A stretch of 64,000 nucleotides of DNA from Myxococcota bacterium. Lineage in GTDB: Bacteria; Myxococcota_A; Polyangia; Polyangiales; Sandaracinaceae. The notes under the pieces are model-generated. The model searched no databases. It was not told the DNA's origin and saw only the letters and a list, made by a program, of their open reading frames with translations. Positions within the stretch are counted from its first letter, which is position 1; every line of letters starts with the position of its first letter. A program made the translations under genes and the position numbers. The stretch covers positions 1-64,000 of the forward strand of contig JAYZQJ010000009.1 in assembly GCA_036149055.1 (NCBI GenBank), read 5' to 3'. This document shows, piece by piece, positions 1 to 64,000 of the stretch.

Positions 1-123
1 GCGACGTCGCGTCCAGCGCGGCGGGCCGACGACGAAATGCTTCAGCATTTCGGAGGAGCGACTGGCGCGCTGGGCGCGGCGTCCCGCCGGCGAGGCGCGC
101 GCAGTCATTTTCGCCGCGGGCTG

Positions 124-576
124 CTAGGAGCCGTGGCGGGCGTAGTGCCAGGCGGCGGTGCGGAAGTCGCTGACGTCGAACGGCTTCTCGAAGAGCGCGG
201 CCCGCAGCGAAGACGCGATCGAGCGGGTCTCGCGATCGGCGAACGCGGTCACGAGGATGACGGGGGTGTCCCAGCCGTCCGCGCGGAGGCCCTGAACCAC
301 GTCGATCCCGCCGAGCACGGGCATCTGGATGTCGGTGACGATGAGGTCCACCGGGTCCCGGATCTCGACCGGCGCCAGGAGCCGAGTGCTCAGCCGATCG
401 AGCAGCTCGCCGCCACTGCGGGCGGCGACGACGTCGAAGCCGTCGAGGCGCAGCAGGAGCTCGAGCATGCGGCGCGTGTCGTCGTCGTCCTCTGCGAGGA
501 ACGCGCGTGGGCGCCGCTCGAGTGAGCGAGGGAGCCGCTGGGAGCTCGGGCGGGGCGGGGGATGAGTCGAGAGCAT
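124..576 (-). CDS. Single-domain response regulator (receiver)
   Basis: AEDDDD, DLIVTDIQMP, VTAF and KPF receiver motifs; ATG at 576 with GGAGG upstream. Confidence 0.85.
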   Translation of the reverse strand: MLSTHPPPRPSSQRLPRSLERRPRAFLAEDDDDTRRMLELLLRLDGFDVVAARSGGELLDRLSTRLLAPVEIRDPVDLIVTDIQMPVLGGIDVVQGLRADGWDTPVILVTAFADRETRSIASSLRAALFEKPFDVSDFRTAAWHYARHGS

Positions 577-740
577 GGGACCTCCGTCGGCGCGCGTTGA
601 AGCTGCGCGCTGCGGACACGGGCCATCGCAATCGCCGGGCCAGGCGGGGTTTGCGGGCGCTGCCTGCGCCGCGTCCGCCCGCGACGACGGATTGACGGCG
701 CGCGCCCGATCCGGTCGTCGATTCGGCGACGCCACGGGGC

Positions 741-774
741 CTGCGGGTTTGGCAGTCGGGCTGCGAGATCCGCA
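741..774 (+). promoter_or_regulatory. Putative enhancer (UAS) for a sigma54 activator, TGCG-N5-CGCA type
   Basis: CTGCGAGATCCGCA at 761-774 is identical to the reverse complement of 6779-6792; weaker copy CTGCGGGTTTGGCAG at 741. Confidence 0.6.
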
Positions 775-817
775 CGCGCGGGAGCGCCGGGAGCCGCGCT
801 CGCGGGCTCGCAGGGCC

Positions 818-833
818 CGGCACGAGGCGTGCT
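818..833 (+). promoter_or_regulatory. Sigma54 -24/-12 promoter
   Basis: CGGCACGAGGCGTGCT, GG-N10-GC, about 50 bp upstream of ATG 882. Confidence 0.7.
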
Positions 834-881
834 CGGGCAGCCCTCGACAGCCGCCCTTGGCGCGGCGGGAGGAACGAAGAG

Positions 882-1595
882 ATGAGAACCCACGCCTTGT
901 GGATCACCGCGTCGCTCGTCGGCGCAATGGGCTGCTCCGGCGCGACCGAGGGATCGGACGCGGCGACCCCGAGCGACGCCGGCGACGTCGTCGAGACGGA
1001 CGCGACGAGCTCCGGCGCGACGACGTACCGCGGGGAGGTCTACGCGGACAACTGGTCGGCGATGTACGTCGGCGACACCCTCGTGATGGAGGACAGCGTC
1101 CCGATCACCACGGAGCGCTCGTTCAACGCGGAGGTCTTCACCTTCGAGGCGACGCGCCCCTTCCAGGTGAACGTCATCCTGAAGGACTACATCGAGAACG
1201 ACTCCGGGCTCGAGTACATCGGCCAGCCCAACCAGCAGATGGGCGACGGCGGCTACATCGCCCAGATCACCGACACGAGCACCGGCGAGGTGGTCCTCGT
1301 CTCGAGCGCCGACTGGCGTTGCCTGACCATTCACGAGGCGCCGCTCGACGTCGGCTGCGAGGACGATCCGGATCCGGAGTCGACCTGCACGGCCTCGATC
1401 TCCGAGGAGCCCGGCGGCTGGCGCGACGCCGACTTCGACGACTCCTCGTGGGTGGCGGCCACCGTCTACTCCGAGGCCGAGGTCGAGCCACGCCTCGGCT
1501 ACGACGAGATCGACTGGGATCCGTCCGCCTCGCTGATCTGGGGCGCCGACCTGCAGACCCACAACACCATCCTCTGCCGGGTGACCGTCCGATGA
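882..1595 (+). CDS. Lipoprotein (family often labelled 'PEBP family protein' in YHYH clusters)
   Basis: Lipobox AMGC; YADNWSAMYVG..EDSVPITTERSFNAE motif; acidic and Cys-containing. Confidence 0.65.
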   Translation: MRTHALWITASLVGAMGCSGATEGSDAATPSDAGDVVETDATSSGATTYRGEVYADNWSAMYVGDTLVMEDSVPITTERSFNAEVFTFEATRPFQVNVILKDYIENDSGLEYIGQPNQQMGDGGYIAQITDTSTGEVVLVSSADWRCLTIHEAPLDVGCEDDPDPESTCTASISEEPGGWRDADFDDSSWVAATVYSEAEVEPRLGYDEIDWDPSASLIWGADLQTHNTILCRVTVR

Positions 1596-3073
1596 GTCGC
1601 CTGACCCTCTGCGCGTTGACGCTCCTCGCCTTCGGTTGCGATGGCGTCACCTACGAAGACCCCGATGGCAGCGTCGACGCCGGCGCCTCCGGAGACGCGG
1701 CCGCGCCGAACACCGACGAGTGCTCCGGTTGGACGATGCTCGAGACGCTCTACCCCGACGTCTCGCTCGACGGCCTGCGTGCCTGCGCCAGCCCCGAGGG
1801 CGCCGCGATCGCCGCGTCGCTGATGAACTTCGAGGGCCTCACGGTCAGCGGCGTCGTCGCGGCCGACGGCTCCGACGGCGCGTCCCCCTGCGTGCAGGCG
1901 CTCTGCGACGACGACTACGCCTACGTCGCCACCAACGCGCTGCCCCACTACACGCCGCAGGCGGCTCCGGTCTTCGAGACCGCGGACACGCCGTTCGTTC
2001 ACCGCATCCCGCTCGCGCCCGCGCCGCTCGACCAGAGCACGCCGGCGGACTCCTTCGAGGGCGTCAACGGCTGCGACAGCGCGCTCAGCATGGCGGTCAC
2101 GCACGAGACGCCGGAGATGCCGCCCTTCTCGCACTGCTGGTACGAGACCGAGGACGGCACCGCCAACACCGGCCTGCACACCATCACCGACGGCGAGCAC
2201 GTCTACACGAAGATCCACTGCTACGGACAGACCGCGGGGCTCATCACCGGCGTCCCGGCGTTCGCGCCGTGCGAGGAGGCGCGCCCCGATCCCTATGGCT
2301 CGCCGCTCTTCTGGTCGTACGCCGACCCCGACACGCTCTTCGTCGACTACTGCGGCACACACCCCGCCGCCATCACCCACAACCACTGGGTCAACGAGGT
2401 CTGCCTCAAGCGCGACGAGACGGGCGCGCCCGCGAACGGCTACGCGACCGGGGCCACCTCGTTCGTCATCGAGGACCTCGACACCGCGGGCTGCGCCGAG
2501 GAGTCGGCGGTCGTCGGCTGGGCCTACGATGGCCACCCCATGCGCGGCACCTGCGTGTGCATGGAGCGGGACGCGTCGGGCGCCTGCGTCGATCTCCGCC
2601 GCGCCCGCTCGAGCTACGTGTACGCGGGCCTCTCACGTTGGGCCGACCCGTCGAGCGAGCTCCCCAACACGCACCCCGACGAGGTCTCGGCCAGCTACTT
2701 CGGTCGCGAGCTCATGGAGTGCGAGAGCACGGCCGACTGCTGCCCCGAGGGCGGGCTCTGCCGGCTCTATTGTCACCCGCTGCTCGTCGAGCGGGGCGGC
2801 TCCGTCGAGATGTCGAACCGCTGCGTGTCGCCCGACTACAGCTGGTGCTCACACGCCTTCCGGGAGCACGACGACACGCTCGAGGACGACGGCTACGTCT
2901 ACCTCGACCGCTGCAACGGCGTGGAGACCGCCGACGGCTACGTCTACGTGGGCACCCCGACCTTCCCCTACGTCAACAGCTGCTACCGCGACGCTCCGAG
3001 CGAGACGGCGACCGACGACACCTACATCCGACTGGACGCGGGCGGCATGGGCATGATGATGCCCCGCCCGTGA
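1592..3073 (+). CDS. YHYH-like Cys-rich lipoprotein
   Basis: ATGA overlap with the upstream gene; lipobox AFGC; TNALPHY, GWAYDGHPMRG, SSY and LDRCNG motifs typical of the YHYH family. Confidence 0.7.
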   Translation: MSRLTLCALTLLAFGCDGVTYEDPDGSVDAGASGDAAAPNTDECSGWTMLETLYPDVSLDGLRACASPEGAAIAASLMNFEGLTVSGVVAADGSDGASPCVQALCDDDYAYVATNALPHYTPQAAPVFETADTPFVHRIPLAPAPLDQSTPADSFEGVNGCDSALSMAVTHETPEMPPFSHCWYETEDGTANTGLHTITDGEHVYTKIHCYGQTAGLITGVPAFAPCEEARPDPYGSPLFWSYADPDTLFVDYCGTHPAAITHNHWVNEVCLKRDETGAPANGYATGATSFVIEDLDTAGCAEESAVVGWAYDGHPMRGTCVCMERDASGACVDLRRARSSYVYAGLSRWADPSSELPNTHPDEVSASYFGRELMECESTADCCPEGGLCRLYCHPLLVERGGSVEMSNRCVSPDYSWCSHAFREHDDTLEDDGYVYLDRCNGVETADGYVYVGTPTFPYVNSCYRDAPSETATDDTYIRLDAGGMGMMMPRP

Positions 3074-3086
3074 GACGGAGCGCGAG

Positions 3087-3788
3087 GTGAAGGCACGGAC
3101 CGCGTGGCTCGGGGGCCTCCTGTGCGTGGGCTGCGCGATGCTGCCCACGACGCTCGAGCCAGCGCAGGTCCGCTACTTCGTCCGGACCGACTGGGAAGGA
3201 GCGCCGCTCGAGAGCGGGGCGCGGATCATCGAGACCGACCTCGGCTACACGGTGGCGATCTCGTCGTTCCAGCTCCGAACCACCTCCATCGAGCTCGTCC
3301 CCTGCGAGCCGCTCGCGTCGCTCGACCTCGGGCCGACGCGGGCGCTCGCCCACGGGAGCAGCTACGAGCACGACATCTCGGCGATCGAGCCCGGGATCAT
3401 GGACGACCTGATGCTCGAGGAGGCGCAGGCGCTCGGCTACTCCATCGCCACGCGGAGCGCCTACTGCGAGCTCTTCAGCGTGCACGGCACCGGGCGAGAC
3501 GAGGTCGTCGTTTCCCTCGTCGGCTGGTACCTCGCGCCCGGCTCGGACGAGCCGGTCCCCTTCGCCGCCGAGCACTCCCTGGGCGTCACCGACGTCGCGC
3601 CGCTCTCGCTCGGCGCTTTCGACGACGCGCTGCTGCCCGACGAGGCCGAGGTCGTGATCACCCGGTTCCCCGCGCGCGCGTTCCACGGCCTCCCGCTCGA
3701 CGAGCTGCCCGAGGTCGACCTCGCCTACGAGGTCGGCCTCGCGCTCCTGCGCACGCGGGAGATCCGCTGGGCGATCGGCCCTAGCTGA
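3087..3788 (+). CDS. Hypothetical lipoprotein
   Basis: GTG start with GAGG upstream, lipobox-like CVGC, high-GC3 coding pattern. Confidence 0.6.
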
Positions 3789-5109
3789 TCCCGTAGCGCT
3801 TGAGCTTGTCGTAGAGGGTGCGCAGGCCGATGCCGAGCCGGGCGGCGGCGTCCTTCCGATTTCCGTCGACCGCCTCGAGCGCCTCGGCGATGGCGCGACG
3901 CTCCAGCTCCTCGAGGGTCGTCGCTCCGGTCGCCGGCTCGGCGGGCGGCCGCGTCGGATCGAGCCAGAGGTGCTCGATCGCGATCGCAGCGCCGTCGGCC
4001 AGGATGGCGGCGCGCTCGAGCACGTTGCGCAGCTCCCGCACGTTGCCCGACCACTGCGCGCCTTCGAGCTGCGCGGCGACCTCGTCGGTGAGCGCGATCG
4101 GTCCGCGGCCGAGATCGGCGGTGATGCGGCGAAGCAGGCTCTCCGCGAGCGGACGGATGTCCGCCCGGCGCTCTCGCAGCGGGGGCAGACGCACCGGGAA
4201 GACCGCCAGGCGGTGGTACAGGTCTTCGCGGAAGCTCCCCTCGGCGATCATCGCGGCGAGGTCCCGGTTGGTGGCCGCGACCCAGCGCACGTCGGCGCGC
4301 AGGGTCCGCGTCCCGCCGACTCGCTCGAACGCGCGCTCCTCGAGCACCCGCAGCAGCTTCGCTTGCAGGGCCGGCTTCAGCTCCCCGACCTCGTCGAGGA
4401 AGAAGGTGCCGCCCTCGGCCAGCTCGAGGCGGCCACGTCGACGGGCGTGTGCGCCCGTGAAGGCGCCCTTCTCGTGACCGAACAGCTCGCTCTCGAGCAG
4501 CGTCTCGGACAGCGCGGCGCAGTTCACCGCCACGAATGGACCGTCCGCGCGCTTGCTCCGGCCGTGGATCGCGCGGGCCGCGACCTCCTTACCGGTGCCG
4601 CTCTCGCCGACCAGCAGGACCGTCGCGTCGGTCTTCGCCACCTTGGAGAGCGCCTCGACCACGGGCTCCATGCTGGAGGCGCCGTAGGTCAGCGCGGGAA
4701 GGTCGGTCGAGTCGCGGGCCGCGCCCTCCTGGGCGGTGCGCAGTCGTCGTCGCTCCACCGCGCGGGCGACGAGCAGCCGCAGCTCGGCCGGGCTCCCGAT
4801 CGGCTTCTCCAGGAAGTCGTAGGCGCCCTTGCGCATCGCCTCGACCGCGTGGGCCACGGTGCCGTGGGCGGTGAGCACGATCACCTCGGTCTCGGGCTGC
4901 TCCGCGCGCACGTGGCCCAGCAGGGCCAGGCCGTCGAGCCTCGGCATCTTCAGGTCGGTGAGGAGGACGTCGAAGCTTCGCTCGCGCAGCGCGGCCAGCG
5001 CCTCGGCGCCGTCCGCCGCCTGCTCCACCTCGTGATCGTCGAGCTCGAGGGCCTCCGCCAGGAAGCTCCGGATGCCCTCTTCGTCGTCTGCGACGAGCAC
5101 TCGCGCCAT
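3781..5109 (-). CDS. Sigma54-dependent response regulator (NtrC/ZraR family)
   Basis: Receiver domain, [28 protein letters not shown], Fis-type HTH. Confidence 0.95.
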
Positions 5110-6380
5110 CAGCTCGCTCCCCTGCCCTCCAGAGGGAGGGTGATCGTGAACCTCGCGCCGCCCTCGGGGCGGTTGTCGACCGTGATGGTGCCACCGTGGG
5201 CCTCGACGATGCGCCTGGCGATCGGCAGACCCAGCCCGGTGCCGCGCACCCGCGTCGTGTGAAAGGGCTCGAAGATCTGCTCGAGCTGATCTGCGGGCAC
5301 GCCGGGGCCGCGGTCGCTCACCGTGATGATCGCCGCGCGGCCGTTCACGGTCAGCCGCGCCGTCGCCTTCTCCTCGCCGGCCTGGGCGGCGTTGGTCAGG
5401 AGGTTGATCAGCGCTTCGAGGAGCCGCGGGCGGTCACCGCGGGTCGGCAGCTCGCCGTCGGGGAGCTCGAGCTCGAAGCGGTCCGCGCCCACCGCGTCGA
5501 CCGCCGCCCGCACCAGGGCGCGCAGCTCGAGGGGCGCGTCGTCGAGGTCCCCCGAGCGTACGAACTCCAGCAGGTGCGTCGTCAGCTCCTCGATGCGCTC
5601 GGCCTCCGACACGACGCGCTCGGCCTTGGCGCGGGGGCGCTCGCCCTCCGGCAGCGTCTCCACCAGCAGCTGCGCGTGACCCTTGAGGCTGGCCAGCGGG
5701 TTGCGCAGCTCGTGGGCGAGCACCGCGCTCATCTCCCCGAGGGCGGCGAGCCGCCGGTCGAGCTCGGCGCGCCGCGCCGTCGCCTCGCGCTGCCGGATCG
5801 CGCGCCGGAGGGCCAACGCCAGCAGCGCGAACAGGATCGAAGCCACCGCGGCCGCCACCAGGGTGCGGAGCCCGTCGGCGCGGAGCGCCGGGCCGAGCCG
5901 CGGCGCGAGCTCGACGATCAGCTGCGGTGGGGGGCCCGGCGGACCCCCGCGAGGGGGAGGCCGGTCGGCGGGTGGCGGAGCGAACGGCGGGGGACGAGCC
6001 TCGGGGCCGCTCGTCGACATGCGGAGCGCGCGGACGCGGTGCTCGGTCTCGACGAAGCCGTCGCTCCCCGGGTCGGGGAGCTGGCCCACGCCCGCCTCGA
6101 TCACCTCGCCGTGGGGGTGGCGGATCGCGACGTACTCGAGACCGAGGTCGGCGTGGGCGTCGAGGAAGGGCTGCAGATCTTCGACCTCGGGCCGCCGGCC
6201 GAGCTGCCGGAGATGGACCTCGAAGGTGTCGAGCAGGACGTCGGCCTCTCCCCGGTTGGCGGCCCGGGTGGCGCGCTGCACTCCGAGCCAGGCGAGCCCC
6301 TGGCTGGCGAGCAGCGCGATCGCGGCGAGCGCCGCCAGGAGAGGCAGCGCTCGCGCGATCCGGTCGGTCTCGGGGGCCAT
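5109..6380 (-). CDS. Membrane sensor histidine kinase
   Basis: Two TM segments, [10 protein letters not shown]-box, NLLTNA, DRGPG, GTGLGL. Confidence 0.93.
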
Positions 6381-6389
6381 CGGTGCAGT

Positions 6390-6659
6390 CTACTGGCGAC
6401 CACCCTCGCGCGGTGGCGGCCGATGGTCGTTCGGCACGCAGACGAGCTGCTCGCCCCGCGGCGCGCGGCAGGTGCCCTCGAGGGTCCCGCGCGGCGTCTC
6501 CACTGCGCACAGCGTGCCCTCCTCTTGATCGGCGCAGGCCTCGAAGGCCTCCGGCGGAGGTCGACGCGGCGGCCGGCGGTCGCCCGAGCCCTGAGCGAGC
6601 GCCACCGAGCCGAAGGAGAGCGCGGTGAGCGTCATGAGGATGGAGAGTGATCGAGACAT
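6390..6659 (-). CDS. Small exported accessory protein of the two-component system
   Basis: Signal peptide, PPPEAFEAC motif with four Cys, first gene of the HK/RR operon. Confidence 0.7.
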   Translation of the reverse strand: MSRSLSILMTLTALSFGSVALAQGSGDRRPPRRPPPEAFEACADQEEGTLCAVETPRGTLEGTCRAPRGEQLVCVPNDHRPPPREGGRQ

Positions 6660-6697
6660 GGACTGGCTCCGGGTTGAGGGGTGTTCTCCCTCGGCTT

Positions 6698-6713
6698 TTC
6701 AAGCCGCGTGCCG
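6698..6713 (-). promoter_or_regulatory. Sigma54-type promoter (GA variant at -12)
   Basis: Reverse strand CGGCACGCGGCTTGAA upstream of ATG 6659. Confidence 0.55.
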
Positions 6714-6755
6714 ACACCGAGGTCGCCGTCCTTCCCGCCCGCGAACCCGAGCGGG

Positions 6756-6792
6756 CTGCAGCTTCCGCCGGTTCCGACTGCGGATCTCGCAG
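6756..6792 (-). promoter_or_regulatory. Putative enhancer (UAS), same motif as 761-774
   Basis: CTGCGAGATCCGCA on the minus strand at 6779-6792 plus an adjacent weaker site. Confidence 0.6.
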
Positions 6793-6863
6793 TGGCGCGG
6801 GGTAACTCCGGCAGGGTGGGTGCGTAGGACATCGCCGCAGCGAATCGAGGGGAGGGTGCGAAC

Positions 6864-8468
6864 GTGGTGAAGCGTGCGTTGGTGTTCCGGTTGGCCGACT
6901 GGCCTCTGGCCGAGAAGCTGAGGGAGGCCTACGGCCTCGACGCGGACAAGTGGGGGGCGGCGGCGATGTACTTCGCCGGCAGCTCGCCGGGGGAGCTGGC
7001 CCTGCCCGAGGAGGCGAGCACGGAGGAGGAGACCTCGCGGGTGGGGCAGGTGATCTTCCAGCTCGCGCAGAGCTTCCTCCGCGACCCCGAGGTCCGCGAG
7101 GGCTTCTACGAGGGCGGGTCGCGGGGGCTGAGCTTCGCGCACTTCGCCGGGGTCGAGCCGGACGCGCTGACGAAGGCGCTGCGCGACGCCGAGCTCGACG
7201 TGTGGTCGATCGCCGAGCTCCTCGAGCGGCGGGCGGCCCAGGAGCCGGCCACGCTCGCGAGCCTGGACGACCTCGAAGGCGAAGGGGTGGTGGACCGCTT
7301 CGCGGCCTATCGCGCGACCCACGAGGCGGCATGGGCGGAGCTGCTCGCCGAGCCCGGTCACTTCGGCGGGGGCCTCAGCTCGAAGGCAGCGCACGTGCTC
7401 GCGCGCCTCGACGACCCGGCCGCGTTCGCGGGGCACGTGACCTCGGAGCTGGTCGCCGCGCTGTGCTCGCTGGCGACCGGCCGCGCCAAGCACCCGTTCA
7501 TCGTCGGGCGGGTCATCCGGCTGCTCGCGTCGGAGCCCTTCGCCGCGGTGGCGTCCGGGGAGGTGGAGGTGCCGCGCTGGTCGAGCGAGCTGCTCGAGCT
7601 CGCGCCGCCGGACACGCCCGAGGCCGCGCTCGCGTCCCTGCGCCGGGCCCTCGACGCGCGCGACGCCCCGAAGGCGCCGCCGCCCGAGCCGGACGCCCCG
7701 GTCGAGTCCGATCGCGAGCGCTGGCTCCGCCTCGCCGCGCGCCATCGTGACGGGGACCGCTCGGTCACGGGCGAGCTCGGCGCCCTGACCGAGACGCTGA
7801 TGCCGGCCTGCGCCGACGAGCTGCCGGAGCTGTGGGACTACGTGCCGCTCGGGATCGCGCTCGACGCCGACGTGGTGTGGCGTGGGGCGCTGGCCATCCT
7901 CGCGGCGGAGGGTGGAGAGGCGATGCGGGACGCGCTCGCGGAGGTCGCCGGGGCGCACCCGCTCCCGGCCCCGCGTGACGCCGACCTCGCGGCGCGGGTC
8001 ACCCAGGCGCTCGAAGGCGCGCCGGCCCACGTCGCCGACGCGCTGCGCCCTCGAGCCGGCGGCGGCGTCCGCGGGCGCCTCGTCGTCGACGGCGGCCTCG
8101 TCGCGGTGCTCGGCGGCGACCTCCTGCGCGGCCAGCCGCCCGCGAGCGACGACGCCTGGCGCGACGCGCACCAGCGCAACGACGCCGCGGTCTTCGCCAC
8201 CCGCGGCGACGGAGTCTTCGACTTCGTGCTCGAGCCGGGGGCGCCGCCCGAGGGCCCCGACGTCGTCACCTGGCCGGTGGTGTTCCAGGGCGGCGGCGCC
8301 CTCTGCTCGGGGGCGGCCGCCGCGCCGCTCGGCCCGCTCGAGGGCATGCACGAGGTCTCGCTCGCGCTCGGGGACGAGGGCAGCACGCTCCGCATCTGGC
8401 TGCAGCCCGAGCCCACGCGCCCGCCGACCGACGGCTACCCGATCCCGCTGCCGAGCGGCGCCAGCTAA
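6864..8468 (+). CDS. Hypothetical protein
   Basis: Long ORF with normal composition, GGAGGG RBS before GTG. Confidence 0.65.
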   Translation: MVKRALVFRLADWPLAEKLREAYGLDADKWGAAAMYFAGSSPGELALPEEASTEEETSRVGQVIFQLAQSFLRDPEVREGFYEGGSRGLSFAHFAGVEPDALTKALRDAELDVWSIAELLERRAAQEPATLASLDDLEGEGVVDRFAAYRATHEAAWAELLAEPGHFGGGLSSKAAHVLARLDDPAAFAGHVTSELVAALCSLATGRAKHPFIVGRVIRLLASEPFAAVASGEVEVPRWSSELLELAPPDTPEAALASLRRALDARDAPKAPPPEPDAPVESDRERWLRLAARHRDGDRSVTGELGALTETLMPACADELPELWDYVPLGIALDADVVWRGALAILAAEGGEAMRDALAEVAGAHPLPAPRDADLAARVTQALEGAPAHVADALRPRAGGGVRGRLVVDGGLVAVLGGDLLRGQPPASDDAWRDAHQRNDAAVFATRGDGVFDFVLEPGAPPEGPDVVTWPVVFQGGGALCSGAAAAPLGPLEGMHEVSLALGDEGSTLRIWLQPEPTRPPTDGYPIPLPSGAS

Positions 8469-8524
8469 GCGCGCCTCAGCGCGGATCGGTGGGCCGCCGA
8501 GGGGCGACTCGGCAGCCTGTCGAT

Positions 8525-9580
8525 ATGCGCTGGATGTGGCTCGCTCTCCTCCTCGCCCCCGGCTGCCGGGGGATCACCGTCGACGTGCCGCCGGACCGCC
8601 CGGACGCCCGGCGACCCGCGGACGCCGGGATCGCGATCGACGCCCGGGTCCCCGACGACGCCGAGGCGGAGCGCGACGCGGGGCTCCCGTTCGACGCGAG
8701 TGTCCCGTCGGACTCGGGCCTGGACGCGGGCGTCGCTGCGGACTCGGGCGTGCCGGTCGCCATGGACGCGGGGCCGGCGCCGGACTCGGGTGTCGACTCG
8801 GGTGTCGACTCGGGCATCGACTCGGGTGTCGACAGCGGGATCCCGCGGCCGCCGGTCGGCTTCTTCTTCGACGACTTCGAGAGCTGCGATCTCTCGCACC
8901 GCGAGGGCGGCGCCTCGTGGGGCGCGAGCCGCTCGGGGGGCCCGGACTCGGTCGCCGTCACCCGCGCGCGCGCCCGCTCCGGGAGCTGCGCGCTGCAGTT
9001 CACCTTCGGCGGTGGGCCCAGCGGCGACGACGCGTGGGCCGAGCAGCGCTTCGAGCTCGGCAGCCCGCGGACCGACTTCCACGTCGCGTTCTACATCTAC
9101 TTCCCCAACGGCACCGAGCCCGGCGAGAACCGCTACGTCCACCGCAGCGAGAGCCCGCAGAACAACAAGCTGCTCCGGGTGTGGGCCGACCGCTACGACG
9201 GCTTCAAGTGGGGCGCGTCGATGTGGTCCAACAGCGTCGGCTCGGCGGTCAGCGGCGAGACGGCCCGTAGCTGCTCGGCGAGCATCGGGCAGGCCACCCC
9301 CGGGTACTGGTTCATGACCGAGTCCGACCTCGGCCGCTGGGTCCACGTCGAGCTGCACGTGCGCGGCGACGACGGCAGCGGCAACGGGCGCTTCGAGCTC
9401 TTCGTCGACGGCATCCCCCACGTGCAGCACACGCTCGCGGTCGGCGGCGCCCCCTGCGCGCCGAACCACTTCCTCCGCGGCTACCTGCTCGGCTGGGCCA
9501 ACTCCGGCTTCGCCCGCACGACGAACGTCTACGTCGACGACGTCGTCTTCTCGACCACCCGCATCGGCGTGCACCCCTGA
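8525..9580 (+). CDS. Lipoprotein with DAG/DSG linker and C-terminal polysaccharide-lyase/LamG-like beta-sandwich
   Basis: Lipobox-like APGC, FFDDFES, NNKLLR, GRWVHVE, YVDDVV. Confidence 0.65.
   Translation: MRWMWLALLLAPGCRGITVDVPPDRPDARRPADAGIAIDARVPDDAEAERDAGLPFDASVPSDSGLDAGVAADSGVPVAMDAGPAPDSGVDSGVDSGIDSGVDSGIPRPPVGFFFDDFESCDLSHREGGASWGASRSGGPDSVAVTRARARSGSCALQFTFGGGPSGDDAWAEQRFELGSPRTDFHVAFYIYFPNGTEPGENRYVHRSESPQNNKLLRVWADRYDGFKWGASMWSNSVGSAVSGETARSCSASIGQATPGYWFMTESDLGRWVHVELHVRGDDGSGNGRFELFVDGIPHVQHTLAVGGAPCAPNHFLRGYLLGWANSGFARTTNVYVDDVVFSTTRIGVHP
8783..8842 (+). repeat. 12-bp coding tandem repeat (DSGV/DSGI)
   Basis: GACTCGGGTGTC-like unit about five times. Confidence 0.8.
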
Positions 9581-9586
9581 ACGGAA

Positions 9587-9634
9587 CCACAGCCGGTTGT
9601 GTGTCGAAGTGCCTTCGCCCCCAACATCTCGTTG
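9587..9634 (+). promoter_or_regulatory. Tandem NrdR-box-like operators
   Basis: CCACAGCCGGTTGTGT (9587) and CCCCAACATCTCGTTG (9619) start 32 bp apart; the second matches the C-A-AT-T-G NrdR core and overlaps the -35. Confidence 0.6.
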
Positions 9635-9661
9635 ACCCGGCGCTCCAGCGTGCACTACGTT
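9632..9661 (+). promoter_or_regulatory. Sigma70-type promoter of the riboswitch-nrdAB transcript
   Basis: TTGACC-N18-TACGTT. Confidence 0.55.
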
Positions 9662-9667
9662 ACGTGA

Positions 9668-9866
9668 CGTCGTTGGTGCTCCCGGTACGCCGGGGGCCTC
9701 GGGGTGAGCACACCCCGGGAGGGAATCCGGTGCGACTCCGGAGCTGCCCCGCAGCGGTAAGTGGGAGCGAACGCCGTCATGAAGCACTGGGGCCACGCCC
9801 CGGGAAGCGACGGTCAGTAGGAACCGGCCTCGCCGAGCGCCCACGAGCCCGAAGACCTGCCTCGAT
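9668..9866 (+). ncRNA. Cobalamin (AdoCbl) riboswitch
   Basis: GGTGC..., AGGGAATCCGGTGCGACTCCGGAGCTGCCCCGCAGCGGTAA, GCACTGGG..CCGGGAAG and B12 box GAGCCCGAAGACCTGCC; upstream of a B12-independent RNR. Confidence 0.93.
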
Positions 9867-9994
9867 CCGTCGCCCTCGAGTCTCGCGCTCGGGGGCGCGG
9901 TGCCCGGGCCTCGAGGGAAGGCCGGCGGGGTCGGCCGTCGTGCCCTCCGTCGTCTCTTCCGTCGAGCCCTTCCGCGAGGGAACGGAAAGAGGAC

Positions 9995-12331
9995 ATGCAG
10001 TTGAACACGACCCCGGCGCGGCCGGGAGGGATGCGGATCCGCAAGCGCGACGGGTCCGAGGCGCGGATCGAGGTGGGGGCCATCATGGAGGTGGTCCGGC
10101 GCGCGGCGAAGGGGCTCGAGCACGTCGACGCCGACCTGGTCGCGGTGCGCACCATCGCCGGTCTTCACGACGGCGCGACCACCCGTGAGCTCGACGAGCT
10201 GTCGATCCGGGTGGCGGCGTCGCTGATCAGCGAGGCCCCCGAGTACGACGAGCTGGCGGCTCGCCTGCTCGCGCGCTTCATCCACGAGGAGCTCGCCGCC
10301 CAGGGCATCCGGACCTTCAGCGACAGCGTCGCCCGCGGCGTCGAGGTCGGCCTCATCGGTGAGCGGCTCGAGGCGCGGGCCGCGGCGGAGGGAGAGGCGC
10401 TCGACGCGCTGATCGATCCGGCGCACGACGAGCGCTTCCGCTACTTCGGCCTGCGCACCGTCTACGATCGCTACCTCCTCCGGCACCCGACCACCCGCGC
10501 GGTGATCGAGAGCCCGCAGTCGTTCTTCCTGCGGGTCGCGAGCGCGCTGACCGAGTCGCTCGAAGAGACCGCCGCGCTCTACCGCGCGTTCGCGACGCTC
10601 TCCTACCTGCCGAGCTCGCCCACGCTCTTCAACGCGGGCACCCGGCACGAGCAGCTCTCGAGCTGCTTCCTGCTCGACTCGCCCTCCGACACGCTCGAGG
10701 CGATCTACGACCGCTACCGCGACGTGGCCATGCTCTCCAAGCTCTCGGGCGGCATCGGCCTCGCGTTCCACCGCGTCCGATCCCGCGGCTCGCTGATCCG
10801 CAGCACCAACGGCCAGTCCAACGGCATCGTGCCCTGGCTCAAGACCCTCGACAGCTCGGTGGCGGCGGTGAACCAGGGCGGCAAGCGCAAGGGCGCCTGC
10901 TGCGTCTACCTCGAGCCGTGGCACGCCGACGTCGAGGCCTTCCTCGAGCTGCGCGACAACACCGGCGACGAGGCGCAGCGCACCCACAACCTCAACCTCG
11001 CGCACTGGGTCCCGGACCTGTTCATGCGCCGGGTGGAGGCGGACGCCGCCTGGTCGCTCTTCGATCCCGCCGACGTCCCCGCGCTGCCCGACCTCTACGG
11101 CGAGGCGTTCGAGCGCGCCTACGAGGACGCCGAGGCGCGCGGTCTGGCCCGGAAGACGCTCCCCGCGCGCGAGCTCTACCGCCGCATGATGCGGACCCTC
11201 GCCCAGACCGGGAACGGCTGGATGACGTTCAAGGATCGCTCGAACGCCACCTGCAACCAGACCGGGCGGCCCGGCCGCGTGGTGCATCTGTCGAACCTCT
11301 GCACCGAGATCCTCGAGGTCACGACCGAGGGAGAGACCGCGGTCTGCAACCTCGGCTCGATCAACCTCGCGGCGCACGTGAGCGACGCCGGCGTCGACCA
11401 CGAGAAGCTGCGGCAGACGGTGCGGGTCGCCGTGCGTCAGCTCGACCACGTCATCGACCTCAACCTCTACTCGCTCGACGGCGCGGCCGCGTCCAACGCG
11501 CGCTGGCGCCCGGTCGGGCTCGGCGTGATGGGGCTGCAGGACGTCTTCTTCCGGCTGGGCCTGCCCTTCGACGACGCGCGGGCGGTGGCGCTGTCCGCGC
11601 GCATCCAGGAGGAGATCTACCTGACGGCGCTTGAGGAGAGCGCGGCCCTCGCCGCCGAGCGCGGCGCTCACCCGGCCTTCCACGAGACCCGCGCCGCCGA
11701 CGGCGCCCTCCAGCCCGATCTCTGGGGCGTGACCCCGAGCGACCCGGCGCGCTGGGCCGCGGTGAAAGAGAAGGTGGCCGCGCACGGCCTGCGCAACTCG
11801 CTCCTGGTCGCGATCGCGCCGACGGCCACCATCGCCTCGATCGCCGGTTGCTACGAGTGCATCGAGCCGCAGGTCTCCAACCTCTTCAAGCGCGAGACGC
11901 TCAGCGGCGAGTTCCTGCAGATCAACCGCTACCTCGTCGCCGAGCTGCGGCGCCGCGGCCTCTGGACCGCGGAGGTGCGCGAGCAGCTCTTCGAGGGCGA
12001 GGGATCGGTCGCCGGGCTCGAGGCGCTGCCCGAGCCGCTGCGTCGCCTCTACCGGACCGCGTGGGAGCTGTCGCAGAAGGCGCTGATCGATCACGCGGCA
12101 GCGCGCGGCCCGTTCATCGACCAGAGCCAGTCGCTCAACCTCTTCATCGAGAGCCCCGACCTCGGCGTGCTCTCGTCGATGTACATGTACGCGTTCAAGC
12201 GCGGGTTGAAGACGACCTACTACCTGCGCTCCCGACCCGCGACGCGGATCGCGCGATCGAGCGCGAGCCAGGACGAGCAGGCGCGGCTCTGCTCCCTCGA
12301 GAACCCCGAGAGCTGCGAGGCCTGCCAGTGA
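9995..12331 (+). CDS. nrdA: Ribonucleoside-diphosphate reductase alpha subunit (class Ia) with ATP-cone
   Basis: KRDG ATP-cone, PTLFNAG, SSCF, GGIG, SNLCTEI, APTA, KTTYYLR, C-terminal CEACQ. Confidence 0.97.
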   Translation: MQLNTTPARPGGMRIRKRDGSEARIEVGAIMEVVRRAAKGLEHVDADLVAVRTIAGLHDGATTRELDELSIRVAASLISEAPEYDELAARLLARFIHEELAAQGIRTFSDSVARGVEVGLIGERLEARAAAEGEALDALIDPAHDERFRYFGLRTVYDRYLLRHPTTRAVIESPQSFFLRVASALTESLEETAALYRAFATLSYLPSSPTLFNAGTRHEQLSSCFLLDSPSDTLEAIYDRYRDVAMLSKLSGGIGLAFHRVRSRGSLIRSTNGQSNGIVPWLKTLDSSVAAVNQGGKRKGACCVYLEPWHADVEAFLELRDNTGDEAQRTHNLNLAHWVPDLFMRRVEADAAWSLFDPADVPALPDLYGEAFERAYEDAEARGLARKTLPARELYRRMMRTLAQTGNGWMTFKDRSNATCNQTGRPGRVVHLSNLCTEILEVTTEGETAVCNLGSINLAAHVSDAGVDHEKLRQTVRVAVRQLDHVIDLNLYSLDGAAASNARWRPVGLGVMGLQDVFFRLGLPFDDARAVALSARIQEEIYLTALEESAALAAERGAHPAFHETRAADGALQPDLWGVTPSDPARWAAVKEKVAAHGLRNSLLVAIAPTATIASIAGCYECIEPQVSNLFKRETLSGEFLQINRYLVAELRRRGLWTAEVREQLFEGEGSVAGLEALPEPLRRLYRTAWELSQKALIDHAAARGPFIDQSQSLNLFIESPDLGVLSSMYMYAFKRGLKTTYYLRSRPATRIARSSASQDEQARLCSLENPESCEACQ

Positions 12332-13335
12332 CCCGCCGCCTCCTCGACCCGGGCCTCGAGCTGACGCTGCGCCCGATGGCGTACCCGCGCTTCTACGAGA
12401 TGTATCGCGACGCCATCAAGAACACCTGGACGGTGGAGGAGGTCGACTTCTCGACCGACCTCGCCGACCTCTACACGAAGATGAGCGACGGAGATCGGCA
12501 CCTCGTCGAGCGCCTCGTCGCCTTCTTCGCCACCGGCGACTCCATCGTCGCCAACAACCTCGTGCTCAACCTCTACCGCCACCTCAACGCGCCCGAGGCG
12601 CGCATGTACCTGTCGCGGCAGCTCTACGAGGAGGCGCTGCACGTGCAGTTCTACCTCACGCTGCTCGACACGTACCTGCCGTCGCCGGACCAGCGCGCGG
12701 AGGCGTTCGCGGCGGTCGAGCGGATCCCGTCCGTCAAGCGCAAGGCCGAGTTCTGCGCCAAGTGGATGGACAGCGTCGCCGAGCTCGACGCGCTCCGCAC
12801 CGACGGGGACCGGCGCCGCTTCCTGCTCAACCTCATCTGCTTCGCCGGCTGCATCGAGGGCCTCTTCTTCTTCGCGGCCTTCGCCTACGTCTACTTCCTC
12901 CGCTCGCGCGGCCTCCTGCACGGCCTCGCCTCGGGGACCAACTGGGTCTTCCGAGACGAGAGCGCGCACATGGCCTTCGCCTTCGAGGCGGTGCGCACCA
13001 TCCGCGCCGAGGAGCCGCACCTCTTCGACGCGGAGCTCGAGGCCTCGGTCGTGCAGATGATGGAGGAGGCCATCGACTGCGAGCTGCAGTTCGCCGACGA
13101 CCTCCTGAGCGGCGGCGTCATCGGCCTGTCGCGCGACGACGTGCGCGCCTACCTCGAGCACTGCGCCGACCGTCGCCTCGTCACCCTCGGCATGCGCAAG
13201 CGCTGGGGCAGCGACAACCCCTTCCCCTTCATGGCGCTGCAGGACGTGCAGGAGCTCGCCAACTTCTTCGAGCGCCGCGTCTCGGCCTACCAGGTCGGCG
13301 TCGGCGGCGACGTCGTGTTCGACGCGGACTTCTGA
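12328..13335 (+). CDS. nrdB: Ribonucleoside-diphosphate reductase beta subunit
   Basis: GTGA overlap; FFATGD, EEALH..FY (radical Tyr), IEGLFF, RDESAH, NFFERRVSAY. Confidence 0.96.
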   Translation: MTRRLLDPGLELTLRPMAYPRFYEMYRDAIKNTWTVEEVDFSTDLADLYTKMSDGDRHLVERLVAFFATGDSIVANNLVLNLYRHLNAPEARMYLSRQLYEEALHVQFYLTLLDTYLPSPDQRAEAFAAVERIPSVKRKAEFCAKWMDSVAELDALRTDGDRRRFLLNLICFAGCIEGLFFFAAFAYVYFLRSRGLLHGLASGTNWVFRDESAHMAFAFEAVRTIRAEEPHLFDAELEASVVQMMEEAIDCELQFADDLLSGGVIGLSRDDVRAYLEHCADRRLVTLGMRKRWGSDNPFPFMALQDVQELANFFERRVSAYQVGVGGDVVFDADF

Positions 13336-13453
13336 CCCCTCGGCGGGCGCCGGCTGCGATCTCCACGCGGTCCGCGCCCGCCGAATCGTACACCGTACGA
13401 TTCCATCGCTCCGACGAATGGGCCCATTGCCGCCACCGTGCGTCCGAGACTGC

Positions 13454-13876
13454 ATGAACGACAGACACATCACCGCCCACTGGCTGCTCCTCTCGATCCT
13501 CATCCTCGGCGTCGGCTGCGGCGCCCCCCGCACGAACGGAGAGGGGGGCTGTGACGACGACCAGGACTGCTGGACGCAGCTCGGCGACCCGCCGGCCGAC
13601 TCGTCGTGGCAGTGCGTCGAGCACCAGTGCGCCGCGCGCGGCGCGGGCCCCTTCGAGGCCGAGGCGGTGGGCGAGCCGGACGACGACCCCGCCGCCGAGC
13701 CGAGCGGGCCTCCGTCGCCCACGGGCCAGCGAGACGTGAGTTGTAGCAGCACGTCCGACTGCTTCGTCCTGGGAGATCCGCCCGCCGACGCCTCGTGGGT
13801 CTGCACCGAGGGGCGCTGCGGCCTGCGCGGCGCGGGGCCGTTCGCCGTCGAAGCCGAGCCAGCCCAGGAGCCCTGA
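13454..13876 (+). CDS. Small lipoprotein with two internal four-Cys repeats
   Basis: Lipobox GVGC; CxxxxDC..LGDPPAD.SW.C...C..RGAGPF occurs twice. Confidence 0.7.
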   Translation: MNDRHITAHWLLLSILILGVGCGAPRTNGEGGCDDDQDCWTQLGDPPADSSWQCVEHQCAARGAGPFEAEAVGEPDDDPAAEPSGPPSPTGQRDVSCSSTSDCFVLGDPPADASWVCTEGRCGLRGAGPFAVEAEPAQEP

Positions 13877-13941
13877 CGCCGCGGAGGCTGCGACGAATCA
13901 CCGCATCCCGCGCTCGCCGATCCCGGCTCATGTTCCGGCGC

Positions 13942-14763
13942 ATGCAGCGCATCGCCCGACTCTTCAGCTTCGCCGCCCTCGCCGTCAGCCTCGTGAGCTG
14001 CGCGGGGGACGAGGTTACCGAGGTCACGATCGAGCTCGCCGCGAGGGTCGGCGGGGAGCCCGCGGCGTGCGGGAGGTCGTACGACGTCGGCGCCACGCCC
14101 TCCGCCTGGACCCTCGAGGACTTCCGGCTCTTCGTGCACGACGTCCGCCTCGTGACCGAGGACGGCCGCGAGGTCCCGGTCGCGCTCACCCAGGACGAGT
14201 GGCAGCTCGAGGACCTCGCCCTGCTCGACTTCGAGTCGGGCGGCGCCGGCTGCCCGAGCGGCACCGAGGCGACCAACACCTCGATCCGCGGGACCGTGCC
14301 CGAGGCCGGCCCGTTCACCGGGGTGCGCTTCACCGTCGGCGTCCCGTTCGAGCGCAACCACGCAGACGTCTCCACCGCGCCCGCGCCCCTCAGCTCGACG
14401 GCGATGTTCTGGAGCTGGCAGGGCGGCTACAAGTTCATCCGCATCGACGGCCGGAGCGAGGCGCTCGACGGCGGCTTCTTCCTCCACCTCGGCAGCACCG
14501 GCTGCGACGGGGACCCGCTCACCGGCGGCGTGACCCGCTGCGACGCCGCCAACCGCATGGAGGTCTCGCTCGACGGCATCGACCCGCTCACCCAGACCGT
14601 CGTCGTCGACGCGGCCGAGGTCTTCTCGGGCAGCGACCTGACCTCGAACGAGATGGCGCCCGGCTGCATGAGCGGCCCGATGGATCCCGAGTGCCCCGCC
14701 ATCTTCGAGCGGCTCGGGCTCGCCGCGGGCTCGACCCAGCGCCTCTTCAGCGTCGCGGAATGA
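13942..14763 (+). CDS. mbnP: MbnP-family copper-binding protein (metallo-mystery four-Cys protein)
   Basis: Lipobox, DFRLFVHDV, LLDFE, GVPFERNH, MFWSWQGGYKF (WxW), HLGSTGC. Confidence 0.88.
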   Translation: MQRIARLFSFAALAVSLVSCAGDEVTEVTIELAARVGGEPAACGRSYDVGATPSAWTLEDFRLFVHDVRLVTEDGREVPVALTQDEWQLEDLALLDFESGGAGCPSGTEATNTSIRGTVPEAGPFTGVRFTVGVPFERNHADVSTAPAPLSSTAMFWSWQGGYKFIRIDGRSEALDGGFFLHLGSTGCDGDPLTGGVTRCDAANRMEVSLDGIDPLTQTVVVDAAEVFSGSDLTSNEMAPGCMSGPMDPECPAIFERLGLAAGSTQRLFSVAE

Positions 14764-15887
14764 GCCGCCGGCTGCGCCTCGTCTTCGCCCTCGCGCTCGC
14801 CTCCGGGTGCGCGCCGGAGGGGGCGAGCTGGGACTGGGAGCTCCCCGAGGGCTACCCGGAGCCCAGGGTGCCCGCCGACAACCCGATGAACGCGGCGAAG
14901 GTGGAGCTCGGTCGGCACCTCTTCTACGACACCGCGCTCAGCCGCAACGAGACGCAGTCGTGCGCCTCCTGCCACGACCAGGCGCGCGCCTTCACCGAGC
15001 CGCTCGCCACCAGCGTCGGCTCGACCGGGGAGGTCCACCCGCGCAACGCGATGAGCCTGACCAACGTCGCGTACCTCCCGGCGCTCACCTGGGCGAACCC
15101 GCTGCTCGACGAGCTCGAGGAGCAGGCGCTCGTGCCGCTCTTCGGCGAGCACCCGGTCGAGCTGGGCATGGCCGGCCAGGAGGCGCTGCTCGTCGAGCGC
15201 CTCGCCGCGGCGCCGCTCTACCAGACGCTCTTCCACGACGCCTACCCCGGCGAGCCCGATCCGATCACCGTCGCCAACGTCGCGAAGGCCCTCGGCGCCT
15301 TCCAGCGCACGCTCATCAGCCATGACTCGCCGTACGATCGCTTCGTCTACGGCGGCGACGAGTCCGCGCTCACCGCCTCGGCGCGCCGCGGCGCGGAGCT
15401 CTTCTTCTCCGAGCGGCTCGAGTGCTTTCACTGCCACGGCGGCTTCAACTTCACGGACGCGGTCGAGCACGGCGGCGCGGTCTCCACCGACGTCGCCTTT
15501 CACAACACCGGCCTCTACGACCTCGACGGACGCGGCGCCTACCCCGCGGACAACCAGGGCCTGCTCGAGATCACCGGCGACCGCCGTGACATGGGCCGCT
15601 TCCGCGCGCCGACCCTGCGCAACATCGAGCTGACCGGCCCGTACTTCCACGACGGCTCCGCGACCACCCTCGAGGACGCGCTCGCGCACTACGAGGCCGG
15701 CGGTCGCACCCTCGAGGACGGCCCCAACGCCGGCGTCGGCAGCGAGAGCCCCCTGCGCAGCATCTTCGTCAACGGCTTCACCCTGACCGAGGCCGAGCGC
15801 GCCGACGTGCTCGCCTTCCTCCACAGCCTCACCGACCGCACCTTCATCACCGACCCCCGCTTCGCCGACCCCTTCGCGCCGCCCTGA
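14760..15887 (+). CDS. mbnH: MbnH-family di-heme enzyme (bCcP/MauG superfamily)
   Basis: PADNPM..KVELGRHLFYD, CASCH, CFHCH, FRAPTLRNI..TGPYFHDGS; coupled to mbnP. Confidence 0.9.
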   Translation: MSRRLRLVFALALASGCAPEGASWDWELPEGYPEPRVPADNPMNAAKVELGRHLFYDTALSRNETQSCASCHDQARAFTEPLATSVGSTGEVHPRNAMSLTNVAYLPALTWANPLLDELEEQALVPLFGEHPVELGMAGQEALLVERLAAAPLYQTLFHDAYPGEPDPITVANVAKALGAFQRTLISHDSPYDRFVYGGDESALTASARRGAELFFSERLECFHCHGGFNFTDAVEHGGAVSTDVAFHNTGLYDLDGRGAYPADNQGLLEITGDRRDMGRFRAPTLRNIELTGPYFHDGSATTLEDALAHYEAGGRTLEDGPNAGVGSESPLRSIFVNGFTLTEAERADVLAFLHSLTDRTFITDPRFADPFAPP

Positions 15888-15904
15888 ATCCGGTAAGATG
15901 CCGT

Positions 15905-16576
15905 GTGCGCTACCTGGGCCCCATCTTCCAGCTCGCCGGGCTCAGCCCCGCGGCCGAGGTCGAGCGCGCGCAGCTCGAGCGGCGGCTGGGCGCCGCGCTG
16001 CCCGAGGCCTTCGCCGAGCTCGTGCTGACCGACGCGTGGCCCTCGCTGCTGCGGCTCGGGTCGGAAGATCACCCGCACCCGCGGGAGGCGCTCGGCGCGC
16101 CGATCCGCGGGTACGCGGGGCGCGAGGAGGGGCTGCTGCCGTTCATGTCGGAGAACCAGGGCGTCTGCACCTGGGCCATCCCGCTCCACGAGGGGCCGGA
16201 TCCGCGGGTGCTCGTGGAGGTGGACTCGATGCCCCGGCCCGAGTGGCGGCTCGCGTGCGAGTCGTTCAGCGTCTGGCTGCGCTGCCGGGTGGAGGACGGG
16301 CTGATGGGGCCACGCGTCGCGTACATGGCGCAGGCGCCGCCTCTGTCGGGCGCGCTGCTGGCCGAGCTCCGCGCCGCCTTCGACGAGGGCCCCACCACCC
16401 ACGCGTGGCCGGCCGCCCACAACTACCGGTTCCAAGGGCCCAGCGTCGACCTGCTCCTGTGGGCCGGCGACGATCAGTGCGACTGGCACATCGCCCCCCG
16501 GGGCGACGATCCGGAGGCCGCGCTCCGGTCGATCCCGCGCGCGGGGGAGATCGCCGCCCACCTGTTCGAGGTGTGA
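15905..16576 (+). CDS. SMI1/KNR4-like (SUKH) protein
   Basis: ERRLGAALPEAF, ENQGVCTWAI..GPDPRV. Confidence 0.6.
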   Translation: MRYLGPIFQLAGLSPAAEVERAQLERRLGAALPEAFAELVLTDAWPSLLRLGSEDHPHPREALGAPIRGYAGREEGLLPFMSENQGVCTWAIPLHEGPDPRVLVEVDSMPRPEWRLACESFSVWLRCRVEDGLMGPRVAYMAQAPPLSGALLAELRAAFDEGPTTHAWPAAHNYRFQGPSVDLLLWAGDDQCDWHIAPRGDDPEAALRSIPRAGEIAAHLFEV

Positions 16577-16579
16577 GCG

Positions 16580-17086
16580 TCAGCAGGCGTCGGGGCCCCA
16601 GGCGATGAGCGCCCGGCGGACCACCGCGCCGCGGGCGCCCGCGGTGTCGATGACCGAGGCCTCGAGCGTGACCTCCTCGTCCAGCACGTCGGCGGGGATC
16701 GGGACGACGGGCGTCAGGCCGGTCTGCTCGCGCACCCCGGGCTCCGGCGTGTCGGTGAAGGGGAGGCGCAGCACGTAGGGCAGCGACACGCTCTCCCCGT
16801 CCCGATGGCGCCGCAGCACGAGGTCCAGCTCCAGCGGGCCCTCGGCCGCGCCGCTCACCCGGATCGAGACGAAGACGTGCTGGCTGCCCTGACAGCCGCG
16901 CTGGAGGCGGAGCACCTCGCCGTCCTCGAACGGCTCCCAGCCCCGCGCCCCGGTGGCGAGCTCCACCTCGAGCGTGGCCTCGGCGCCCGCGTCGCCGCCG
17001 GCGTCCGAGGGGTCTCCGGCGGGCGCGCTCGCGCACGCGGTGAGGAGCGCGCCGAGGCAGGCCGCGATCCGGGCGCCGCGGCTCAC
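16580..17086 (-). CDS. Hypothetical lipoprotein
   Basis: GTGA overlap with the NHL gene, lipobox LTAC, GCQGSQH motif. Confidence 0.65.
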   Translation of the reverse strand: MSRGARIAACLGALLTACASAPAGDPSDAGGDAGAEATLEVELATGARGWEPFEDGEVLRLQRGCQGSQHVFVSIRVSGAAEGPLELDLVLRRHRDGESVSLPYVLRLPFTDTPEPGVREQTGLTPVVPIPADVLDEEVTLEASVIDTAGARGAVVRRALIAWGPDAC

Positions 17087-19329
17087 CACGTGTCCTCCGG
17101 CTTCGCGACGAGGATGGCGTCCTCGGCCGCGATGAGCAGATCGTCTCCCGAGCGGGCGAGCGCGCCGGGGAAGAAGAGCGTGGCCTCGTCGAGCGACCAG
17201 GCGGCCCCCGCCGGCGGGTTGCCCGCGACCGAGACGTTCCCGATCCAGGTCTCGACCGTGCCGGCGCCGAGGTCGATCCGGCGGATGAGCCCGTTGCCGA
17301 GATCGCTGAGCACCAGGTGGCCCGACGGGAGCGCGAGGAGGTCCCAGGGGGTGGTGAAGCGCGCGTCGGCGACGGGGCCGTCGGCGACGCCGCGCTCTCC
17401 GGCGAGCCCGGCCACGGTCGTGACCTCGCCGGTCGAGAGCGTCACCGCGCGCACCACGTTGGCGAAGTAGGCTCGGTCGGCGACGTAGAGCGTGGCGCCG
17501 TCGGTGCTCAGCGCGAGCGAGGACGGGCTGCGGAAGCGCGCCGCGTCCCCGACCCCGTCGTCGTCTCCCGGCTCTCCGGCCAGGCCCGCGAGCGTGCCGA
17601 CCGTGGCGGTCGCGAGCTCGATCTGCCGGAGGACGCCGTTGCCGGCGTCGGCGACGAAGAGGACCGCGCCGTCTGCGTCGAGGGCGAGGCCCTCCGGGCT
17701 GTCGAAGCGCGCGACCGAGGCGCCGCCGTCGGCCGCGCCCGACAGCTCTGCCGCGCCGGCGAGCGTGGTCACCGTGCGGGCCGAGAGGTCGAGGCGGCGC
17801 ACGGTGTGGTTGGCGGAGTCGGCCACGTAGAGCACGTCGGCCTCCGGGTCGAGCGCCAGCCCGGTCGGGCCGGCGAAGCGCGCGTCGGCGAACGCGCCGT
17901 CGTCCGAGCCCGGCTCTCCGGCCGCCCCGGCGAGCGTCGCGACGGTGCCGGCCTCGCGATCGAGCACGCGGATGGTGTGGTTCCACTCGTCGCTGACGAA
18001 GCAGAGGACGCCGTCGGGCGCGCACGCGAGATCGGCGGGGCCGTGGAAGCGGGACTCGGCGAAGGAGCCGTCGCGCGCGCCCACCGGCTGGGTCGGTCCG
18101 ACGAGCGTCGTCACCTCCAGGGTCGACAGGTCCACGGGCCGGAAGCTGTTGGCGTCGCGGTCGTTGAAGTACAGGACGCCGGCGCCGAGCGGCGACGGGC
18201 CGAAGGACACGCCGAAGCGGACGTCCGCGCCCACGCCGTCGACCGAGCGCACGTCGGAGGTGGAGCCGAGCAGCGTCTCGACGCCGAAGTCCGAGAGGCG
18301 CACCCGCCGCAGGACGCCGTTGAAGCCGGTCACGTAGAGCGCGTGGGCGTCGCCGGTGAGCTGCTGCGGCGTCTCGAACGTCGCCGCCCCGGCCACCCCG
18401 TCCATGTTGCCCTCCATCGTCGGGTCGCCGGCCACCGTGGTGACCGCGCCGGTCGCCGGGTCGAAGCGACGCAGGCAGTTGTTGAAGGTGTCCGCGAAGT
18501 AGAAGACGTCGCCGACCCGCGTCACGCCGCCCAGCGTCATGCGCGCGTCCGCTCCCGTGCCGTCCGCGTGCTGCGGCGGGAACGACGGCGTGTACGGCGC
18601 GCCGGCGACGGTCGTCACCTCGTAGCTGACGGTGTCGAGCGCGCGCAGCACCCGGTTGCTCCGGTCGGCGAGGTAGAGGGTGCGACCGTCCGCGGAGAAG
18701 GCGAAGTCGTGCACGAGGAAGCCGAAGCGCGCCTCGTCCCCGACGCCGTCGACGTATCCGGTCATCGTCCAGATCCCCGCCACCGTGGTCACCTCGAGCG
18801 AGGGCAGCGCGACGCGCCGGATCGTCCCGGAGTCGGCCACGAAGAGGGCGTCGCCGGCCGGGGTGATCGCGAGGGCGCGCGGGCTGTCGAAGCGCGCCTC
18901 GCGGCCCGTCCCGTCGACCACCGCGGCCTGCTGCACCTGCCCGGCGAGCGTGGTCACCGCTCCGGTCGCCACGTCGACGCGACGGATCAGGCTGTTGAAG
19001 GTGTCGGCGACGTAGAGGCTCGCGCCGTCGGCGGAGAGCGCGGCGCCGGCGGCCCCGTTGAAGCGCGCCGCCGCGCCGGTTCCGTCCGAGTAGCCGGTCG
19101 AGGTCTGTCCGGCGAGCACGGCGAGCGTGCCTCGCTCCATCGGTACGCTCGCGTCGGGCTCGGGAGGCTCGCTCGCGTCGACTCCGGAGTCGATCGCGGC
19201 GTCGGTCATCGGGGCCGGGGCCGCGTCGGCGCCCGCGCCCGCGTCGTGCTCCGTCGGGACCTCACCGTCGCAGCCGGACAGCGCGAGCGCGAGGGCCGCG
19301 AAGAGGAAGATCGACCTGTGCATGTTCAT
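17083..19329 (-). CDS. NHL-repeat beta-propeller lipoprotein
   Basis: Lipobox LSGC; many DG.G..ARF..P..LA...LYVAD..N..IR repeats. Confidence 0.9.
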   Translation of the reverse strand: MNMHRSIFLFAALALALSGCDGEVPTEHDAGAGADAAPAPMTDAAIDSGVDASEPPEPDASVPMERGTLAVLAGQTSTGYSDGTGAAARFNGAAGAALSADGASLYVADTFNSLIRRVDVATGAVTTLAGQVQQAAVVDGTGREARFDSPRALAITPAGDALFVADSGTIRRVALPSLEVTTVAGIWTMTGYVDGVGDEARFGFLVHDFAFSADGRTLYLADRSNRVLRALDTVSYEVTTVAGAPYTPSFPPQHADGTGADARMTLGGVTRVGDVFYFADTFNNCLRRFDPATGAVTTVAGDPTMEGNMDGVAGAATFETPQQLTGDAHALYVTGFNGVLRRVRLSDFGVETLLGSTSDVRSVDGVGADVRFGVSFGPSPLGAGVLYFNDRDANSFRPVDLSTLEVTTLVGPTQPVGARDGSFAESRFHGPADLACAPDGVLCFVSDEWNHTIRVLDREAGTVATLAGAAGEPGSDDGAFADARFAGPTGLALDPEADVLYVADSANHTVRRLDLSARTVTTLAGAAELSGAADGGASVARFDSPEGLALDADGAVLFVADAGNGVLRQIELATATVGTLAGLAGEPGDDDGVGDAARFRSPSSLALSTDGATLYVADRAYFANVVRAVTLSTGEVTTVAGLAGERGVADGPVADARFTTPWDLLALPSGHLVLSDLGNGLIRRIDLGAGTVETWIGNVSVAGNPPAGAAWSLDEATLFFPGALARSGDDLLIAAEDAILVAKPEDTW

Positions 19330-19335
19330 GTGCTC

Positions 19336-19971
19336 CTAGGGGGCGTCCGTGGTGAGCTCGAGCCGGTAGGCGCCCTGCTGCCCGGCTCCGGAGGCGTGAA
19401 TTCGGATGAGGTGAGGGCCGTCCGCGCCGGCCCGGTAGACCAGTCGCTCTTCGTCCCCCGAGCCCGTGGTGCGCGCGGCGGCGCCGTCGAAGCGCGGGTC
19501 GGCGCCCGGGTCCCAGAGGGCGAGCGCGAGGTCGAGCTCGGCGTGCACGAACGTGGCGGTCGCGGTGAGCGTCTCGCCCGCGCTCAGCGTCACGGTCACG
19601 TGGTCGACGTCGCCCGGGCAGAGCCAGCGCTCGAGGGGCTCGCCCTCCCAGGCCACGGCGTCCCGGAACCGGTCGTCGGGCTCGAGGGGATCGTCCCCGG
19701 CGCAGTCGTCGATCGGCACGCAGCGACCCGCCTCCTCGACGTACCCGGCGTGGCAGTGGCAGTGGCCGAGGTGCGGATCGCCGTGAGGCCCGCAGTCCGG
19801 GCCGGCGTCGATCGGCGGCGCGCCCGCGTCGGGCTCCGGGCCCGCGTCGCGGGACGCGTCCACCGTCCCCGCGTCGCTCGGGGCGGGCGGATCGGGCGGC
19901 GTCTCCTCGCAGGCGGCCAGCAGCAGCAGCGCGATCGGGAGCGTCAGTCGACGGAGCTGGAAGTCGTGCAT
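19336..19971 (-). CDS. Lipoprotein with His/Cys-rich EGF-like motif and PPC-like domain
   Basis: Lipobox [39 protein letters not shown]. Confidence 0.7.
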
Positions 19972-20002
19972 CTCGAGCCCTCCGCGGTCGACGGGCTCTT
20001 AT

Positions 20003-20040
20003 CGTAAGCCAGTTGCATGTGCAAAATGTTTGTGTTTCAA
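20003..20040. promoter_or_regulatory. AT-rich Fur/Zur-like operator in a divergent promoter
   Basis: Reverse complement TGCAACTGGCTTACG matches 22670-22684 at 11/15 positions. Confidence 0.45.
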
Positions 20041-20047
20041 CCCGAGC

Positions 20048-20998
20048 ATGTCGGTGCCGGTGACGGTCTTGAGCGGCTTCCTGGGCAGCGGGAAGACCAC
20101 GTTCCTCAACCGCTTGATGGGCTCGCCCTCGATGCGAAGCGCGCTGGTGCTGGTCAACGAGGTGGGCGAGGTGCCCGTCGACCACCTGCTCGTCCGTCAG
20201 GTCGACGAGCGCATGGTCGTCCTGCCGAGCGGGTGCGTGTGCTGCGCGCTGCGCGAGGATCTGGTGACGACCCTCGACGACCCGGCCCTCACCCGCGGCC
20301 GGACCCACGTCGTCATCGAGACGAGCGGGCTCGCCGATCCCACGCCGCTCGTGGCGACCCTCGTGAAGCACCCCGCGCTCCGGGAGCGCTTCCACCTCGG
20401 CGGCTTCGTGGTCACGGTGGACGCGACCCGCGCGGCCCGGCTCTGCGCCGACTACCCGGAGGCGGCCAAGCAGCTGGCCCTCGCCGACCTCGCGGTGATC
20501 ACCAAGTGCGACCTCGCCTCGCCGGAGGCGATCTCCGAGGCCGAGGCGCTCGTCCGCTCGGCGGCGCCCGAGTCCGAGCTCCGCTACGCGACCGCCGACC
20601 AGACGATGGCCGACTGGATTCGCCCGCTCGAGCGCAGCCGCCACACGCAGTCGCCGCCGGAGGGCGCGCACGTGCACACCCACGGGGTTCGCACCTTCTC
20701 CGTCGAGTCGGCGGCCCCGGCCGTCTACCCGCGGCTCGCCCTCTGGCTCTCGATGATGAGCCAGCTCAACGGGGACTCGCTCCTCCGCTTCAAGGGGCTC
20801 GTGCGGGTGACCGACCACGACGCGCCGGTGGTCGTCCAGGCGGTCCAGCACGTCGTGTTCCCGAGCTACACGCTCGAGCGCTGGCCGGACGGCGTCGCCG
20901 CCACCCGCCTCACCGGGATCGTGCACGGCATGAGCCAGCGTCTGTTCGCCGACACCCTCTGCACGCTCCGCGAGATCATCGGAGGGACTGCGCGGTGA
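20048..20998 (+). CDS. COG0523/CobW-family G3E GTPase (metallochaperone)
   Basis: [23 protein letters not shown], short HVHTH, LLRFKG C-terminal domain. Confidence 0.92.
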
Positions 20999-21059
20999 CT
21001 CGTCGGGACGGTGACCGGAGCGGCGGGCCTGCTATGCCTCCGCCGAACCAGGAGGAACC

Positions 21060-21614
21060 GTGAGTCGACACTTCGAAGAGGCAGAGGGGCTGGCCGAGGC
21101 CCGCGATCCGGCGACCCATGGGTACGTCTTCAACCAGACGATGCTGCGCATCAAGTCGCCCCAGCGAACACTCGACTTCTACACCCGGGTCATGGGCATG
21201 ACCCTGGTGAAGAAGCTCGACTTCCCGAAGATGGAGTTCAGCCTCTACTTCCTCGCGATGATCGAGCCGTCGGAGCAGGAGCGCTGGTCCGAGGAGAACG
21301 ACGAGCGCCTGGTCCAGACCTTCTCGCGCCCTGCCATGCTCGAGCTGACGCACAACTGGGGTGACGGCGAAGAGGATGAGGTCGGCTACCACAACGGCAA
21401 CAGCGAGCCGAAGGGCTTCGGCCACATCGGCTTCGCGGTGCCCGACCTGGACGCGGCGTGCGCACGCTTCGACGCGCTGGGCGTCGCATTCGTGAAGCGC
21501 CCCGAGGGCGGCAGCATGAAGGACATCGCCTTCATCCAGGATCCCGACGGCTACTGGATCGAGATCTTCGAGCCCCGCCGCCTCCCCACCGCCCTCGCCG
21601 ACCATCTGGCGTAG
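21060..21614 (+). CDS. gloA: Lactoylglutathione lyase (glyoxalase I)
   Basis: FNQTMLRIK, FYTRVMGM, LELTHNWG, GFGHIG, DPDGYWIE. Confidence 0.93.
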   Translation: MSRHFEEAEGLAEARDPATHGYVFNQTMLRIKSPQRTLDFYTRVMGMTLVKKLDFPKMEFSLYFLAMIEPSEQERWSEENDERLVQTFSRPAMLELTHNWGDGEEDEVGYHNGNSEPKGFGHIGFAVPDLDAACARFDALGVAFVKRPEGGSMKDIAFIQDPDGYWIEIFEPRRLPTALADHLA

Positions 21615-21627
21615 AGCGCGCCGTCCG

Positions 21628-22629
21628 TCAGAGCGCCTCGATCCGGAAGCTCACGCGGTCTTCCGGGTGGTGCTCGCCGAGCCAGGGAGAGTAGGAGCGC
21701 ACCGTCACCGACGCGCCGGCCGCGTCCTCCTCGAGCTCGACCGCGAGCAGGAAGCCCTCGCCGTCGCCGCCGGTCTCGGGGCAGACGGTGCCGGTCTGAT
21801 AGTCGGCCATCACCTGATGCACCGTGGCCCCTGCGTCGTTGACGTCGGCGCTGTACGCGAACCCGTTGGGCACGTGCCCGCTGAACACGAGGCGCGCGTT
21901 GGGGGAGGGCGCGATGGCGCCTTCGAACAGCTCCTGCCCGTCGTTCGAGTCGACGGCGGAGACCCCGTACTCGTAGGGGCAGAACGGCTGCACGCTCTCG
22001 TCGGTGTGATCGTAGCGGCGGCCCATCGCGTCGAGGTAGGCGTGCGTGGACACGATGCCGATGCGGTCGGGGTGCGCGGCCAGCACGTCGCGAACCCAGC
22101 GGACCACGCCATCGCGCGGCGCGAACTCCACGCCGATCCACACGTACTCGTGGCGCTCGCCGGAGAACAGCCACGCCGTGTTGCCGGGCGCGCCCTCGTA
22201 CGACTCCACGAAGCCCGGCGCCCTCGCCATCTCGTCCAGCGGGAAGAACGCGCCCAGCATCGTGCTCCGGTCCGCCGCGCTCCCGCCGGCCCCGAGGTCG
22301 TGGTTGCCCGGCGCGAGCGCGAACGGCACCCGCCCGAAGAGCGGCGCCAGCGCGTCCCGCGCCACCTCCCACTGCCCGGCCTCGTTGTGCTCGGTGATGT
22401 CCCCGAGGTGCGCGACCGCGCGCACGTCGAGGTCGCCCAGGCTGGCCGCGATCCAGTCCCCCTGCGCCTGGAGGATCTCCGGATAGTGCAGCGCGTAGCA
22501 CTGCGTGTCCGGCACGAGCACCACCCGGAACAGCCCCTCCCGCCGCTCGAACCCGTCCCCGCTCGCCGCGGGCCCGACGCAGCCGACCGCGCCCAGCGCG
22601 AGGAGCGAGACGATCACCCAGCGACTCAC
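21628..22629 (-). CDS. Calcineurin-like metallophosphoesterase lipoprotein
   Basis: PDTQ, HLGDI, GNHD, THAY, FSGH motifs; lipobox AVGC. Confidence 0.85.
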   Translation of the reverse strand: MSRWVIVSLLALGAVGCVGPAASGDGFERREGLFRVVLVPDTQCYALHYPEILQAQGDWIAASLGDLDVRAVAHLGDITEHNEAGQWEVARDALAPLFGRVPFALAPGNHDLGAGGSAADRSTMLGAFFPLDEMARAPGFVESYEGAPGNTAWLFSGERHEYVWIGVEFAPRDGVVRWVRDVLAAHPDRIGIVSTHAYLDAMGRRYDHTDESVQPFCPYEYGVSAVDSNDGQELFEGAIAPSPNARLVFSGHVPNGFAYSADVNDAGATVHQVMADYQTGTVCPETGGDGEGFLLAVELEEDAAGASVTVRSYSPWLGEHHPEDRVSFRIEAL

Positions 22630-22669
22630 CTCCGGGATGTATCACGCGGACGGACCCGGTGGGACGAAA

Positions 22670-22684
22670 TGCAATTGAATTACA
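22670..22684. promoter_or_regulatory. 7-1-7 near-palindrome, Fur/Zur-like operator
   Basis: TGCAATT-G-AATTACA in a divergent intergenic gap. Confidence 0.5.
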
Positions 22685-22733
22685 GAAAGGGCTCGCCAGC
22701 GCCGCCTCCCGCAGCCAAGCTGCGAGCGCTCCC

Positions 22734-24356
22734 ATGTCGGATCTTCGTTTCGAGCTCGGCGCGGCCGTCATGTGCAACCTCGGGCCCAGCGGCTGGAAGC
22801 TGGGCCGGATCATCGCGCTCCACTACCGCGAAGGAGACTGGCCCGCCGGGACGGTCGCTCCCTACCAGGTGGCGCTGGAGGAGGATCACGCGCTCATCTA
22901 CGTCCCCGAGGACGACGCCCGCTACTGTCGGGAGCCCACTCCAGAGGATCTGAGGATCGCCCGCCGCGCGGACGCTCTCGCCGCGCCCCCGGTCGACCTG
23001 GAGGTCACGCAGGGCGAGAGCGACTCACAGCTCGGATGCGAAGCCGTCGCCGCGGAGCCCGGCAGCCCCGGATACCGCAGCGGCCGATGTCACTGTTGTC
23101 AGCGCTGCCCTCGAAGCTGGTCGTGCGCCGAGCTGTACAGCGAGCACTATCGTTGCGCGGCGCGCAACGGGCTCCGGGTGACGCGACGGGCGGTGGATCT
23201 CGGCGTGGTCCGGGTAGGAGACTCGCTCGCGCATCCCGCGAGCGCGGGCAGCCGCGGAGGGTTCATGCAGGCCCCCACGCTGGTCAGGCTCCCGCCCGGC
23301 GTGCGCTTCTTCGATGACGGCTCTCTCGCCGGCGAAGTGCGCTTCGACCCTCACCGCGCTGCGCGCTACCAGGTCGAGCTCGTCGCGGCGAGCACGGCCG
23401 AGTGGGACGACGCCGCGGTGGGGATCGTCCGTCTCGAGATCACGTTCGTCGTCGAGGGCAACGAGCCCCCGGATGACTTCGACGTCGACGCCTTCGTTCG
23501 CGGTGAGCGCCGGGCGCGCGCGGAGGCCGACCGCACGCTCGGCGACCTCTTCGACGCGTGGGAGCGGTGGGAGCGGGGCGCGCTGAGCAATCGCGACACG
23601 TGTGATCGCATGGGGGCCGATCTCCGCCGACTGAGGGCGCTGCTGGAACGGCACCCGCGGCTCGACGGCGGCCGGTGGTGGGCCTGGCTCGGGGGCCTCC
23701 ACATGAACGTGCACAAGCTCCTCGAGAACACGCTCTTCGAGTGCGAGCTCTCCCTCGGCCACGCGCTCACCTTCGGGGACGCGGAGGTGCGACGTCTGGC
23801 GGAGCAGAACCTGGAGGGCTGCTACCAGAAGCGGCTCCTCGAGGCGGCGCGGTTCATGTGGATCGAGGGCAGCGAGAAGATGGCGCGGGGCGAGCGGGCG
23901 GCGGCCGCCGACACGCTGCGTCTCGCCGCGGCCAAGAAGGACGGGTGGGGCTGGGCCGTGAACTACGGCGACATCTGGATCGCCGAGTCGGTCGCGCGAC
24001 TTGCGCATGGTGCCGAGCTCGACGCGCGCGGCGGAGACGAGGAGGGCGAGGGCTCGAGGTGGATCGCGGAGGCGGCCGTGCTCCTGGAGAGGGGCGCGGC
24101 GAGGGCCGACGAGGCCCGCGTCTTCGGGGCCGAGGGGCACCCGTGGGCCGCCGAGATCGGCGCCGCCCTCGTCGCCTACCGCGGCCTGCGGAGCAGCGGC
24201 GCCGACACCACCGAGTGGCTCGAGGCGCTGAAGCTGCGGACCGATTACTGGTGCGCGCAGGTGCTCGGCGGAGCCCCGCCGTTCCCGCCGCGGCCGAGAC
24301 CCCGCCTCGAAGACGCGGCCGCCCTGGTGCGGCGCCTCCCCGGACACAACGAGTGA
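22734..24356 (+). CDS. Hypothetical multidomain protein (SH3-like N-terminus, Cys/His cluster, helical C-terminus)
   Basis: Long ORF; LRFELG..WKLG.IIAL.YRE..W....APYQV and CHCCQRC motifs. Confidence 0.7.
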   Translation: MSDLRFELGAAVMCNLGPSGWKLGRIIALHYREGDWPAGTVAPYQVALEEDHALIYVPEDDARYCREPTPEDLRIARRADALAAPPVDLEVTQGESDSQLGCEAVAAEPGSPGYRSGRCHCCQRCPRSWSCAELYSEHYRCAARNGLRVTRRAVDLGVVRVGDSLAHPASAGSRGGFMQAPTLVRLPPGVRFFDDGSLAGEVRFDPHRAARYQVELVAASTAEWDDAAVGIVRLEITFVVEGNEPPDDFDVDAFVRGERRARAEADRTLGDLFDAWERWERGALSNRDTCDRMGADLRRLRALLERHPRLDGGRWWAWLGGLHMNVHKLLENTLFECELSLGHALTFGDAEVRRLAEQNLEGCYQKRLLEAARFMWIEGSEKMARGERAAAADTLRLAAAKKDGWGWAVNYGDIWIAESVARLAHGAELDARGGDEEGEGSRWIAEAAVLLERGAARADEARVFGAEGHPWAAEIGAALVAYRGLRSSGADTTEWLEALKLRTDYWCAQVLGGAPPFPPRPRPRLEDAAALVRRLPGHNE

Positions 24357-25090
24357 TGACATCGGACACTCTCAGGGCGTCATGGGACGAGGTCGCGTAC
24401 GGCTACCTCGAGTACTGGGCGCCTCGGTTTCGGCCATGGATGGAGGTCGCGGTCGCTGCGCTCCCGGGGCGGCTCACCGGACCGATCGTCGTGCCCTGTT
24501 GCGGACCGGGGCTCGAGCTCGACCTCCTCGCGCAGAGATTCGACCGCTCCCGGCTCGAGGGCGTCGACTTCTCGCAGTCCATGGTCGACCTCTGCCGAGC
24601 GCGCGGGTACGCCGCGCGGCTCGGCGACGCGGCGGCGCTGGACGGCCCGGCGAGCATCCTGTCGACGTTCGGGCTCCAGCAGCTGCCCGAGCCGGACGCC
24701 GCCCTTCGACGCTGGGTGGAGGGCGTGCCACCGGGCGGCGCGCTCTCGGTGATGCTGTGGCCCTACGACACGTCGGACGCGGGACCGTTCGACGTGCTGC
24801 GTCGCTGGGCGGAGGACGCGCTCGGCGCGACCGCGCCGGCGTGGGAGGCGACATTGCTCGACGGGCTGCCCTCCGGCCTTCGGCTCATGGACCGGCCCGT
24901 GCCGCTGTCCATCCGGCATGACAGCGGCGTGGCGTTCTGGGACGCGATGCTGGCCTCCGGTCCCGGGAGAGCGATGGCCCAGCGGGTCCCGCGCCCCCTG
25001 CTCGACGAGGTGAGCGCCGAGCTGGCTCGACGCTGGCCCGGGCCCTTCGACCACCAGCCGACGGCGCGTCACGTCGTCATTCTGAATTAG
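24356..25090 (+). CDS. Class I SAM-dependent methyltransferase
   Basis: TGATG coupling; PCCGPG, GVDFSQSM, GDA motifs. Confidence 0.75.
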   Translation: MTSDTLRASWDEVAYGYLEYWAPRFRPWMEVAVAALPGRLTGPIVVPCCGPGLELDLLAQRFDRSRLEGVDFSQSMVDLCRARGYAARLGDAAALDGPASILSTFGLQQLPEPDAALRRWVEGVPPGGALSVMLWPYDTSDAGPFDVLRRWAEDALGATAPAWEATLLDGLPSGLRLMDRPVPLSIRHDSGVAFWDAMLASGPGRAMAQRVPRPLLDEVSAELARRWPGPFDHQPTARHVVILN

Positions 25091-25928
25091 CCGGCGCTGG
25101 TAAATCCACGCACCCACCGGCGCGTCGTAGGCCTCCGCTCGTCGGCGTCTCGGCCCGGGGGAGCGCACGGACGTCCAGCTGCTCGAGCCGCGCCAGGGAT
25201 CTCACGAGGTGCGGCGGCCCCTCCGGGAAGGAGAGGATGCGTGCGATCCACATCGAACGCTCCACCACCCGCTGGCGCTCGCGGGCCGCCTCGGGACTCG
25301 TGAGCGCCCGGGCCTGCTCCCAGGTCGTCCTCCGCCAGGCGCGGACGACCGTGAAGGTGAACCACTCGTCGAACCCGAGCATCGCCTCGCCGAGCAGCAG
25401 CAGGCCGGGCGCGTAGCGCTGACCCACCCGCCGCTGGATCGGACCGATCACGCGCTGCACCGCGCCCAGCACTCGCTCGTAGTCGGACTCGAGCGCCGCT
25501 CCCCCGGCGCGGAGCAGGTCGGCGAGCGCCAGCGGGAGGTCGTGGTTGATGTGCGCGTTCATCCCCAGGAGCAGCGCGCGCAGGACGAGGTCGTCGCCGC
25601 GATCACAGCAGTCGAAGGCGGCCCTCCAGGCCGGGGCGAGCGGCCCCGCTGCGTTCGCGGTCTCGCAGCGCAGCGCGCGCAGGTAGTAGGCGTAGAAGTG
25701 GACGGTCAGCCTCTCCACCCAGCGCGGCGCGCGGAACTCGCCGCGTCGGAGCATCGCGAGGATCTCGTCGGTCATGATGAGGTACGCCGAGCCGAACACC
25801 GCGCGCCGATCGCCGCGGCTCTCGAAGCGCTCCACCAGCCTCAGCAGGTGCTCACGCACGGCCTCCGGGTCTCGCGGTGTTCGCTCGAGGAGCGCCGTCC
25901 CGCCGGTCGCGACGCTGGTGGCCCCCAC
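25077..25928 (-). CDS. DUF5995-like protein
   Basis: DRRAVF..AY, WVE.L...F..YY, LLGMNAHINHDLPLAL. Confidence 0.75.
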   Translation of the reverse strand: MGATSVATGGTALLERTPRDPEAVREHLLRLVERFESRGDRRAVFGSAYLIMTDEILAMLRRGEFRAPRWVERLTVHFYAYYLRALRCETANAAGPLAPAWRAAFDCCDRGDDLVLRALLLGMNAHINHDLPLALADLLRAGGAALESDYERVLGAVQRVIGPIQRRVGQRYAPGLLLLGEAMLGFDEWFTFTVVRAWRRTTWEQARALTSPEAARERQRVVERSMWIARILSFPEGPPHLVRSLARLEQLDVRALPRAETPTSGGLRRAGGCVDLPAPANSE

Positions 25929-25931
25929 CGG

Positions 25932-28238
25932 TCAGTAGTCCACCGCCGCGATGGCGGCGCGGGCCGGGTAGCCGGTCAGGGCATGCGACGCGAGGCGCCC
26001 CGACATCGTCGCCGACTCCATCGCGCCGCTGTCGAGGCCGTTCCGGGTCCAGTCGCCGGCGAGGTAGAGGTTCTCGAGCTCACCAGGATCGTGCGCCCCG
26101 AGGCGGTAGCGGGAGCTGCCCGCGACCGAGAGCACGTAGCGCCCCGACGGGTCGAGGTTGGCGCGCCAGTACTGGGACTCGAACCGCCCCGCACCCTCGC
26201 GCTCGCCCGGGTCGACGAGGAGCGAGAAGGGGCACGTGTCGGCTTCACCGATCCGCGGCCAGAGCGTGCTGGGGGCGACGCGCCCGAGGAGCTCGCGCGC
26301 TGAGATCTCCACCGCCTCCAGGCCTCGCGCCGCCGCCGTCCGGCCGCAGTCGTAGATGGGCCCGGCGGGGGTCGCGACGAGGGGCGCGGGATCGACGAGC
26401 GGGCTGACGAAGTACGAGAGGTGTCCCGGGGTGAGCGTGGCCGGCCAGTCCTCGACGTCGACCAGGTGCGTCAGGTCCACCCACACGTTCAGCGGGCTGA
26501 GCTCGTCGTACCAGAACCCGGTGATCGGGCGACCGGAGAGCGACCACCCGAGCGCGTCGATCCGAGGCTCCGTCCACACCTGCAGCGCCTGCGTCGCCGT
26601 CGTTCGCACCTCGCGAAGCATCCGGCTCCAGCGAGGGCTCGCCTCCGCCAGCTCGCCGCAGAGATAGGGCAGCGCGCCGAGCCCGATCCCGAGAAGCACC
26701 TCGTCGAAGTCCTCGCCGCGTCGGAGCGTGAGCTGGCGCGAGTCCGGGAGATCCGTGAAGGGCGACTCGAGGTCGGCGCAGCGGGCCTCGAGCGTCGCCC
26801 CCTCCTCCAGCTGCTCCCAGCGAGGCGCCGAAGGCCAGCAGGGCAGACCCTTCACGGAGACGAGCGGAGCGTACGGCTCGCGCTCGGTGGCTTGGATGCG
26901 ACATGAGATGCTGTCGACGTATCGACGCGTGGGGTCCAGGTGCAGGCCCTGGACCTCGTGGAAGAAGCGGAACTTCACCCCGCGCCGCTTCAGCACCTCG
27001 TAGAGGGGCGCGAAGATGACGTCGCCGGTGCCGGCCATCATCTTCCACCCGAAGGCGCCCTTGTAACAGAACGCCGCCCGCACCAGGCCCTTGAGCAGGG
27101 TCCCCGCTTCGTAGCTCGCGTTGGGCGCGTGCGCGGAGCCGTTCGGGATGCGGGTGTCGCCGCCCACGTAGGCGAAGGACGAGTCGTACATCACCCGCAT
27201 CAGCACCGAGTCGAGCATTCGGCCGCCGTCGGGGAAGGCGCGGGGCGTGAGCCACTCGCGGAAGTCCTGGTCGTTGATGACGGAGTAGCCGCGACGCCAC
27301 ACGTCGTCCTCGATGACCCCCAGGAGGATCGAGGACGAGAAATTCATCATGATCCAGAGCCGGCGCAGTCGGTCGTCGCCGTCCAGCTGATTCCTCAGGG
27401 CGCGCCAGGCGAGCGCTCGACCCAGGCGCAGGAAAGCGGCGGCCACCCGGGCGGAGCCGCCCTCGCCGACGCGCCCGAAGAGCCCCAGCGCGCGCGCGAT
27501 GGAGGAGAGCGCGACCCTCTCCGCGGCGCCCGCGCCAGGGTCCTCGGCCCGGGCCTCCACCCACTCGCGAGCCTCGGCCACCGCCGTCCGCTGCCCCTTC
27601 CAGAGCGCGGCGCCGGCCCAGAGGAGCCCGAACGCGGGCCAGTAGCGACGTCGGAGTGGCGTCGGCGCGTCGATGCTCGGCGGAGACGCGGGCGGGTCGA
27701 CGAAATTCAGGTCGAGGAACCGGAGCCCGAGCGAGATCACCTCCGCGAGGGGCAGGAAGGCTGGGCCTTCACCGGGTCGCCGGGCGGTGGTCGGGTTGTA
27801 CACCTGCCAGGGGGCGCGCCGTCCGTCGACGTCTTCGATGAAGACCGCGGTGCTCTCTGGAGAGAGGGCCTGGTCCCAGGTGGCGAGCGGCGCGTCCGCG
27901 GGGCGACCGAGCTCGGCGTAGCACGCGCGGATCAGCTCGAAGGTGTTGTCGTAGAAACCGAAGAGGTTGTGGATCCCGTGCTCCTCGATCCGGCCGAACC
28001 CCTCCGCGGACATGTTGCGCCCGCTCGCTCCCTTGCCGCCCAGCCGCCACCCCATCTGGTAGACGGTCACGTCGAGCTCGTCGCGCGCCGGATTGTCCGG
28101 GTGGGTCAGGTCGAAGACGGCGGCGAGCGCCCCCATGCCTCCGCCGAGCACCGCGATGCGTCGTCGCGGCGGCGTCTCCTCCCCCGGGCCATCTTCCATG
28201 GCCGCCGATGCTGCCCAGGCCACCGCCGGCGCGGCCAT
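25932..28238 (-). CDS. FAD/NAD(P)-binding Rossmann-fold oxidoreductase
   Basis: IAVLGGGMGAL, YQMGWRLGGKGASGR, EEHGIH, NLYLAGDWTRNGL..G.ME.A..SG. Confidence 0.85.
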   Translation of the reverse strand: MAAPAVAWAASAAMEDGPGEETPPRRRIAVLGGGMGALAAVFDLTHPDNPARDELDVTVYQMGWRLGGKGASGRNMSAEGFGRIEEHGIHNLFGFYDNTFELIRACYAELGRPADAPLATWDQALSPESTAVFIEDVDGRRAPWQVYNPTTARRPGEGPAFLPLAEVISLGLRFLDLNFVDPPASPPSIDAPTPLRRRYWPAFGLLWAGAALWKGQRTAVAEAREWVEARAEDPGAGAAERVALSSIARALGLFGRVGEGGSARVAAAFLRLGRALAWRALRNQLDGDDRLRRLWIMMNFSSSILLGVIEDDVWRRGYSVINDQDFREWLTPRAFPDGGRMLDSVLMRVMYDSSFAYVGGDTRIPNGSAHAPNASYEAGTLLKGLVRAAFCYKGAFGWKMMAGTGDVIFAPLYEVLKRRGVKFRFFHEVQGLHLDPTRRYVDSISCRIQATEREPYAPLVSVKGLPCWPSAPRWEQLEEGATLEARCADLESPFTDLPDSRQLTLRRGEDFDEVLLGIGLGALPYLCGELAEASPRWSRMLREVRTTATQALQVWTEPRIDALGWSLSGRPITGFWYDELSPLNVWVDLTHLVDVEDWPATLTPGHLSYFVSPLVDPAPLVATPAGPIYDCGRTAAARGLEAVEISARELLGRVAPSTLWPRIGEADTCPFSLLVDPGEREGAGRFESQYWRANLDPSGRYVLSVAGSSRYRLGAHDPGELENLYLAGDWTRNGLDSGAMESATMSGRLASHALTGYPARAAIAAVDY

Positions 28239-28274
28239 GGTAATCGCGTAGAGACGCTCCGCTCTGCCGCACCG

Positions 28275-29546
28275 TCAGTGGTCGTCGGGCAGCTCCGACG
28301 CGAGCCGGGCGGCGAGCTCCGCGCGCGATCCGAGCCCGAGCTTGGCGAACACGCTGGCGAGCTGATTGACGACCGTTCGCACCGAGCGCCCGCGCGCCGC
28401 GGCGATCTCCGAGTTGCTGAGGCCACGCGCCGCCTGGACGGCGACCTCGCGCTCGGCCGTCGTGAGGCGGCCGAGCGCCGCCTCGCGGCGCGGCGCGACC
28501 GGAGGCAGGGGCAGCACGCCCAGCTGGCCATCCGCGAGAGCGAGGCGGTCGGCGTCCCGGGCGTCGAGTCGCTGGAGGCGCGCCAGCTCCACTCGGCTGC
28601 TGAGCCCGAGCTTACGGAGCGCGGCCCGCAGGTGCGTCGCGACGGTCCCCGGGGCGAGCCCCAGCGTGTACGCCACCTGCTTGTTCGACGCGCCCGTGCG
28701 CACCAGCTCCACGATCGCGGTCTCTCGTTCGGTCAGCCCTCGCGGGTCTCGCCCCAGGCTCGGCTCGTTGCGATACGCGACGAGGACCGTCGCCCCGCTC
28801 TCCTCGCGCCGCTCCACGAGAGACCAGCGTCCCGCGATGAGCCCTCGCCAGAGCTCGAGCGCCCGGATGGGCGCCTCGCGTCTCAGCCCCCCGCGGGCGA
28901 GCGTCATCGCGGCGCCGTGCTGGCGGAGGCATCGCTGCGCGCGACGAGAGCTCGCCGGCTCCGTCGCCGACAGCATCGCGCCTCCCCCCGTCATCACCGC
29001 CTCGGCGATCGTCTGTCCCGCGCCGAGCTTCCGGCGGAGGCGCCAGCCCGCGGCCAGGTGAGCGCCGATGCGCCGCCACGTCAGGCGATCGCCCCTCGGC
29101 GTCTCGAGCGGCGCCTCGCTGAGCGAGCAGAACTGGATGGCGCCGCCCTCGCCATCCGGAAAGGCCGCGACCAGCCCGTCCGCCACCCCGAGCCCACGCA
29201 TGTGCTCCGTCACCGCCCAACGCGCCGCCGGCGGGACGTCGCGAAGGAAGCTCGAGATCGACGCGAAGTCTCCCATCCGGCGCGCCATCTGCGCCGTGAT
29301 CTCGGGAGGGATGCCGCGGAACATATTGCGGGCCAGCTCCGGAAGCTCGCGCGGCCCCAGGAACGTCGTGTGCTCGAACCCCACCGACGAGCCACGGATG
29401 GAGTAGCTGAAGCCGCAGACGCCGAGCCCCCTGTCCAGGGTCGGCATCGCGCGCTCGAGGACGCCCGTGAACCACGCATCGGCGTCGGGCTCCAACCGGT
29501 AGGCGGACTCGACGAGATCGATCGCGAGCGAGGCGGCGGCCCTCAT
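28275..29546 (-). CDS. Transcriptional regulator with two C-terminal LuxR-type HTH domains
   Basis: LTERE..G.SNKQVA..LG...TV..HL..KLG..SR and LT.AEREV..GLSN.EIA..R..S.RTV.NQL...F.KLG..SR. Confidence 0.85.
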   Translation of the reverse strand: MRAAASLAIDLVESAYRLEPDADAWFTGVLERAMPTLDRGLGVCGFSYSIRGSSVGFEHTTFLGPRELPELARNMFRGIPPEITAQMARRMGDFASISSFLRDVPPAARWAVTEHMRGLGVADGLVAAFPDGEGGAIQFCSLSEAPLETPRGDRLTWRRIGAHLAAGWRLRRKLGAGQTIAEAVMTGGGAMLSATEPASSRRAQRCLRQHGAAMTLARGGLRREAPIRALELWRGLIAGRWSLVERREESGATVLVAYRNEPSLGRDPRGLTERETAIVELVRTGASNKQVAYTLGLAPGTVATHLRAALRKLGLSSRVELARLQRLDARDADRLALADGQLGVLPLPPVAPRREAALGRLTTAEREVAVQAARGLSNSEIAAARGRSVRTVVNQLASVFAKLGLGSRAELAARLASELPDDH

Positions 29547-29601
29547 CTCGCCGGACCTCTCAGCACCGTACAGCGTGGTCGAGCCACCGGTCCTCCCGGC
29601 G

Positions 29602-29621
29602 GGCTGACTACCAAGTCAGCC
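29602..29621. promoter_or_regulatory. 20-bp palindromic operator (8-4-8) upstream of the LuxR-type gene
   Basis: GGCTGACT-ACCA-AGTCAGCC. Confidence 0.5.
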
Positions 29622-29641
29622 GAGGTCGCACAAGAAGCGGA

Positions 29642-29687
29642 GGGGGGACGGAGTGAACTTGTGAACTCACGTGGTCCGAATGCCTAC
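29642..29687 (+). repeat. Dispersed ~46-bp site, copy 1
   Basis: GGGGGGACGGAGTGAACTTGTGAACTCACGTGGTCCGAATGCCTAC. Confidence 0.95.
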
Positions 29688-29751
29688 GCGCAGCCGCCGA
29701 TTTGGGCCCGAAGCAGCTCGAGAGCGCGAGCGCTGTAGAATCGACGCCGCG

Positions 29752-30012
29752 ATGGAGCCGGGCGGCGTCGGATGGTGGGTGTACGTGCTGATCTCGGCGG
29801 ACGGCGGGCGCACCTACGTCGGCATCACCACCGACGTGGAGCGCCGCCTGCGGCAGCACAACGGGGAGCTCGCGGGCGGCGCGCGCTCCACCCGCGCGGG
29901 TCGACCCTGGAGCGTGGGCGTTCGGCGCGGTCCCTACGCGGACCGTGGCGAGGCGAGTCGACGTGAAGCGCAGATCAAGCGGCTGCGCGGTAGGCGCCGG
30001 CTCGCCCCCTGA
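29752..30012 (+). CDS. Small GIY-YIG endonuclease (UPF0213/SLX1-like)
   Basis: WVYVL...[18 protein letters not shown]...GARST..GRPW...E..IK. Confidence 0.9.
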
Positions 30013-30096
30013 GCCCGCGCCGCGATCGCATTCAGCACGGATCCCGTCGCGCGGTGGGCGTCGATTCCGACTCGAGTTGTGTACCCTCCTCGTCGC

Positions 30097-30537
30097 ATGC
30101 AGCGCTCTCCCCTCGAACAGCTTCGCGCCCTTCACGATGGACCGGCGCGGGGCGCCTCCGAGGCCGAGGTGGTCGCGCTCGAGAGAGCGCTGGGCACGCG
30201 CCTGCCCGCGGACTACCGCGCCTTCCTGCTCTGGATGGGGCGTGACACCGAGGGGATGTGGCAGGGCACCGACTGCTTCATCGACGACATCGTCGAGAAC
30301 ACGGAAGGGCTGCCCGAGCTCCTCGCCCTGCATGGTCTCGCTGGCGAGCTGGCGGAGAGGTACGTCTGCGTCCTCATGCACCAGGGCTACATCGCGCTCT
30401 GGTTCGACGTGCCCACGGACAGCGATGACCCGCAGGCCTTCCTGTTCCACGAGGGCCAGACCGAGCGCGGCATCCAGCCGGTCCAGACCGTGATGAAGAT
30501 GTTCCTCGACGACTACGAAGGTCTCTCTCTCGTCTAG
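30097..30537 (+). CDS. SMI1/KNR4 (SUKH) immunity-like protein
   Basis: GASEAEV.ALE..LG.RLP.DYRAFL..MG; HQGY..WF; DDP. Confidence 0.8.
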   Translation: MQRSPLEQLRALHDGPARGASEAEVVALERALGTRLPADYRAFLLWMGRDTEGMWQGTDCFIDDIVENTEGLPELLALHGLAGELAERYVCVLMHQGYIALWFDVPTDSDDPQAFLFHEGQTERGIQPVQTVMKMFLDDYEGLSLV

Positions 30538-30660
30538 TGTCAGAACTGGGCGCCACGTGCACCTATCGCAATCATGCCTGCTAGAGACCCTGGTTTGGGT
30601 CTCGCTCGTGGCGGGCTCGGGTCTCCCCGCAGACCACCAAATGCGGTGCAGTAGGACCCG

Positions 30661-31062
30661 TCATTCCTTTTCGTAGAACGCGAGCTCGGTAACGATCCTC
30701 CGATCCACACCGTCTAGAGAAACTACTCGAGCCACTTGGCGACCATCCTCAGCGAATAGCGGCTGAGGCATTACGCAAAGGACACCTACGGAGACATCCG
30801 CAAGCTGAGATCGCACGGAATCGCTACCACCCATCGCCAAGAGCTCGCCGTCGCATATGGAGTATCGAGCCCAGCTTGCGTCGGCCGAAACCGGTTCGAC
30901 GGTCGTCTGAAGGCACACTACGTGCGCCAACATTGGTTCCGGCGCCTCCGACCAGCTCTCAGCTGCCAGACGCCCGCAAGCGTCCGCTCCGGGAGAGGTG
31001 CCGCTCGCAGTGCAACCAAGGCAGAAGGCCGTCATGGCCAGGGCTGACAAGCGCAGGTTCAT
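30661..31062 (-). CDS. Hypothetical lipoprotein with atypical (AT-richer) codon usage
   Basis: Lipobox CLGC; start codon 11 bp from the G-run of repeat copy 2. Confidence 0.55.
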   Translation of the reverse strand: MNLRLSALAMTAFCLGCTASGTSPGADACGRLAAESWSEAPEPMLAHVVCLQTTVEPVSADASWARYSICDGELLAMGGSDSVRSQLADVSVGVLCVMPQPLFAEDGRQVARVVSLDGVDRRIVTELAFYEKE

Positions 31063-31073
31063 ACAAACGCGGA

Positions 31074-31118
31074 GGGGGACGGAGTGAACTTGTGGACTTA
31101 CGTCAGGCGAATGCCTAC
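31074..31118 (+). repeat. Dispersed ~46-bp site, copy 2
   Basis: GGGGGACGGAGTGAACTTGTGGACTTACGTCAGGCGAATGCCTAC. Confidence 0.95.
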
Positions 31119-31179
31119 GAGCGTCAGTTCCCTCATGACTTGCCTGCCTAGGAGCTCGTCGAACGAGGGCGACCCTTCG

Positions 31180-31674
31180 CTACTCGTAGGTGTGGCTCAC
31201 GAGGAGAGCACCGTTGGAGGCCGGAACGTCCACGCTGAGGATCGCTGAGCCGACGCAACTACGCTGACCCCCCGACAACACTGGGCGCGTCATCAGTGGT
31301 GCTCGCACTCGGCCCGATGCGTCGAATCTCACCTGCACGGTGAGCGGTGCGAACTCGCCGACGCACTCGCCGATGCGGTCCTCCAGCGATGCGAGAATCC
31401 TACTCGCTTCCCGCGCACGCTCGAGAGCGGCCGAGTTGGGGCGCGCGTCGCGAGCTGGAACGCATTGTCCGCCCGAGCATCGATAGGTCAGACGCTCGCT
31501 ACAGCCCGTCGCCTCATAGCCCCCTTGGTAGCCTTCGACGAGGGTGAGCTCTACCTGGTCGCATCCCTGAGTAAACGCAATCCGCCGAGCCGCATCCAGG
31601 ATCGTGAATCGTGACGTGCACGCCGATAGGGCAGGTACCAGCAGCACGAGCAACGTTGTCCAACGAAACGACAT
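31180..31674 (-). CDS. Hypothetical lipoprotein
   Basis: Lipobox LSAC; Cys pattern GC..Y.ATGC...Y.C. Confidence 0.6.
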   Translation of the reverse strand: MSFRWTTLLVLLVPALSACTSRFTILDAARRIAFTQGCDQVELTLVEGYQGGYEATGCSERLTYRCSGGQCVPARDARPNSAALERAREASRILASLEDRIGECVGEFAPLTVQVRFDASGRVRAPLMTRPVLSGGQRSCVGSAILSVDVPASNGALLVSHTYE

Positions 31675-31729
31675 CCTGGAATAGTAGCGCGCCATGGGTT
31701 TCCGGATGAGCTGCGCGTAGAATGCTCAC

Positions 31730-32362
31730 GTGCAGCTCGTCGAAGCGGCCTCGTGGATCGGCGAGATGATCGATGGCTTCGCCTCATCCGACGCTGCGCT
31801 GCTCGTCGGGGTCGCGTCGCAAGATCCCGAGGACGCCGGCGTGCCGCCTGAGATGCAGGTGGGGCCCGTCGACCCGGAAGGGTGGGTCGAGTGGGGCGTC
31901 CGACCTTCGGCCGTCGAGGCGCGAGATCTCGACGCTCTGGAGGCCGATCTCGGCTGCGCCCTGCCGACTCAGCTGAAGGCGTACCTCACGTCTCGGGCCC
32001 ACCTCTTCGAGCAGGTGCACTCCAAGCGGTATGGGCAGCTCATCATGCTACCGCCGCTGCCCACCCGCGAACCGCTCCGTGCCTTTCGCGCCCTGCTCAC
32101 CGGCTGGCTTCCGCTCGTGCGAGCGGGCTATTTGCCTTTCGGCGAGTGGGGAGACGGCTGGGGGCCGATGTGCATCGATCTCGGCGGCGTGAACGCGGAC
32201 GACGGCCCGGTCGTCTGGTTCGACCACGAGCGGCTCATCTCGCTCGGCGAAGACACCTGCGCCCGCCGAGACATCGTCGCTCCCCACTCGATCGAGCTCT
32301 ACCCGAGCTTCGTCGCTTGCCTCCAGGACGTGTTCGGGGTCACGCCATTGGCCGAGCGCTGA
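31730..32362 (+). CDS. SMI1/KNR4 (SUKH) immunity-like protein
   Basis: LEADLG.ALP..LKAYL, GYLPFG...DGWGP.C.D, GPVVWFDHE, YPSF. Confidence 0.75.
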   Translation: MQLVEAASWIGEMIDGFASSDAALLVGVASQDPEDAGVPPEMQVGPVDPEGWVEWGVRPSAVEARDLDALEADLGCALPTQLKAYLTSRAHLFEQVHSKRYGQLIMLPPLPTREPLRAFRALLTGWLPLVRAGYLPFGEWGDGWGPMCIDLGGVNADDGPVVWFDHERLISLGEDTCARRDIVAPHSIELYPSFVACLQDVFGVTPLAER

Positions 32363-32492
32363 GGGTCTCCCCGCGTCGAGGCGGCGCGCGCTCGACCAGG
32401 CTCGCGAGAGCTGAAGCAGCAAACAGACGTCGACTCGGGCGACGACGCGCCCAAGAAGCTCACCCGTCTTCGCGCTCGTATACCTACGCGTC

Positions 32493-33233
32493 TCAGCCGC
32501 TCACGACGATCGGTAGCCGTCGGTCCGCGGCCTCCTCCAACGCCTCGACGAGCAGCTCGAGGTTGGCGAGGATCGCGTCGCGCAGCCCTCCGCCGAATGG
32601 CGGCTCGTCGATCAACGAACCGAGCGGAGCGCCGAAGACCTCTTCGGCGAACCGCTCGAGCTCCGTGCCCAAGGCGTCGATCGAGCCGAGGATGTGATCG
32701 GCGCCCACGAGCGGGTGCGGCAGCGGCGCGTGCACGAACACGGTGGCGATCCCGAGCGAGAGCACCTGGGGATACCGGCCGCCCCCCTCGCTCCAGACCC
32801 GTCGGGTCAGCGCGTCGGAGCTCGCGTTCAGGAGCCGCTCGAGCGAGCCCGGCTCGACGCCGGACGAGAGCGCGGCCGCGATGCCCCGCATCTCGTCGAG
32901 ACCGTCAGGCGCGAGCTTGCCCAGATACCCCTCTTCCTCCTCCCACGCCTCGACGTCATTCGGGTCGGGGAGCTCCTCGCTCCAGGAGACGGGCGCGCCC
33001 GCGGCATCTCCCAGCATCCGCTGAAGTCGCCGGACCGCGGCCTCGGCCGACCTGCGCTGCGCCGCCGTCAGCTCCTCTGGATACTCTGGTCGAGCGTCCG
33101 ATCGGATCACGCGAGGCGGCGCCTGCTCGCCCGGTCGAGCGTAGCTGGCTCGGTCCACGAGGGCGTCCAGCGAGGCGTCATCCAGCCCGGCCCACGCCAT
33201 CGCCAGCGGCTGCACCGAGACGTCGATTCCCAC
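32493..33233 (-). CDS. Hypothetical protein
   Basis: GTG start MGIDV..; acidic globular ORF. Confidence 0.55.
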   Translation of the reverse strand: MGIDVSVQPLAMAWAGLDDASLDALVDRASYARPGEQAPPRVIRSDARPEYPEELTAAQRRSAEAAVRRLQRMLGDAAGAPVSWSEELPDPNDVEAWEEEEGYLGKLAPDGLDEMRGIAAALSSGVEPGSLERLLNASSDALTRRVWSEGGGRYPQVLSLGIATVFVHAPLPHPLVGADHILGSIDALGTELERFAEEVFGAPLGSLIDEPPFGGGLRDAILANLELLVEALEEAADRRLPIVVSG

Positions 33234-33259
33234 TCGACGTGTGTACCATCCTCGTCGGC

Positions 33260-34000
33260 ATGCGGTGTCTTCCTCTCGAACGGCTTCGCTGCAATCGATC
33301 GCTCGTCGTGGTGCTGGCGGGACTCGTAGTCGGCTCGACTGCCATTGGATGTGCTGGCGATGGGCCGCGCCTCCCATCCGCTCCCGAAAGCTCCTCCGAA
33401 CCCGCTCGTACCTCTGAGCGTCCACGGCGCTCGTCCAACGCGAGCCCTCGCGCTGCATCTTCCACGCGTCCCGCTCCCCGCGGCCCCGCGACGGATACAG
33501 AGAGCTCCCGTGCCGTGATCCCACTTCCGGACAGCTTCGGAGCGCCCAGCGGAGGCGCATCCGTGGTCATGACGAGTGCGCCGGAGCGCGACCGGTTGGC
33601 GATGCTCGCCCACGTCCCCGACTTGGTAGATCAGAGCGTTTCGCCGGATCCCCGCGGCGACGACCGGGATTGGAACCCGGCAGTGTTCGCCGGCGGTCAT
33701 GTGCTCCGACGTGGAAGCTGGTGGGTCGATCGCCGGGAACGTACGTATCTCGCCATACCCTTTCGGGGGCGAGCGTGGGGTTGCGGAATCGCGTTCTTCG
33801 AACCTGTCGGGGAGGACGCCGTGACCTTCCTCGGAATCACGCAGCGAATGCCTCCAGGAGAAACCTGTGTCGTTGGAGCCACGGCGGCAGGGACCCTCGT
33901 CGTCGCCACCCGATACTTCGACGCCGCCATCGACCGTGCCCTGTTCCACTCGACGCCGTCGGCCTGGAACGAAGCCACGTACCCCTTGTTCGCTCCGTGA
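33260..34000 (+). CDS. Hypothetical lipoprotein
   Basis: Hydrophobic N-terminus ending AIGC, Ser/Pro linker, globular C-terminus. Confidence 0.5.
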   Translation: MRCLPLERLRCNRSLVVVLAGLVVGSTAIGCAGDGPRLPSAPESSSEPARTSERPRRSSNASPRAASSTRPAPRGPATDTESSRAVIPLPDSFGAPSGGASVVMTSAPERDRLAMLAHVPDLVDQSVSPDPRGDDRDWNPAVFAGGHVLRRGSWWVDRRERTYLAIPFRGRAWGCGIAFFEPVGEDAVTFLGITQRMPPGETCVVGATAAGTLVVATRYFDAAIDRALFHSTPSAWNEATYPLFAP

Positions 34001-34035
34001 GCCTCCCGCAATTACCTACGACACGTCTCCTCCGG

Positions 34036-34067
34036 GCTGTTGCGATATCGAGCGAGATCGCAACAGC
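34036..34067. terminator. Intergenic hairpin, probable terminator or operator
   Basis: GCTGTTGCGAT...ATCGCAACAGC 11-bp stem. Confidence 0.5.
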
Positions 34068-34129
34068 GTTTGCATCGAGGTCAGCGCTTGATACTGTCGC
34101 CCCAGAAACGCGAGTGAAGGGGGGAAGCG

Positions 34130-34957
34130 ATGAAGAGACTTGCTCTTCTGTGGGTGGTGAGCGTGGGCGTCATGGCTTGCGACGGCGAGGAGCCCATGGC
34201 GGCCGACGCGGGGATCGGCACCGACGCTGGTCCGATGGAGGCACGCGATGCGGGAGGCTCGGAGGACTCCGGGATGGCCGAGGCGGACGCGAGCATCGAC
34301 GACGCGGGGACGACGGACGCCGGGATGGCGGATGCGGGGCTCGTCGACCCCTGCGGCGACGGTGTCGTCCAGGAGGACGCCGGCGAGCTTTGCGACGATG
34401 GGAACGACGTCGACACGGACGGTTGCCTGAGCAGCTGCCGCTTCGCGTCCTGCGGCGACGCGATCCCTCAGACGGGTGTTCCGCAGTTCTCTCTCTTCGA
34501 AGACTTCGAAGACGGCACGTTCCCCACGGGGACCACGTTCGGCGTGGATGGCGAATGGTCGATCGAAGCGGATCCCGTCGGTGGGAGCATGGCCGGCCAC
34601 GTCGTGCCCCCGGGGACCGGAAGCCGACTGATGGTCATCCCGTTCGATGCACCGACATCCGGGACTCTCCGGTTCCGCTGGAGTGTGGGTCAGGAGCAGT
34701 TTGCGGTCTCCGTGGATGGTGAGTCCCTCCGCGATCCCTCAGGCGACTGGCGCTGGCAGTTGTGGGAAGTGCCGCTGTCCGCCGGCCCGCACGAGCTCAG
34801 CGTGCACTGCAGGGGAAGCACCGCTGGTGTGTTCCACGTCAGCGGCTGCTGGATTGACAACCTCTGGTTCGTCGCCGACGAGACGGCGGACGAGGCCTGC
34901 GACGACGGGAACGACGACGAAGGAGACGGCTGCACCTCGTCCTGCGAAGCCACATGA
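34130..34957 (+). CDS. Lipoprotein with Myxococcus Cys-rich (DUF4215-like) repeats
   Basis: Lipobox VMAC; CGDG..E.CDDGN...DGC...C motifs at both ends. Confidence 0.8.
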   Translation: MKRLALLWVVSVGVMACDGEEPMAADAGIGTDAGPMEARDAGGSEDSGMAEADASIDDAGTTDAGMADAGLVDPCGDGVVQEDAGELCDDGNDVDTDGCLSSCRFASCGDAIPQTGVPQFSLFEDFEDGTFPTGTTFGVDGEWSIEADPVGGSMAGHVVPPGTGSRLMVIPFDAPTSGTLRFRWSVGQEQFAVSVDGESLRDPSGDWRWQLWEVPLSAGPHELSVHCRGSTAGVFHVSGCWIDNLWFVADETADEACDDGNDDEGDGCTSSCEAT

Positions 34958-35000
34958 GTCGTGTTCGACGTGGGCGCCGGGTGCGGTTGCAGCAACGCGT

Positions 35001-35048
35001 GGGGGGGGACGGAGTGAACTTGTGAGCTTACGTCCGTCAATCGCCTAC
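35001..35048 (+). repeat. Dispersed ~46-bp site, copy 3
   Basis: GGGGGGGGACGGAGTGAACTTGTGAGCTTACGTCCGTCAATCGCCTAC; its terminal CTA is the stop codon of the minus-strand gene 35045-36325. Confidence 0.95.
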
Positions 35049-36325
35049 AACTTGCCTTCGCGCTCGTACTCCAGGTCGCCGACGAGGCGGAAGCGGGCGC
35101 CGACGGGCTCGGCGAGGAGCGGCTTCAGCTCGGGGTAGCGCGCGAGCAGCTCGGGGACGGGGAGCACCACGAAGCCGGGGGCTTCGGGGGACTCGGTGCC
35201 GGAGCTGATCACCCAGCCGCTGTCGTCCCGGCGTCGGGGCTCGTGGCGGTCGACGAAGCGCGCCGGCTCCGCGTCCTCGAGCACCGCGCGGGTGATCAGC
35301 GCGCCCTGCCATCGGTGGGCCATGCGCCGCATCGAGCGCTGCACGCTCTCCGCGCCCACGTCCATCCGCACACGCACCAGCCGACCGTCCGAGTCGACGT
35401 CGCGCACGATGGCGTAGACGCCGTCGCCCCAGCGGTTGTCGAAGCCGCAGACGCGCCGGTCGTTCACCCGGATCTCGCCCGCGCGCGAGGCCTGGCTGCG
35501 CACCTGCCGGTTGATCTGCTCGACGTGGCAGTGCGGACGGTAGTCGACGGCGAGCGCGAGGCCGCGCTCCTCCATCGCCGCCTGGATCGGCGCGGCGTGC
35601 TCGCCCACCTCGTCGACCGGGATGTCCAGCCAGCCGTGCTCGCGCTCGTCGATGCGCGGCGCACCGAACTCCTCCGCGACCGCCGCCGCGTCGCGGCCCC
35701 AGAAGACGTAGTCCGCCTTGCCGTCGAGCGAGCGGCCGGCGTGGAACGCGTCGAGCACGTCGAGGTCGATGCACGCGAGCTGGCCGTGGTCGACCCGCAC
35801 GCCGAAGACGCGCTCGCTCCGCGCCACCGTGGCGTCCGGCTCGACGACGACGTCGATCGAGCGGAAGCGGCCCGCGAATTCTCCGGGCGGCATCGGCACG
35901 CCGACCACCGGCAGCGCTCGATCACGGGGCAGCCCGTCGACCGCCACCGCCCAGCGCCGGTCGAAGAGGAAGTGCCCGATGCCCGGCTTGCGAGCGGTCA
36001 GGGCGCGGCGCGCGCGCTCGGCGTGAGGGACCTGCGCGGGGAGGGCGACCGCGCGGGCGTCGAAGCCCGCGGCCTCCGCGAAGTCGGCGAAGTGCCGCAG
36101 CGCCTCCTCTGCCTCGCGCACGTCGTAGCGCCGCACCGGGTCGTAGCTCCGGTCGTAGGCGATCCCGGCCTCCCGGGCGTCGGGCCCCTCGATCGCGAGA
36201 TCGTGCAGCGGCTCGCGCCGATGCGCCGGCACGCTGCGTCGCTCCCAGTGCCGCGCCAGCCCGAGGTCGAGCAGGATGAGCACCCCGCTCGGGCAGTCGA
36301 CCTCACCGAGGTGCACATCGAACAT
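35045..36325 (-). CDS. Protein with C-terminal DUF2185/Imm33-like domain
   Basis: WGDG.Y motif; C-terminal R.EP...DSGW...GTES....P.L.PLL..PVG. Confidence 0.65.
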   Translation of the reverse strand: MFDVHLGEVDCPSGVLILLDLGLARHWERRSVPAHRREPLHDLAIEGPDAREAGIAYDRSYDPVRRYDVREAEEALRHFADFAEAAGFDARAVALPAQVPHAERARRALTARKPGIGHFLFDRRWAVAVDGLPRDRALPVVGVPMPPGEFAGRFRSIDVVVEPDATVARSERVFGVRVDHGQLACIDLDVLDAFHAGRSLDGKADYVFWGRDAAAVAEEFGAPRIDEREHGWLDIPVDEVGEHAAPIQAAMEERGLALAVDYRPHCHVEQINRQVRSQASRAGEIRVNDRRVCGFDNRWGDGVYAIVRDVDSDGRLVRVRMDVGAESVQRSMRRMAHRWQGALITRAVLEDAEPARFVDRHEPRRRDDSGWVISSGTESPEAPGFVVLPVPELLARYPELKPLLAEPVGARFRLVGDLEYEREGKL

Positions 36326-36364
36326 CGCGCGAGAGTAGCAAGACGTGCGGTACGTTAGCCTCGC

Positions 36365-38116
36365 ATGCGTGCTCGATTCGTGGCGTGGAGCGCGGCTGTC
36401 GCGGTGCTCGCCTCCTGTGGCGCCCCTCCCCGCGGCGTCGTCGACCCGCCGATCTCGCGGCGCGTCGACATCGCACACACGACGCGTGCGCTCTTCTCGC
36501 CGTTCACGGAGCGTCACCCTGGGGACCTCGTGGTGGCGATCTTCGATCCGAGCGCCGTTCGGTTCGTCCCCGTCCGTGCGGTCGCGGATGGCGCGCGCAG
36601 GGTCTATCCGCTCGGATCGCAAGCGAAGCTGGTGGTCGCGCTGACCGCGCTCCAACTTCACGCCGACGGTCGAGTCGACCTCGATCGTGCGCTCGCCGAG
36701 GATGTCCCTGCGGGAGCGGCGGCGCTCACGCTGCGTGAGGTGCTGACCCATCACGGAGGGCTGGTCGCCGAGCCGCCGAGCTGGGAGCCTCCGCGGGGCA
36801 CCTACGGGGTGCCCGATCTCCTGCGCGACCTCGAGGCACATCCGCCCGGTCCGCGGATCTACCGCTACAGCAACTTCGGCTACATGGTGGCGGCGCACGT
36901 GATCGAGCGACGCCTCGGCACTTCCTTTCGCGACGAAGCGGACGCCTATCTGAGCCGCTTCCTCGGGACGACGTCGGGCGCGCTCGGTTTTCAGCTTCCA
37001 GACGCCCTCCCCCGCGCGACGCTCTTCACCGAGCACGGCGAGCCGCCCGAGCCCACCGTCGAGCCCCCTCTGCGGTGGAGTTGCTGCCTGCTCGAAGGAA
37101 ACGTCTCCGGGCTGGCCGCGCTCGGCCAGCGCTTGCTCACCGCGTCGGGACCGGCCGCGCTCGCGCTGACGCCTCACCGGACGCGCCCGGAGGCGCGGGG
37201 ACACGTCGGGATGGGTACCTTCCAGACTCCCGACGGTGCGCTGATCTACAACCAGGGCGCCATGCCGGGCGCCTACTCGGCGCTGGCGCTGGATCTCCGC
37301 GAGCAGCGAGGGGTGGCCCTGGTCTCCGGGACGAACGGCCCGGAGACGGGGGGCCTACTGCTCCGCGCCTTGGCGTTGTTGCGAGTGTTGCGGGGTGACA
37401 GCCCGCCGCCGTTCGCCACGGGCGCGGTGCTCTCCGACTGGGAGATGGCTGCGTCTCCGGACCCACTCGATTGGTGGTCGCTCAGGCCGGACGCTTTCGG
37501 TTTCGACGGTCCCGGGATCCAGGTCCGGGCCCCTCACAACACGACCCTCTGGTTCCGGCGCCCGCTCCCCGCGGCCGGACTCCTCCGCCTGCGCGTCGTG
37601 CCCCTCACCCCGAGCGTCGACGTGAAGGTCGACCTGCTCGCACCGCGGATGGGTCTCGGGGCCTTCGGCGAGGACGACGTGGCCGGCTATCGGTTGATCC
37701 TCGGCGGCTGGAACAACACTCGCAGCGTGCTGGTGGCGCATCCGGACGAAGGCAACGTCGTCTGGGAGCAGCTGCGGGCGCGGTCCCGCTTCGCGCCGGG
37801 CGTGCCGATCGAACTGGAGATCCGCTACGACGCGGAGCGACTCGAGGTGCGCGTCGACCGCGAGCCGTGGTTGGGCCTCGACCGGGTCGACTCGCCGGGC
37901 GAGCCCCGCTTCCTGGGCGTCACGGGTTGGGCCTCGACGGTGCAGGTACAGTCTGTCTCCATCCAACCGGGTCAGGGGTCCGCGCCGACGAGCGCGATCA
38001 CGTCGGTCTCGGACTCGATCACGGCCACCAGGAGCTCGATGCGCTGGAGCTCCAGCTCGACGCGCGTGCGGAAGGTGTCGAGCAGCTCGAAGACGCCCGA
38101 CGCGCCGAGCTGGTAG
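36365..38116 (+). CDS. Serine hydrolase (beta-lactamase fold) with C-terminal beta-sandwich; 3' end overlaps the tolC-like gene
   Basis: GSQAK (SxxK), TLREVLTH.GG, YRYSN (YxN); lipobox LASC. Confidence 0.7.
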   Translation: MRARFVAWSAAVAVLASCGAPPRGVVDPPISRRVDIAHTTRALFSPFTERHPGDLVVAIFDPSAVRFVPVRAVADGARRVYPLGSQAKLVVALTALQLHADGRVDLDRALAEDVPAGAAALTLREVLTHHGGLVAEPPSWEPPRGTYGVPDLLRDLEAHPPGPRIYRYSNFGYMVAAHVIERRLGTSFRDEADAYLSRFLGTTSGALGFQLPDALPRATLFTEHGEPPEPTVEPPLRWSCCLLEGNVSGLAALGQRLLTASGPAALALTPHRTRPEARGHVGMGTFQTPDGALIYNQGAMPGAYSALALDLREQRGVALVSGTNGPETGGLLLRALALLRVLRGDSPPPFATGAVLSDWEMAASPDPLDWWSLRPDAFGFDGPGIQVRAPHNTTLWFRRPLPAAGLLRLRVVPLTPSVDVKVDLLAPRMGLGAFGEDDVAGYRLILGGWNNTRSVLVAHPDEGNVVWEQLRARSRFAPGVPIELEIRYDAERLEVRVDREPWLGLDRVDSPGEPRFLGVTGWASTVQVQSVSIQPGQGSAPTSAITSVSDSITATRSSMRWSSSSTRVRKVSSSSKTPDAPSW

Positions 38117-39183
38117 GACGCCTCGGCCATCTCCTGGATGTCCTCGAGCCGCGCGAGCGCCTCGCCGTCGAAGCGCTCGAGGGCCGCGCGCCGCTCGCGC
38201 GCCACGGCGAGCCGACCGGTGAGCTGCGCCTGCGCCTCTCGCTCGACGGCCCGTCGCGCGTCCACCGCGGCGTCGAGCGCGGCGCGCGCGTGACCGACGG
38301 CCGCGCCCCCGGTGTCGAAGATCGGCAGCGGGATCTCGAGGCCCGCGTAGAGCGAGCCGCTGTCGGGATCGGAGGTGAGGTAGGTCCCGATCCCGAGCCG
38401 GATCTCGGGCACCCGCTCGCGCTCGGCGCGCTCGACGTCGCGCTGCGCCGCGTCCACCCGCAGGCGCATCGCGCGGACCGCGGGGAGCTCCTCGGGCCGG
38501 CGCAGATCGGCGCGCAGCGAGGCGAGGTCACCGGCGGCTCTCGGGGTCCAGCCGGGCTGACCGACGAGCGCGGCGAGGCGGGCTCTCCCCGCGCTCACGT
38601 CGGCCCGCGCGCTCGCGAGCTGCGCGTCGAGCCGGGACAGCTCGAGGGCGACCCGCGCCTGGTCGTAGCGGCTCTGCGCGCCCTCCGCGGCCCGCCCCTC
38701 CACGATGCCGCGCGCCCGCTCGAGCTCGGCCCGCGCCGCCTCGAGCCGGCCGACCCGCTCCTGATCCGCGAGCAGCGCCACGAACGCGCGCCGCGCCTCC
38801 AGCTCGAGCCCGAGCCGCTCGAGATCGAGCTGGGCGTGGAGCGCGCGCGCGTCCCCGGCGGCGGCGTCACGGCGCGCCTCGTGCTGCGCGGCGAAGAGCA
38901 GCGGGAGCTCCACCCACGCGGTGTGCTGCGACCCGTTGATCGCCTGGTCGGTGCCGTCGAAGCGGCCCATGAACTGATAGCCGAGCGACGGGTTCGGGTA
39001 GACGCCCGCGAGGTCGACCTCGGCGTCGGCGACCGCGCCTCGCGACCGGAGCGCGTGCGCGGCCGGGCTGCGTTCGCGGACGAGGCTCACGACCTCGGCC
39101 AGGGTCACCTCCTCCTGGGCGCGCGCTCCGACGCTCGGCGCCGAGAGACACACCACCGCGATCATCGCCATCCAGCGGGTCAT
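37972..39183 (-). CDS. TolC/CzcC-family outer membrane efflux protein
   Basis: Signal peptide, PNP, coiled coils, IPLPIFD, Y.LG...FELLD; downstream of the RND gene. Confidence 0.85.
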   Translation of the reverse strand: MTRWMAMIAVVCLSAPSVGARAQEEVTLAEVVSLVRERSPAAHALRSRGAVADAEVDLAGVYPNPSLGYQFMGRFDGTDQAINGSQHTAWVELPLLFAAQHEARRDAAAGDARALHAQLDLERLGLELEARRAFVALLADQERVGRLEAARAELERARGIVEGRAAEGAQSRYDQARVALELSRLDAQLASARADVSAGRARLAALVGQPGWTPRAAGDLASLRADLRRPEELPAVRAMRLRVDAAQRDVERAERERVPEIRLGIGTYLTSDPDSGSLYAGLEIPLPIFDTGGAAVGHARAALDAAVDARRAVEREAQAQLTGRLAVARERRAALERFDGEALARLEDIQEMAEASYQLGASGVFELLDTFRTRVELELQRIELLVAVIESETDVIALVGADP

Positions 39184-42100
39184 CGCGCCACCTCCTCGAC
39201 CAGGCTCACCTCGGGCGTGTCTTCTTCGAGCGTGCGCGGGCCGAGCAGGCGATAGAGCGCCGGCAACAGGAAGAGGGCCACCGCGAGGGTCGACGCCATG
39301 CCTCCGACGATCACGAGCGCGAAGGGGCGCTGCGTCTCGCTGCCGACCCCCGTGCCGAGCGCCATCGGGATCAGCCCGAGCATCGCCAGGAGCGCGGTCA
39401 TCAGCACGGCCCGGAAGCGCTGCGTCGCCCCCTCGCGGATCGCGTCGAGGCGGTCGAGCCCACCGCGCCATCGCTGCTCGATGGCGGAGAGCACCAGCAG
39501 CCCCGCCAGCGACACCTGCCCCAGCAGCGCGATGAAGCCGATGGCGGCGCTGACCGACAGGGAGATGTCGGCGAGCGCGAGCGAGAAGACGCCGCCGGTC
39601 ATCGCGAACGGGGCGAGCGTCAGGATCACGCCCGCGCTCCGCAGCGAGCCGAGCGCGGAGTAGAGCAGGCCGAGCACGACCAGCAGGCAGAGCGGGACGA
39701 TCATCGAGAGGCGCGCCATCGCGCGCTGCTGGTTCTCGAACTCGCCCGACCACTCGAAGTAGTGGCCCTCCGGAGGCGTCACGCCGGCGTCGACCGCGGC
39801 CATCGCCTCGTCGATCACCGAGCCGATGTCACGCCCCTGCACGTTGAACTTCAGCGCCATCCAGCGGCTGTTCTGCTCGCGGTTGATCGAGGCGCGGCCG
39901 GTGCGGACCTCGATGCGCGCCAGGTCGCGGAGCGGCACCCGCGCGCCTCCCGGTCCGGGCACCAGCATCTCGCCGATCCGGTCGACGTCGCTGCGCTCGC
40001 TCGCCGGCGCCATGACCCGCACGGGGATCGGTCGCTCGCCCACCCAGACCTCGTTCACCACGAGCCCGGCCAGCGCCGTCTCGAGGGCCCGCTGCGCGTC
40101 CTCGACCCGGATGCCCTCGCGCGCGAGGGCGGCGCGGTCCAGCTCGACCTGCAGCTGCGGCATGGTGGTGTCCCGGTAGATGCCGAGGTCCACGACGCCG
40201 TCGATCCCGGAGAGCACGTCGACCGCCTGCGACAGGGCCGCGCGGGTGGCCTCGAGATCCTCGCCGAACATCTTGAGCACGACCTGCCCGCGCACGCCGC
40301 TGCCGGACTCCTCGACGTTGTCCTTGATGGGCTGGGAGAAGTTGAAGGTGAGGCCCGGGATGGCCGCGAGCGACGCGCGCATCTCGTCGACCAGCGACTC
40401 CTTCGTGACCCCCGGTCGCCACTCCTCGCGCGGCCGCAGCCTCACGATCGTCTCGCACATGTTGACCGCCTCGTTGTCGGTGCCGTCCTCGGGGCGACCC
40501 TGCTCGCTGAGCGTGACCATCACCTCGGGGAAGGTCAGCAGGCGCCGTCGGACCTCGGTCAGCAGATCGCGCCCCTCCTCCAGGGAGACGCTGTTCGGCA
40601 GCTCGATGAAGACGACCATGTCGCCCTCGTCGAGCTGCGGGAGGAACTCCGTGCCCAGGTGGCCGCCGACCCCGAGCCCCGCGAGCAGGAGCACCGCGCC
40701 GGCCGCGAGCGGCGCGAGGGGACGCGCGACGAGCCACCCGACGGCGCGCCGGTAGCGCTCGCGCATCCAGCGCACGGACGCCGGCTCCTTCAGCTCGGCG
40801 TCCTTGGCCCGGAGCGAGACCGCGAGCAGCGCCGGCACCACCGTGAAGGCGAAGACGAGCGCCGCGATGAGCGCGAACGAGTAGGTGACCGCGAGCGGCT
40901 GGAAGATCCGCCCCTCCACGCGCTCCAGGGAGAAGATCGGCACCAGCGCCGCGATGATGATGGCCATCGCGTAGAGCGTCGGCCGGGCCACGTCGACCGC
41001 CGCGCGGACGACGACGCCGAGGATCTGCCGCCGCGACTTCGGTCTCGAGACGTGCATCTCGTGCAGCACGTTCTCGACGAGCACCACCGCGCCGTCGACG
41101 AGGATGCCGAAGTCGATCGCGCCCATCGAGATGAGGTTCGCGGGCATGCCGATCAGGTGGAGCCCGATGAACGCGCTCAGGAGGGAGAGCGGGATGATGA
41201 CGGTGACGATCAGCGAGCCCCGCCACATCCGCAGGAACAGCCAGACCACCCCCAGCACCAGCAGGAACCCCTCGAGCAGGCTGCGGTGCACGGTGCCGAG
41301 CGTGTTGTCGACGAGCCGGCCCCGGTCGTAGACCACCTCCAGCTGCATGCCCTCGGGGAGCACGCGCTCCTCGAGCATGTCGAACTTCTGCCGCAGCTCC
41401 TCGAGCACCTCCGAGGGGTTCGCGCCGCGGCGCATGAGCACGACGAACTCGACGACCTCGCTCTGCTCGTTCAGCCCGACCGTGCCGCGCCGCGGGGTCG
41501 CCGACTGCACGATCTGGGCGACGTCGCCGACCACGACCGGGAGCCCGTCTTCGCGCCGGATCACGACCGCCGCCAGGTCCTCGGGATCGGTGGCCATGCC
41601 CACGCCGCGGATGCCGAGCTCCTGCTCGCCGGTGCGCATGAAGCCCCCGCCGACGTTGACGCTGGCCTGCTCGAGGGCCTCGGCGACCTCGGCGAGCGTG
41701 AGCCCGTGCGCTTCGAGCCGCGCCGGGTCGGCGCGCACGTGCCACTCCTCGAGGTAGCCGCCGAAGGGGTTCACGCCGGCGACGCCGGGGACCTGACGCA
41801 GGATGCGCGGCACCGTCCACTCCGCGGCCGCCCGCAGCTCGTAGAGATCGTGGCGGTCGCTCGAGATCCGCACGAAGAGGACCTCGCCGAGCGGCGTCGC
41901 GTCGGCGGCCAGCTCGATCGACGCCTGGTCCGGCACGTCGGCGATCGCGAGGCGCTCCTGGATCAGCATGCGCGACCGGAAGACGTCGGCGTCGTCTTCG
42001 AAGGTGATGAAGATGAGCGACAGCCCGAAGAGGCTCTCGCTCCGCATCGAGATCGCGCCGGGGACGCCGTTGAGCGCGCGCTCGAGCGGGACGGTGAGGC

Positions 42101-42290
42101 GGCGCTCGATCTCCTCGGGCGCGAGGCCGGGGATCTGCCCGATCACGTTGACCTGGAGGTTCGTGACGTCGGGGAACGCCTCGATCGGCGTCCGGAGATA
42201 CGCGTTGACGCCGTAGGCGGCGATCGCGGCGGTGATGACGATGGCGGCGAGGCGCCGCTCGACGCACAGACGGACGAGTCGGTGAAGCAT
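39180..42290 (-). CDS. CusA/CzcA-family heavy-metal RND efflux transporter
   Basis: PIEAFPDVT, GAIDFGILVDGAVVLVEN, GTEFLPQLDEG, R.VLMTA..A.LG..P, GSETQRP. Confidence 0.95.
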   Translation of the reverse strand: MLHRLVRLCVERRLAAIVITAAIAAYGVNAYLRTPIEAFPDVTNLQVNVIGQIPGLAPEEIERRLTVPLERALNGVPGAISMRSESLFGLSLIFITFEDDADVFRSRMLIQERLAIADVPDQASIELAADATPLGEVLFVRISSDRHDLYELRAAAEWTVPRILRQVPGVAGVNPFGGYLEEWHVRADPARLEAHGLTLAEVAEALEQASVNVGGGFMRTGEQELGIRGVGMATDPEDLAAVVIRREDGLPVVVGDVAQIVQSATPRRGTVGLNEQSEVVEFVVLMRRGANPSEVLEELRQKFDMLEERVLPEGMQLEVVYDRGRLVDNTLGTVHRSLLEGFLLVLGVVWLFLRMWRGSLIVTVIIPLSLLSAFIGLHLIGMPANLISMGAIDFGILVDGAVVLVENVLHEMHVSRPKSRRQILGVVVRAAVDVARPTLYAMAIIIAALVPIFSLERVEGRIFQPLAVTYSFALIAALVFAFTVVPALLAVSLRAKDAELKEPASVRWMRERYRRAVGWLVARPLAPLAAGAVLLLAGLGVGGHLGTEFLPQLDEGDMVVFIELPNSVSLEEGRDLLTEVRRRLLTFPEVMVTLSEQGRPEDGTDNEAVNMCETIVRLRPREEWRPGVTKESLVDEMRASLAAIPGLTFNFSQPIKDNVEESGSGVRGQVVLKMFGEDLEATRAALSQAVDVLSGIDGVVDLGIYRDTTMPQLQVELDRAALAREGIRVEDAQRALETALAGLVVNEVWVGERPIPVRVMAPASERSDVDRIGEMLVPGPGGARVPLRDLARIEVRTGRASINREQNSRWMALKFNVQGRDIGSVIDEAMAAVDAGVTPPEGHYFEWSGEFENQQRAMARLSMIVPLCLLVVLGLLYSALGSLRSAGVILTLAPFAMTGGVFSLALADISLSVSAAIGFIALLGQVSLAGLLVLSAIEQRWRGGLDRLDAIREGATQRFRAVLMTALLAMLGLIPMALGTGVGSETQRPFALVIVGGMASTLAVALFLLPALYRLLGPRTLEEDTPEVSLVEEVAR

Positions 42291-42305
42291 GACGTCCTCG
42301 GGGGA

Positions 42306-43433
42306 TCAGCGGAGGAGCTCGGCCTGGCCGTCGAGCAGGAGCGCGCCGCGGGTCACGAGCTGCTCACCGCGCTCGAGCCCCGAGAGCACGGGCACGCGTC
42401 CCCCCACCGCCGCGCCCACCTGGACCTCGCGGGCCTCGAAGGTGCGCGGGCCGCGCGCGACGAAGACCACGGTGCGGCCGCCGTCCTTGATGAGCACGCT
42501 CGACGTCGGGATGCCGAGGCCCGCCTCGCCGGCCTCGATCTCGGCGCGCGCGTACATCCCGGCGCGCAGCCGCCCGCCGAGCGCGTCGGTGAACGACAGG
42601 TAGACCGGCGCCCGGCGCGTCTCCGCGTCGACCGCGCCCCCGACCGCCTCGACGCGCGCCGTGACCGGCTCGCCGAGGGCGTGGATCGAGACGCGGGCCT
42701 CGGCGCCGACCTCGATCAGCGGCAGCTCCCGCTCGAACACCTGCGCCTGCACCCAGAGGGCGTCGGGCTCTCCGATCACCAGCAGCGGCTCTCCCCCCGA
42801 GTCCACCGCCGCGCCGAGGCTCGCGCGCCGCACCAGCACGGTCCCCGAGATCGGGCTGCGCACCGTGACCGACGCCGCCGCGCCGCGGCCGATCGACCCG
42901 CTGGTGGCGGTGAGCGCCGACAGCATCGCGCGCGCCTCGGCGAGGCTCGCCTCCGCCCGCACGCGATCGCTCTCGATCCCCACGCCCCGCGCGGCGAGCT
43001 GCTCTTGTCGCGCCAGCTCGGTCTCCGCCGCCCGACGCATCACCCGGGCCCGCGCCAGATCACCGCGGAGCTGCGCGGCCGAGGGGCTGGCGATGGTGAC
43101 GAGCGGGTCGCCCTCCGCCACCCGCTGCCCGACCTGCGCGTGCACCGCGGTGACGCGCCCGTCGACCGGCGCGCCGACCTCGGACACGGCGCCCTCGCGG
43201 AAGGCGACCAGCCCGGGCGCGTGGATGAGGGTGTCGACCGCGTCGGCGCCGACCTCCTCCACCACCACGAAGGGCATCGACTCCGCGAGGATGCGGAGCG
43301 CGCCGCCGTCCACCGCGGTCGCGGTCTGGGGGCGGAAGTCGGGGGCCTGCGCCTCGGCGCCATCACCGCAGCCGGCGGCCGCGATCCCGAGCGTCGCGAC
43401 GAGGGCCGCATGGTGAGTCAGTGAGAAGCTCAT
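42306..43433 (-). CDS. RND periplasmic adaptor (CzcB-like membrane fusion protein)
   Basis: Lipobox AAGC, GQ.V..GDPL, VRSPISG, LRAGM, GL..GE.LV..GA. Confidence 0.9.
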   Translation of the reverse strand: MSFSLTHHAALVATLGIAAAGCGDGAEAQAPDFRPQTATAVDGGALRILAESMPFVVVEEVGADAVDTLIHAPGLVAFREGAVSEVGAPVDGRVTAVHAQVGQRVAEGDPLVTIASPSAAQLRGDLARARVMRRAAETELARQEQLAARGVGIESDRVRAEASLAEARAMLSALTATSGSIGRGAAASVTVRSPISGTVLVRRASLGAAVDSGGEPLLVIGEPDALWVQAQVFERELPLIEVGAEARVSIHALGEPVTARVEAVGGAVDAETRRAPVYLSFTDALGGRLRAGMYARAEIEAGEAGLGIPTSSVLIKDGGRTVVFVARGPRTFEAREVQVGAAVGGRVPVLSGLERGEQLVTRGALLLDGQAELLR

Positions 43434-43446
43434 GCGGCCGGCGCAG

Positions 43447-43462
43447 TGCAGCCGTCGTGCCG
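43447..43462 (-). promoter_or_regulatory. Sigma54 promoter of the efflux operon
   Basis: Reverse strand CGGCACGACGGCTGCA (GG-N10-GC). Confidence 0.7.
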
Positions 43463-43523
43463 ACGCATGGTTCGTGCGAGGGGAGGCCCTCATGGCCCCG
43501 ATTTCCCCAAGTCGCCGGGCGAA

Positions 43524-43542
43524 GCGTTGCGAGATACAACGC
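43524..43542. promoter_or_regulatory. Palindromic putative enhancer
   Basis: GCGTTG-CGAGATA-CAACGC about 60 bp upstream of the sigma54 promoter. Confidence 0.5.
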
Positions 43543-43551
43543 TCGCGTTGG

Positions 43552-45036
43552 ATGTTGCGACGACTCTCGCTGTCCTCTCGGCTCACGCTCGCCCTCTCGG
43601 CCAGCGCTCTCCTCCTGCTCGGCGGGGGCGGGTTCTGGCAGGTGTCGGCCGAGGAGAGCGATCTGCGGCGCGCGGTCGAGCGCGAGCTGCGGCTGCTCGG
43701 ACGGAGCCTCCAGGTCGCCTTCGAGAACGCGCTGCGAGATCGTCAGCCCGAGGACGTCGAGGAGACGCTGCGGGAGCTCGAGCGCATCGACCCCGCGGTC
43801 GACATCTTCGTCTACGAGCGGAACGGTCGCCTGCTCGCCGCCTCCACCGGCGCGGTGGAGCCTCCCGGCGGTGACGCCCCCGCGCCGCGCTCGGAGGTCC
43901 GCTTCCGCACTGAGCTCGAGCGCCCGGTGGTCGAGCTCCGGCTCCCGCTCCGCATCGTCGCCGGCCAGCCTCCGGCGACCCTCGTCCTCACCCAGCCGCT
44001 GCGCGGCATGAACGCCGACCTCGCCGCGACCCGGGAGCGCGTGATCCTGTCGACCGGCGCGTTCGTCCTCGTGGTGCTGCTCGTGACGCTCGCCGCGTCG
44101 CGCTACTGGGTGAGCCGACCGCTCGGTCGCATGGTCGAGCGGATGCGGCGGGTGCGCGCCGGAGATCTCTCGCCGCCGGCGCGGGGCGCGCGTCCCGCCG
44201 GCGACGAGGTCGGGGCGACGCTCGACGAGTTCGACGCCCTGGTGCGCGACCTCGCGGAGACCCGGACCCGGCTCGAGGCCCAGGAGGAGCGCCGGCGTCA
44301 GCTCGAGCTCGCCCTCCGCGAGGTCGACAAGCTCGCGACGGTGGGGCAGCTCGCGGCCGGGCTCGCCCACGAGGTCGGCTCGCCGCTCCAGATCCTCGAC
44401 GGGCGGATCGCGGGGCTCGCGGCCAAGGCCGACGACCCCGCCGAGACCCGCCGGCTCGCGCGCATCCTGGGCGAGCAGACCCAGCGGATCACGCGCATCG
44501 TCTCGCGGCTCACCGACCTGGCGCGGCGGCGCGTCGCCCCGGCCCGCTGGGTGGAGGTGGCGCCGCCGGTCGGCACCGTGGTCGAGCTGCTCGGCGGCGA
44601 GGCGCGGCGGCGCGGGGTCGAGCTGACCCTCGAGGTCCCGGGCCCCGTCCCGCGCGTGCACGGCGACCCGGACTCGCTCCAGCAGGTGGCCCTGAACCTC
44701 TTGCGGAACGCGCTCGAGGCCACCCCGTCGGGCGGCCGCATCACCGTCCGGATCGAGCGCGGCGAGCTCGAGCGCGCCGGCGGCGGGACCGCGCCCTCGG
44801 CGCGGATCGAGGTGCGCGACACCGGCCGGGGCATGGACGCCGAGGCGCTCGAGCGCGCCTTCGAGGCGTTCTTCACGACCCGCGCCCCCGAGGGCTCGGG
44901 GCTCGGGCTCGCGGTGGTGAAGGGGATCGTCGACGACCACGGCGGGCGCATCCGCGCGGAGTCGGAGCTCGGGCGCGGCACTCGCTTCGTCGTCGATCTG
45001 CCCGGTGAAGAGGGAGGCCGAAGTGACACGGCGTAG
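43552..45036 (+). CDS. HAMP-domain sensor histidine kinase
   Basis: Two TMs, HAMP, LAHEVGSPL, NLLRNA, DTGRG, GSGLGL. Confidence 0.93.
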   Translation: MLRRLSLSSRLTLALSASALLLLGGGGFWQVSAEESDLRRAVERELRLLGRSLQVAFENALRDRQPEDVEETLRELERIDPAVDIFVYERNGRLLAASTGAVEPPGGDAPAPRSEVRFRTELERPVVELRLPLRIVAGQPPATLVLTQPLRGMNADLAATRERVILSTGAFVLVVLLVTLAASRYWVSRPLGRMVERMRRVRAGDLSPPARGARPAGDEVGATLDEFDALVRDLAETRTRLEAQEERRRQLELALREVDKLATVGQLAAGLAHEVGSPLQILDGRIAGLAAKADDPAETRRLARILGEQTQRITRIVSRLTDLARRRVAPARWVEVAPPVGTVVELLGGEARRRGVELTLEVPGPVPRVHGDPDSLQQVALNLLRNALEATPSGGRITVRIERGELERAGGGTAPSARIEVRDTGRGMDAEALERAFEAFFTTRAPEGSGLGLAVVKGIVDDHGGRIRAESELGRGTRFVVDLPGEEGGRSDTA

Positions 45037-46381
45037 GTCGCTGCTCGTCGTCGACGACGACCCGGGCGTGGTCGAGTGGCTGGTCGAGGCGCTGGGCGAG
45101 CGCGAGTTCGACGTGGAGGGCGTCACCGATCCCCGGCGGGCCCTGGAGCGCGTCGGCGAGCGGGCGTTCGACCTCGTGGTCTCGGACGTCGAGATGCCGG
45201 CGATGCGCGGCCTGGAGCTGGTCGAGGCGATCCACGCGCGCCGCGCGGAGCAGCTCGTGGTCCTCATCACCGCGTTCGGCTCGATCGAGCTCGCGATGAA
45301 GTGCGTGCGGGCCGGCGCCTCGGACTTCCTCGCCAAGCCGTTCACCATCGACGCGCTGGTGCACGCCATCGAGCGGACGCTGCGCGAGCGGCGCATGAAG
45401 CGGGAGATCGTCCGGCTGCGGAGCACGCGGGCCTCCGGCGCGGGCGCCGGCGACCTGGTGGCCGAGAGCGCGGCGATGAAGGCGGCGCTCGACCTCGCGC
45501 GCCGGGCCGCCCGGGCCTCGTCCCCGGTGCTGCTCAGCGGCGAGACCGGGGTCGGCAAGAGCGCCCTCGCGCGCTTCATCCACGCGCGCAGCGAGCGCGC
45601 CTCACGCGACCTCGTCCAGCTCAACTGCGCGGCGCTGCCGGCGGGGCTGGTCGAGGCCGAGCTCTTCGGCGTGCGCAAGGGCGCGTTCACGGACGCGCGC
45701 CACGACCGGCCCGGCCTCTTCGCGCTGGCGGACGGCGGCACGCTCTTCCTGGACGAGGTCGGGGAGATGGCGCTCGAGGTCCAGCCGAAGCTGCTCCTCG
45801 CGCTCGACCGCAGCGCCTTCCGTCCGGTCGGCGGCGGTGACGAGGTCCGCTTCGACGTCCGCCTCGTCGCGGCGACCAACCGCCCGCCCGAGGAGGCCGT
45901 GCGCGAGGGCCGCCTGCGCGCCGACCTCTACCACCGGCTCAACGTGATCCAGATCGACGTCCCGCCGCTGCGCGAGCGGCTCGCGGACATCCCGCCGCTC
46001 GTCGACCAGATCCTGCACGCCCTCGGCGAGCGCGCCGGGAGGACGGTGCTCGGGGTCAGCGACGAGGCGATGCGCTGGCTCTGCGGCCGGGCGTGGCCGG
46101 GCAACGTGCGCGAGCTCGCCAACGTGATCGAGCGCGCGGTGATGCTCAGCGACCACGACGTGCTCGTGATCGAAGACTTCCTGCGCGGCGGCCGCCCCAC
46201 CGACCCCGACGCCGGCTTCCTCGAGCGCGCCGCCGAACAAGGCATCGAGCTGTCCGAGCTCGAGCGCCGCTACATCGAGCTCGTGCTTTACCGCTGCGGA
46301 GGCAACAAAGCCAAAGCCTCCCGCGTCCTCGGCATCGACCGCAGCACCCTGTGGCGCAAGCTCTCGACCCCTCGGAGCTGA
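45023..46381 (+). CDS. Sigma54-dependent response regulator
   Basis: Receiver, GETGVGKS, GAFTDA, FLDEVGE, WPGNVREL, Fis HTH. Confidence 0.95.
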   Translation: MTRRRSLLVVDDDPGVVEWLVEALGEREFDVEGVTDPRRALERVGERAFDLVVSDVEMPAMRGLELVEAIHARRAEQLVVLITAFGSIELAMKCVRAGASDFLAKPFTIDALVHAIERTLRERRMKREIVRLRSTRASGAGAGDLVAESAAMKAALDLARRAARASSPVLLSGETGVGKSALARFIHARSERASRDLVQLNCAALPAGLVEAELFGVRKGAFTDARHDRPGLFALADGGTLFLDEVGEMALEVQPKLLLALDRSAFRPVGGGDEVRFDVRLVAATNRPPEEAVREGRLRADLYHRLNVIQIDVPPLRERLADIPPLVDQILHALGERAGRTVLGVSDEAMRWLCGRAWPGNVRELANVIERAVMLSDHDVLVIEDFLRGGRPTDPDAGFLERAAEQGIELSELERRYIELVLYRCGGNKAKASRVLGIDRSTLWRKLSTPRS

Positions 46382-46388
46382 CCTCGCT

Positions 46389-46418
46389 CGCGGAGGGGGG
46401 GACCGCGGAGGGGGGGAC
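46389..46418 (+). repeat. Perfect 15-bp tandem duplication at the left end of site copy 4
   Basis: CGCGGAGGGGGGGAC twice (46389-46403, 46404-46418). Confidence 0.9.
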
Positions 46419-46456
46419 GGAGTGAACTTGTGAACTTGCGTAGTTCGAATGACTAC
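46410..46456 (+). repeat. Dispersed ~46-bp site, copy 4
   Basis: GGGGGGGACGGAGTGAACTTGTGAACTTGCGTAGTTCGAATGACTAC. Confidence 0.95.
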
Positions 46457-46519
46457 AGGCGCAGCTCTCATCGACTCGTTTGACGCTCCTCGCCGCGGTG
46501 TGGAAGTTTCCGTGTCCTC

Positions 46520-47335
46520 ATGAAGACGCAGTACTCCTTCGCCCTCGTCCTGCTCACCCTCGCGGCCGCCGTCGGCTGCGGAGACGACCCCGGCCCGGCC
46601 GACGCGTGCGTCGCCGCCTGCGAGCCCGACAGTGGCCCGGCCGACAGTGGCCCGGCCGACAGTGGCCTGACCGACAGCGGCGTGGACAGCGGCGTGATGG
46701 AGCTGTGCGAGGGCGACGACGCGACCGGTGACACCGACGCCGACGGCGTGTGCGACGACCTCGACGCCTGCACGGGCGATGACGCCACCGGGGACGCGGA
46801 CGAAGACGGCGTGTGCGACGACATGGACGCGTGCGCGGGCGACGACGCGACGGGCGACGCGGACGTCGACGGCGTGTGCGACGACATGGACGCGTGCACG
46901 GGCGACGACGCGACGGGCGACGCGGACGAAGACGGCGTGTGCGACGACGTCGACGCTTGCCCGGGCCAGGACGACGCGATCCTGAGCGCGCCCGTCCTGC
47001 CGCCCTTCGACCTCGACGTGGTCGCGGTCTCGCTCGACCCCGGGGCGGCCGGCGACAACACCGTGCGCGCCTCCCTCAGCAACGGCGGCGCCAATTCCCT
47101 CGACGGCACGGCGGTGACCCTCCAGTACTCCGCCGACGGCGGCAGCACCTGGCCGGTGACCCAGACGTTCGTCCCCAGCGGTCTCGGCGCGACCTGCGAC
47201 ACCGAAGAGGTCGCCTTCACCGCGCCGCTCGCCGCCGGCTCGGGAACCGTCGAGCTCTGCGTTCGCGTCAACCCGCAGGTCGCCGGGGACCCCGACGCGG
47301 CCGATCAGCGCTGCGCGACGATCACGATCCCGTAG
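46520..47335 (+). CDS. Lipoprotein with thrombospondin type-3-like Asp-rich (Ca-binding) repeats
   Basis: Lipobox AVGC; 20-aa unit C.GDDATGD.D.DGVCDD.DA four times; 15-bp PADSG repeats. Confidence 0.8.
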   Translation: MKTQYSFALVLLTLAAAVGCGDDPGPADACVAACEPDSGPADSGPADSGLTDSGVDSGVMELCEGDDATGDTDADGVCDDLDACTGDDATGDADEDGVCDDMDACAGDDATGDADVDGVCDDMDACTGDDATGDADEDGVCDDVDACPGQDDAILSAPVLPPFDLDVVAVSLDPGAAGDNTVRASLSNGGANSLDGTAVTLQYSADGGSTWPVTQTFVPSGLGATCDTEEVAFTAPLAAGSGTVELCVRVNPQVAGDPDAADQRCATITIP

Positions 47336-47339
47336 CGCA

Positions 47340-47858
47340 GTGGAAGCGACCCGACGGAGACCGGCCCGGCAAAGCGTGCCGGCGCAGGCCGATGTCTCAT
47401 GGGCAGAGTCTCGTCTGGGCTTCAGCCTTCCGGACGCCTACGTCGAGTATGCATCGACGTGGGGCCGTGCCGTTCTCTCGGACCTGATCTACGTCTTCGT
47501 GCCGACCAGAGCCGTTCCGGACAACATCGTCGTCGGGCAGAGTCAGCGCCAGGCGACGCTGTCAGACATCGACGCTGGGCTCGCGGAGCTGGAGCCGGAT
47601 GGGAGTGTCGAACTGGTAGAGCGCTTCGTCATGTTCGGCATCTCATTCAATGGTCATAGATTCGCCTGGGATGGGGCTAGCCAGGCGGACGATCCCGTCG
47701 TCTATGTGGTGGGAGAGAACGCTCTCGGTGTCCGCAGTGTCGGCGTCGGATTCTCGGGCTTCGTGAATGGCGTGTGTACGCAAGCCTCCAGGCAGCTGCT
47801 TGGTCCGGGCTATGGACCGCTGCATCCACAGCTGAAGCCCTTGCCCATGCGCGAATAG
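47340..47858 (+). CDS. SMI1/KNR4 (SUKH) immunity-like protein, AT-richer
   Basis: AESRLGFSLPDAYVEY...WG; FG.S.NG..F.WD; VYV; start uncertain. Confidence 0.7.
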   Translation: MEATRRRPARQSVPAQADVSWAESRLGFSLPDAYVEYASTWGRAVLSDLIYVFVPTRAVPDNIVVGQSQRQATLSDIDAGLAELEPDGSVELVERFVMFGISFNGHRFAWDGASQADDPVVYVVGENALGVRSVGVGFSGFVNGVCTQASRQLLGPGYGPLHPQLKPLPMRE

Positions 47859-47932
47859 GCCCACCGTTCGCGCCGGCCCGGTGGCTCGAGGCCGCCGGGC
47901 ATGAGACGCTCGCCACCGGCGAGCGTCATGCG

Positions 47933-49192
47933 ATGTTGACCATTCTGCATCTCGGTTGGGCCGACGTGGACCCCGCGACGAACCCCTACGACCCGGAGCG
48001 CATCGCGGCGGTCGTCGACTCCGCGCTCCCCGCCACCGCCGTCCAGCCGCCGAAGCGGGACGAGAAGCGCAAGCGCCTCCAGGATGACGTCGGCCGCTCC
48101 CTCCTTGCCTCCGAGGCTCCCTGGATCTCCGGGTGGCAGTGGTCGGTCGGCGGGGGCGGCATCGCCGACGGATACTGTTGTCCGGGGCACAGCCTGCGCG
48201 GCAGCCCGGAGGAGATGCGCGGCCTGATCCTCGGTGGCGTCTCCAGCCTTCGGAGCCGGCTCGAGGAGCTCGCGCGCCGGTTCGAGCAGTGGGACGACGA
48301 GGTGGAGGGCCTCGACGAGGGCGCCGCCGCGCGCCGGATCGCGCCCCGCCTCCTCCCGCTTGCGGTCGAGTGGACCCGCGAGGAGGACGCCTGGTACAGG
48401 AGCTTCGAGCGCATGCTCGCGTGGGCGCTCGAGCGCCGCGGGATCGCGCCGCCGGTGGCCGAGGTGCTGGTGCGCGAGGCGATCGGCGGCCGCTTCGAGA
48501 GCTGGAGCGGGCCGGCCGACGTCACCGCGCGCGCCGTGTTCGACGACCTCGCCACGCTGACGCGCGAACGCCGCGAGCGCCCGCCGGTCGACGCGCTCGC
48601 CGCCTGGCTCTCCGCGCGGGGCCACGTCCGCTGGGACCGAGCGCGGCACTACGACCCGGACCCGGTCCGGCGCGACGGCCACCGCCGGTTCATCGAGGAG
48701 ACGGATCGCGCACGGGACCCCGCGCGCGCGGATGACCTCCTGGCGGCGCTCTCCGCGGCGCGCGCCGACGCCCGCGCCGGACGCCCGCTCACCCTCGAGC
48801 GCCTGACCCGGTGGCAGAGCCTCGTGCTCGGCGAGCCGGTCGCCTTCCGCACCGAGGTCGCCTTCGCCCACGGCGGCGCCGAGCGCTACGGCCTCGAGCC
48901 CGACACCGAGCCCCGCTTCGCCGCCTGCCTCGAGCAGGCCAACGGCGCCGACGCGACCCCGACCGCGCGCGCTGCGCGCGCCTACCTCGACGTCTGCTTC
49001 TTCCACCCCTTCCCCGATGGCAACGCCCGCGCCGCCCGCCTCGCCCTCGACTACGTGCTGACCCGCGCCGGCCTCGCGCTGCACGCCGCCGCCCCCGTCT
49101 TCGTCGTCGCCCGTCGCGCCGACGACCACCTCGGCCCCTACGGCTTCATGCTCACCATCGACTACCTGAGCGGCCCGATCGGCTGGCGCTGA
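47933..49192 (+). CDS. Fic-domain protein
   Basis: FFHPFPDGNARAAR Fic motif near the C-terminus. Confidence 0.85.
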   Translation: MLTILHLGWADVDPATNPYDPERIAAVVDSALPATAVQPPKRDEKRKRLQDDVGRSLLASEAPWISGWQWSVGGGGIADGYCCPGHSLRGSPEEMRGLILGGVSSLRSRLEELARRFEQWDDEVEGLDEGAAARRIAPRLLPLAVEWTREEDAWYRSFERMLAWALERRGIAPPVAEVLVREAIGGRFESWSGPADVTARAVFDDLATLTRERRERPPVDALAAWLSARGHVRWDRARHYDPDPVRRDGHRRFIEETDRARDPARADDLLAALSAARADARAGRPLTLERLTRWQSLVLGEPVAFRTEVAFAHGGAERYGLEPDTEPRFAACLEQANGADATPTARAARAYLDVCFFHPFPDGNARAARLALDYVLTRAGLALHAAAPVFVVARRADDHLGPYGFMLTIDYLSGPIGWR

Positions 49193-49209
49193 CGAGCCCC
49201 GCGTCGTCG

Positions 49210-49701
49210 TCAGCCGGAGCTCGCGAGTCGCTGAAGCTGACGCTCCACCTCCACCCACGGCAGCCGTCGCCCGCTCGCCTTCATCTTCGCGTAGGCCGTC
49301 CGGAGCTGCGGCGTGCTGACCACCCCGGCGCGGACGAGGCGCTCGGCGACCCACAGGGTTCCGTGGACTTCGACGCCCTCGGCCCGTGCCGCGCTCCTCA
49401 GGCTGCGATCGCCCGTGAGCAGCGGGCAGCTCTCCTGCTCCGCGGCGGCCAGGGCGGCGAGGTCCAGTCGACTCGGTTTGCGATATTTTGCGGCGAGCTC
49501 GACCGCGCGGGCGATGGTCCCGGCGGAGAGCTCGACGAGGACGAGGCCGTGGTCGAGGAGGTGAGCGTGCTCGTCTCTCAGCTCATCCTCGAACAGCAGG
49601 TCTGGAACGCCCACGGATTCGGGGAGACGAAACAGCGCCTGCAGCAGGCCGCCATCCTCGAAGTCGATGAAGATGTTCGTGTCACTGATGAGCAGCGCCA
49701 C
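49210..49701 (-). CDS. PIN-domain protein (putative toxin)
   Basis: ISDTNIFID, D..AL..A, LLTGD..LR..A..EGVEVHGTLW. Confidence 0.85.
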   Translation of the reverse strand: MALLISDTNIFIDFEDGGLLQALFRLPESVGVPDLLFEDELRDEHAHLLDHGLVLVELSAGTIARAVELAAKYRKPSRLDLAALAAAEQESCPLLTGDRSLRSAARAEGVEVHGTLWVAERLVRAGVVSTPQLRTAYAKMKASGRRLPWVEVERQLQRLASSG

Positions 49702-50749
49702 GCGGGCCCTCGAAGCCTAGGCGACGACGGAACGCGGTGACGGGCATACCCATCAGCTCCGCGGCCTTGCTCGTCGAGATCAGCTCCTCGGCGAGAGCGT
49801 GGAGCACCAGCCGCTCGAACAGCTTCGGTGTCTCGGGCGGGACTGGCTCGCCGGGCTCTCGCTTGCGCCATCCCTTCGCCGAGAAGAGCCGGAAGAGCTT
49901 CGTCTTGGTCGCGCCGGTGATGACGGAGGCGTCGGCGGCGCGGAACACCCACGCCATCATGCTCACCCCATACTCGTGCTTCAGCGCGTGCAGCTCGCGG
50001 GGCTCGAGACGGTTGCGGTGCGACCCGAGCTCGTGGCGCACGGTCGGCTCCGGCACGAGGAAGGCGCCCGCGAAGCGATCGCACGCCTTCTCCTCGTCCA
50101 GGTCCGGGCCCAGCCGAGCGCCGAGCACGAGATGTCCCAGCTCGTGCGCCATCGTGAAGCGCTGTCGATCGCCGGGCCACGCGGAGCCGACGACCACCAC
50201 GGGCAAGTCGCCGACCCTCGCCGCGAGCCCGTCGAACTTGGCCGAGGCGTCGGCGTCGGTGGTGAGCACCACCAGCCCGCGCTCCTCGAGGGTGTCGGCG
50301 AGGGAGGGGATGGCGTTGTGACCGAGATGCCAGGCCTCGCGCATGGCGAGCGCCGCGGCCTCGATCTGCGCGAGGCTCTCGATGCGCCGCGGCACCGTGC
50401 TCGGAACCTCGAAGCGCGCGACCGGCGGCGTCGGGAAGAGCGCCACGAGCTCCACGAATCGCTCGACCTGATCGAGAATGTCGGCCTCGATCCGAGCCAG
50501 CTGCTTCTTCGAGATCGACGCGCGCTTTCGATACTCGGGCTCTTCGAGCTCGACGGTGGTCGGGCGGAGAAAGAACTCGGTCCGCGTGCCGAGCGCACGC
50601 GCCAGGCGGATCAGGCTCTTGGAGGACGGGTGGGCGAGCCCGCGCTCGAACTTCGAGATCGCCATCGCGCTCAGCTCCGCCCGATCGGCGAGCTCTCGCT
50701 GCGAGAGCCCCGCGGCGGCGCGCGCCCGTTTGATTCGTTCGCCCATCAT
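49682..50749 (-). CDS. XRE-HTH plus ImmA/IrrE metallopeptidase
   Basis: GLSQRELA..ISKFERG HTH; RQRFTMAHELGH; E..CDRFAGAFL.P. Confidence 0.92.
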   Translation of the reverse strand: MMGERIKRARAAAGLSQRELADRAELSAMAISKFERGLAHPSSKSLIRLARALGTRTEFFLRPTTVELEEPEYRKRASISKKQLARIEADILDQVERFVELVALFPTPPVARFEVPSTVPRRIESLAQIEAAALAMREAWHLGHNAIPSLADTLEERGLVVLTTDADASAKFDGLAARVGDLPVVVVGSAWPGDRQRFTMAHELGHLVLGARLGPDLDEEKACDRFAGAFLVPEPTVRHELGSHRNRLEPRELHALKHEYGVSMMAWVFRAADASVITGATKTKLFRLFSAKGWRKREPGEPVPPETPKLFERLVLHALAEELISTSKAAELMGMPVTAFRRRLGFEGPRGAAHQ

Positions 50750-50804
50750 CGGTTTACAGATTCCCAGGGAGGTCCCTTCAACGTAAACCAGCGCTGGCCG
50801 GGGC

Positions 50805-51377
50805 TCAATCGCTGGGCGACCCTTGGCGGTCCGCCGTCGCCCGAGCGCGGGCGAGGGCCTCGTCCAGGTCGACGACCAGCGCGTCGACGTCCTGCGAGGC
50901 GCCGGTCGCCAGCAGGTGGTGGGCGTACCCGTCGGTTTGGAGCACCGCCGATTCGGACTCGGACCGGGTCTTCACCAGCCGCGCGACGTCGAGCCGACAG
51001 GAGAGGCGCGACCCGAGCACCCGGTCTTTGTAGACCACCTTCTTCGGCCCGATGCGCAGGCGCTCCTCCGCGAGGGGCCACTGCATCACGACGATCGCGA
51101 TCAGCATGCCGACCGGGAGGAGGACCCGGAGGCCGACCATCGAGCCCAGGCAGACGGCGGCCAGCGCGACCGGGAACACGAGCAGGAGCCCCCAGCCGCT
51201 CGCGACGCGGGCGCGGCGATACTCCGTGGTCGCGCCGTCCGTCCGGAGCCTCCGCCACCCGGTCCGCGCGCTCTCGCCGGGCGGCGCACGGAGCGGTCCC
51301 GCGGCCGACGTCATCGTCGCCACCACTCCGCGCCGCGCCTGCTCCGGCTCCACGCCGGTTGGGATATCGGCGGACAT
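50805..51377 (-). CDS. Hypothetical membrane protein
   Basis: Two TM segments followed by a PH-like soluble region. Confidence 0.5.
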   Translation of the reverse strand: MSADIPTGVEPEQARRGVVATMTSAAGPLRAPPGESARTGWRRLRTDGATTEYRRARVASGWGLLLVFPVALAAVCLGSMVGLRVLLPVGMLIAIVVMQWPLAEERLRIGPKKVVYKDRVLGSRLSCRLDVARLVKTRSESESAVLQTDGYAHHLLATGASQDVDALVVDLDEALARARATADRQGSPSD

Positions 51378-51420
51378 CAGGGGAACTACATTCCTCCGGC
51401 CATCGAGGCCACGCCGGCTC

Positions 51421-51467
51421 GGGGGGGACGGAGTGAACTTGTGAACTTACGTAGTCCGAACGACTAC
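51421..51467 (+). repeat. Dispersed ~46-bp site, copy 5
   Basis: GGGGGGGACGGAGTGAACTTGTGAACTTACGTAGTCCGAACGACTAC; perfect GTAGTC/GACTAC hairpin. Confidence 0.95.
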
Positions 51468-51477
51468 AGCCCCGCGC

Positions 51478-52149
51478 TCACTTGATCACCAGGCCCAGCG
51501 AGCGCAGGCGCGCGGTCTCCATCGCGTAGAGGTGGTCGCTCACCGGATGATCCTCGGCGGGCGTCCACTCGACCTCGAGGGAGAGCAGCAGGTCGTTCGC
51601 CGCGAGCACCGGCTCGGGCACCGGGCGTGCGTAGGCGGTCAGCGCGGGCGGCCCGAGCTCCCCGGGGTGGGCGGCCCGCGGTTGGATCGGCGCGCCGCGG
51701 GCGGCGGCTTCGTGTTCCTCGCGGGGGCGCCCGGGCCACATGCTCGACACGCTCGCGCAGACCCAGCCCGGCGCCTCGCTCACGCACACCGTCGTGCCGG
51801 GGCTGTCCACGTCGCTCGGGACCACATCGACCAGCGGCGGCGCGGAAAGCAGCCGGAGCCCGAGGAACCGGGCGTGGAGCGCCTCGGCGTCCGGAACCCG
51901 CCCGGCCTGGAGCGCGCCGGCAGAGCAACGATACACCCGGCCGTCCGCGAGCAAGAGGAGCAGCGGGCAGCGCTCTCCGCCCGAGGTCGCCACCACCAGC
52001 GGCCGCGGCGAGGGCGGCGGCTCCGGCACCGTGAACGCCGCGTTCTGGGCCGGCGGCTCCCAATCGAGGTTCGGGACCGGGGGCTCCTTCATCACCGAAG
52101 GCGAGCCCGGTTGGCAGGCCGTCGCGAGGAGCAACGCGAGCGCCGACAT
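51478..52149 (-). CDS. Hypothetical lipoprotein
   Basis: Lipobox ATAC; stop codon 10 bp from site copy 5; start uncertain. Confidence 0.5.
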   Translation of the reverse strand: MSALALLLATACQPGSPSVMKEPPVPNLDWEPPAQNAAFTVPEPPPSPRPLVVATSGGERCPLLLLLADGRVYRCSAGALQAGRVPDAEALHARFLGLRLLSAPPLVDVVPSDVDSPGTTVCVSEAPGWVCASVSSMWPGRPREEHEAAARGAPIQPRAAHPGELGPPALTAYARPVPEPVLAANDLLLSLEVEWTPAEDHPVSDHLYAMETARLRSLGLVIK

Positions 52150-52520
52150 TCGATGCGTCACGTGCGATCGCCCGCCTCGCCACGCTCGGGGTCGAGGGGC
52201 GCCGGCGCGCTCGTGGGCACTCGTCGAGCGACCCCTGTCGGTTGGCGCTGTGAAGAGTTGGACCCACTGAAGCATCGGCATCGCTCTGCTGACGGTCGGC
52301 TATGGCGCCCGGTGTTGGAAGGGAAGTCTCGCGGTCACGGAGAGCGACGAGATGCCTGCGCGCGTGCGGCCGACGATCAATCTCCGCAGTATCAGGGCAC
52401 GGTCGCCTATCGGTCCCTCTGCGTCGACCACTGAAGGGAGAGAGAACGAGAACCGAGCCCCGACCGCGCTGTCGGACGGGCGTGGCTGCCACCCGTCGAC
52501 GCGCCGAGCTCGGTCTCACG

Positions 52521-53249
52521 ATGCTGGCGCTCGCGCTCTACGCCGGTATCGGAGCGCAGTGGGCCGTGGCCCAGCGGCCGTGGGGCTCCTACACCTGGGC
52601 GCCTGCGCTGCCGATCTGGGTCGCGGGCATCCTCCCCTGGCTGATCCTCGGGTGGCTCGCGCTGCGGCGACATCGCCACGCGCCGTGGCTCGCGCTGGGG
52701 GCCTGTGCCGCGTCGTTGCCCTGCGGCGTGTCCCGCTGCCCCACCTTCTTCTGGGCCCCGCTCTACGGCGGGCCCGCGCTGCACCGCCTCGCGCTCTTCG
52801 CCCCCGTCTTGGCCGCGCTCTCGCTGGTCGCCGCGGAGCGGCTCCGCCGTGAGCGCGTGCACTGGCGGGGGCGGGTCTCGCGCGTCGCCTGCGGCGCGCT
52901 CCTGGTGTGGACCCCGCTGTACCTCTACCTCGCGGTGCACGGCTTCTTCTGGGGCGAGAGCTGGTGGCACGCGCCGGGCGCGTTGCCGGCGCTCCTCCCG
53001 GTCGTCGTCGGGCTGACGGGGATGCTCCGCGACAGGACGTGGAGCCTCGCCGTGATGGCCGCCGCGGTGCCGCTCGCGCTCCTCGTCGTCGCGCCGGAGG
53101 CTCGCCCCTCGTGCACCGGTCCGCTCGGTCACCCCTTCGCGTGCGGCTGGGGGCGAGAGCTCGTCGCGGGGGGCGCGGCCCTCGCCGTCGCGCCGTGGCT
53201 CCGCCCCGCGTGGCGAGCCTGGAGACGGCCGCTCAACCGGCGAGCGTGA
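52521..53249 (+). CDS. Hypothetical polytopic membrane protein
   Basis: Many hydrophobic Trp-rich segments; true start may be further upstream (ORF open from 52302). Confidence 0.55.
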   Translation: MLALALYAGIGAQWAVAQRPWGSYTWAPALPIWVAGILPWLILGWLALRRHRHAPWLALGACAASLPCGVSRCPTFFWAPLYGGPALHRLALFAPVLAALSLVAAERLRRERVHWRGRVSRVACGALLVWTPLYLYLAVHGFFWGESWWHAPGALPALLPVVVGLTGMLRDRTWSLAVMAAAVPLALLVVAPEARPSCTGPLGHPFACGWGRELVAGGAALAVAPWLRPAWRAWRRPLNRRA

Positions 53250-53607
53250 AGACCGGCAGATAGAACGCGAAGAGCGCCGCCCCCGTGTTGCCGACGAGCA
53301 GCGCCACGCCGATCGCCACGAACCACAGCAGCCCTCGCGGCTCGGCCCGGCTGCTGGAGAGCGCGGCGAGCCCCACCACTCCCGCCGCGAGCGCCGGGAA
53401 GATGAAGTACGGCCACGCGCCGTACACCCACGCGCGGGTCCACATCGGGAGCGCGTCTCGTCCGCCGAAGTCATCGAACATGGCGCCGAACGCGGGCGCC
53501 GCGCCGAGCCGGAGCGTCAGCGACTCGAGCCCGACCGCGACGAAGAACACGAGCGACACGACGACCGCGGACCTCGGAGAAACACGGTGATCTCGGCTCG
53601 CCGTCAC
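53233..53607 (-). CDS. Small membrane protein resembling PilC/GspF TM segments
   Basis: PAFGAMFDDFGG..ALP..T and C-terminal AFYLPVFTL. Confidence 0.55.
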   Translation of the reverse strand: MTASRDHRVSPRSAVVVSLVFFVAVGLESLTLRLGAAPAFGAMFDDFGGRDALPMWTRAWVYGAWPYFIFPALAAGVVGLAALSSSRAEPRGLLWFVAIGVALLVGNTGAALFAFYLPVFTLAG

Positions 53608-53647
53608 GGCCGCAGTCTACAGCGCGCCGGTGCTGTACGGTCTCGGC

Positions 53648-53944
53648 ATGAAGCGAGACCCCATGCCCCTCGAGCCCCCGCCCGCCGTCGACACTGCCGA
53701 GTGGGCCGCCGAGCTGGTCCGCCTGTGGGCCGCCGAGGGGCGGCTGCACACGGCGATTCGCTGGGACTACTTCGCGGAGGCAGGCCACTGGGGCGTCGCG
53801 CTCGTCGACTTCGCGCGACACGTCGCCAGGGCGTACGCAGAGGGAGCCGGCCGCGACCCCGGCGTGGTGATGCAGGAGATTCGCGACGCGTTCGACGCCG
53901 AGTGGGAGAGACCGACGGATCTCGGCACCGGCGGGCTTCGATAG
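53648..53944 (+). CDS. DUF5076-like protein
   Basis: ELVRLWAA..LH..., WGVALVDFARHVARAY, EI...FDAE...PTD. Confidence 0.75.
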   Translation: MKRDPMPLEPPPAVDTAEWAAELVRLWAAEGRLHTAIRWDYFAEAGHWGVALVDFARHVARAYAEGAGRDPGVVMQEIRDAFDAEWERPTDLGTGGLR

Positions 53945-54028
53945 TCGCGGCGGCTCGAAAAATCGCTCTCGAGAACGCTCGCCGAGCGCCGTCGCCCGCG
54001 AAACGCCGACGACAGCGTCCTGGACGGG

Positions 54029-54270
54029 TGGCCTGACAGAATGTCGTGGCCGGCGGCGGTTTTTGCGACGGCGGCTTCGCAGATTGAGACGCCATCTCAA
54101 CTGCGACGGAAAAACTGACAGAATGTCAAACGGTCGACGATTTCCGCGGAGAAACTCACGCGGATCTCGAACTTCAGCCTTCGGGACGCACGGACTGACA
54201 AAAAGGCGAACCCTCAGACATCTGCGGGCGTGGACTCACGCAGAACGTTGCCGGAACAGATCTGGCGCAG
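54029..54270 (+). repeat. Degenerate ~40/80-bp periodic intergenic repeat
   Basis: CTGACA(G/A)AA at 54033, 54115, 54195; ACTCACGC at 54154, 54234. Confidence 0.55.
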
Positions 54271-54429
54271 AACCAGCCTGTCCGGACGGCGGCAACGGAC
54301 TCGAGCAGCGCCCCGCGCTCCACCGAGGCCCCCGACATCGTCACGCGAGGGGAGCCCCGACCGCGAACGTCGGCTAGCGTTGGGGCGCGGGCACTGGCCG
54401 ATTCAGCTCGCCGCTCCATACCGGAACCC

Positions 54430-56133
54430 ATGACCCGTCACGCTGCCACTGCCTCTCCGCTCGGATCGGCGCTCGAGCACCTCGCCGAGCAGGCCGACTA
54501 CTCTCTGCTGGAGTCGCTGAACGCGGATCCGGACTCCACGGACAGCGGGGAGGACCACGCTCCGAGGCAGGTCTTCTCGGGGCACTACGTGCCGGTCGCG
54601 CCGACGCCCATCGGCGACCCCGAGTACGTCGCACACAGCCCCACGCTGTTCGCCGAGCTCGGGCTCGCAGACGAGCTGGCCCGCCGCGACGACTTCATGC
54701 GCTTCTTCTCGGGGGACCTGTCCGCGGCCCCCGCGCCGCTCCGGCGTCACGGGTGGGCGACCGGCTACGCGCTGTCCATCTACGGGCGCGAGTACACCCA
54801 GCAGTGCCCGTTCGGGACCGGCAACGGCTATGGCGACGGGCGCGCGCTCTCGGTGCTCGAGGGTCGCTTCCGCGGGCGGCGCTGGGAGATGCAGCTCAAG
54901 GGCGCGGGGCGCACGCCGTATTGCAGGGGCGGCGACGGGCGGGCCGTGCTGCGGTCCAGCGTCCGGGAGTTCCTCGCGCAGGAGCACATGCACGCCCTGG
55001 GCGTGCCGACGTCGCGCTCGCTGAGCCTGTACGTCTCCCGGTCCGAGAAGGTCCGGCGACCCTGGTACGCCGAGAGCTCGTCGTCCGTCGACCCCGACCG
55101 GTGGGTCCTCGAGCCGGTCGCGATCTCCACCCGCGTCGCGCCGTCGTTCCTCCGGGTGGGTCAGCTCGAGCTGTTCGCCCGGCGCGCTCGCGAGCGGGCG
55201 CACGCTGCGGCCGTGGAGGAGCTGGAGCTGTTGCTGAGGCACATCGTCGAGCGCGAGTACCGGCCGGAGATCCCGGCGGACCTCGAGCTGGCGGCGCAGC
55301 TGGTCGGGCTCGCGCGAGCGTTCCGCGGGCGCCTGATCTCGCTGGTCGCCCACTGGATCCGCGTCGGGTACTGCCAGGGCAACTTCAACAGCGACAACAC
55401 GGCGCTCGGCGGGTTCACGCTCGACTACGGTCCCTTCGGGTTCATGGAGCTGTTCGACCCGGAGTACCAGCCGTGGACCGGAGGGGGCTGGCACTTCTCC
55501 TTCTTCAACCAGCCGGCCGCCGCGCAAAAGAACTTCGAGACGTTCTGTGCGGCCCTGCGGACGTGGCCCGGCTTCGACGAGGCCCAGCTCGGGGAGCTCG
55601 ACGAGATTCGACGCGGCTTCGCCGACGCGATGGCGGAGGAGCTCGCTCGCATGTGGGCGAGCAAGCTGGGGCTGACGTCGGCCGAGCCCGGGCTGGTGCG
55701 ACGGCTGTTCGCGCTCATGCAGCAGACGGGCGTCGACTACACGATCTTCTTCCGCGCGCTCTCCGAGCTGCCCGACACCCTCGAGCCGCTGCGAGCGAGC
55801 TTCTACCCGGCGGAGGTGCGGGAAGGCGATCCGGTCGACGAGGCCGCCTGGGTCGCCTGGCTCGACGACTGGCGCGCGGCCGTGCGAAGCGAAGCGCGTG
55901 AGCGCGCCGAGATCATCGCCGGGATGAAGGCGGTCAACCCGAAGCTCATCCTGCGAGAGTGGCAGCTCGTGCCCGCGTACCAGCGCGCGGCGAGCGGCGA
56001 CTACGACGGCGTCCGCAGCCTGCAGCGAGCCATGACGCAGCCCTACGCAGACCAGGACAGCCCCTTCGACGCGCTCAAGCCGTCGAGCGCGTTCGGCACG
56101 GGCGGCGTCTCGCACATGAGCTGCTCGTCGTGA
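54430..56133 (+). CDS. selO: Protein adenylyltransferase SelO/YdiU family
   Basis: [54 protein letters not shown]-terminal SCSS. Confidence 0.93.
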
Positions 56134-56182
56134 TCGGGCTCGCTCGCGACGTCGGCGCTCGGATGGCGCGCTCTCTCGGGCG

Positions 56183-56659
56183 ATGCTGAGCCTCGACGAG
56201 GCGCGAGCGATCGCGGACGCGTACGCAGCGCGTACCGGCGCGGCGTGGTTCGAGCCTGGCTTGTCGGAGCGGGAGCGTTACTGGGTCGCCCGCGTCGGCT
56301 TCATCGGGTCGATGGGGATCGTGATCGACAAGGCCGACGGGAAGCTCACCGTCCTCGGCTCCGCCTTCCGACTGCAAGACTGGCTCTGGGCGTACGAGAG
56401 CGGGTTCCTCGAACGCGATGCGACCCTGCGGGTCCTCGCGGTCCACGACGAAGAGAAGGCCGTCGAGCTGCTCCGCCAGGTCACCCCCGAAGGTCCCCCC
56501 GCGACCCGCAACCCCTGGCCCCGCCGATCCTGGGTCCGCGAGCGCCTCTCCGACCTGCCCGCCGAGCTCGAGTGGAGCTTCCACGTCGCGATGTTGCCCC
56601 TCCTGCGCCAGGCCATCGCCGAGCGGTGGCTGGAGCTCGAGGTGGTCGCGCCGGAGTAG
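56183..56659 (+). CDS. YrhB/Imm35-like immunity protein
   Basis: M.SLDEAR.IA..Y, G.MGIVIDKADGKL..LGS. Confidence 0.5.
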   Translation: MLSLDEARAIADAYAARTGAAWFEPGLSERERYWVARVGFIGSMGIVIDKADGKLTVLGSAFRLQDWLWAYESGFLERDATLRVLAVHDEEKAVELLRQVTPEGPPATRNPWPRRSWVRERLSDLPAELEWSFHVAMLPLLRQAIAERWLELEVVAPE

Positions 56660-56761
56660 GCGCGGGGGAGGTCGCCTCCCGCTCGGAGCTCGGCTGCGAT
56701 TTGGAAGCCTGAGGGGAACCGATCGGGGGTCGGAGAGCCCGTGGTGCTGCATAGTCTCGAC

Positions 56762-57454
56762 ATGAGCTTCGACCTGATCGTCCTGGACTCGCCTCAGCCT
56801 CTCGACGCGCGGAGAGCGGCTGAGGTGTACGAGCGCACCGTCGATGGCGAGGCAGAGGAGCTGCGGACCGACCGGGGTCGGACGAAGGCCATCGTGGAGG
56901 CTCTCCTCGCGCGGCACACCAACCTCGCAGCTGAAGCCGAGGAGGGCGAGAGCCCTTTCGCGAGCACCTTGCCCCTCGACCCCCGCCCCGACCTGGTCGA
57001 GGTGACGATGTCGTGGGGGAGATACGCTGCGGTCTCCGCCGACGTCGTCGCGCTCGCGCTGACCCACGAGCTGACGGTCTACGACCCCCAGGCCTTCATC
57101 ACCTACGCGCCCGTCACGCTCTCGGGGCCGTCACGGGCGACCGTCGAGTCGCCCTGGCTGCTCGAGACGGTTCACGCACACCAGCCGCTCATCGGGGATC
57201 TCGTCGCCAGGCTCGCCCGAGAGGCGCGCAACCCGTTCTGCATCGTGTCGATCGGTGACTCGTTCATGCAGACGATCAACGCGAACAACGGCGACGCCTC
57301 GCGCCCGCTGCGGATCGAACACCGCCTCGACGACGGGGAGCACATGCACCTGGCCGACCCCGTGGAGGCGGAGACGGTGACCCACGCCCTCGTCTCCTTC
57401 GCGGCGGGGGACGACGCCTGGCGAAGGCTGCCCTGGGAACCGCTGCTGCTCTGA
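56762..57454 (+). CDS. Hypothetical protein
   Basis: MSFDLIV N-terminus, LA..H.L.VYDPQ, C-terminal W.RLPW. Confidence 0.6.
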   Translation: MSFDLIVLDSPQPLDARRAAEVYERTVDGEAEELRTDRGRTKAIVEALLARHTNLAAEAEEGESPFASTLPLDPRPDLVEVTMSWGRYAAVSADVVALALTHELTVYDPQAFITYAPVTLSGPSRATVESPWLLETVHAHQPLIGDLVARLAREARNPFCIVSIGDSFMQTINANNGDASRPLRIEHRLDDGEHMHLADPVEAETVTHALVSFAAGDDAWRRLPWEPLLL

Positions 57455-57549
57455 CGAGGCGTCCCGTTCGCTCGCGTATCCCCGCTGTCGCGCGGCTACC
57501 TCCTGCGGTCATCCGCGGAGCACGAACGGGAGCTGGCCGGGTTCACGTG

Positions 57550-58125
57550 TCAGTCTCCCCGTGCCTGGAAGCTGGTGGTCGCCAGCCTCAACCGCCGCTG
57601 AAACTCCTCGTTGAACGTCGCATAGCCTCTTCGATCTTCGGAGTCCGTGATCCGCTTGGGAGCTCCGGCGAAGAGGGACCAGACCGCGCTCGCGAACTCG
57701 GCGACGGCCTCCCGATACTGCTCGACCGGGATCGTCGCGTTCACGCTGCGCGCCCCGTCGAGCGCGGGATGCCCCCGCAGGTCATGCAGACGAACCGAGT
57801 CGCGCTGGTGGGACACCGACCAGTCGATCCCACTCGGACAGCCCAGAACCAGCACGTCGGTCGATCCCTCGCTGGGCGCGATCAGGACGTGGCCGCAGCA
57901 GGGCAGCAGGTGGTCGCCCACCTGGTTCTCTGGCGAGTGGTTCTGCTCCAGCGTCCGCAACAGATAGAGCGCGGTGGCGCTCAGCGTGAACTCTCCATCG
58001 TCCGGCGAGACGAAAGGCTGCCCATCCACCCGAACGAACACGCGGCCGTGCGAACAGAGGTCCTGCTCGGGGTCGACGTGCGCCAGCCAGTGATGCTCGG
58101 TGATGTCGATGGCGAAGGTGCCCAT
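57550..58125 (-). CDS. Hypothetical protein
   Basis: DLCSHG.V, SA.ALYLLRTL, LLPCCGH, GCP.GIDW.V.H. Confidence 0.65.
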   Translation of the reverse strand: MGTFAIDITEHHWLAHVDPEQDLCSHGRVFVRVDGQPFVSPDDGEFTLSATALYLLRTLEQNHSPENQVGDHLLPCCGHVLIAPSEGSTDVLVLGCPSGIDWSVSHQRDSVRLHDLRGHPALDGARSVNATIPVEQYREAVAEFASAVWSLFAGAPKRITDSEDRRGYATFNEEFQRRLRLATTSFQARGD

Positions 58126-58245
58126 CCGCTCGATCCTATCGGGACGCACGAGGGACGCGAGCGCCGAGACGGAAACGCCGTTGCACTCGACGGCGTACCG
58201 GGCGATCTCCTTGAACGAGCACCCGGCCCGAGGGAGCCTGTACGC

Positions 58246-58761
58246 GTGGCTTTCGCCCGACGAACCGGCGAGACGAAGGGCGGCACCTGCGGGTACTGCG
58301 GCGCGGCCGTCACGCTGGAAGCGGTCGAGACCCTCGACGGGCGCGCGGGTCTTCAGTGGGGGCCGTCGCCGCATCGCGCGCCATGCGGGGCTCACTGCCT
58401 GGCAGGCTCGGTGGCGCACGGCGAGACGGACGTCCACATCGACCCCTACGGCGAGTGCCCCCGCTGCGGCGCCAAGGCCGCCGAGGTTGCCTCCACCGTC
58501 GAGAACGCCGAGGGCACCGAGCGAATCGTCCTACAGCGCTACGTCGTCGGCCGCTACTCCGGGCGCTATCCGTTCGGAACGCCGTCAGCGCTCCCGGACG
58601 TTCGATGCGAGGCCCGCCTCGAATACTCCCAGGGGCTGTATCGCTACGAGGCCGAGCTGCTCTGGTTTCAGGAGAACTGGGCGCCTCCTTTGGACGAGGC
58701 GCTCTTGGCGTACCTCGCGAGAGCCTCCTGGTTCGATCTCTCCACCAAGTACGAGATCTGA
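58246..58761 (+). CDS. Hypothetical Zn-ribbon protein
   Basis: GGGAG RBS; CGYC, CGAHC and CPRC motifs. Confidence 0.5.
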   Translation: MAFARRTGETKGGTCGYCGAAVTLEAVETLDGRAGLQWGPSPHRAPCGAHCLAGSVAHGETDVHIDPYGECPRCGAKAAEVASTVENAEGTERIVLQRYVVGRYSGRYPFGTPSALPDVRCEARLEYSQGLYRYEAELLWFQENWAPPLDEALLAYLARASWFDLSTKYEI

Positions 58762-58873
58762 CGCGGCTCAGGCGCGGTCCACCCGGCGTCGTGATGCGTC
58801 GCGTTCTACGCTATCGTGCGGGCGCGATCGTTACTTGGGACGGTCGATCGAAGAGGGGCCCAGGCTCGGATCC

Positions 58874-59281
58874 GTGAAACCCCGCGCGTGGGCAAGACGG
58901 CGGTGGCGTCTCGTCGCATCAGCGAGCGGCCTACTCGCGCTCGCGCTCTTCGCTTGGTTCGCGGACCCCGACTATCCGGGGCTCACGGAGGTCTCCCGGC
59001 CGTCTCGCCTCATCGGGCTCGAGGAGCGCGAGCTAGTGGCGGAGTTGGGCCCGCCGGACCGAACCAGAGAGTTCACGATGGCCGACTGTTGCACCGAGCT
59101 CGATGGGAGCCTCATGAATCACCTCCCACCGCGCGGGGTGAGCCCGGAGGACGCGGTGGTCCGGGTCTTCACGTGGTCTCGACTCAGGTACATGCTGACC
59201 GTCTGGACGTACCGGCACGACGAGAGTGGTTGGCGCGCGGTCGATACGATCGCTGTCGGGAATCTCGCACCCTCGTTCTGA
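58874..59281 (+). CDS. Hypothetical membrane-anchored protein
   Basis: N-terminal TM, LIG...ELV..LGPPD. Confidence 0.45.
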   Translation: MKPRAWARRRWRLVASASGLLALALFAWFADPDYPGLTEVSRPSRLIGLEERELVAELGPPDRTREFTMADCCTELDGSLMNHLPPRGVSPEDAVVRVFTWSRLRYMLTVWTYRHDESGWRAVDTIAVGNLAPSF

Positions 59282-59311
59282 TACGGCCCATGCCCCGTCG
59301 CAGCGAGTGGA

Positions 59312-59983
59312 TCATGCGAGCACGGTCGCGACGGCAGTCGGCACCGCCTCCGCGAGGTACCACTCCCAATAGGCTACGGCAGCCTCCCGCGAGTAGTCGA
59401 AGTCGGAACCCCACGGAAGGTCACCCGCCTCAGCTGCCGCCGCCCAGAGTGCGCAGTCGAACATGTCAGGGTCTTCGGGGGCCTCGACGTCCGCTCTCGA
59501 AATCCCGAGCTCGGGTCTGGGGACCAGTAGCTGTTCATCGCGCGCAATCGTCATCGCCCCGCGAGCGATCGCTCTAGCGGCATGGATGTAGTCGATGCCG
59601 TGGCGGCCTGCCGGACCACCGTCGCCGAGGTGGTTGTAGAGCGTGATCGCTTCATCGAGCGGTTGGACTCGGTCCCCGGCGCCATCAACAGCCGCGCGCG
59701 CGAGATCCATGAGAGGTGCGACATCGCCAGGGTCTCCGGCATGGTGCCGAGTCCACAGCGGGAGCGCTCGCTCGGCCACCAACAGAGACACTTTGGCCCT
59801 GATGCGGTGCCCCTGGGAGGGGGGCTCCTCCAGCGCGACGAGCGGGGGCGCGGGTGGACCGAGGGTCAGCAGCATCTGCCTGCGGCTGCGCAAGGACAAG
59901 AAGCCGTCCGGGCTCGCGTTGGCCTCCGCGCGGCAGGTCTGGCAAAGACGAGAGACCGCGTCACGAACTCGCTCACCTACCAT
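59312..59983 (-). CDS. Imm5-family immunity protein
   Basis: E.N.SPDG.LSL..R, ALPLW, DPD.FD.A..AA.A.AG, YW.WYL.EAV. Confidence 0.7.
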   Translation of the reverse strand: MVGERVRDAVSRLCQTCRAEANASPDGFLSLRSRRQMLLTLGPPAPPLVALEEPPSQGHRIRAKVSLLVAERALPLWTRHHAGDPGDVAPLMDLARAAVDGAGDRVQPLDEAITLYNHLGDGGPAGRHGIDYIHAARAIARGAMTIARDEQLLVPRPELGISRADVEAPEDPDMFDCALWAAAAEAGDLPWGSDFDYSREAAVAYWEWYLAEAVPTAVATVLA

Positions 59984-60097
59984 GGGACTCGAGTGTAGTC
60001 GTTGCGGTCGAGCTGACTCCCGAGCTGGTGGGGAAGCTCCTCGCGGCGCCGTCGACTGCTGGAGATGTTGCTGGCGCTCGAATGAGTCGGGCCGGTG

Positions 60098-60550
60098 CTA
60101 CTCGGAGCCGAAGAGCTTCGAGAAGTCAGGGTCCGACCAGGGCGAGCCCCAGGCGCACCGTTTCTGAAGCCGACGACTCCAGCCCCGCCGCTCATCTGCG
60201 GTCAGGAAGGCGACAGGGCGGTCGTCCTCATACAGAGCTGCGGCATGGCCGGTCGCGCTCCATCTCACACGCCAAGCGTGCTGAGCTGGCGAGGTACACC
60301 TCGCGTCGGGACCCACCACGTCGGTGGAAGCGGGCGGCGGACCTGGTCGTCGCTCGGCCACTCGTTCCGGCGGTGGGGCCGCCACGCGGTTGTAGACCCA
60401 GACGTCACCAACGATCTCCATCGAGTCCGGCGCCGTCAGGTAGAAGAACGCCACGACCCCGTCGTCCTCGAACACCGCAGAGCGGTGCGAGTCCTCGCAG
60501 TAGGAGGACACGAAGGGGTCTGAGTCTTTGGCTTGTGGAGGGGACCGCAT
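60098..60550 (-). CDS. DUF2251-like hypothetical protein
   Basis: AVFEDDG.VAFFYL, D.WVYN, WS..G..A, W..PW. Confidence 0.6.
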   Translation of the reverse strand: MRSPPQAKDSDPFVSSYCEDSHRSAVFEDDGVVAFFYLTAPDSMEIVGDVWVYNRVAAPPPERVAERRPGPPPASTDVVGPDARCTSPAQHAWRVRWSATGHAAALYEDDRPVAFLTADERRGWSRRLQKRCAWGSPWSDPDFSKLFGSE

Positions 60551-60570
60551 GTCTCGAGGCGGGGGCCTGC

Positions 60571-60918
60571 TCAATCTGAGGAGCGGGCGCGAAAACCACG
60601 GAGCGCGAAGTAGATCGTAACGTCGCCCGTGTTGTCGGTGAACACGCCTTCGGCGTCCAGCAGACGCCCGGCGATGATGAGGGCCTCCAGGGCTTCGGCG
60701 TGACCGGCGGGCCACTCAGCATCGACGAGCAGCCCCAGGTCATGCTCCTCCCCGAACGCCCGCACGCGCTCGAGGTCACGGAACGCCGCCTCCGGCATCG
60801 TCTCGTTCGCCCACCCCCAGAGGAAGGTCCCCTCTTGCCGAGAGCACGTCCCGAGCGCTTCGCCTCGCGACTCCACGCTGCCCAGTCCGTATCCGCCAGG
60901 CGGTGGTAGTGCCGTCAT
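60571..60918 (-). CDS. DUF6882-like protein, possibly 5'-truncated
   Basis: LGT....GTFLWGWANE..P, VRAFGEEH; short N-terminus next to the tRNA terminator. Confidence 0.5.
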   Translation of the reverse strand: MTALPPPGGYGLGSVESRGEALGTCSRQEGTFLWGWANETMPEAAFRDLERVRAFGEEHDLGLLVDAEWPAGHAEALEALIIAGRLLDAEGVFTDNTGDVTIYFALRGFRARSSD

Positions 60919-60991
60919 CCCGACCGGATCGTCCAGTCTCTTTCGACGTCCGCATCGGCGGAAGGCAGGCGACGCGGTCGTGCGGGCGGCC

Positions 60992-61028
60992 CAAAACGAC
61001 GAAGGCCCCGCCGAAGCGGGGCCTGTCG
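60992..61028 (-). terminator. Rho-independent terminator of tRNA-Leu
   Basis: AGGCCCCGC-CGAA-GCGGGGCCT stem followed by TCGTCGTTTT on the minus strand. Confidence 0.75.
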
Positions 61029-61049
61029 AAGTCCCTCGGGTGAGGGCGA

Positions 61050-61133
<84 letters not shown>

Positions 61134-61154
61134 GGGCGTATCGAAAGAGGCGGT

Positions 61155-61183
61155 GAGATACGTTGTGGAGGGGTCCCTGTCAA
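61155..61183 (-). promoter_or_regulatory. Sigma70-type promoter of tRNA-Leu
   Basis: TTGACA-N17-TATCTC on the minus strand. Confidence 0.65.
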
Positions 61184-61311
61184 GCAGCATCGACATGGCT
61201 TCGAAGGGGACTCCGAAAAGTTTTCATACCTCCGCACCGAGTGCAGCCCCGGGCGCTCGGGCAGGCGGTCCAAGTGGTTGAAATCACGTCCGTTACCTCC
61301 TGAGGGTAGGG

Positions 61312-61327
61312 CGGCCCGTAGATTGCA
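61312..61327 (+). promoter_or_regulatory. Sigma54 promoter of the minor pilin cluster
   Basis: CGGCCCGTAGATTGCA (GG-N10-GC). Confidence 0.6.
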
Positions 61328-61342
61328 GCAGCGAGACCCGCC

Positions 61343-61954
61343 GTGGTGCGTTCTTCCAAGAGACTTCAGCGTCGGGCGGGCTTCACGATGCTCGAGGCCC
61401 TGGTCGTGGTGTCGATCATCGCGATCACCGCCGCCCTCGCCGCGCCCGCCCTCAGCCGCTCGATGGCGGTGCGTCGGGCGAACGAGTCGACCCACGACGT
61501 GGTCCGGATGGGGGCCCTCGCCCGCTCCGAGGCCATGATGTACGGGCGGGCGCACCTGCTGCTCTTCCAGTCCGACGGCGACGGCGTGCTCACGGTGTGG
61601 CGCGGCCGCAGCGACCGGTGCAACGGCAACCTCTGGTTCGGCGGCACCATCGTCGACGCGCTCTGCACCCGGGAGCGAGGCTGCGTGGAGCGGCTGAGCC
61701 TCCAGGACCGCTACAACATGGGCAGCCACCACGTGGAGCTCGCGTCGACCGATGGCGTGGTCGGCCTCTGCTACCAGCCCAACGGCGAGCTCTACACGAC
61801 GACCAGCGCGTCCAACTTCAGCTTCACCAACGTGACCGGCGGCCGGACGGGGGTGCGCTTCTCGCTCACCCGCTTCGAGAACGGCTCCAACGCCAACGAC
61901 GTGGTCCGCTCCGTGGTGTTCCCCTACGGCGGGCCCCCGAGGATTCAGCGATGA
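61343..61954 (+). CDS. fimU: Type IV pilus minor pilin FimU/FimT-like
   Basis: Prepilin site AG|FTMLE, LARSEA motif, first gene of the cluster. Confidence 0.75.
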   Translation: MVRSSKRLQRRAGFTMLEALVVVSIIAITAALAAPALSRSMAVRRANESTHDVVRMGALARSEAMMYGRAHLLLFQSDGDGVLTVWRGRSDRCNGNLWFGGTIVDALCTRERGCVERLSLQDRYNMGSHHVELASTDGVVGLCYQPNGELYTTTSASNFSFTNVTGGRTGVRFSLTRFENGSNANDVVRSVVFPYGGPPRIQR

Positions 61955-62568
61955 CGCGGCGCACGCGACGGCAGCAGCAGCGCAGGCAGGGCTACACCCT
62001 CATCGAGGTCATGATGGCCATCGGGGTGCTCACCGCCGGCGCGGTGGCGATCATGGCGCTCCAGTCGGCGTCGACCCGCGGCAACATGGAGGCCCGCCAG
62101 ATGGGCACCGGCGCGATGCTCGCCCAGCGCTGGGTGGAGCGGCTCCGGCGCGACGCGCTGAACTGGACGCGCGGCACCAACACGGTCGACGCGCTGCTGC
62201 TCTCCCGCACGCACTGGCTGCGGAACGTGCCGAGCCCCGGCGATCCCGCCAACTGGCAGGTCCCCGCCGCCAACCCGGCCACCGGCGAGACGCCCAACTT
62301 CGACTTCTACGGGAACGACACCGCCACCGCGACCGAGATGCGCTACTGCGGCAACGTCCGCTACGAGTGGCTGTACCCGGGCCGCGCGATGCGCGCCGAC
62401 GTGCGCGTGTGGTGGGTGCGGAGCGCGACCAGCACCGGAGACCCGACGCGGGCCCAGCTCGCGAGCTGCGCGCCCGGCGTCGACCCGAACACGCTCACCG
62501 GCGACTTCCGGATCCGCGCCGCCTACGCCTCGACCGTCATCCGCTACACCCCGATGCCGGGGAGCTGA
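61951..62568 (+). CDS. pilV: Type IV pilus minor pilin PilV-like
   Basis: QG|YTLIEVMMA, MALQ, ADVRVWW. Confidence 0.75.
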   Translation: MTRRTRRQQQRRQGYTLIEVMMAIGVLTAGAVAIMALQSASTRGNMEARQMGTGAMLAQRWVERLRRDALNWTRGTNTVDALLLSRTHWLRNVPSPGDPANWQVPAANPATGETPNFDFYGNDTATATEMRYCGNVRYEWLYPGRAMRADVRVWWVRSATSTGDPTRAQLASCAPGVDPNTLTGDFRIRAAYASTVIRYTPMPGS

Positions 62569-62571
62569 GCC

Positions 62572-63777
62572 ATGATCCGCCGCATCCGAAACGCCCACCG
62601 CTCGCGACGCGCCGGCTTCACGCTGGTGGAGCTGATGGTGGCGCTCGCCGCGGGCGGGCTGGTCATCGCCGCGGTGTTCACGCTCGGCGGCGCCAGCGCG
62701 CGCCACTTCCAGGAGCAGCAGCGCGTGGGCGTGACCCAGCGCTCGGTGCGCATGGCGATGGATCGCCTGCGCCGCGACATCGCCCGCGCCGGCTACATGC
62801 ACGTGCCGTCGACGAACTCGCCGTTCGTCCGGACCTGCCCGGTGCCCGCGCTGCCCGGCAACCTCCCCGCGGTCTCCTTCGTGGACGACGACCCGGGCGG
62901 CAACGGCGCGCTCGAGGCGCTCAACCGCGGCATGAACCGGGTCAGCGCCGACCGGCTGCGGCTGACCGGGAACTACGTCACCGACGACGCGTACCTGGTC
63001 CGCGGGGTGAACGCGAACGGGACGACGGTCTTCCTGCAGACCGACTGGCTCGCCTTCCGCCGCGCCTTCACCCGCGACAACGGCTCGGGCGGGCGCGACA
63101 TGGACCCGGTCCGGTTCAGCGAGGTGTTCGCGACCGGCCGCATGCTCCACCTCGAGTCACGCAACGGCTCGCACTTCTTCGTGACGATCACCGGCGCCCG
63201 CTTCTCGGGCCTCAACCAGGCCGAGGTGACGATCACGCCCGGGCTCGGCGTCGACAACCCGTGCCTCGAGGGGCTCGGGCGAGGCGCGCTGGCCAGCCCC
63301 ATCAGCACCGTCGAGTACGCGATCGTGCCCGCGACCGGCGCGCTCGTGCCGCGGAACGCGAACGTGGTCGGGCCCAACACGGTGCTGCAGCGGCAGGAGC
63401 TCGACCCGGCCACGCTCGCCCCCATCCCCGGCACCCAGCGCGCGGTGCTGGAGTTCGCGGTCGACTTCAACCTCGACTTCGTGCTCGACACGAACCCGAC
63501 GGTCGGCAACCCGCCGAACCTCGTGCGGCGCGCCGGCGCGGCCGCCGCGGGCCCGATCGCGGCGACGCCGTGGCAGGTCCGCTCCATCATCGCCTCGCTC
63601 GCCGCGCGCACGCCCGAGCAGGACCGCCGCTTCCCCTGGCCGAACACCTGGTCGGGAGGCCGCCCGGCCGGCAACCCCCTGAACCGATTCCGCGTATTCG
63701 ACGACCGCGACGGCGCGGCCCGCGTCCGCCAGCTCACCACCGAAGTCCAGATGCCGAACATGGTGCCCCGCCGATGA
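62572..63777 (+). CDS. pilW: Type IV pilus minor pilin PilW-like
   Basis: AG|FTLVELMVA, Q..VR.AMD.L.RDI.RAGY. Confidence 0.8.
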   Translation: MIRRIRNAHRSRRAGFTLVELMVALAAGGLVIAAVFTLGGASARHFQEQQRVGVTQRSVRMAMDRLRRDIARAGYMHVPSTNSPFVRTCPVPALPGNLPAVSFVDDDPGGNGALEALNRGMNRVSADRLRLTGNYVTDDAYLVRGVNANGTTVFLQTDWLAFRRAFTRDNGSGGRDMDPVRFSEVFATGRMLHLESRNGSHFFVTITGARFSGLNQAEVTITPGLGVDNPCLEGLGRGALASPISTVEYAIVPATGALVPRNANVVGPNTVLQRQELDPATLAPIPGTQRAVLEFAVDFNLDFVLDTNPTVGNPPNLVRRAGAAAAGPIAATPWQVRSIIASLAARTPEQDRRFPWPNTWSGGRPAGNPLNRFRVFDDRDGAARVRQLTTEVQMPNMVPRR

Positions 63778-64000
63778 CCCGACGACGTCTCACCCGCAGC
63801 GGTCAGCCGCTCTCCCGCCGCGAGGGCGCGGCGATGCTCATCGTGCTGATGGTCCTGCTCATGACCACCGCGACGGCGACCTTCGCGATCCACTCGACGG
63901 TGATGGAGATCCGCTCGGCCGGCTATCAGCGCCAGGCGCTGCAGACGAGCTACGTGGCCGAGGGCGGGACCTACGCGGCCCTGTCGTACATCGACGTGAT
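63774..64000 (+). CDS. pilX: PilX-like minor pilin (partial, runs off the window)
   Basis: EG|AAMLIVLMVLL (no E5), SAGYQR..Q..YVAEGG. Confidence 0.75.
   Translation, partial: MTRRRLTRSGQPLSRREGAAMLIVLMVLLMTTATATFAIHSTVMEIRSAGYQRQALQTSYVAEGGTYAALSYIDV

What the first reader, a model, noticed from the sequence alone, without database searches (positions are those of the whole stretch)
29642..51467. Five co-oriented fixed-length ~46-bp sites punctuate an accessory gene array: candidate undescribed cassette/module system
Seen: copies at 29642, 31074, 35001, 46410 and 51421, all on the + strand and all at gene boundaries. Consensus is G5-8 ACGGAGTGAACTTGTG RRCTYRCGT N9 GMCTAC. The 21-bp core GGGGGACGGAGTGAACTTGTG is invariant, there is an internal GTGAACTT-like direct repeat, the spacer varies in sequence but is always 9 nt, and the terminal CTAC is invariant. 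The 3' part can fold into a short hairpin (perfect GTAGTC/GACTAC in copy 5, near-perfect in copy 4, bulged in copy 2, weak in copies 1 and 3). The sites delimit modules of about 1.4, 3.9, 11.4 and 5.0 kb carrying immunity-like, lipoprotein, efflux and TA genes. I saw no copy in the first 29.6 kb. Established: GTAG plus a hairpin is the signature recognised by HUH (Y1, RAYT/TnpA-REP) single-strand nucleases, and on the minus strand each site begins with GTAG. Directly repeated sites between variable genes are the architecture of integron and pdif-type arrays, but this sequence matches neither attC nor dif. Inference: these are recombination or insertion sites of a gene-cassette system acting in trans, since no integrase or transposase is visible in the window.
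Basis: partly seen in the sequence, partly recalled or inferred. Interest (0 to 1): 0.9.

Follow-up and report, generated by a model that had tools for sequence, protein, structure and literature searches.

The report
Single-arm hairpin repeats at indel breakpoints
The five sites are single-arm copies of a species-specific repeat (62 arms in the genome, half of them paired into 71-100-base hairpins) that is likely spread by a single-strand-DNA-cutting (HUH) transposase, and in close strains insertions or deletions end at the outer tip of three of the five, so they are likely breakpoints of an ordinary repeat family rather than sites of a dedicated gene-cassette system.

Summary
In detail: five exact, co-oriented copies of GGGGGACGGAGTGAACTTGTG lie at 29643, 31074, 35004, 46412 and 51423, none expected by chance. 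They are not private to this region. The 9.9-Mb genome holds 62 such arms: 16 inverted pairs that form 71-133-bp hairpins and 30 single arms, all in intergenic DNA by a rough gene call.

A sister family with the same first bases (GGGACGGAGT) flanks, in inverted orientation, a single-copy gene. That gene's predicted fold best matches the E. coli REP-associated tyrosine transposase, with a DnaA-like DNA-binding tail. This places the sites in the known class of RAYT/TIRYT-associated repeats.

A strain about 99% identical, and contigs from other public runs, keep all five sites in the same order. No difference seen runs from one site to the next. However, a 7-kb indel, a 1.7-kb indel and a 15-nt duplication each end at the outer G-run tip of sites 1, 5 and 4.

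The integron-like cassette reading is not supported. The HUH hint is supported indirectly. The link between tips and breakpoints is real, and its mechanism is open. Earlier notes of this scan report a similar pattern in other genomes.

The parts
29642..29687 (+). Site 1: single arm (G-run, GGGGACGGAGTGAACTTGTGAAC..., GTGG-N-CCTAC mini-hairpin region)
   Evidence: Exact core; sequence. Its outer tip (29644) is the right-hand breakpoint of a 6993-bp segment (22651-29643). That segment is absent in the ~99% strain and in contigs of runs X2 and X5, and present in a 15.5-kb contig of X8.
31074..31118 (+). Site 2: single arm
   Evidence: It is kept unchanged in the other strain.
35001..35048 (+). 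Site 3: single arm with an 8-G run. The TAG stop of the minus-strand gene 35045-36358 lies inside its terminal CTAC.
   Evidence: distance -4. It is kept in the other strain.
46410..46456 (+). Site 4: single arm, preceded in this genome by a 15-nt tandem duplication (about 46389-46403) that spans 8 flank bases plus GGGGGGAC
   Evidence: The duplication is absent in the other strain and in contigs of X5 and X10. A contig of X8 carries 2669 nt between window 46367 and 46477.
51421..51467 (+). Site 5: single arm with the best mini-hairpin (GTAGTC/GACTAC)
   Evidence: In the other strain 1.72 kb (an Imm5 gene and an unknown gene) sits between window 51416 and the G-run. A sixth, similar single arm lies 4016 bp further on.
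22651..29643 (.). Strain-variable 7-kb segment ending at the tip of site 1. It carries an unknown ORF, a methyltransferase-like gene, DUF5995, an amine-oxidase-like gene and a LuxR-type regulator, and no mobility gene.

Best explanation
The five sites are single-arm ('singlet') copies of a repeat family found throughout this genome, which was likely spread, and is likely still nicked at its G-rich outer tip, by a RAYT/TIRYT-type HUH single-strand nuclease encoded elsewhere in the genome; they are not sites of a separate cassette system.

Shown:
- The arm GGGGACGGAGTGAACTTGTGAACTTACGTAGG, followed by N7 and CCTAC, occurs 62 times. Thirty-two arms make 16 inverted pairs that fold into long hairpins, and 30 stand alone.
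- A second family starts with the same GGGACGGAGT. Two direct copies on one side and two inverted copies on the other flank a single-copy gene whose model best matches E. coli TnpA-REP.
- At one locus the two strains carry one family or the other between identical outer flanks.
- One hairpin is a chimera of the two families.
- Strain differences end at the outer tip of sites 1, 4 and 5, and of one further singlet elsewhere.

Inferred:
- The same enzyme, or a lost or unassembled relative, recognises the shared GGGGACG end on single-stranded DNA.
- Nicking and faulty rejoining or repair at that end would make it a preferred end-point of deletions, insertions and small duplications of the neighbouring DNA.
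- The cluster of five co-oriented singlets would reflect repeated local events in a very plastic island rich in immunity genes.

Any effect on neighbouring genes is untested. Many copies lie within 25 nt of a stop codon.
For: Family and layout:
- 60 copies at up to 2 mismatches (31 forward, 29 reverse); the reversed-pattern control gave 0.
- 62 arms at E<1e-3, making 16 pairs and 30 singlets. By my rough gene call, 45 of 46 units are not inside a gene.
- the pairs are 71-133-bp hairpins (one folded at -30 kcal/mol).

Link to an HUH enzyme:
- a sister family of about 55 copies begins with the same GGGACGGAGT.
- it flanks a 344-aa ORF at C63:7979-9010 carrying SNHIHL and YIHNNP motifs.
- NCBIfam REP_Tyr_transpos, E=2.8e-8, below the curated cut-off.
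- 125 homologues, several named RayT by their source, some with PF01797 or PF08299.
- model pLDDT 87; best PDB fold match 4er8_A (TnpA-REP, E=1.8e-5), then ISDra2 and IS608 TnpA. The C-terminus matches DnaA domain IV.
- the gene is single-copy, with one 34% identical paralogue that has its own repeat family.
- a chimeric hairpin lies at C143:22655-22724.
- the two families are swapped between the strains at one site, between identical flanks.

Breakpoints:
- among about 15 structural differences in 225 kb aligned to a 97.5-99.6% identical strain, three have an end within 5 nt of a G-run tip (site 1: 0 nt; site 5: 2-5 nt; C260: 4 nt). There is also the 15-nt duplication across the tip of site 4.
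- the site-1 junction and the site-4 difference recur in contigs of other runs.

Published parallels: TIRYT genes flanked by TIRs with the motif GGGGWSAS, whose TIRs form families of single, dimeric and grouped copies (PMC3733652, passages read). Y1 subclass 2.1 has a DnaA_C-like tail (PMC6006769, passages read).
Against: - No RAYT-like gene is flanked by this family itself. The 9 PF01797 loci and the two RAYT-like genes carry other repeats. The link rests on about 11 shared terminal bases, one chimera and one allelic swap.
- No clean insertion or excision of a 44-nt or 71-nt unit was seen between the strains. All 6 gains or losses of arms sit inside larger replacements.
- Singlets are more uniform than paired arms: 13 of 30 match the 31-nt consensus exactly, against 0 of 32 paired arms. 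This is the reverse of the published REPIN picture, where singlets decay (PMC3116915, passages). It suggests singlets have a role of their own.
- Nine other breakpoints in the same loci carry no such motif, so the region is plastic in general.
- A run of 6-8 G could be fragile without any enzyme.
- The terminus matches GGGGWSAS at only 7 of 8 positions.
- No cleavage has been shown.
Confidence: 0.62

Rival explanations
1. Cassette or module system. The 46-bp sites are recombination sites at which a trans-acting enzyme inserts or excises the DNA between neighbouring sites, building the array.
For: - Five co-oriented sites lie within 22 kb of accessory genes, a cluster never reached in 20,000 random placements.
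- The variable DNA abuts the same (outer) end of sites 1 and 5.
- The other strain has a sixth site followed by a paralogue of the gene that follows site 5.
- Elsewhere, a gene plus its site is replaced as a block (C96).
- Inverted singlet pairs bracket 1-2 kb of ordinary genes at C221, C143 and C80.
Against: - All five sites and their order are kept in the ~99% strain.
- None of about 15 differences runs from one site to the next.
- The 7-kb and 1.7-kb variable segments have no site at their far end.
- Orientation towards the neighbouring genes is inconsistent.
- The same arm is half of ordinary 71-bp hairpins in 16 places.
- There are only 4 tyrosine recombinases in the genome, none on a contig that carries the repeat.
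Confidence: 0.13
2. Host-serving DNA or RNA element. The singlet is a binding site or a 3'-end element (transcript stabiliser, terminator or translation brake) kept by selection at each locus. Breakpoints gather at its G-run only because long G-runs are fragile.
For: - The arm and CTAC are nearly invariant while the 7-nt loop varies, which points to constraint at each locus rather than recent copying.
- Many copies lie within 25 nt of a stop codon, and three share the stop with the CTAC.
- The arm holds a tandem GTGAACTT repeat that could be a protein site, read directly from the sequence.
- The site-4 change is a short duplication across the G-run.
Against: - There is no constant strand relation to the neighbouring gene.
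- Singlets fold weakly (-2 to -8 kcal/mol).
- No Rfam family matches.
- The family is absent from all 40 relatives searched, including the same genus, which is unusual for a host regulatory site.
- The kinship with repeats that flank a RAYT-like gene is unexplained by this reading.
Confidence: 0.15
3. Ends of a DDE-type miniature transposon (MITE). The arm is a terminal inverted repeat used by a classical cut-and-paste transposase, and singlets are solo ends.
For: The pairs look like back-to-back inverted repeats. The arm starts with GGGG, as the inverted repeats of some transposon families do (recalled, not tested). Sister-family elements of about 170 bp have inverted ends.
Against: No full-length element with a DDE transposase was found between any pair of arms. 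No target-site duplication is evident at the ends shown. The only gene bracketed by related repeats has an HUH Y1 fold.
Confidence: 0.05

Closest known systems
TIRtron / TIRYT systems (Di Nocera et al. 2013, PMC3733652; TnpA-Y1 subclass 2.1 of Quentin et al. 2018, PMC6006769)
   Same: The gene is a Y1 HUH protein longer than a classical RAYT, with a DnaA_C-like helix-turn-helix tail. It is flanked by inverted repeats that start with GGGG, and those repeats also form a moderately abundant genomic family of single, dimeric and grouped copies (passages read). Seen here.
   Different: The family in the window is not the one that flanks the gene. Its end, GGGGACGG, fits GGGGWSAS at 7 of 8 positions. 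Neither a mini-hairpin (GTAGG-N7-CCTAC) at the inner end of every single copy nor indel breakpoints at the tip appears in the passages I read.
REPIN / RAYT systems of Pseudomonas and enterobacteria (Bertels & Rainey 2011, PMC3116915)
   Same: Short extragenic repeats occur mostly as inverted doublets that form hairpins of about 71-110 bp. There is a single-copy HUH transposase with its own cognate repeat. Several RAYT-repeat pairs share one genome (here at least three repeat families, each next to a Y1 gene). Singlets exist beside doublets.
   Different: Here singlets are as numerous as doublets (30 against 16) and more uniform than doublet arms. In SBW25 singlets are rarer and more decayed (passages read). 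The singlet ends at one fixed base after CTAC. The GTAG is part of the stem, not a 5' tag.
IS200/IS605-family ends (IS608, ISDra2)
   Same: The fold of the associated enzyme matches. These enzymes use sub-terminal hairpins and cut at fixed short distances from them on one strand. That could explain a fixed inner end and a fixed outer end, and also co-orientation (mechanism recalled, not tested here).
   Different: No left-end/right-end pair encloses the transposase together with this family. No target tetranucleotide was identified. The elements are far shorter than an IS.
Integron attC arrays without integrase (CALINs) and pdif module arrays
   Same: Directly repeated short sites lie between accessory genes, including toxin-antitoxin-like and acetyltransferase or glyoxalase genes elsewhere in this genome.
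   Different: There are no R''/R' core sites. The sites have no fixed relation to the open reading frames. The modules hold many genes on both strands. No site-to-site gain or loss is seen between strains. There is no integron integrase. All sites are co-oriented, unlike the alternating pdif sites.

Membership tests
REPIN/RAYT (REPtron) | Short repeat, many copies, in extragenic DNA | tested here: met
   60 copies at up to 2 mismatches and 62 arms by nhmmer. By my rough gene call, 45 of 46 units are not inside a gene.
REPIN/RAYT (REPtron) | Replicative unit is an inverted doublet forming a hairpin | tested here: inconclusive
   16 doublets of 71-133 bp exist. The five sites of the finding and 25 others are singlets.
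REPIN/RAYT (REPtron) | A single-copy RAYT gene flanked by the same repeat | tested here: not met
   No Y1 gene is flanked by this family. The sister family with the same 10-11 terminal bases does flank one at C63. The genome is 96% complete in 289 contigs, so a cognate gene could be unassembled.
REPIN/RAYT (REPtron) | Singlets are decayed remnants, less alike than doublets | tested here: not met
   13 of 30 singlets are identical to the 31-nt consensus, against 0 of 32 doublet arms.
TIRtron/TIRYT (Y1 subclass 2.1) | HUH/Y1 core plus a C-terminal DnaA_C-like or HTH domain | tested here: met
   This holds for the C63 protein, which lies outside the window. H60, H62 and Y123 are invariant in 25 homologues. 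The best fold match is 4er8_A, and the tail matches DnaA domain IV.
TIRtron/TIRYT (Y1 subclass 2.1) | Flanking inverted repeats with the motif GGGGWSAS | tested here: inconclusive
   The repeats beside the gene and the window's sites begin (G)GGGACGG, which fits 7 of 8 positions.
TIRtron/TIRYT (Y1 subclass 2.1) | The enzyme binds and cuts the repeat | not testable with these tools
   This needs biochemistry.
Integron attC / CALIN | R''(RYYYAAC) ... R'(GTTRRRY) core sites in an imperfect palindrome | tested here: not met
   I read these from the sequences. The nearest strings (TGTGAAC, GTTAACA) break the consensus, which I recalled rather than took from a tool.
Integron attC / CALIN | One site per cassette, in a fixed orientation downstream of its ORF | tested here: not met
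   The neighbouring genes face either end of the site with 5' or 3' ends. The modules hold 2-7 genes on both strands.
Integron attC / CALIN | Cassettes gained or lost from site to site; an IntI integrase | tested here: not met
   No site-to-site difference was seen among about 15 differences. The genome has 4 tyrosine recombinases, none on a contig with the repeat.
pdif / Xer modules | 28-bp XerC-spacer-XerD sites in alternating orientation around modules | tested here: not met
   All five sites are co-oriented. Likeness to dif was not scored with a model.
DDE-type MITE | Target-site duplication and a parent IS with the same ends | tested here: inconclusive
   No duplication is visible at the ends shown, and no parent IS was found. 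The true ends of the paired form are uncertain, because the outer flanks CCGAAnnGGGAC are also inverted.
Any Rfam RNA family | Match to a curated covariance model | tested here: not met
   No match at the sites at gathering score. At E up to 1 on 15.1 kb around them there was only a chance-level snoRNA hit elsewhere in L007.

The most novel reading that the evidence does not exclude
The singlets are one-ended working sites of an HUH (TIRYT) enzyme. It cuts at the GGGGACG tip and joins or removes whatever DNA lies next to it. Arrays of co-oriented singlets would then build and prune accessory-gene islands, here an immunity-gene island. That would be a single-strand, integrase-free counterpart of gene capture, and a host-level reason why these domesticated transposases and their repeats persist.
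Probability: 0.17. Interest if true: 0.85.

Novelty: new variant of a known kind. Interest (0 to 1): 0.5.

Why it matters
What RAYT/TIRYT enzymes and their repeats do for or to their hosts is an open question. They are single-copy, vertically inherited and persistent, yet no function is established (PMC3116915 and PMC6006769, passages read).

This genome offers a tractable case. It has a small family and a natural pair of ~99% identical strains, plus further runs that hold relatives. Three of the five clustered singlets have an indel or duplication ending at the same terminal bases.

If this holds in more strains and the enzyme cuts there, repeat tips would be shown to steer gene gain and loss in accessory islands. 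If it does not hold, the sites are one more species-specific REP-like family.

Tried and rejected
- Synteny with the same-genus genome G001. Homologues of neighbouring window genes sit on different contigs all along the window, including its first 29 kb, so G001 cannot place breakpoints. One local case is suggestive only: genes 50805-51377 and 53233-53607 are adjacent in G001, and the intergenic DNA does not align.
- Scans of 185,579 species genomes for either family's end found 0 stretches. The window's own genome may be left out of that collection.
- 40 relatives had 0 matches.
- The GIY-YIG gene next to site 1 (29753-30012) is the only small GIY-YIG gene in the genome. The other two hits are 600-aa ORFs. 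It is a neighbour, not a partner.
- A short peptide reading from the GTG inside the arm was rejected. The frames end after 14-25 codons with no conservation past the repeat, as read.
- Promoter or Shine-Dalgarno readings were not pursued, because the relation to downstream genes is inconsistent.
- phmmer of the C63 protein against PDB sequences found nothing. A 25-sequence profile hit only DnaA domain IV. The fold search was needed to see the HUH core.
- Covariation in the mini-hairpin is uninformative. The GTAG/CTAC pairs are nearly invariant, and only 2 of 30 singlets show a compensatory fifth pair.
- The left end of the 7-kb segment is not a repeat.
- No integrase lies near the tRNA gene at 61 kb.
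- One case hints that the loop and CTAC pre-exist in the target: at C260 the other strain lacks the arm but keeps GTCGACCTAC. It is a single case and is left open.
- Parts of the window without contig cover in the laid runs were not interpreted.

Full report
**1.

- The 21-nt core GGGGGACGGAGTGAACTTGTG occurs exactly five times in the window, always on the + strand, at 29643, 31074, 35004, 46412 and 51423. No shuffle gave any match even at three mismatches.
- The five copies align without gaps over about 46 nt. The layout is a G-run of 5-8, an invariant arm, a variable stretch of constant length, then CTAC.
- There is no further copy, no minus-strand partner and no copy of the related family in the window.
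- From open frames, third-position G+C and Pfam, all five lie between genes.
- The genes between them are:
  - a small GIY-YIG protein, three SUKH-type proteins and an Imm33-type immunity protein;
  - a beta-lactamase-fold protein;
  - an RND pump with its fusion and outer-membrane partners;
  - a histidine kinase with a sigma-54 activator;
  - a repeat-rich secreted protein and a Fic protein;
  - a PIN protein with an Xre/M78 protein.
- No Rfam family matches the sites.

**2. The site is a genome-wide repeat**

The window is contig C9:1-64000 of a 9.9-Mb assembly of about 72% G+C in 289 contigs.

- The 20-mer occurs 60 times at up to two mismatches, 31 forward and 29 reverse. The reversed-pattern control gave none.
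- A profile search finds 62 arms at E<1e-3.
- Thirty-two arms make 16 inverted pairs. Eleven pairs are 71 bp and the others are 90-133 bp. The paired form reads GGGGACGGAGTGAACTTGTGAACTTACGTAGG-N7-CCTACGTAAGTTCACAAGTTCACTCCGTCCCC. One such pair folds at -30 kcal/mol as DNA.
- Thirty arms stand alone ('singlets'), including the five in the window.
- A singlet is the left arm plus the central mini-hairpin, and it stops at one fixed base after CTAC.
- By my rough gene call, 45 of 46 units are not inside a gene. Most lie within 25 nt of a gene's 3' end. In three cases the neighbour's TAG stop lies inside the CTAC, site 3 among them.
- The orientation of singlets towards the neighbouring genes is not constant.

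**3. Distribution**

- None of 40 relatives has the repeat, including one genome of the same genus.
- Neither end sequence was found in the collection of 185,579 species genomes.
The nearest named homologues and the seawater runs are consistent with that.

**4. Kinship with a Y1 (HUH) transposase system**

- The ten bases GGGACGGAGT occur 144 times against 7 for the reversed word. About 55 of these continue as TTCCTTGTTGCC.
- This sister family forms 55-bp hairpins, elements of about 170 bp and composites.
- Two direct copies on the left and two inverted copies on the right bracket a 344-codon ORF of lower G+C at C63:7979-9010.
- Evidence on the ORF's identity:
  - It has SNHIHL and YIHNNP motifs.
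  - It scores below threshold on Pfam Y1_Tnp (E=0.005).
  - It scores below the curated cut-off on NCBIfam REP_Tyr_transpos (E=2.8e-8, model positions 4-141 of 146).
  - It has 125 homologues at E<=1e-5. Several are named 'REP element-mobilizing transposase RayT' by their source, and some carry PF01797 or PF08299.
  - In 25 aligned homologues both histidines and the tyrosine are invariant.
  - The model has mean pLDDT 87.
  - Its best PDB fold match is the E. coli REP-associated tyrosine transposase bound to a REP hairpin (4er8_A, E=1.8e-5), followed by ISDra2 and IS608 transposases.
  - Its C-terminal domain matches DnaA domain IV.
- The gene is single-copy, with one 34% identical paralogue at C209. 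The paralogue is flanked by a third family, CGGGGACGATCCTATTCA.
- The nine loci that pass Pfam Y1_Tnp sit among a fourth repeat, GATCTCTGCCGAATCGA.

This architecture is in print as the TIRtron/TIRYT arrangement. In it, RAYT-like genes are flanked by inverted repeats sharing GGGGWSAS, and those repeats can form families of single, dimeric and grouped copies (PMC3733652, passages read). It also matches Y1 subclass 2.1, which has a DnaA_C-like tail (PMC6006769, passages read).

The window's family itself flanks no such gene. Its link to the system rests on three things:
- the shared terminal bases;
- a chimeric hairpin at C143:22655-22724;
- a locus where the two strains carry one family or the other between identical outer flanks.

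**5.

A scan of metagenome contigs for the 23-mer gave 23 loci, all from one record set. They align to this genome at 97.5-99.6% identity, so they come from a close strain.

In the compared stretches 30 arms are shared, 4 are only in the other strain and 2 only in this one. All five window sites are present there, in the same order, with at most one base changed.

Differences that touch the sites:
- **(a) Site 1.** The other strain reads ...CACGCGGA-TACT-GGGGACGG.... This genome has 6993 bp (22651-29643, five ordinary genes) in place of TACT. The right breakpoint is therefore the first base of the repeat. Both forms recur in contigs of other public runs. The short form is in X2 and X5. The long form is in a 15.5-kb contig of X8.
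- **(b) Site 5.** The other strain has 1.72 kb (an Imm5 protein and an unknown ORF) between window 51416 and the G-run. The junction can be placed to within 2-5 nt.
- **(c) Site 4.** This genome has a 15-nt tandem duplication made of 8 flank bases plus GGGGGGAC. It is absent in contigs of X5 and X10. A contig of X8 carries 2669 nt between window 46367 and 46477.
- **(d) Elsewhere, at C260.** The other strain has about 590 bp with a small ORF where this genome has the arm. The two share only GTCGACCTAC, so the left breakpoint is in the G-run and the right one is in the loop.
- **(e) At C96:167.** A high-copy repeat of about 300 bp sits 6-10 nt outside the tip in this genome only.
- **(f) At C96:3088.** A gene plus its site is replaced by unrelated DNA in the other strain.
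- **(g) Extra singlets in the other strain.** It has a sixth singlet 4016 bp after site 5, followed by a 93% identical partial paralogue of the gene that follows site 5. It also has a tandem pair of singlets where this genome has one.

Of about 15 structural differences in 225 kb, three have an end within 5 nt of a tip, and there is also the site-4 duplication. Nine other breakpoints show no such motif. No difference runs from one site to the next.

With breakpoints placed at random over the loci, I would expect about 0.04 such coincidences. With breakpoints limited to the intergenic gaps that hold the sites, the joint chance is still of the order of 1e-3 to 1e-4. Both figures are my own arithmetic, not a tool result.

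**6. What does not fit the standard picture**

- In Pseudomonas fluorescens SBW25, REP singlets are rarer than doublets and less alike, and are read as dead remnants (PMC3116915, passages read). Here singlets are about twice as many units as doublets. Thirteen of 30 equal the 31-nt consensus, while none of 32 paired arms does.
- The arm and the GTAG/CTAC bases are nearly invariant while the 7-nt loop varies. This speaks for constraint on each copy, or for a process that renews the arm but not the loop.
- Five singlets in 22 kb, all co-oriented, is far beyond chance. Other singlets also come in close twos, at C96, C221, C260 and C143.
- No clean gain or loss of a bare 44-nt or 71-nt unit was seen between the strains.

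**7. Reading**

I file the sites as singlet members of a RAYT/TIRYT-associated repeat family. This is a known kind of element, in a form that departs from the published one.

The mechanism I commit to is inferred. The Y1 enzyme recognises the shared GGGGACG end on single-stranded DNA. Nicking there, with faulty rejoining or repair, would make the tip a preferred end of one-sided indels.

The integron-like cassette reading fails its own tests: fixed relation to ORFs, site-to-site gain and loss, and a recombinase. Some evidence speaks for a gene-capturing role and cannot be dismissed. The variable DNA is one-sided, a gene plus its site is replaced as a block at C96, and the other strain has an extra site followed by a paralogue. 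I keep that role as the boldest reading, at about one in six.

A host-function reading (binding site or 3'-end element with a fragile G-run) remains possible.

Earlier notes of this scan describe RAYT-type repeats at strain breakpoints in other genomes (e1-9943233, e1-2827786; AI notes, not checked by me). The pattern may therefore be general.

**8. Limits**

- The assembly is fragmented and 96% complete, so a cognate Y1 gene or full-length element could be missing.
- Gene calls are my own rough ones.
- Only one close strain could be read base by base.
- The public runs were available as contigs only, and their letters at site 4 were not shown.
- I read passages, not whole texts or supplements, of the three papers cited.
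- My searches for myxobacterial RAYT literature and for REP-breakpoint literature returned nothing that bears on this family. That does not show that nothing is in print.

Noticed in passing
window 9658-9878 (+): A cobalamin riboswitch (Rfam RF00174, 80 bits) lies just upstream of an 836-codon ORF at 9821-12331.
   Followed up: no
window 61050-61133 (-): A tRNA gene lies at the edge of the accessory stretch. No integrase was found between 54 and 64 kb. Further immunity-type genes (Imm5 at 59312-59983, DUF6882) lie just before it.
   Followed up: partly
G000 C128:129380-129560, C9:102248-102434 and dozens of contig ends: A high-copy repeat of about 190-330 bp (90-98% alike) sits at many contig ends and probably breaks the assembly. 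Four singlets of the studied family lie right next to one of its ends, and one such insertion is absent in the close strain.
   Followed up: partly
G000 C209:57998-59338: A second RAYT-like gene (34% identical to the C63 one) is flanked by its own repeat, CGGGGACGATCCTATTCA, whose 14-mers occur up to 58 times. The Pfam Y1_Tnp loci (for example C132 and C4) sit among a fourth repeat, GATCTCTGCCGAATCGA. A fifth hairpin, GGGGACGCTCGTCGTCATATCGTC..., appears in locus L034. Several Y1-repeat pairs therefore coexist, most with a GGGGACG end.
   Followed up: partly
window 46689-47003: A 63-bp tandem repeat (4-5 units, Cys/Asp-rich when translated) lies inside the ORF 46520-47335. The unit number differs between strains: about 90 bp extra in the other strain, and a 15-nt insertion in X2 and X8.
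   Followed up: no
window 50805-51377 (-): This 190-codon ORF is an internally shortened form of a 503-codon ORF (DUF6348 plus SUKH-1) in the close strain, which has 1.48 kb more.
   Followed up: partly
window 32436-33724: A 1.29-kb segment with a 355-codon ORF is replaced in the close strain, and in contigs of X2 and X5, by 23 nt that are the reverse complement of the segment's first bases. This looks like a deletion with a small inversion, not at a repeat.
   Followed up: partly
window 29753-30012 (+): A small stand-alone GIY-YIG nuclease-domain gene (86 codons) lies 65 nt after site 1. It is the only one of its size in the genome and is 80% identical at DNA level to one in the same-genus genome.
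   Followed up: partly
L051:6001-6099 versus G000 C88:7383-7666: At one locus, between identical outer flanks (CCCCGAATAGGGACCTG ... TCCTCCGGGTTCGGGGAC), one strain has a two-hairpin element of the studied family and the other has a 312-bp composite of the sister family. The inner parts are swapped and the GGGGACGGAGT ends are shared.
   Followed up: partly
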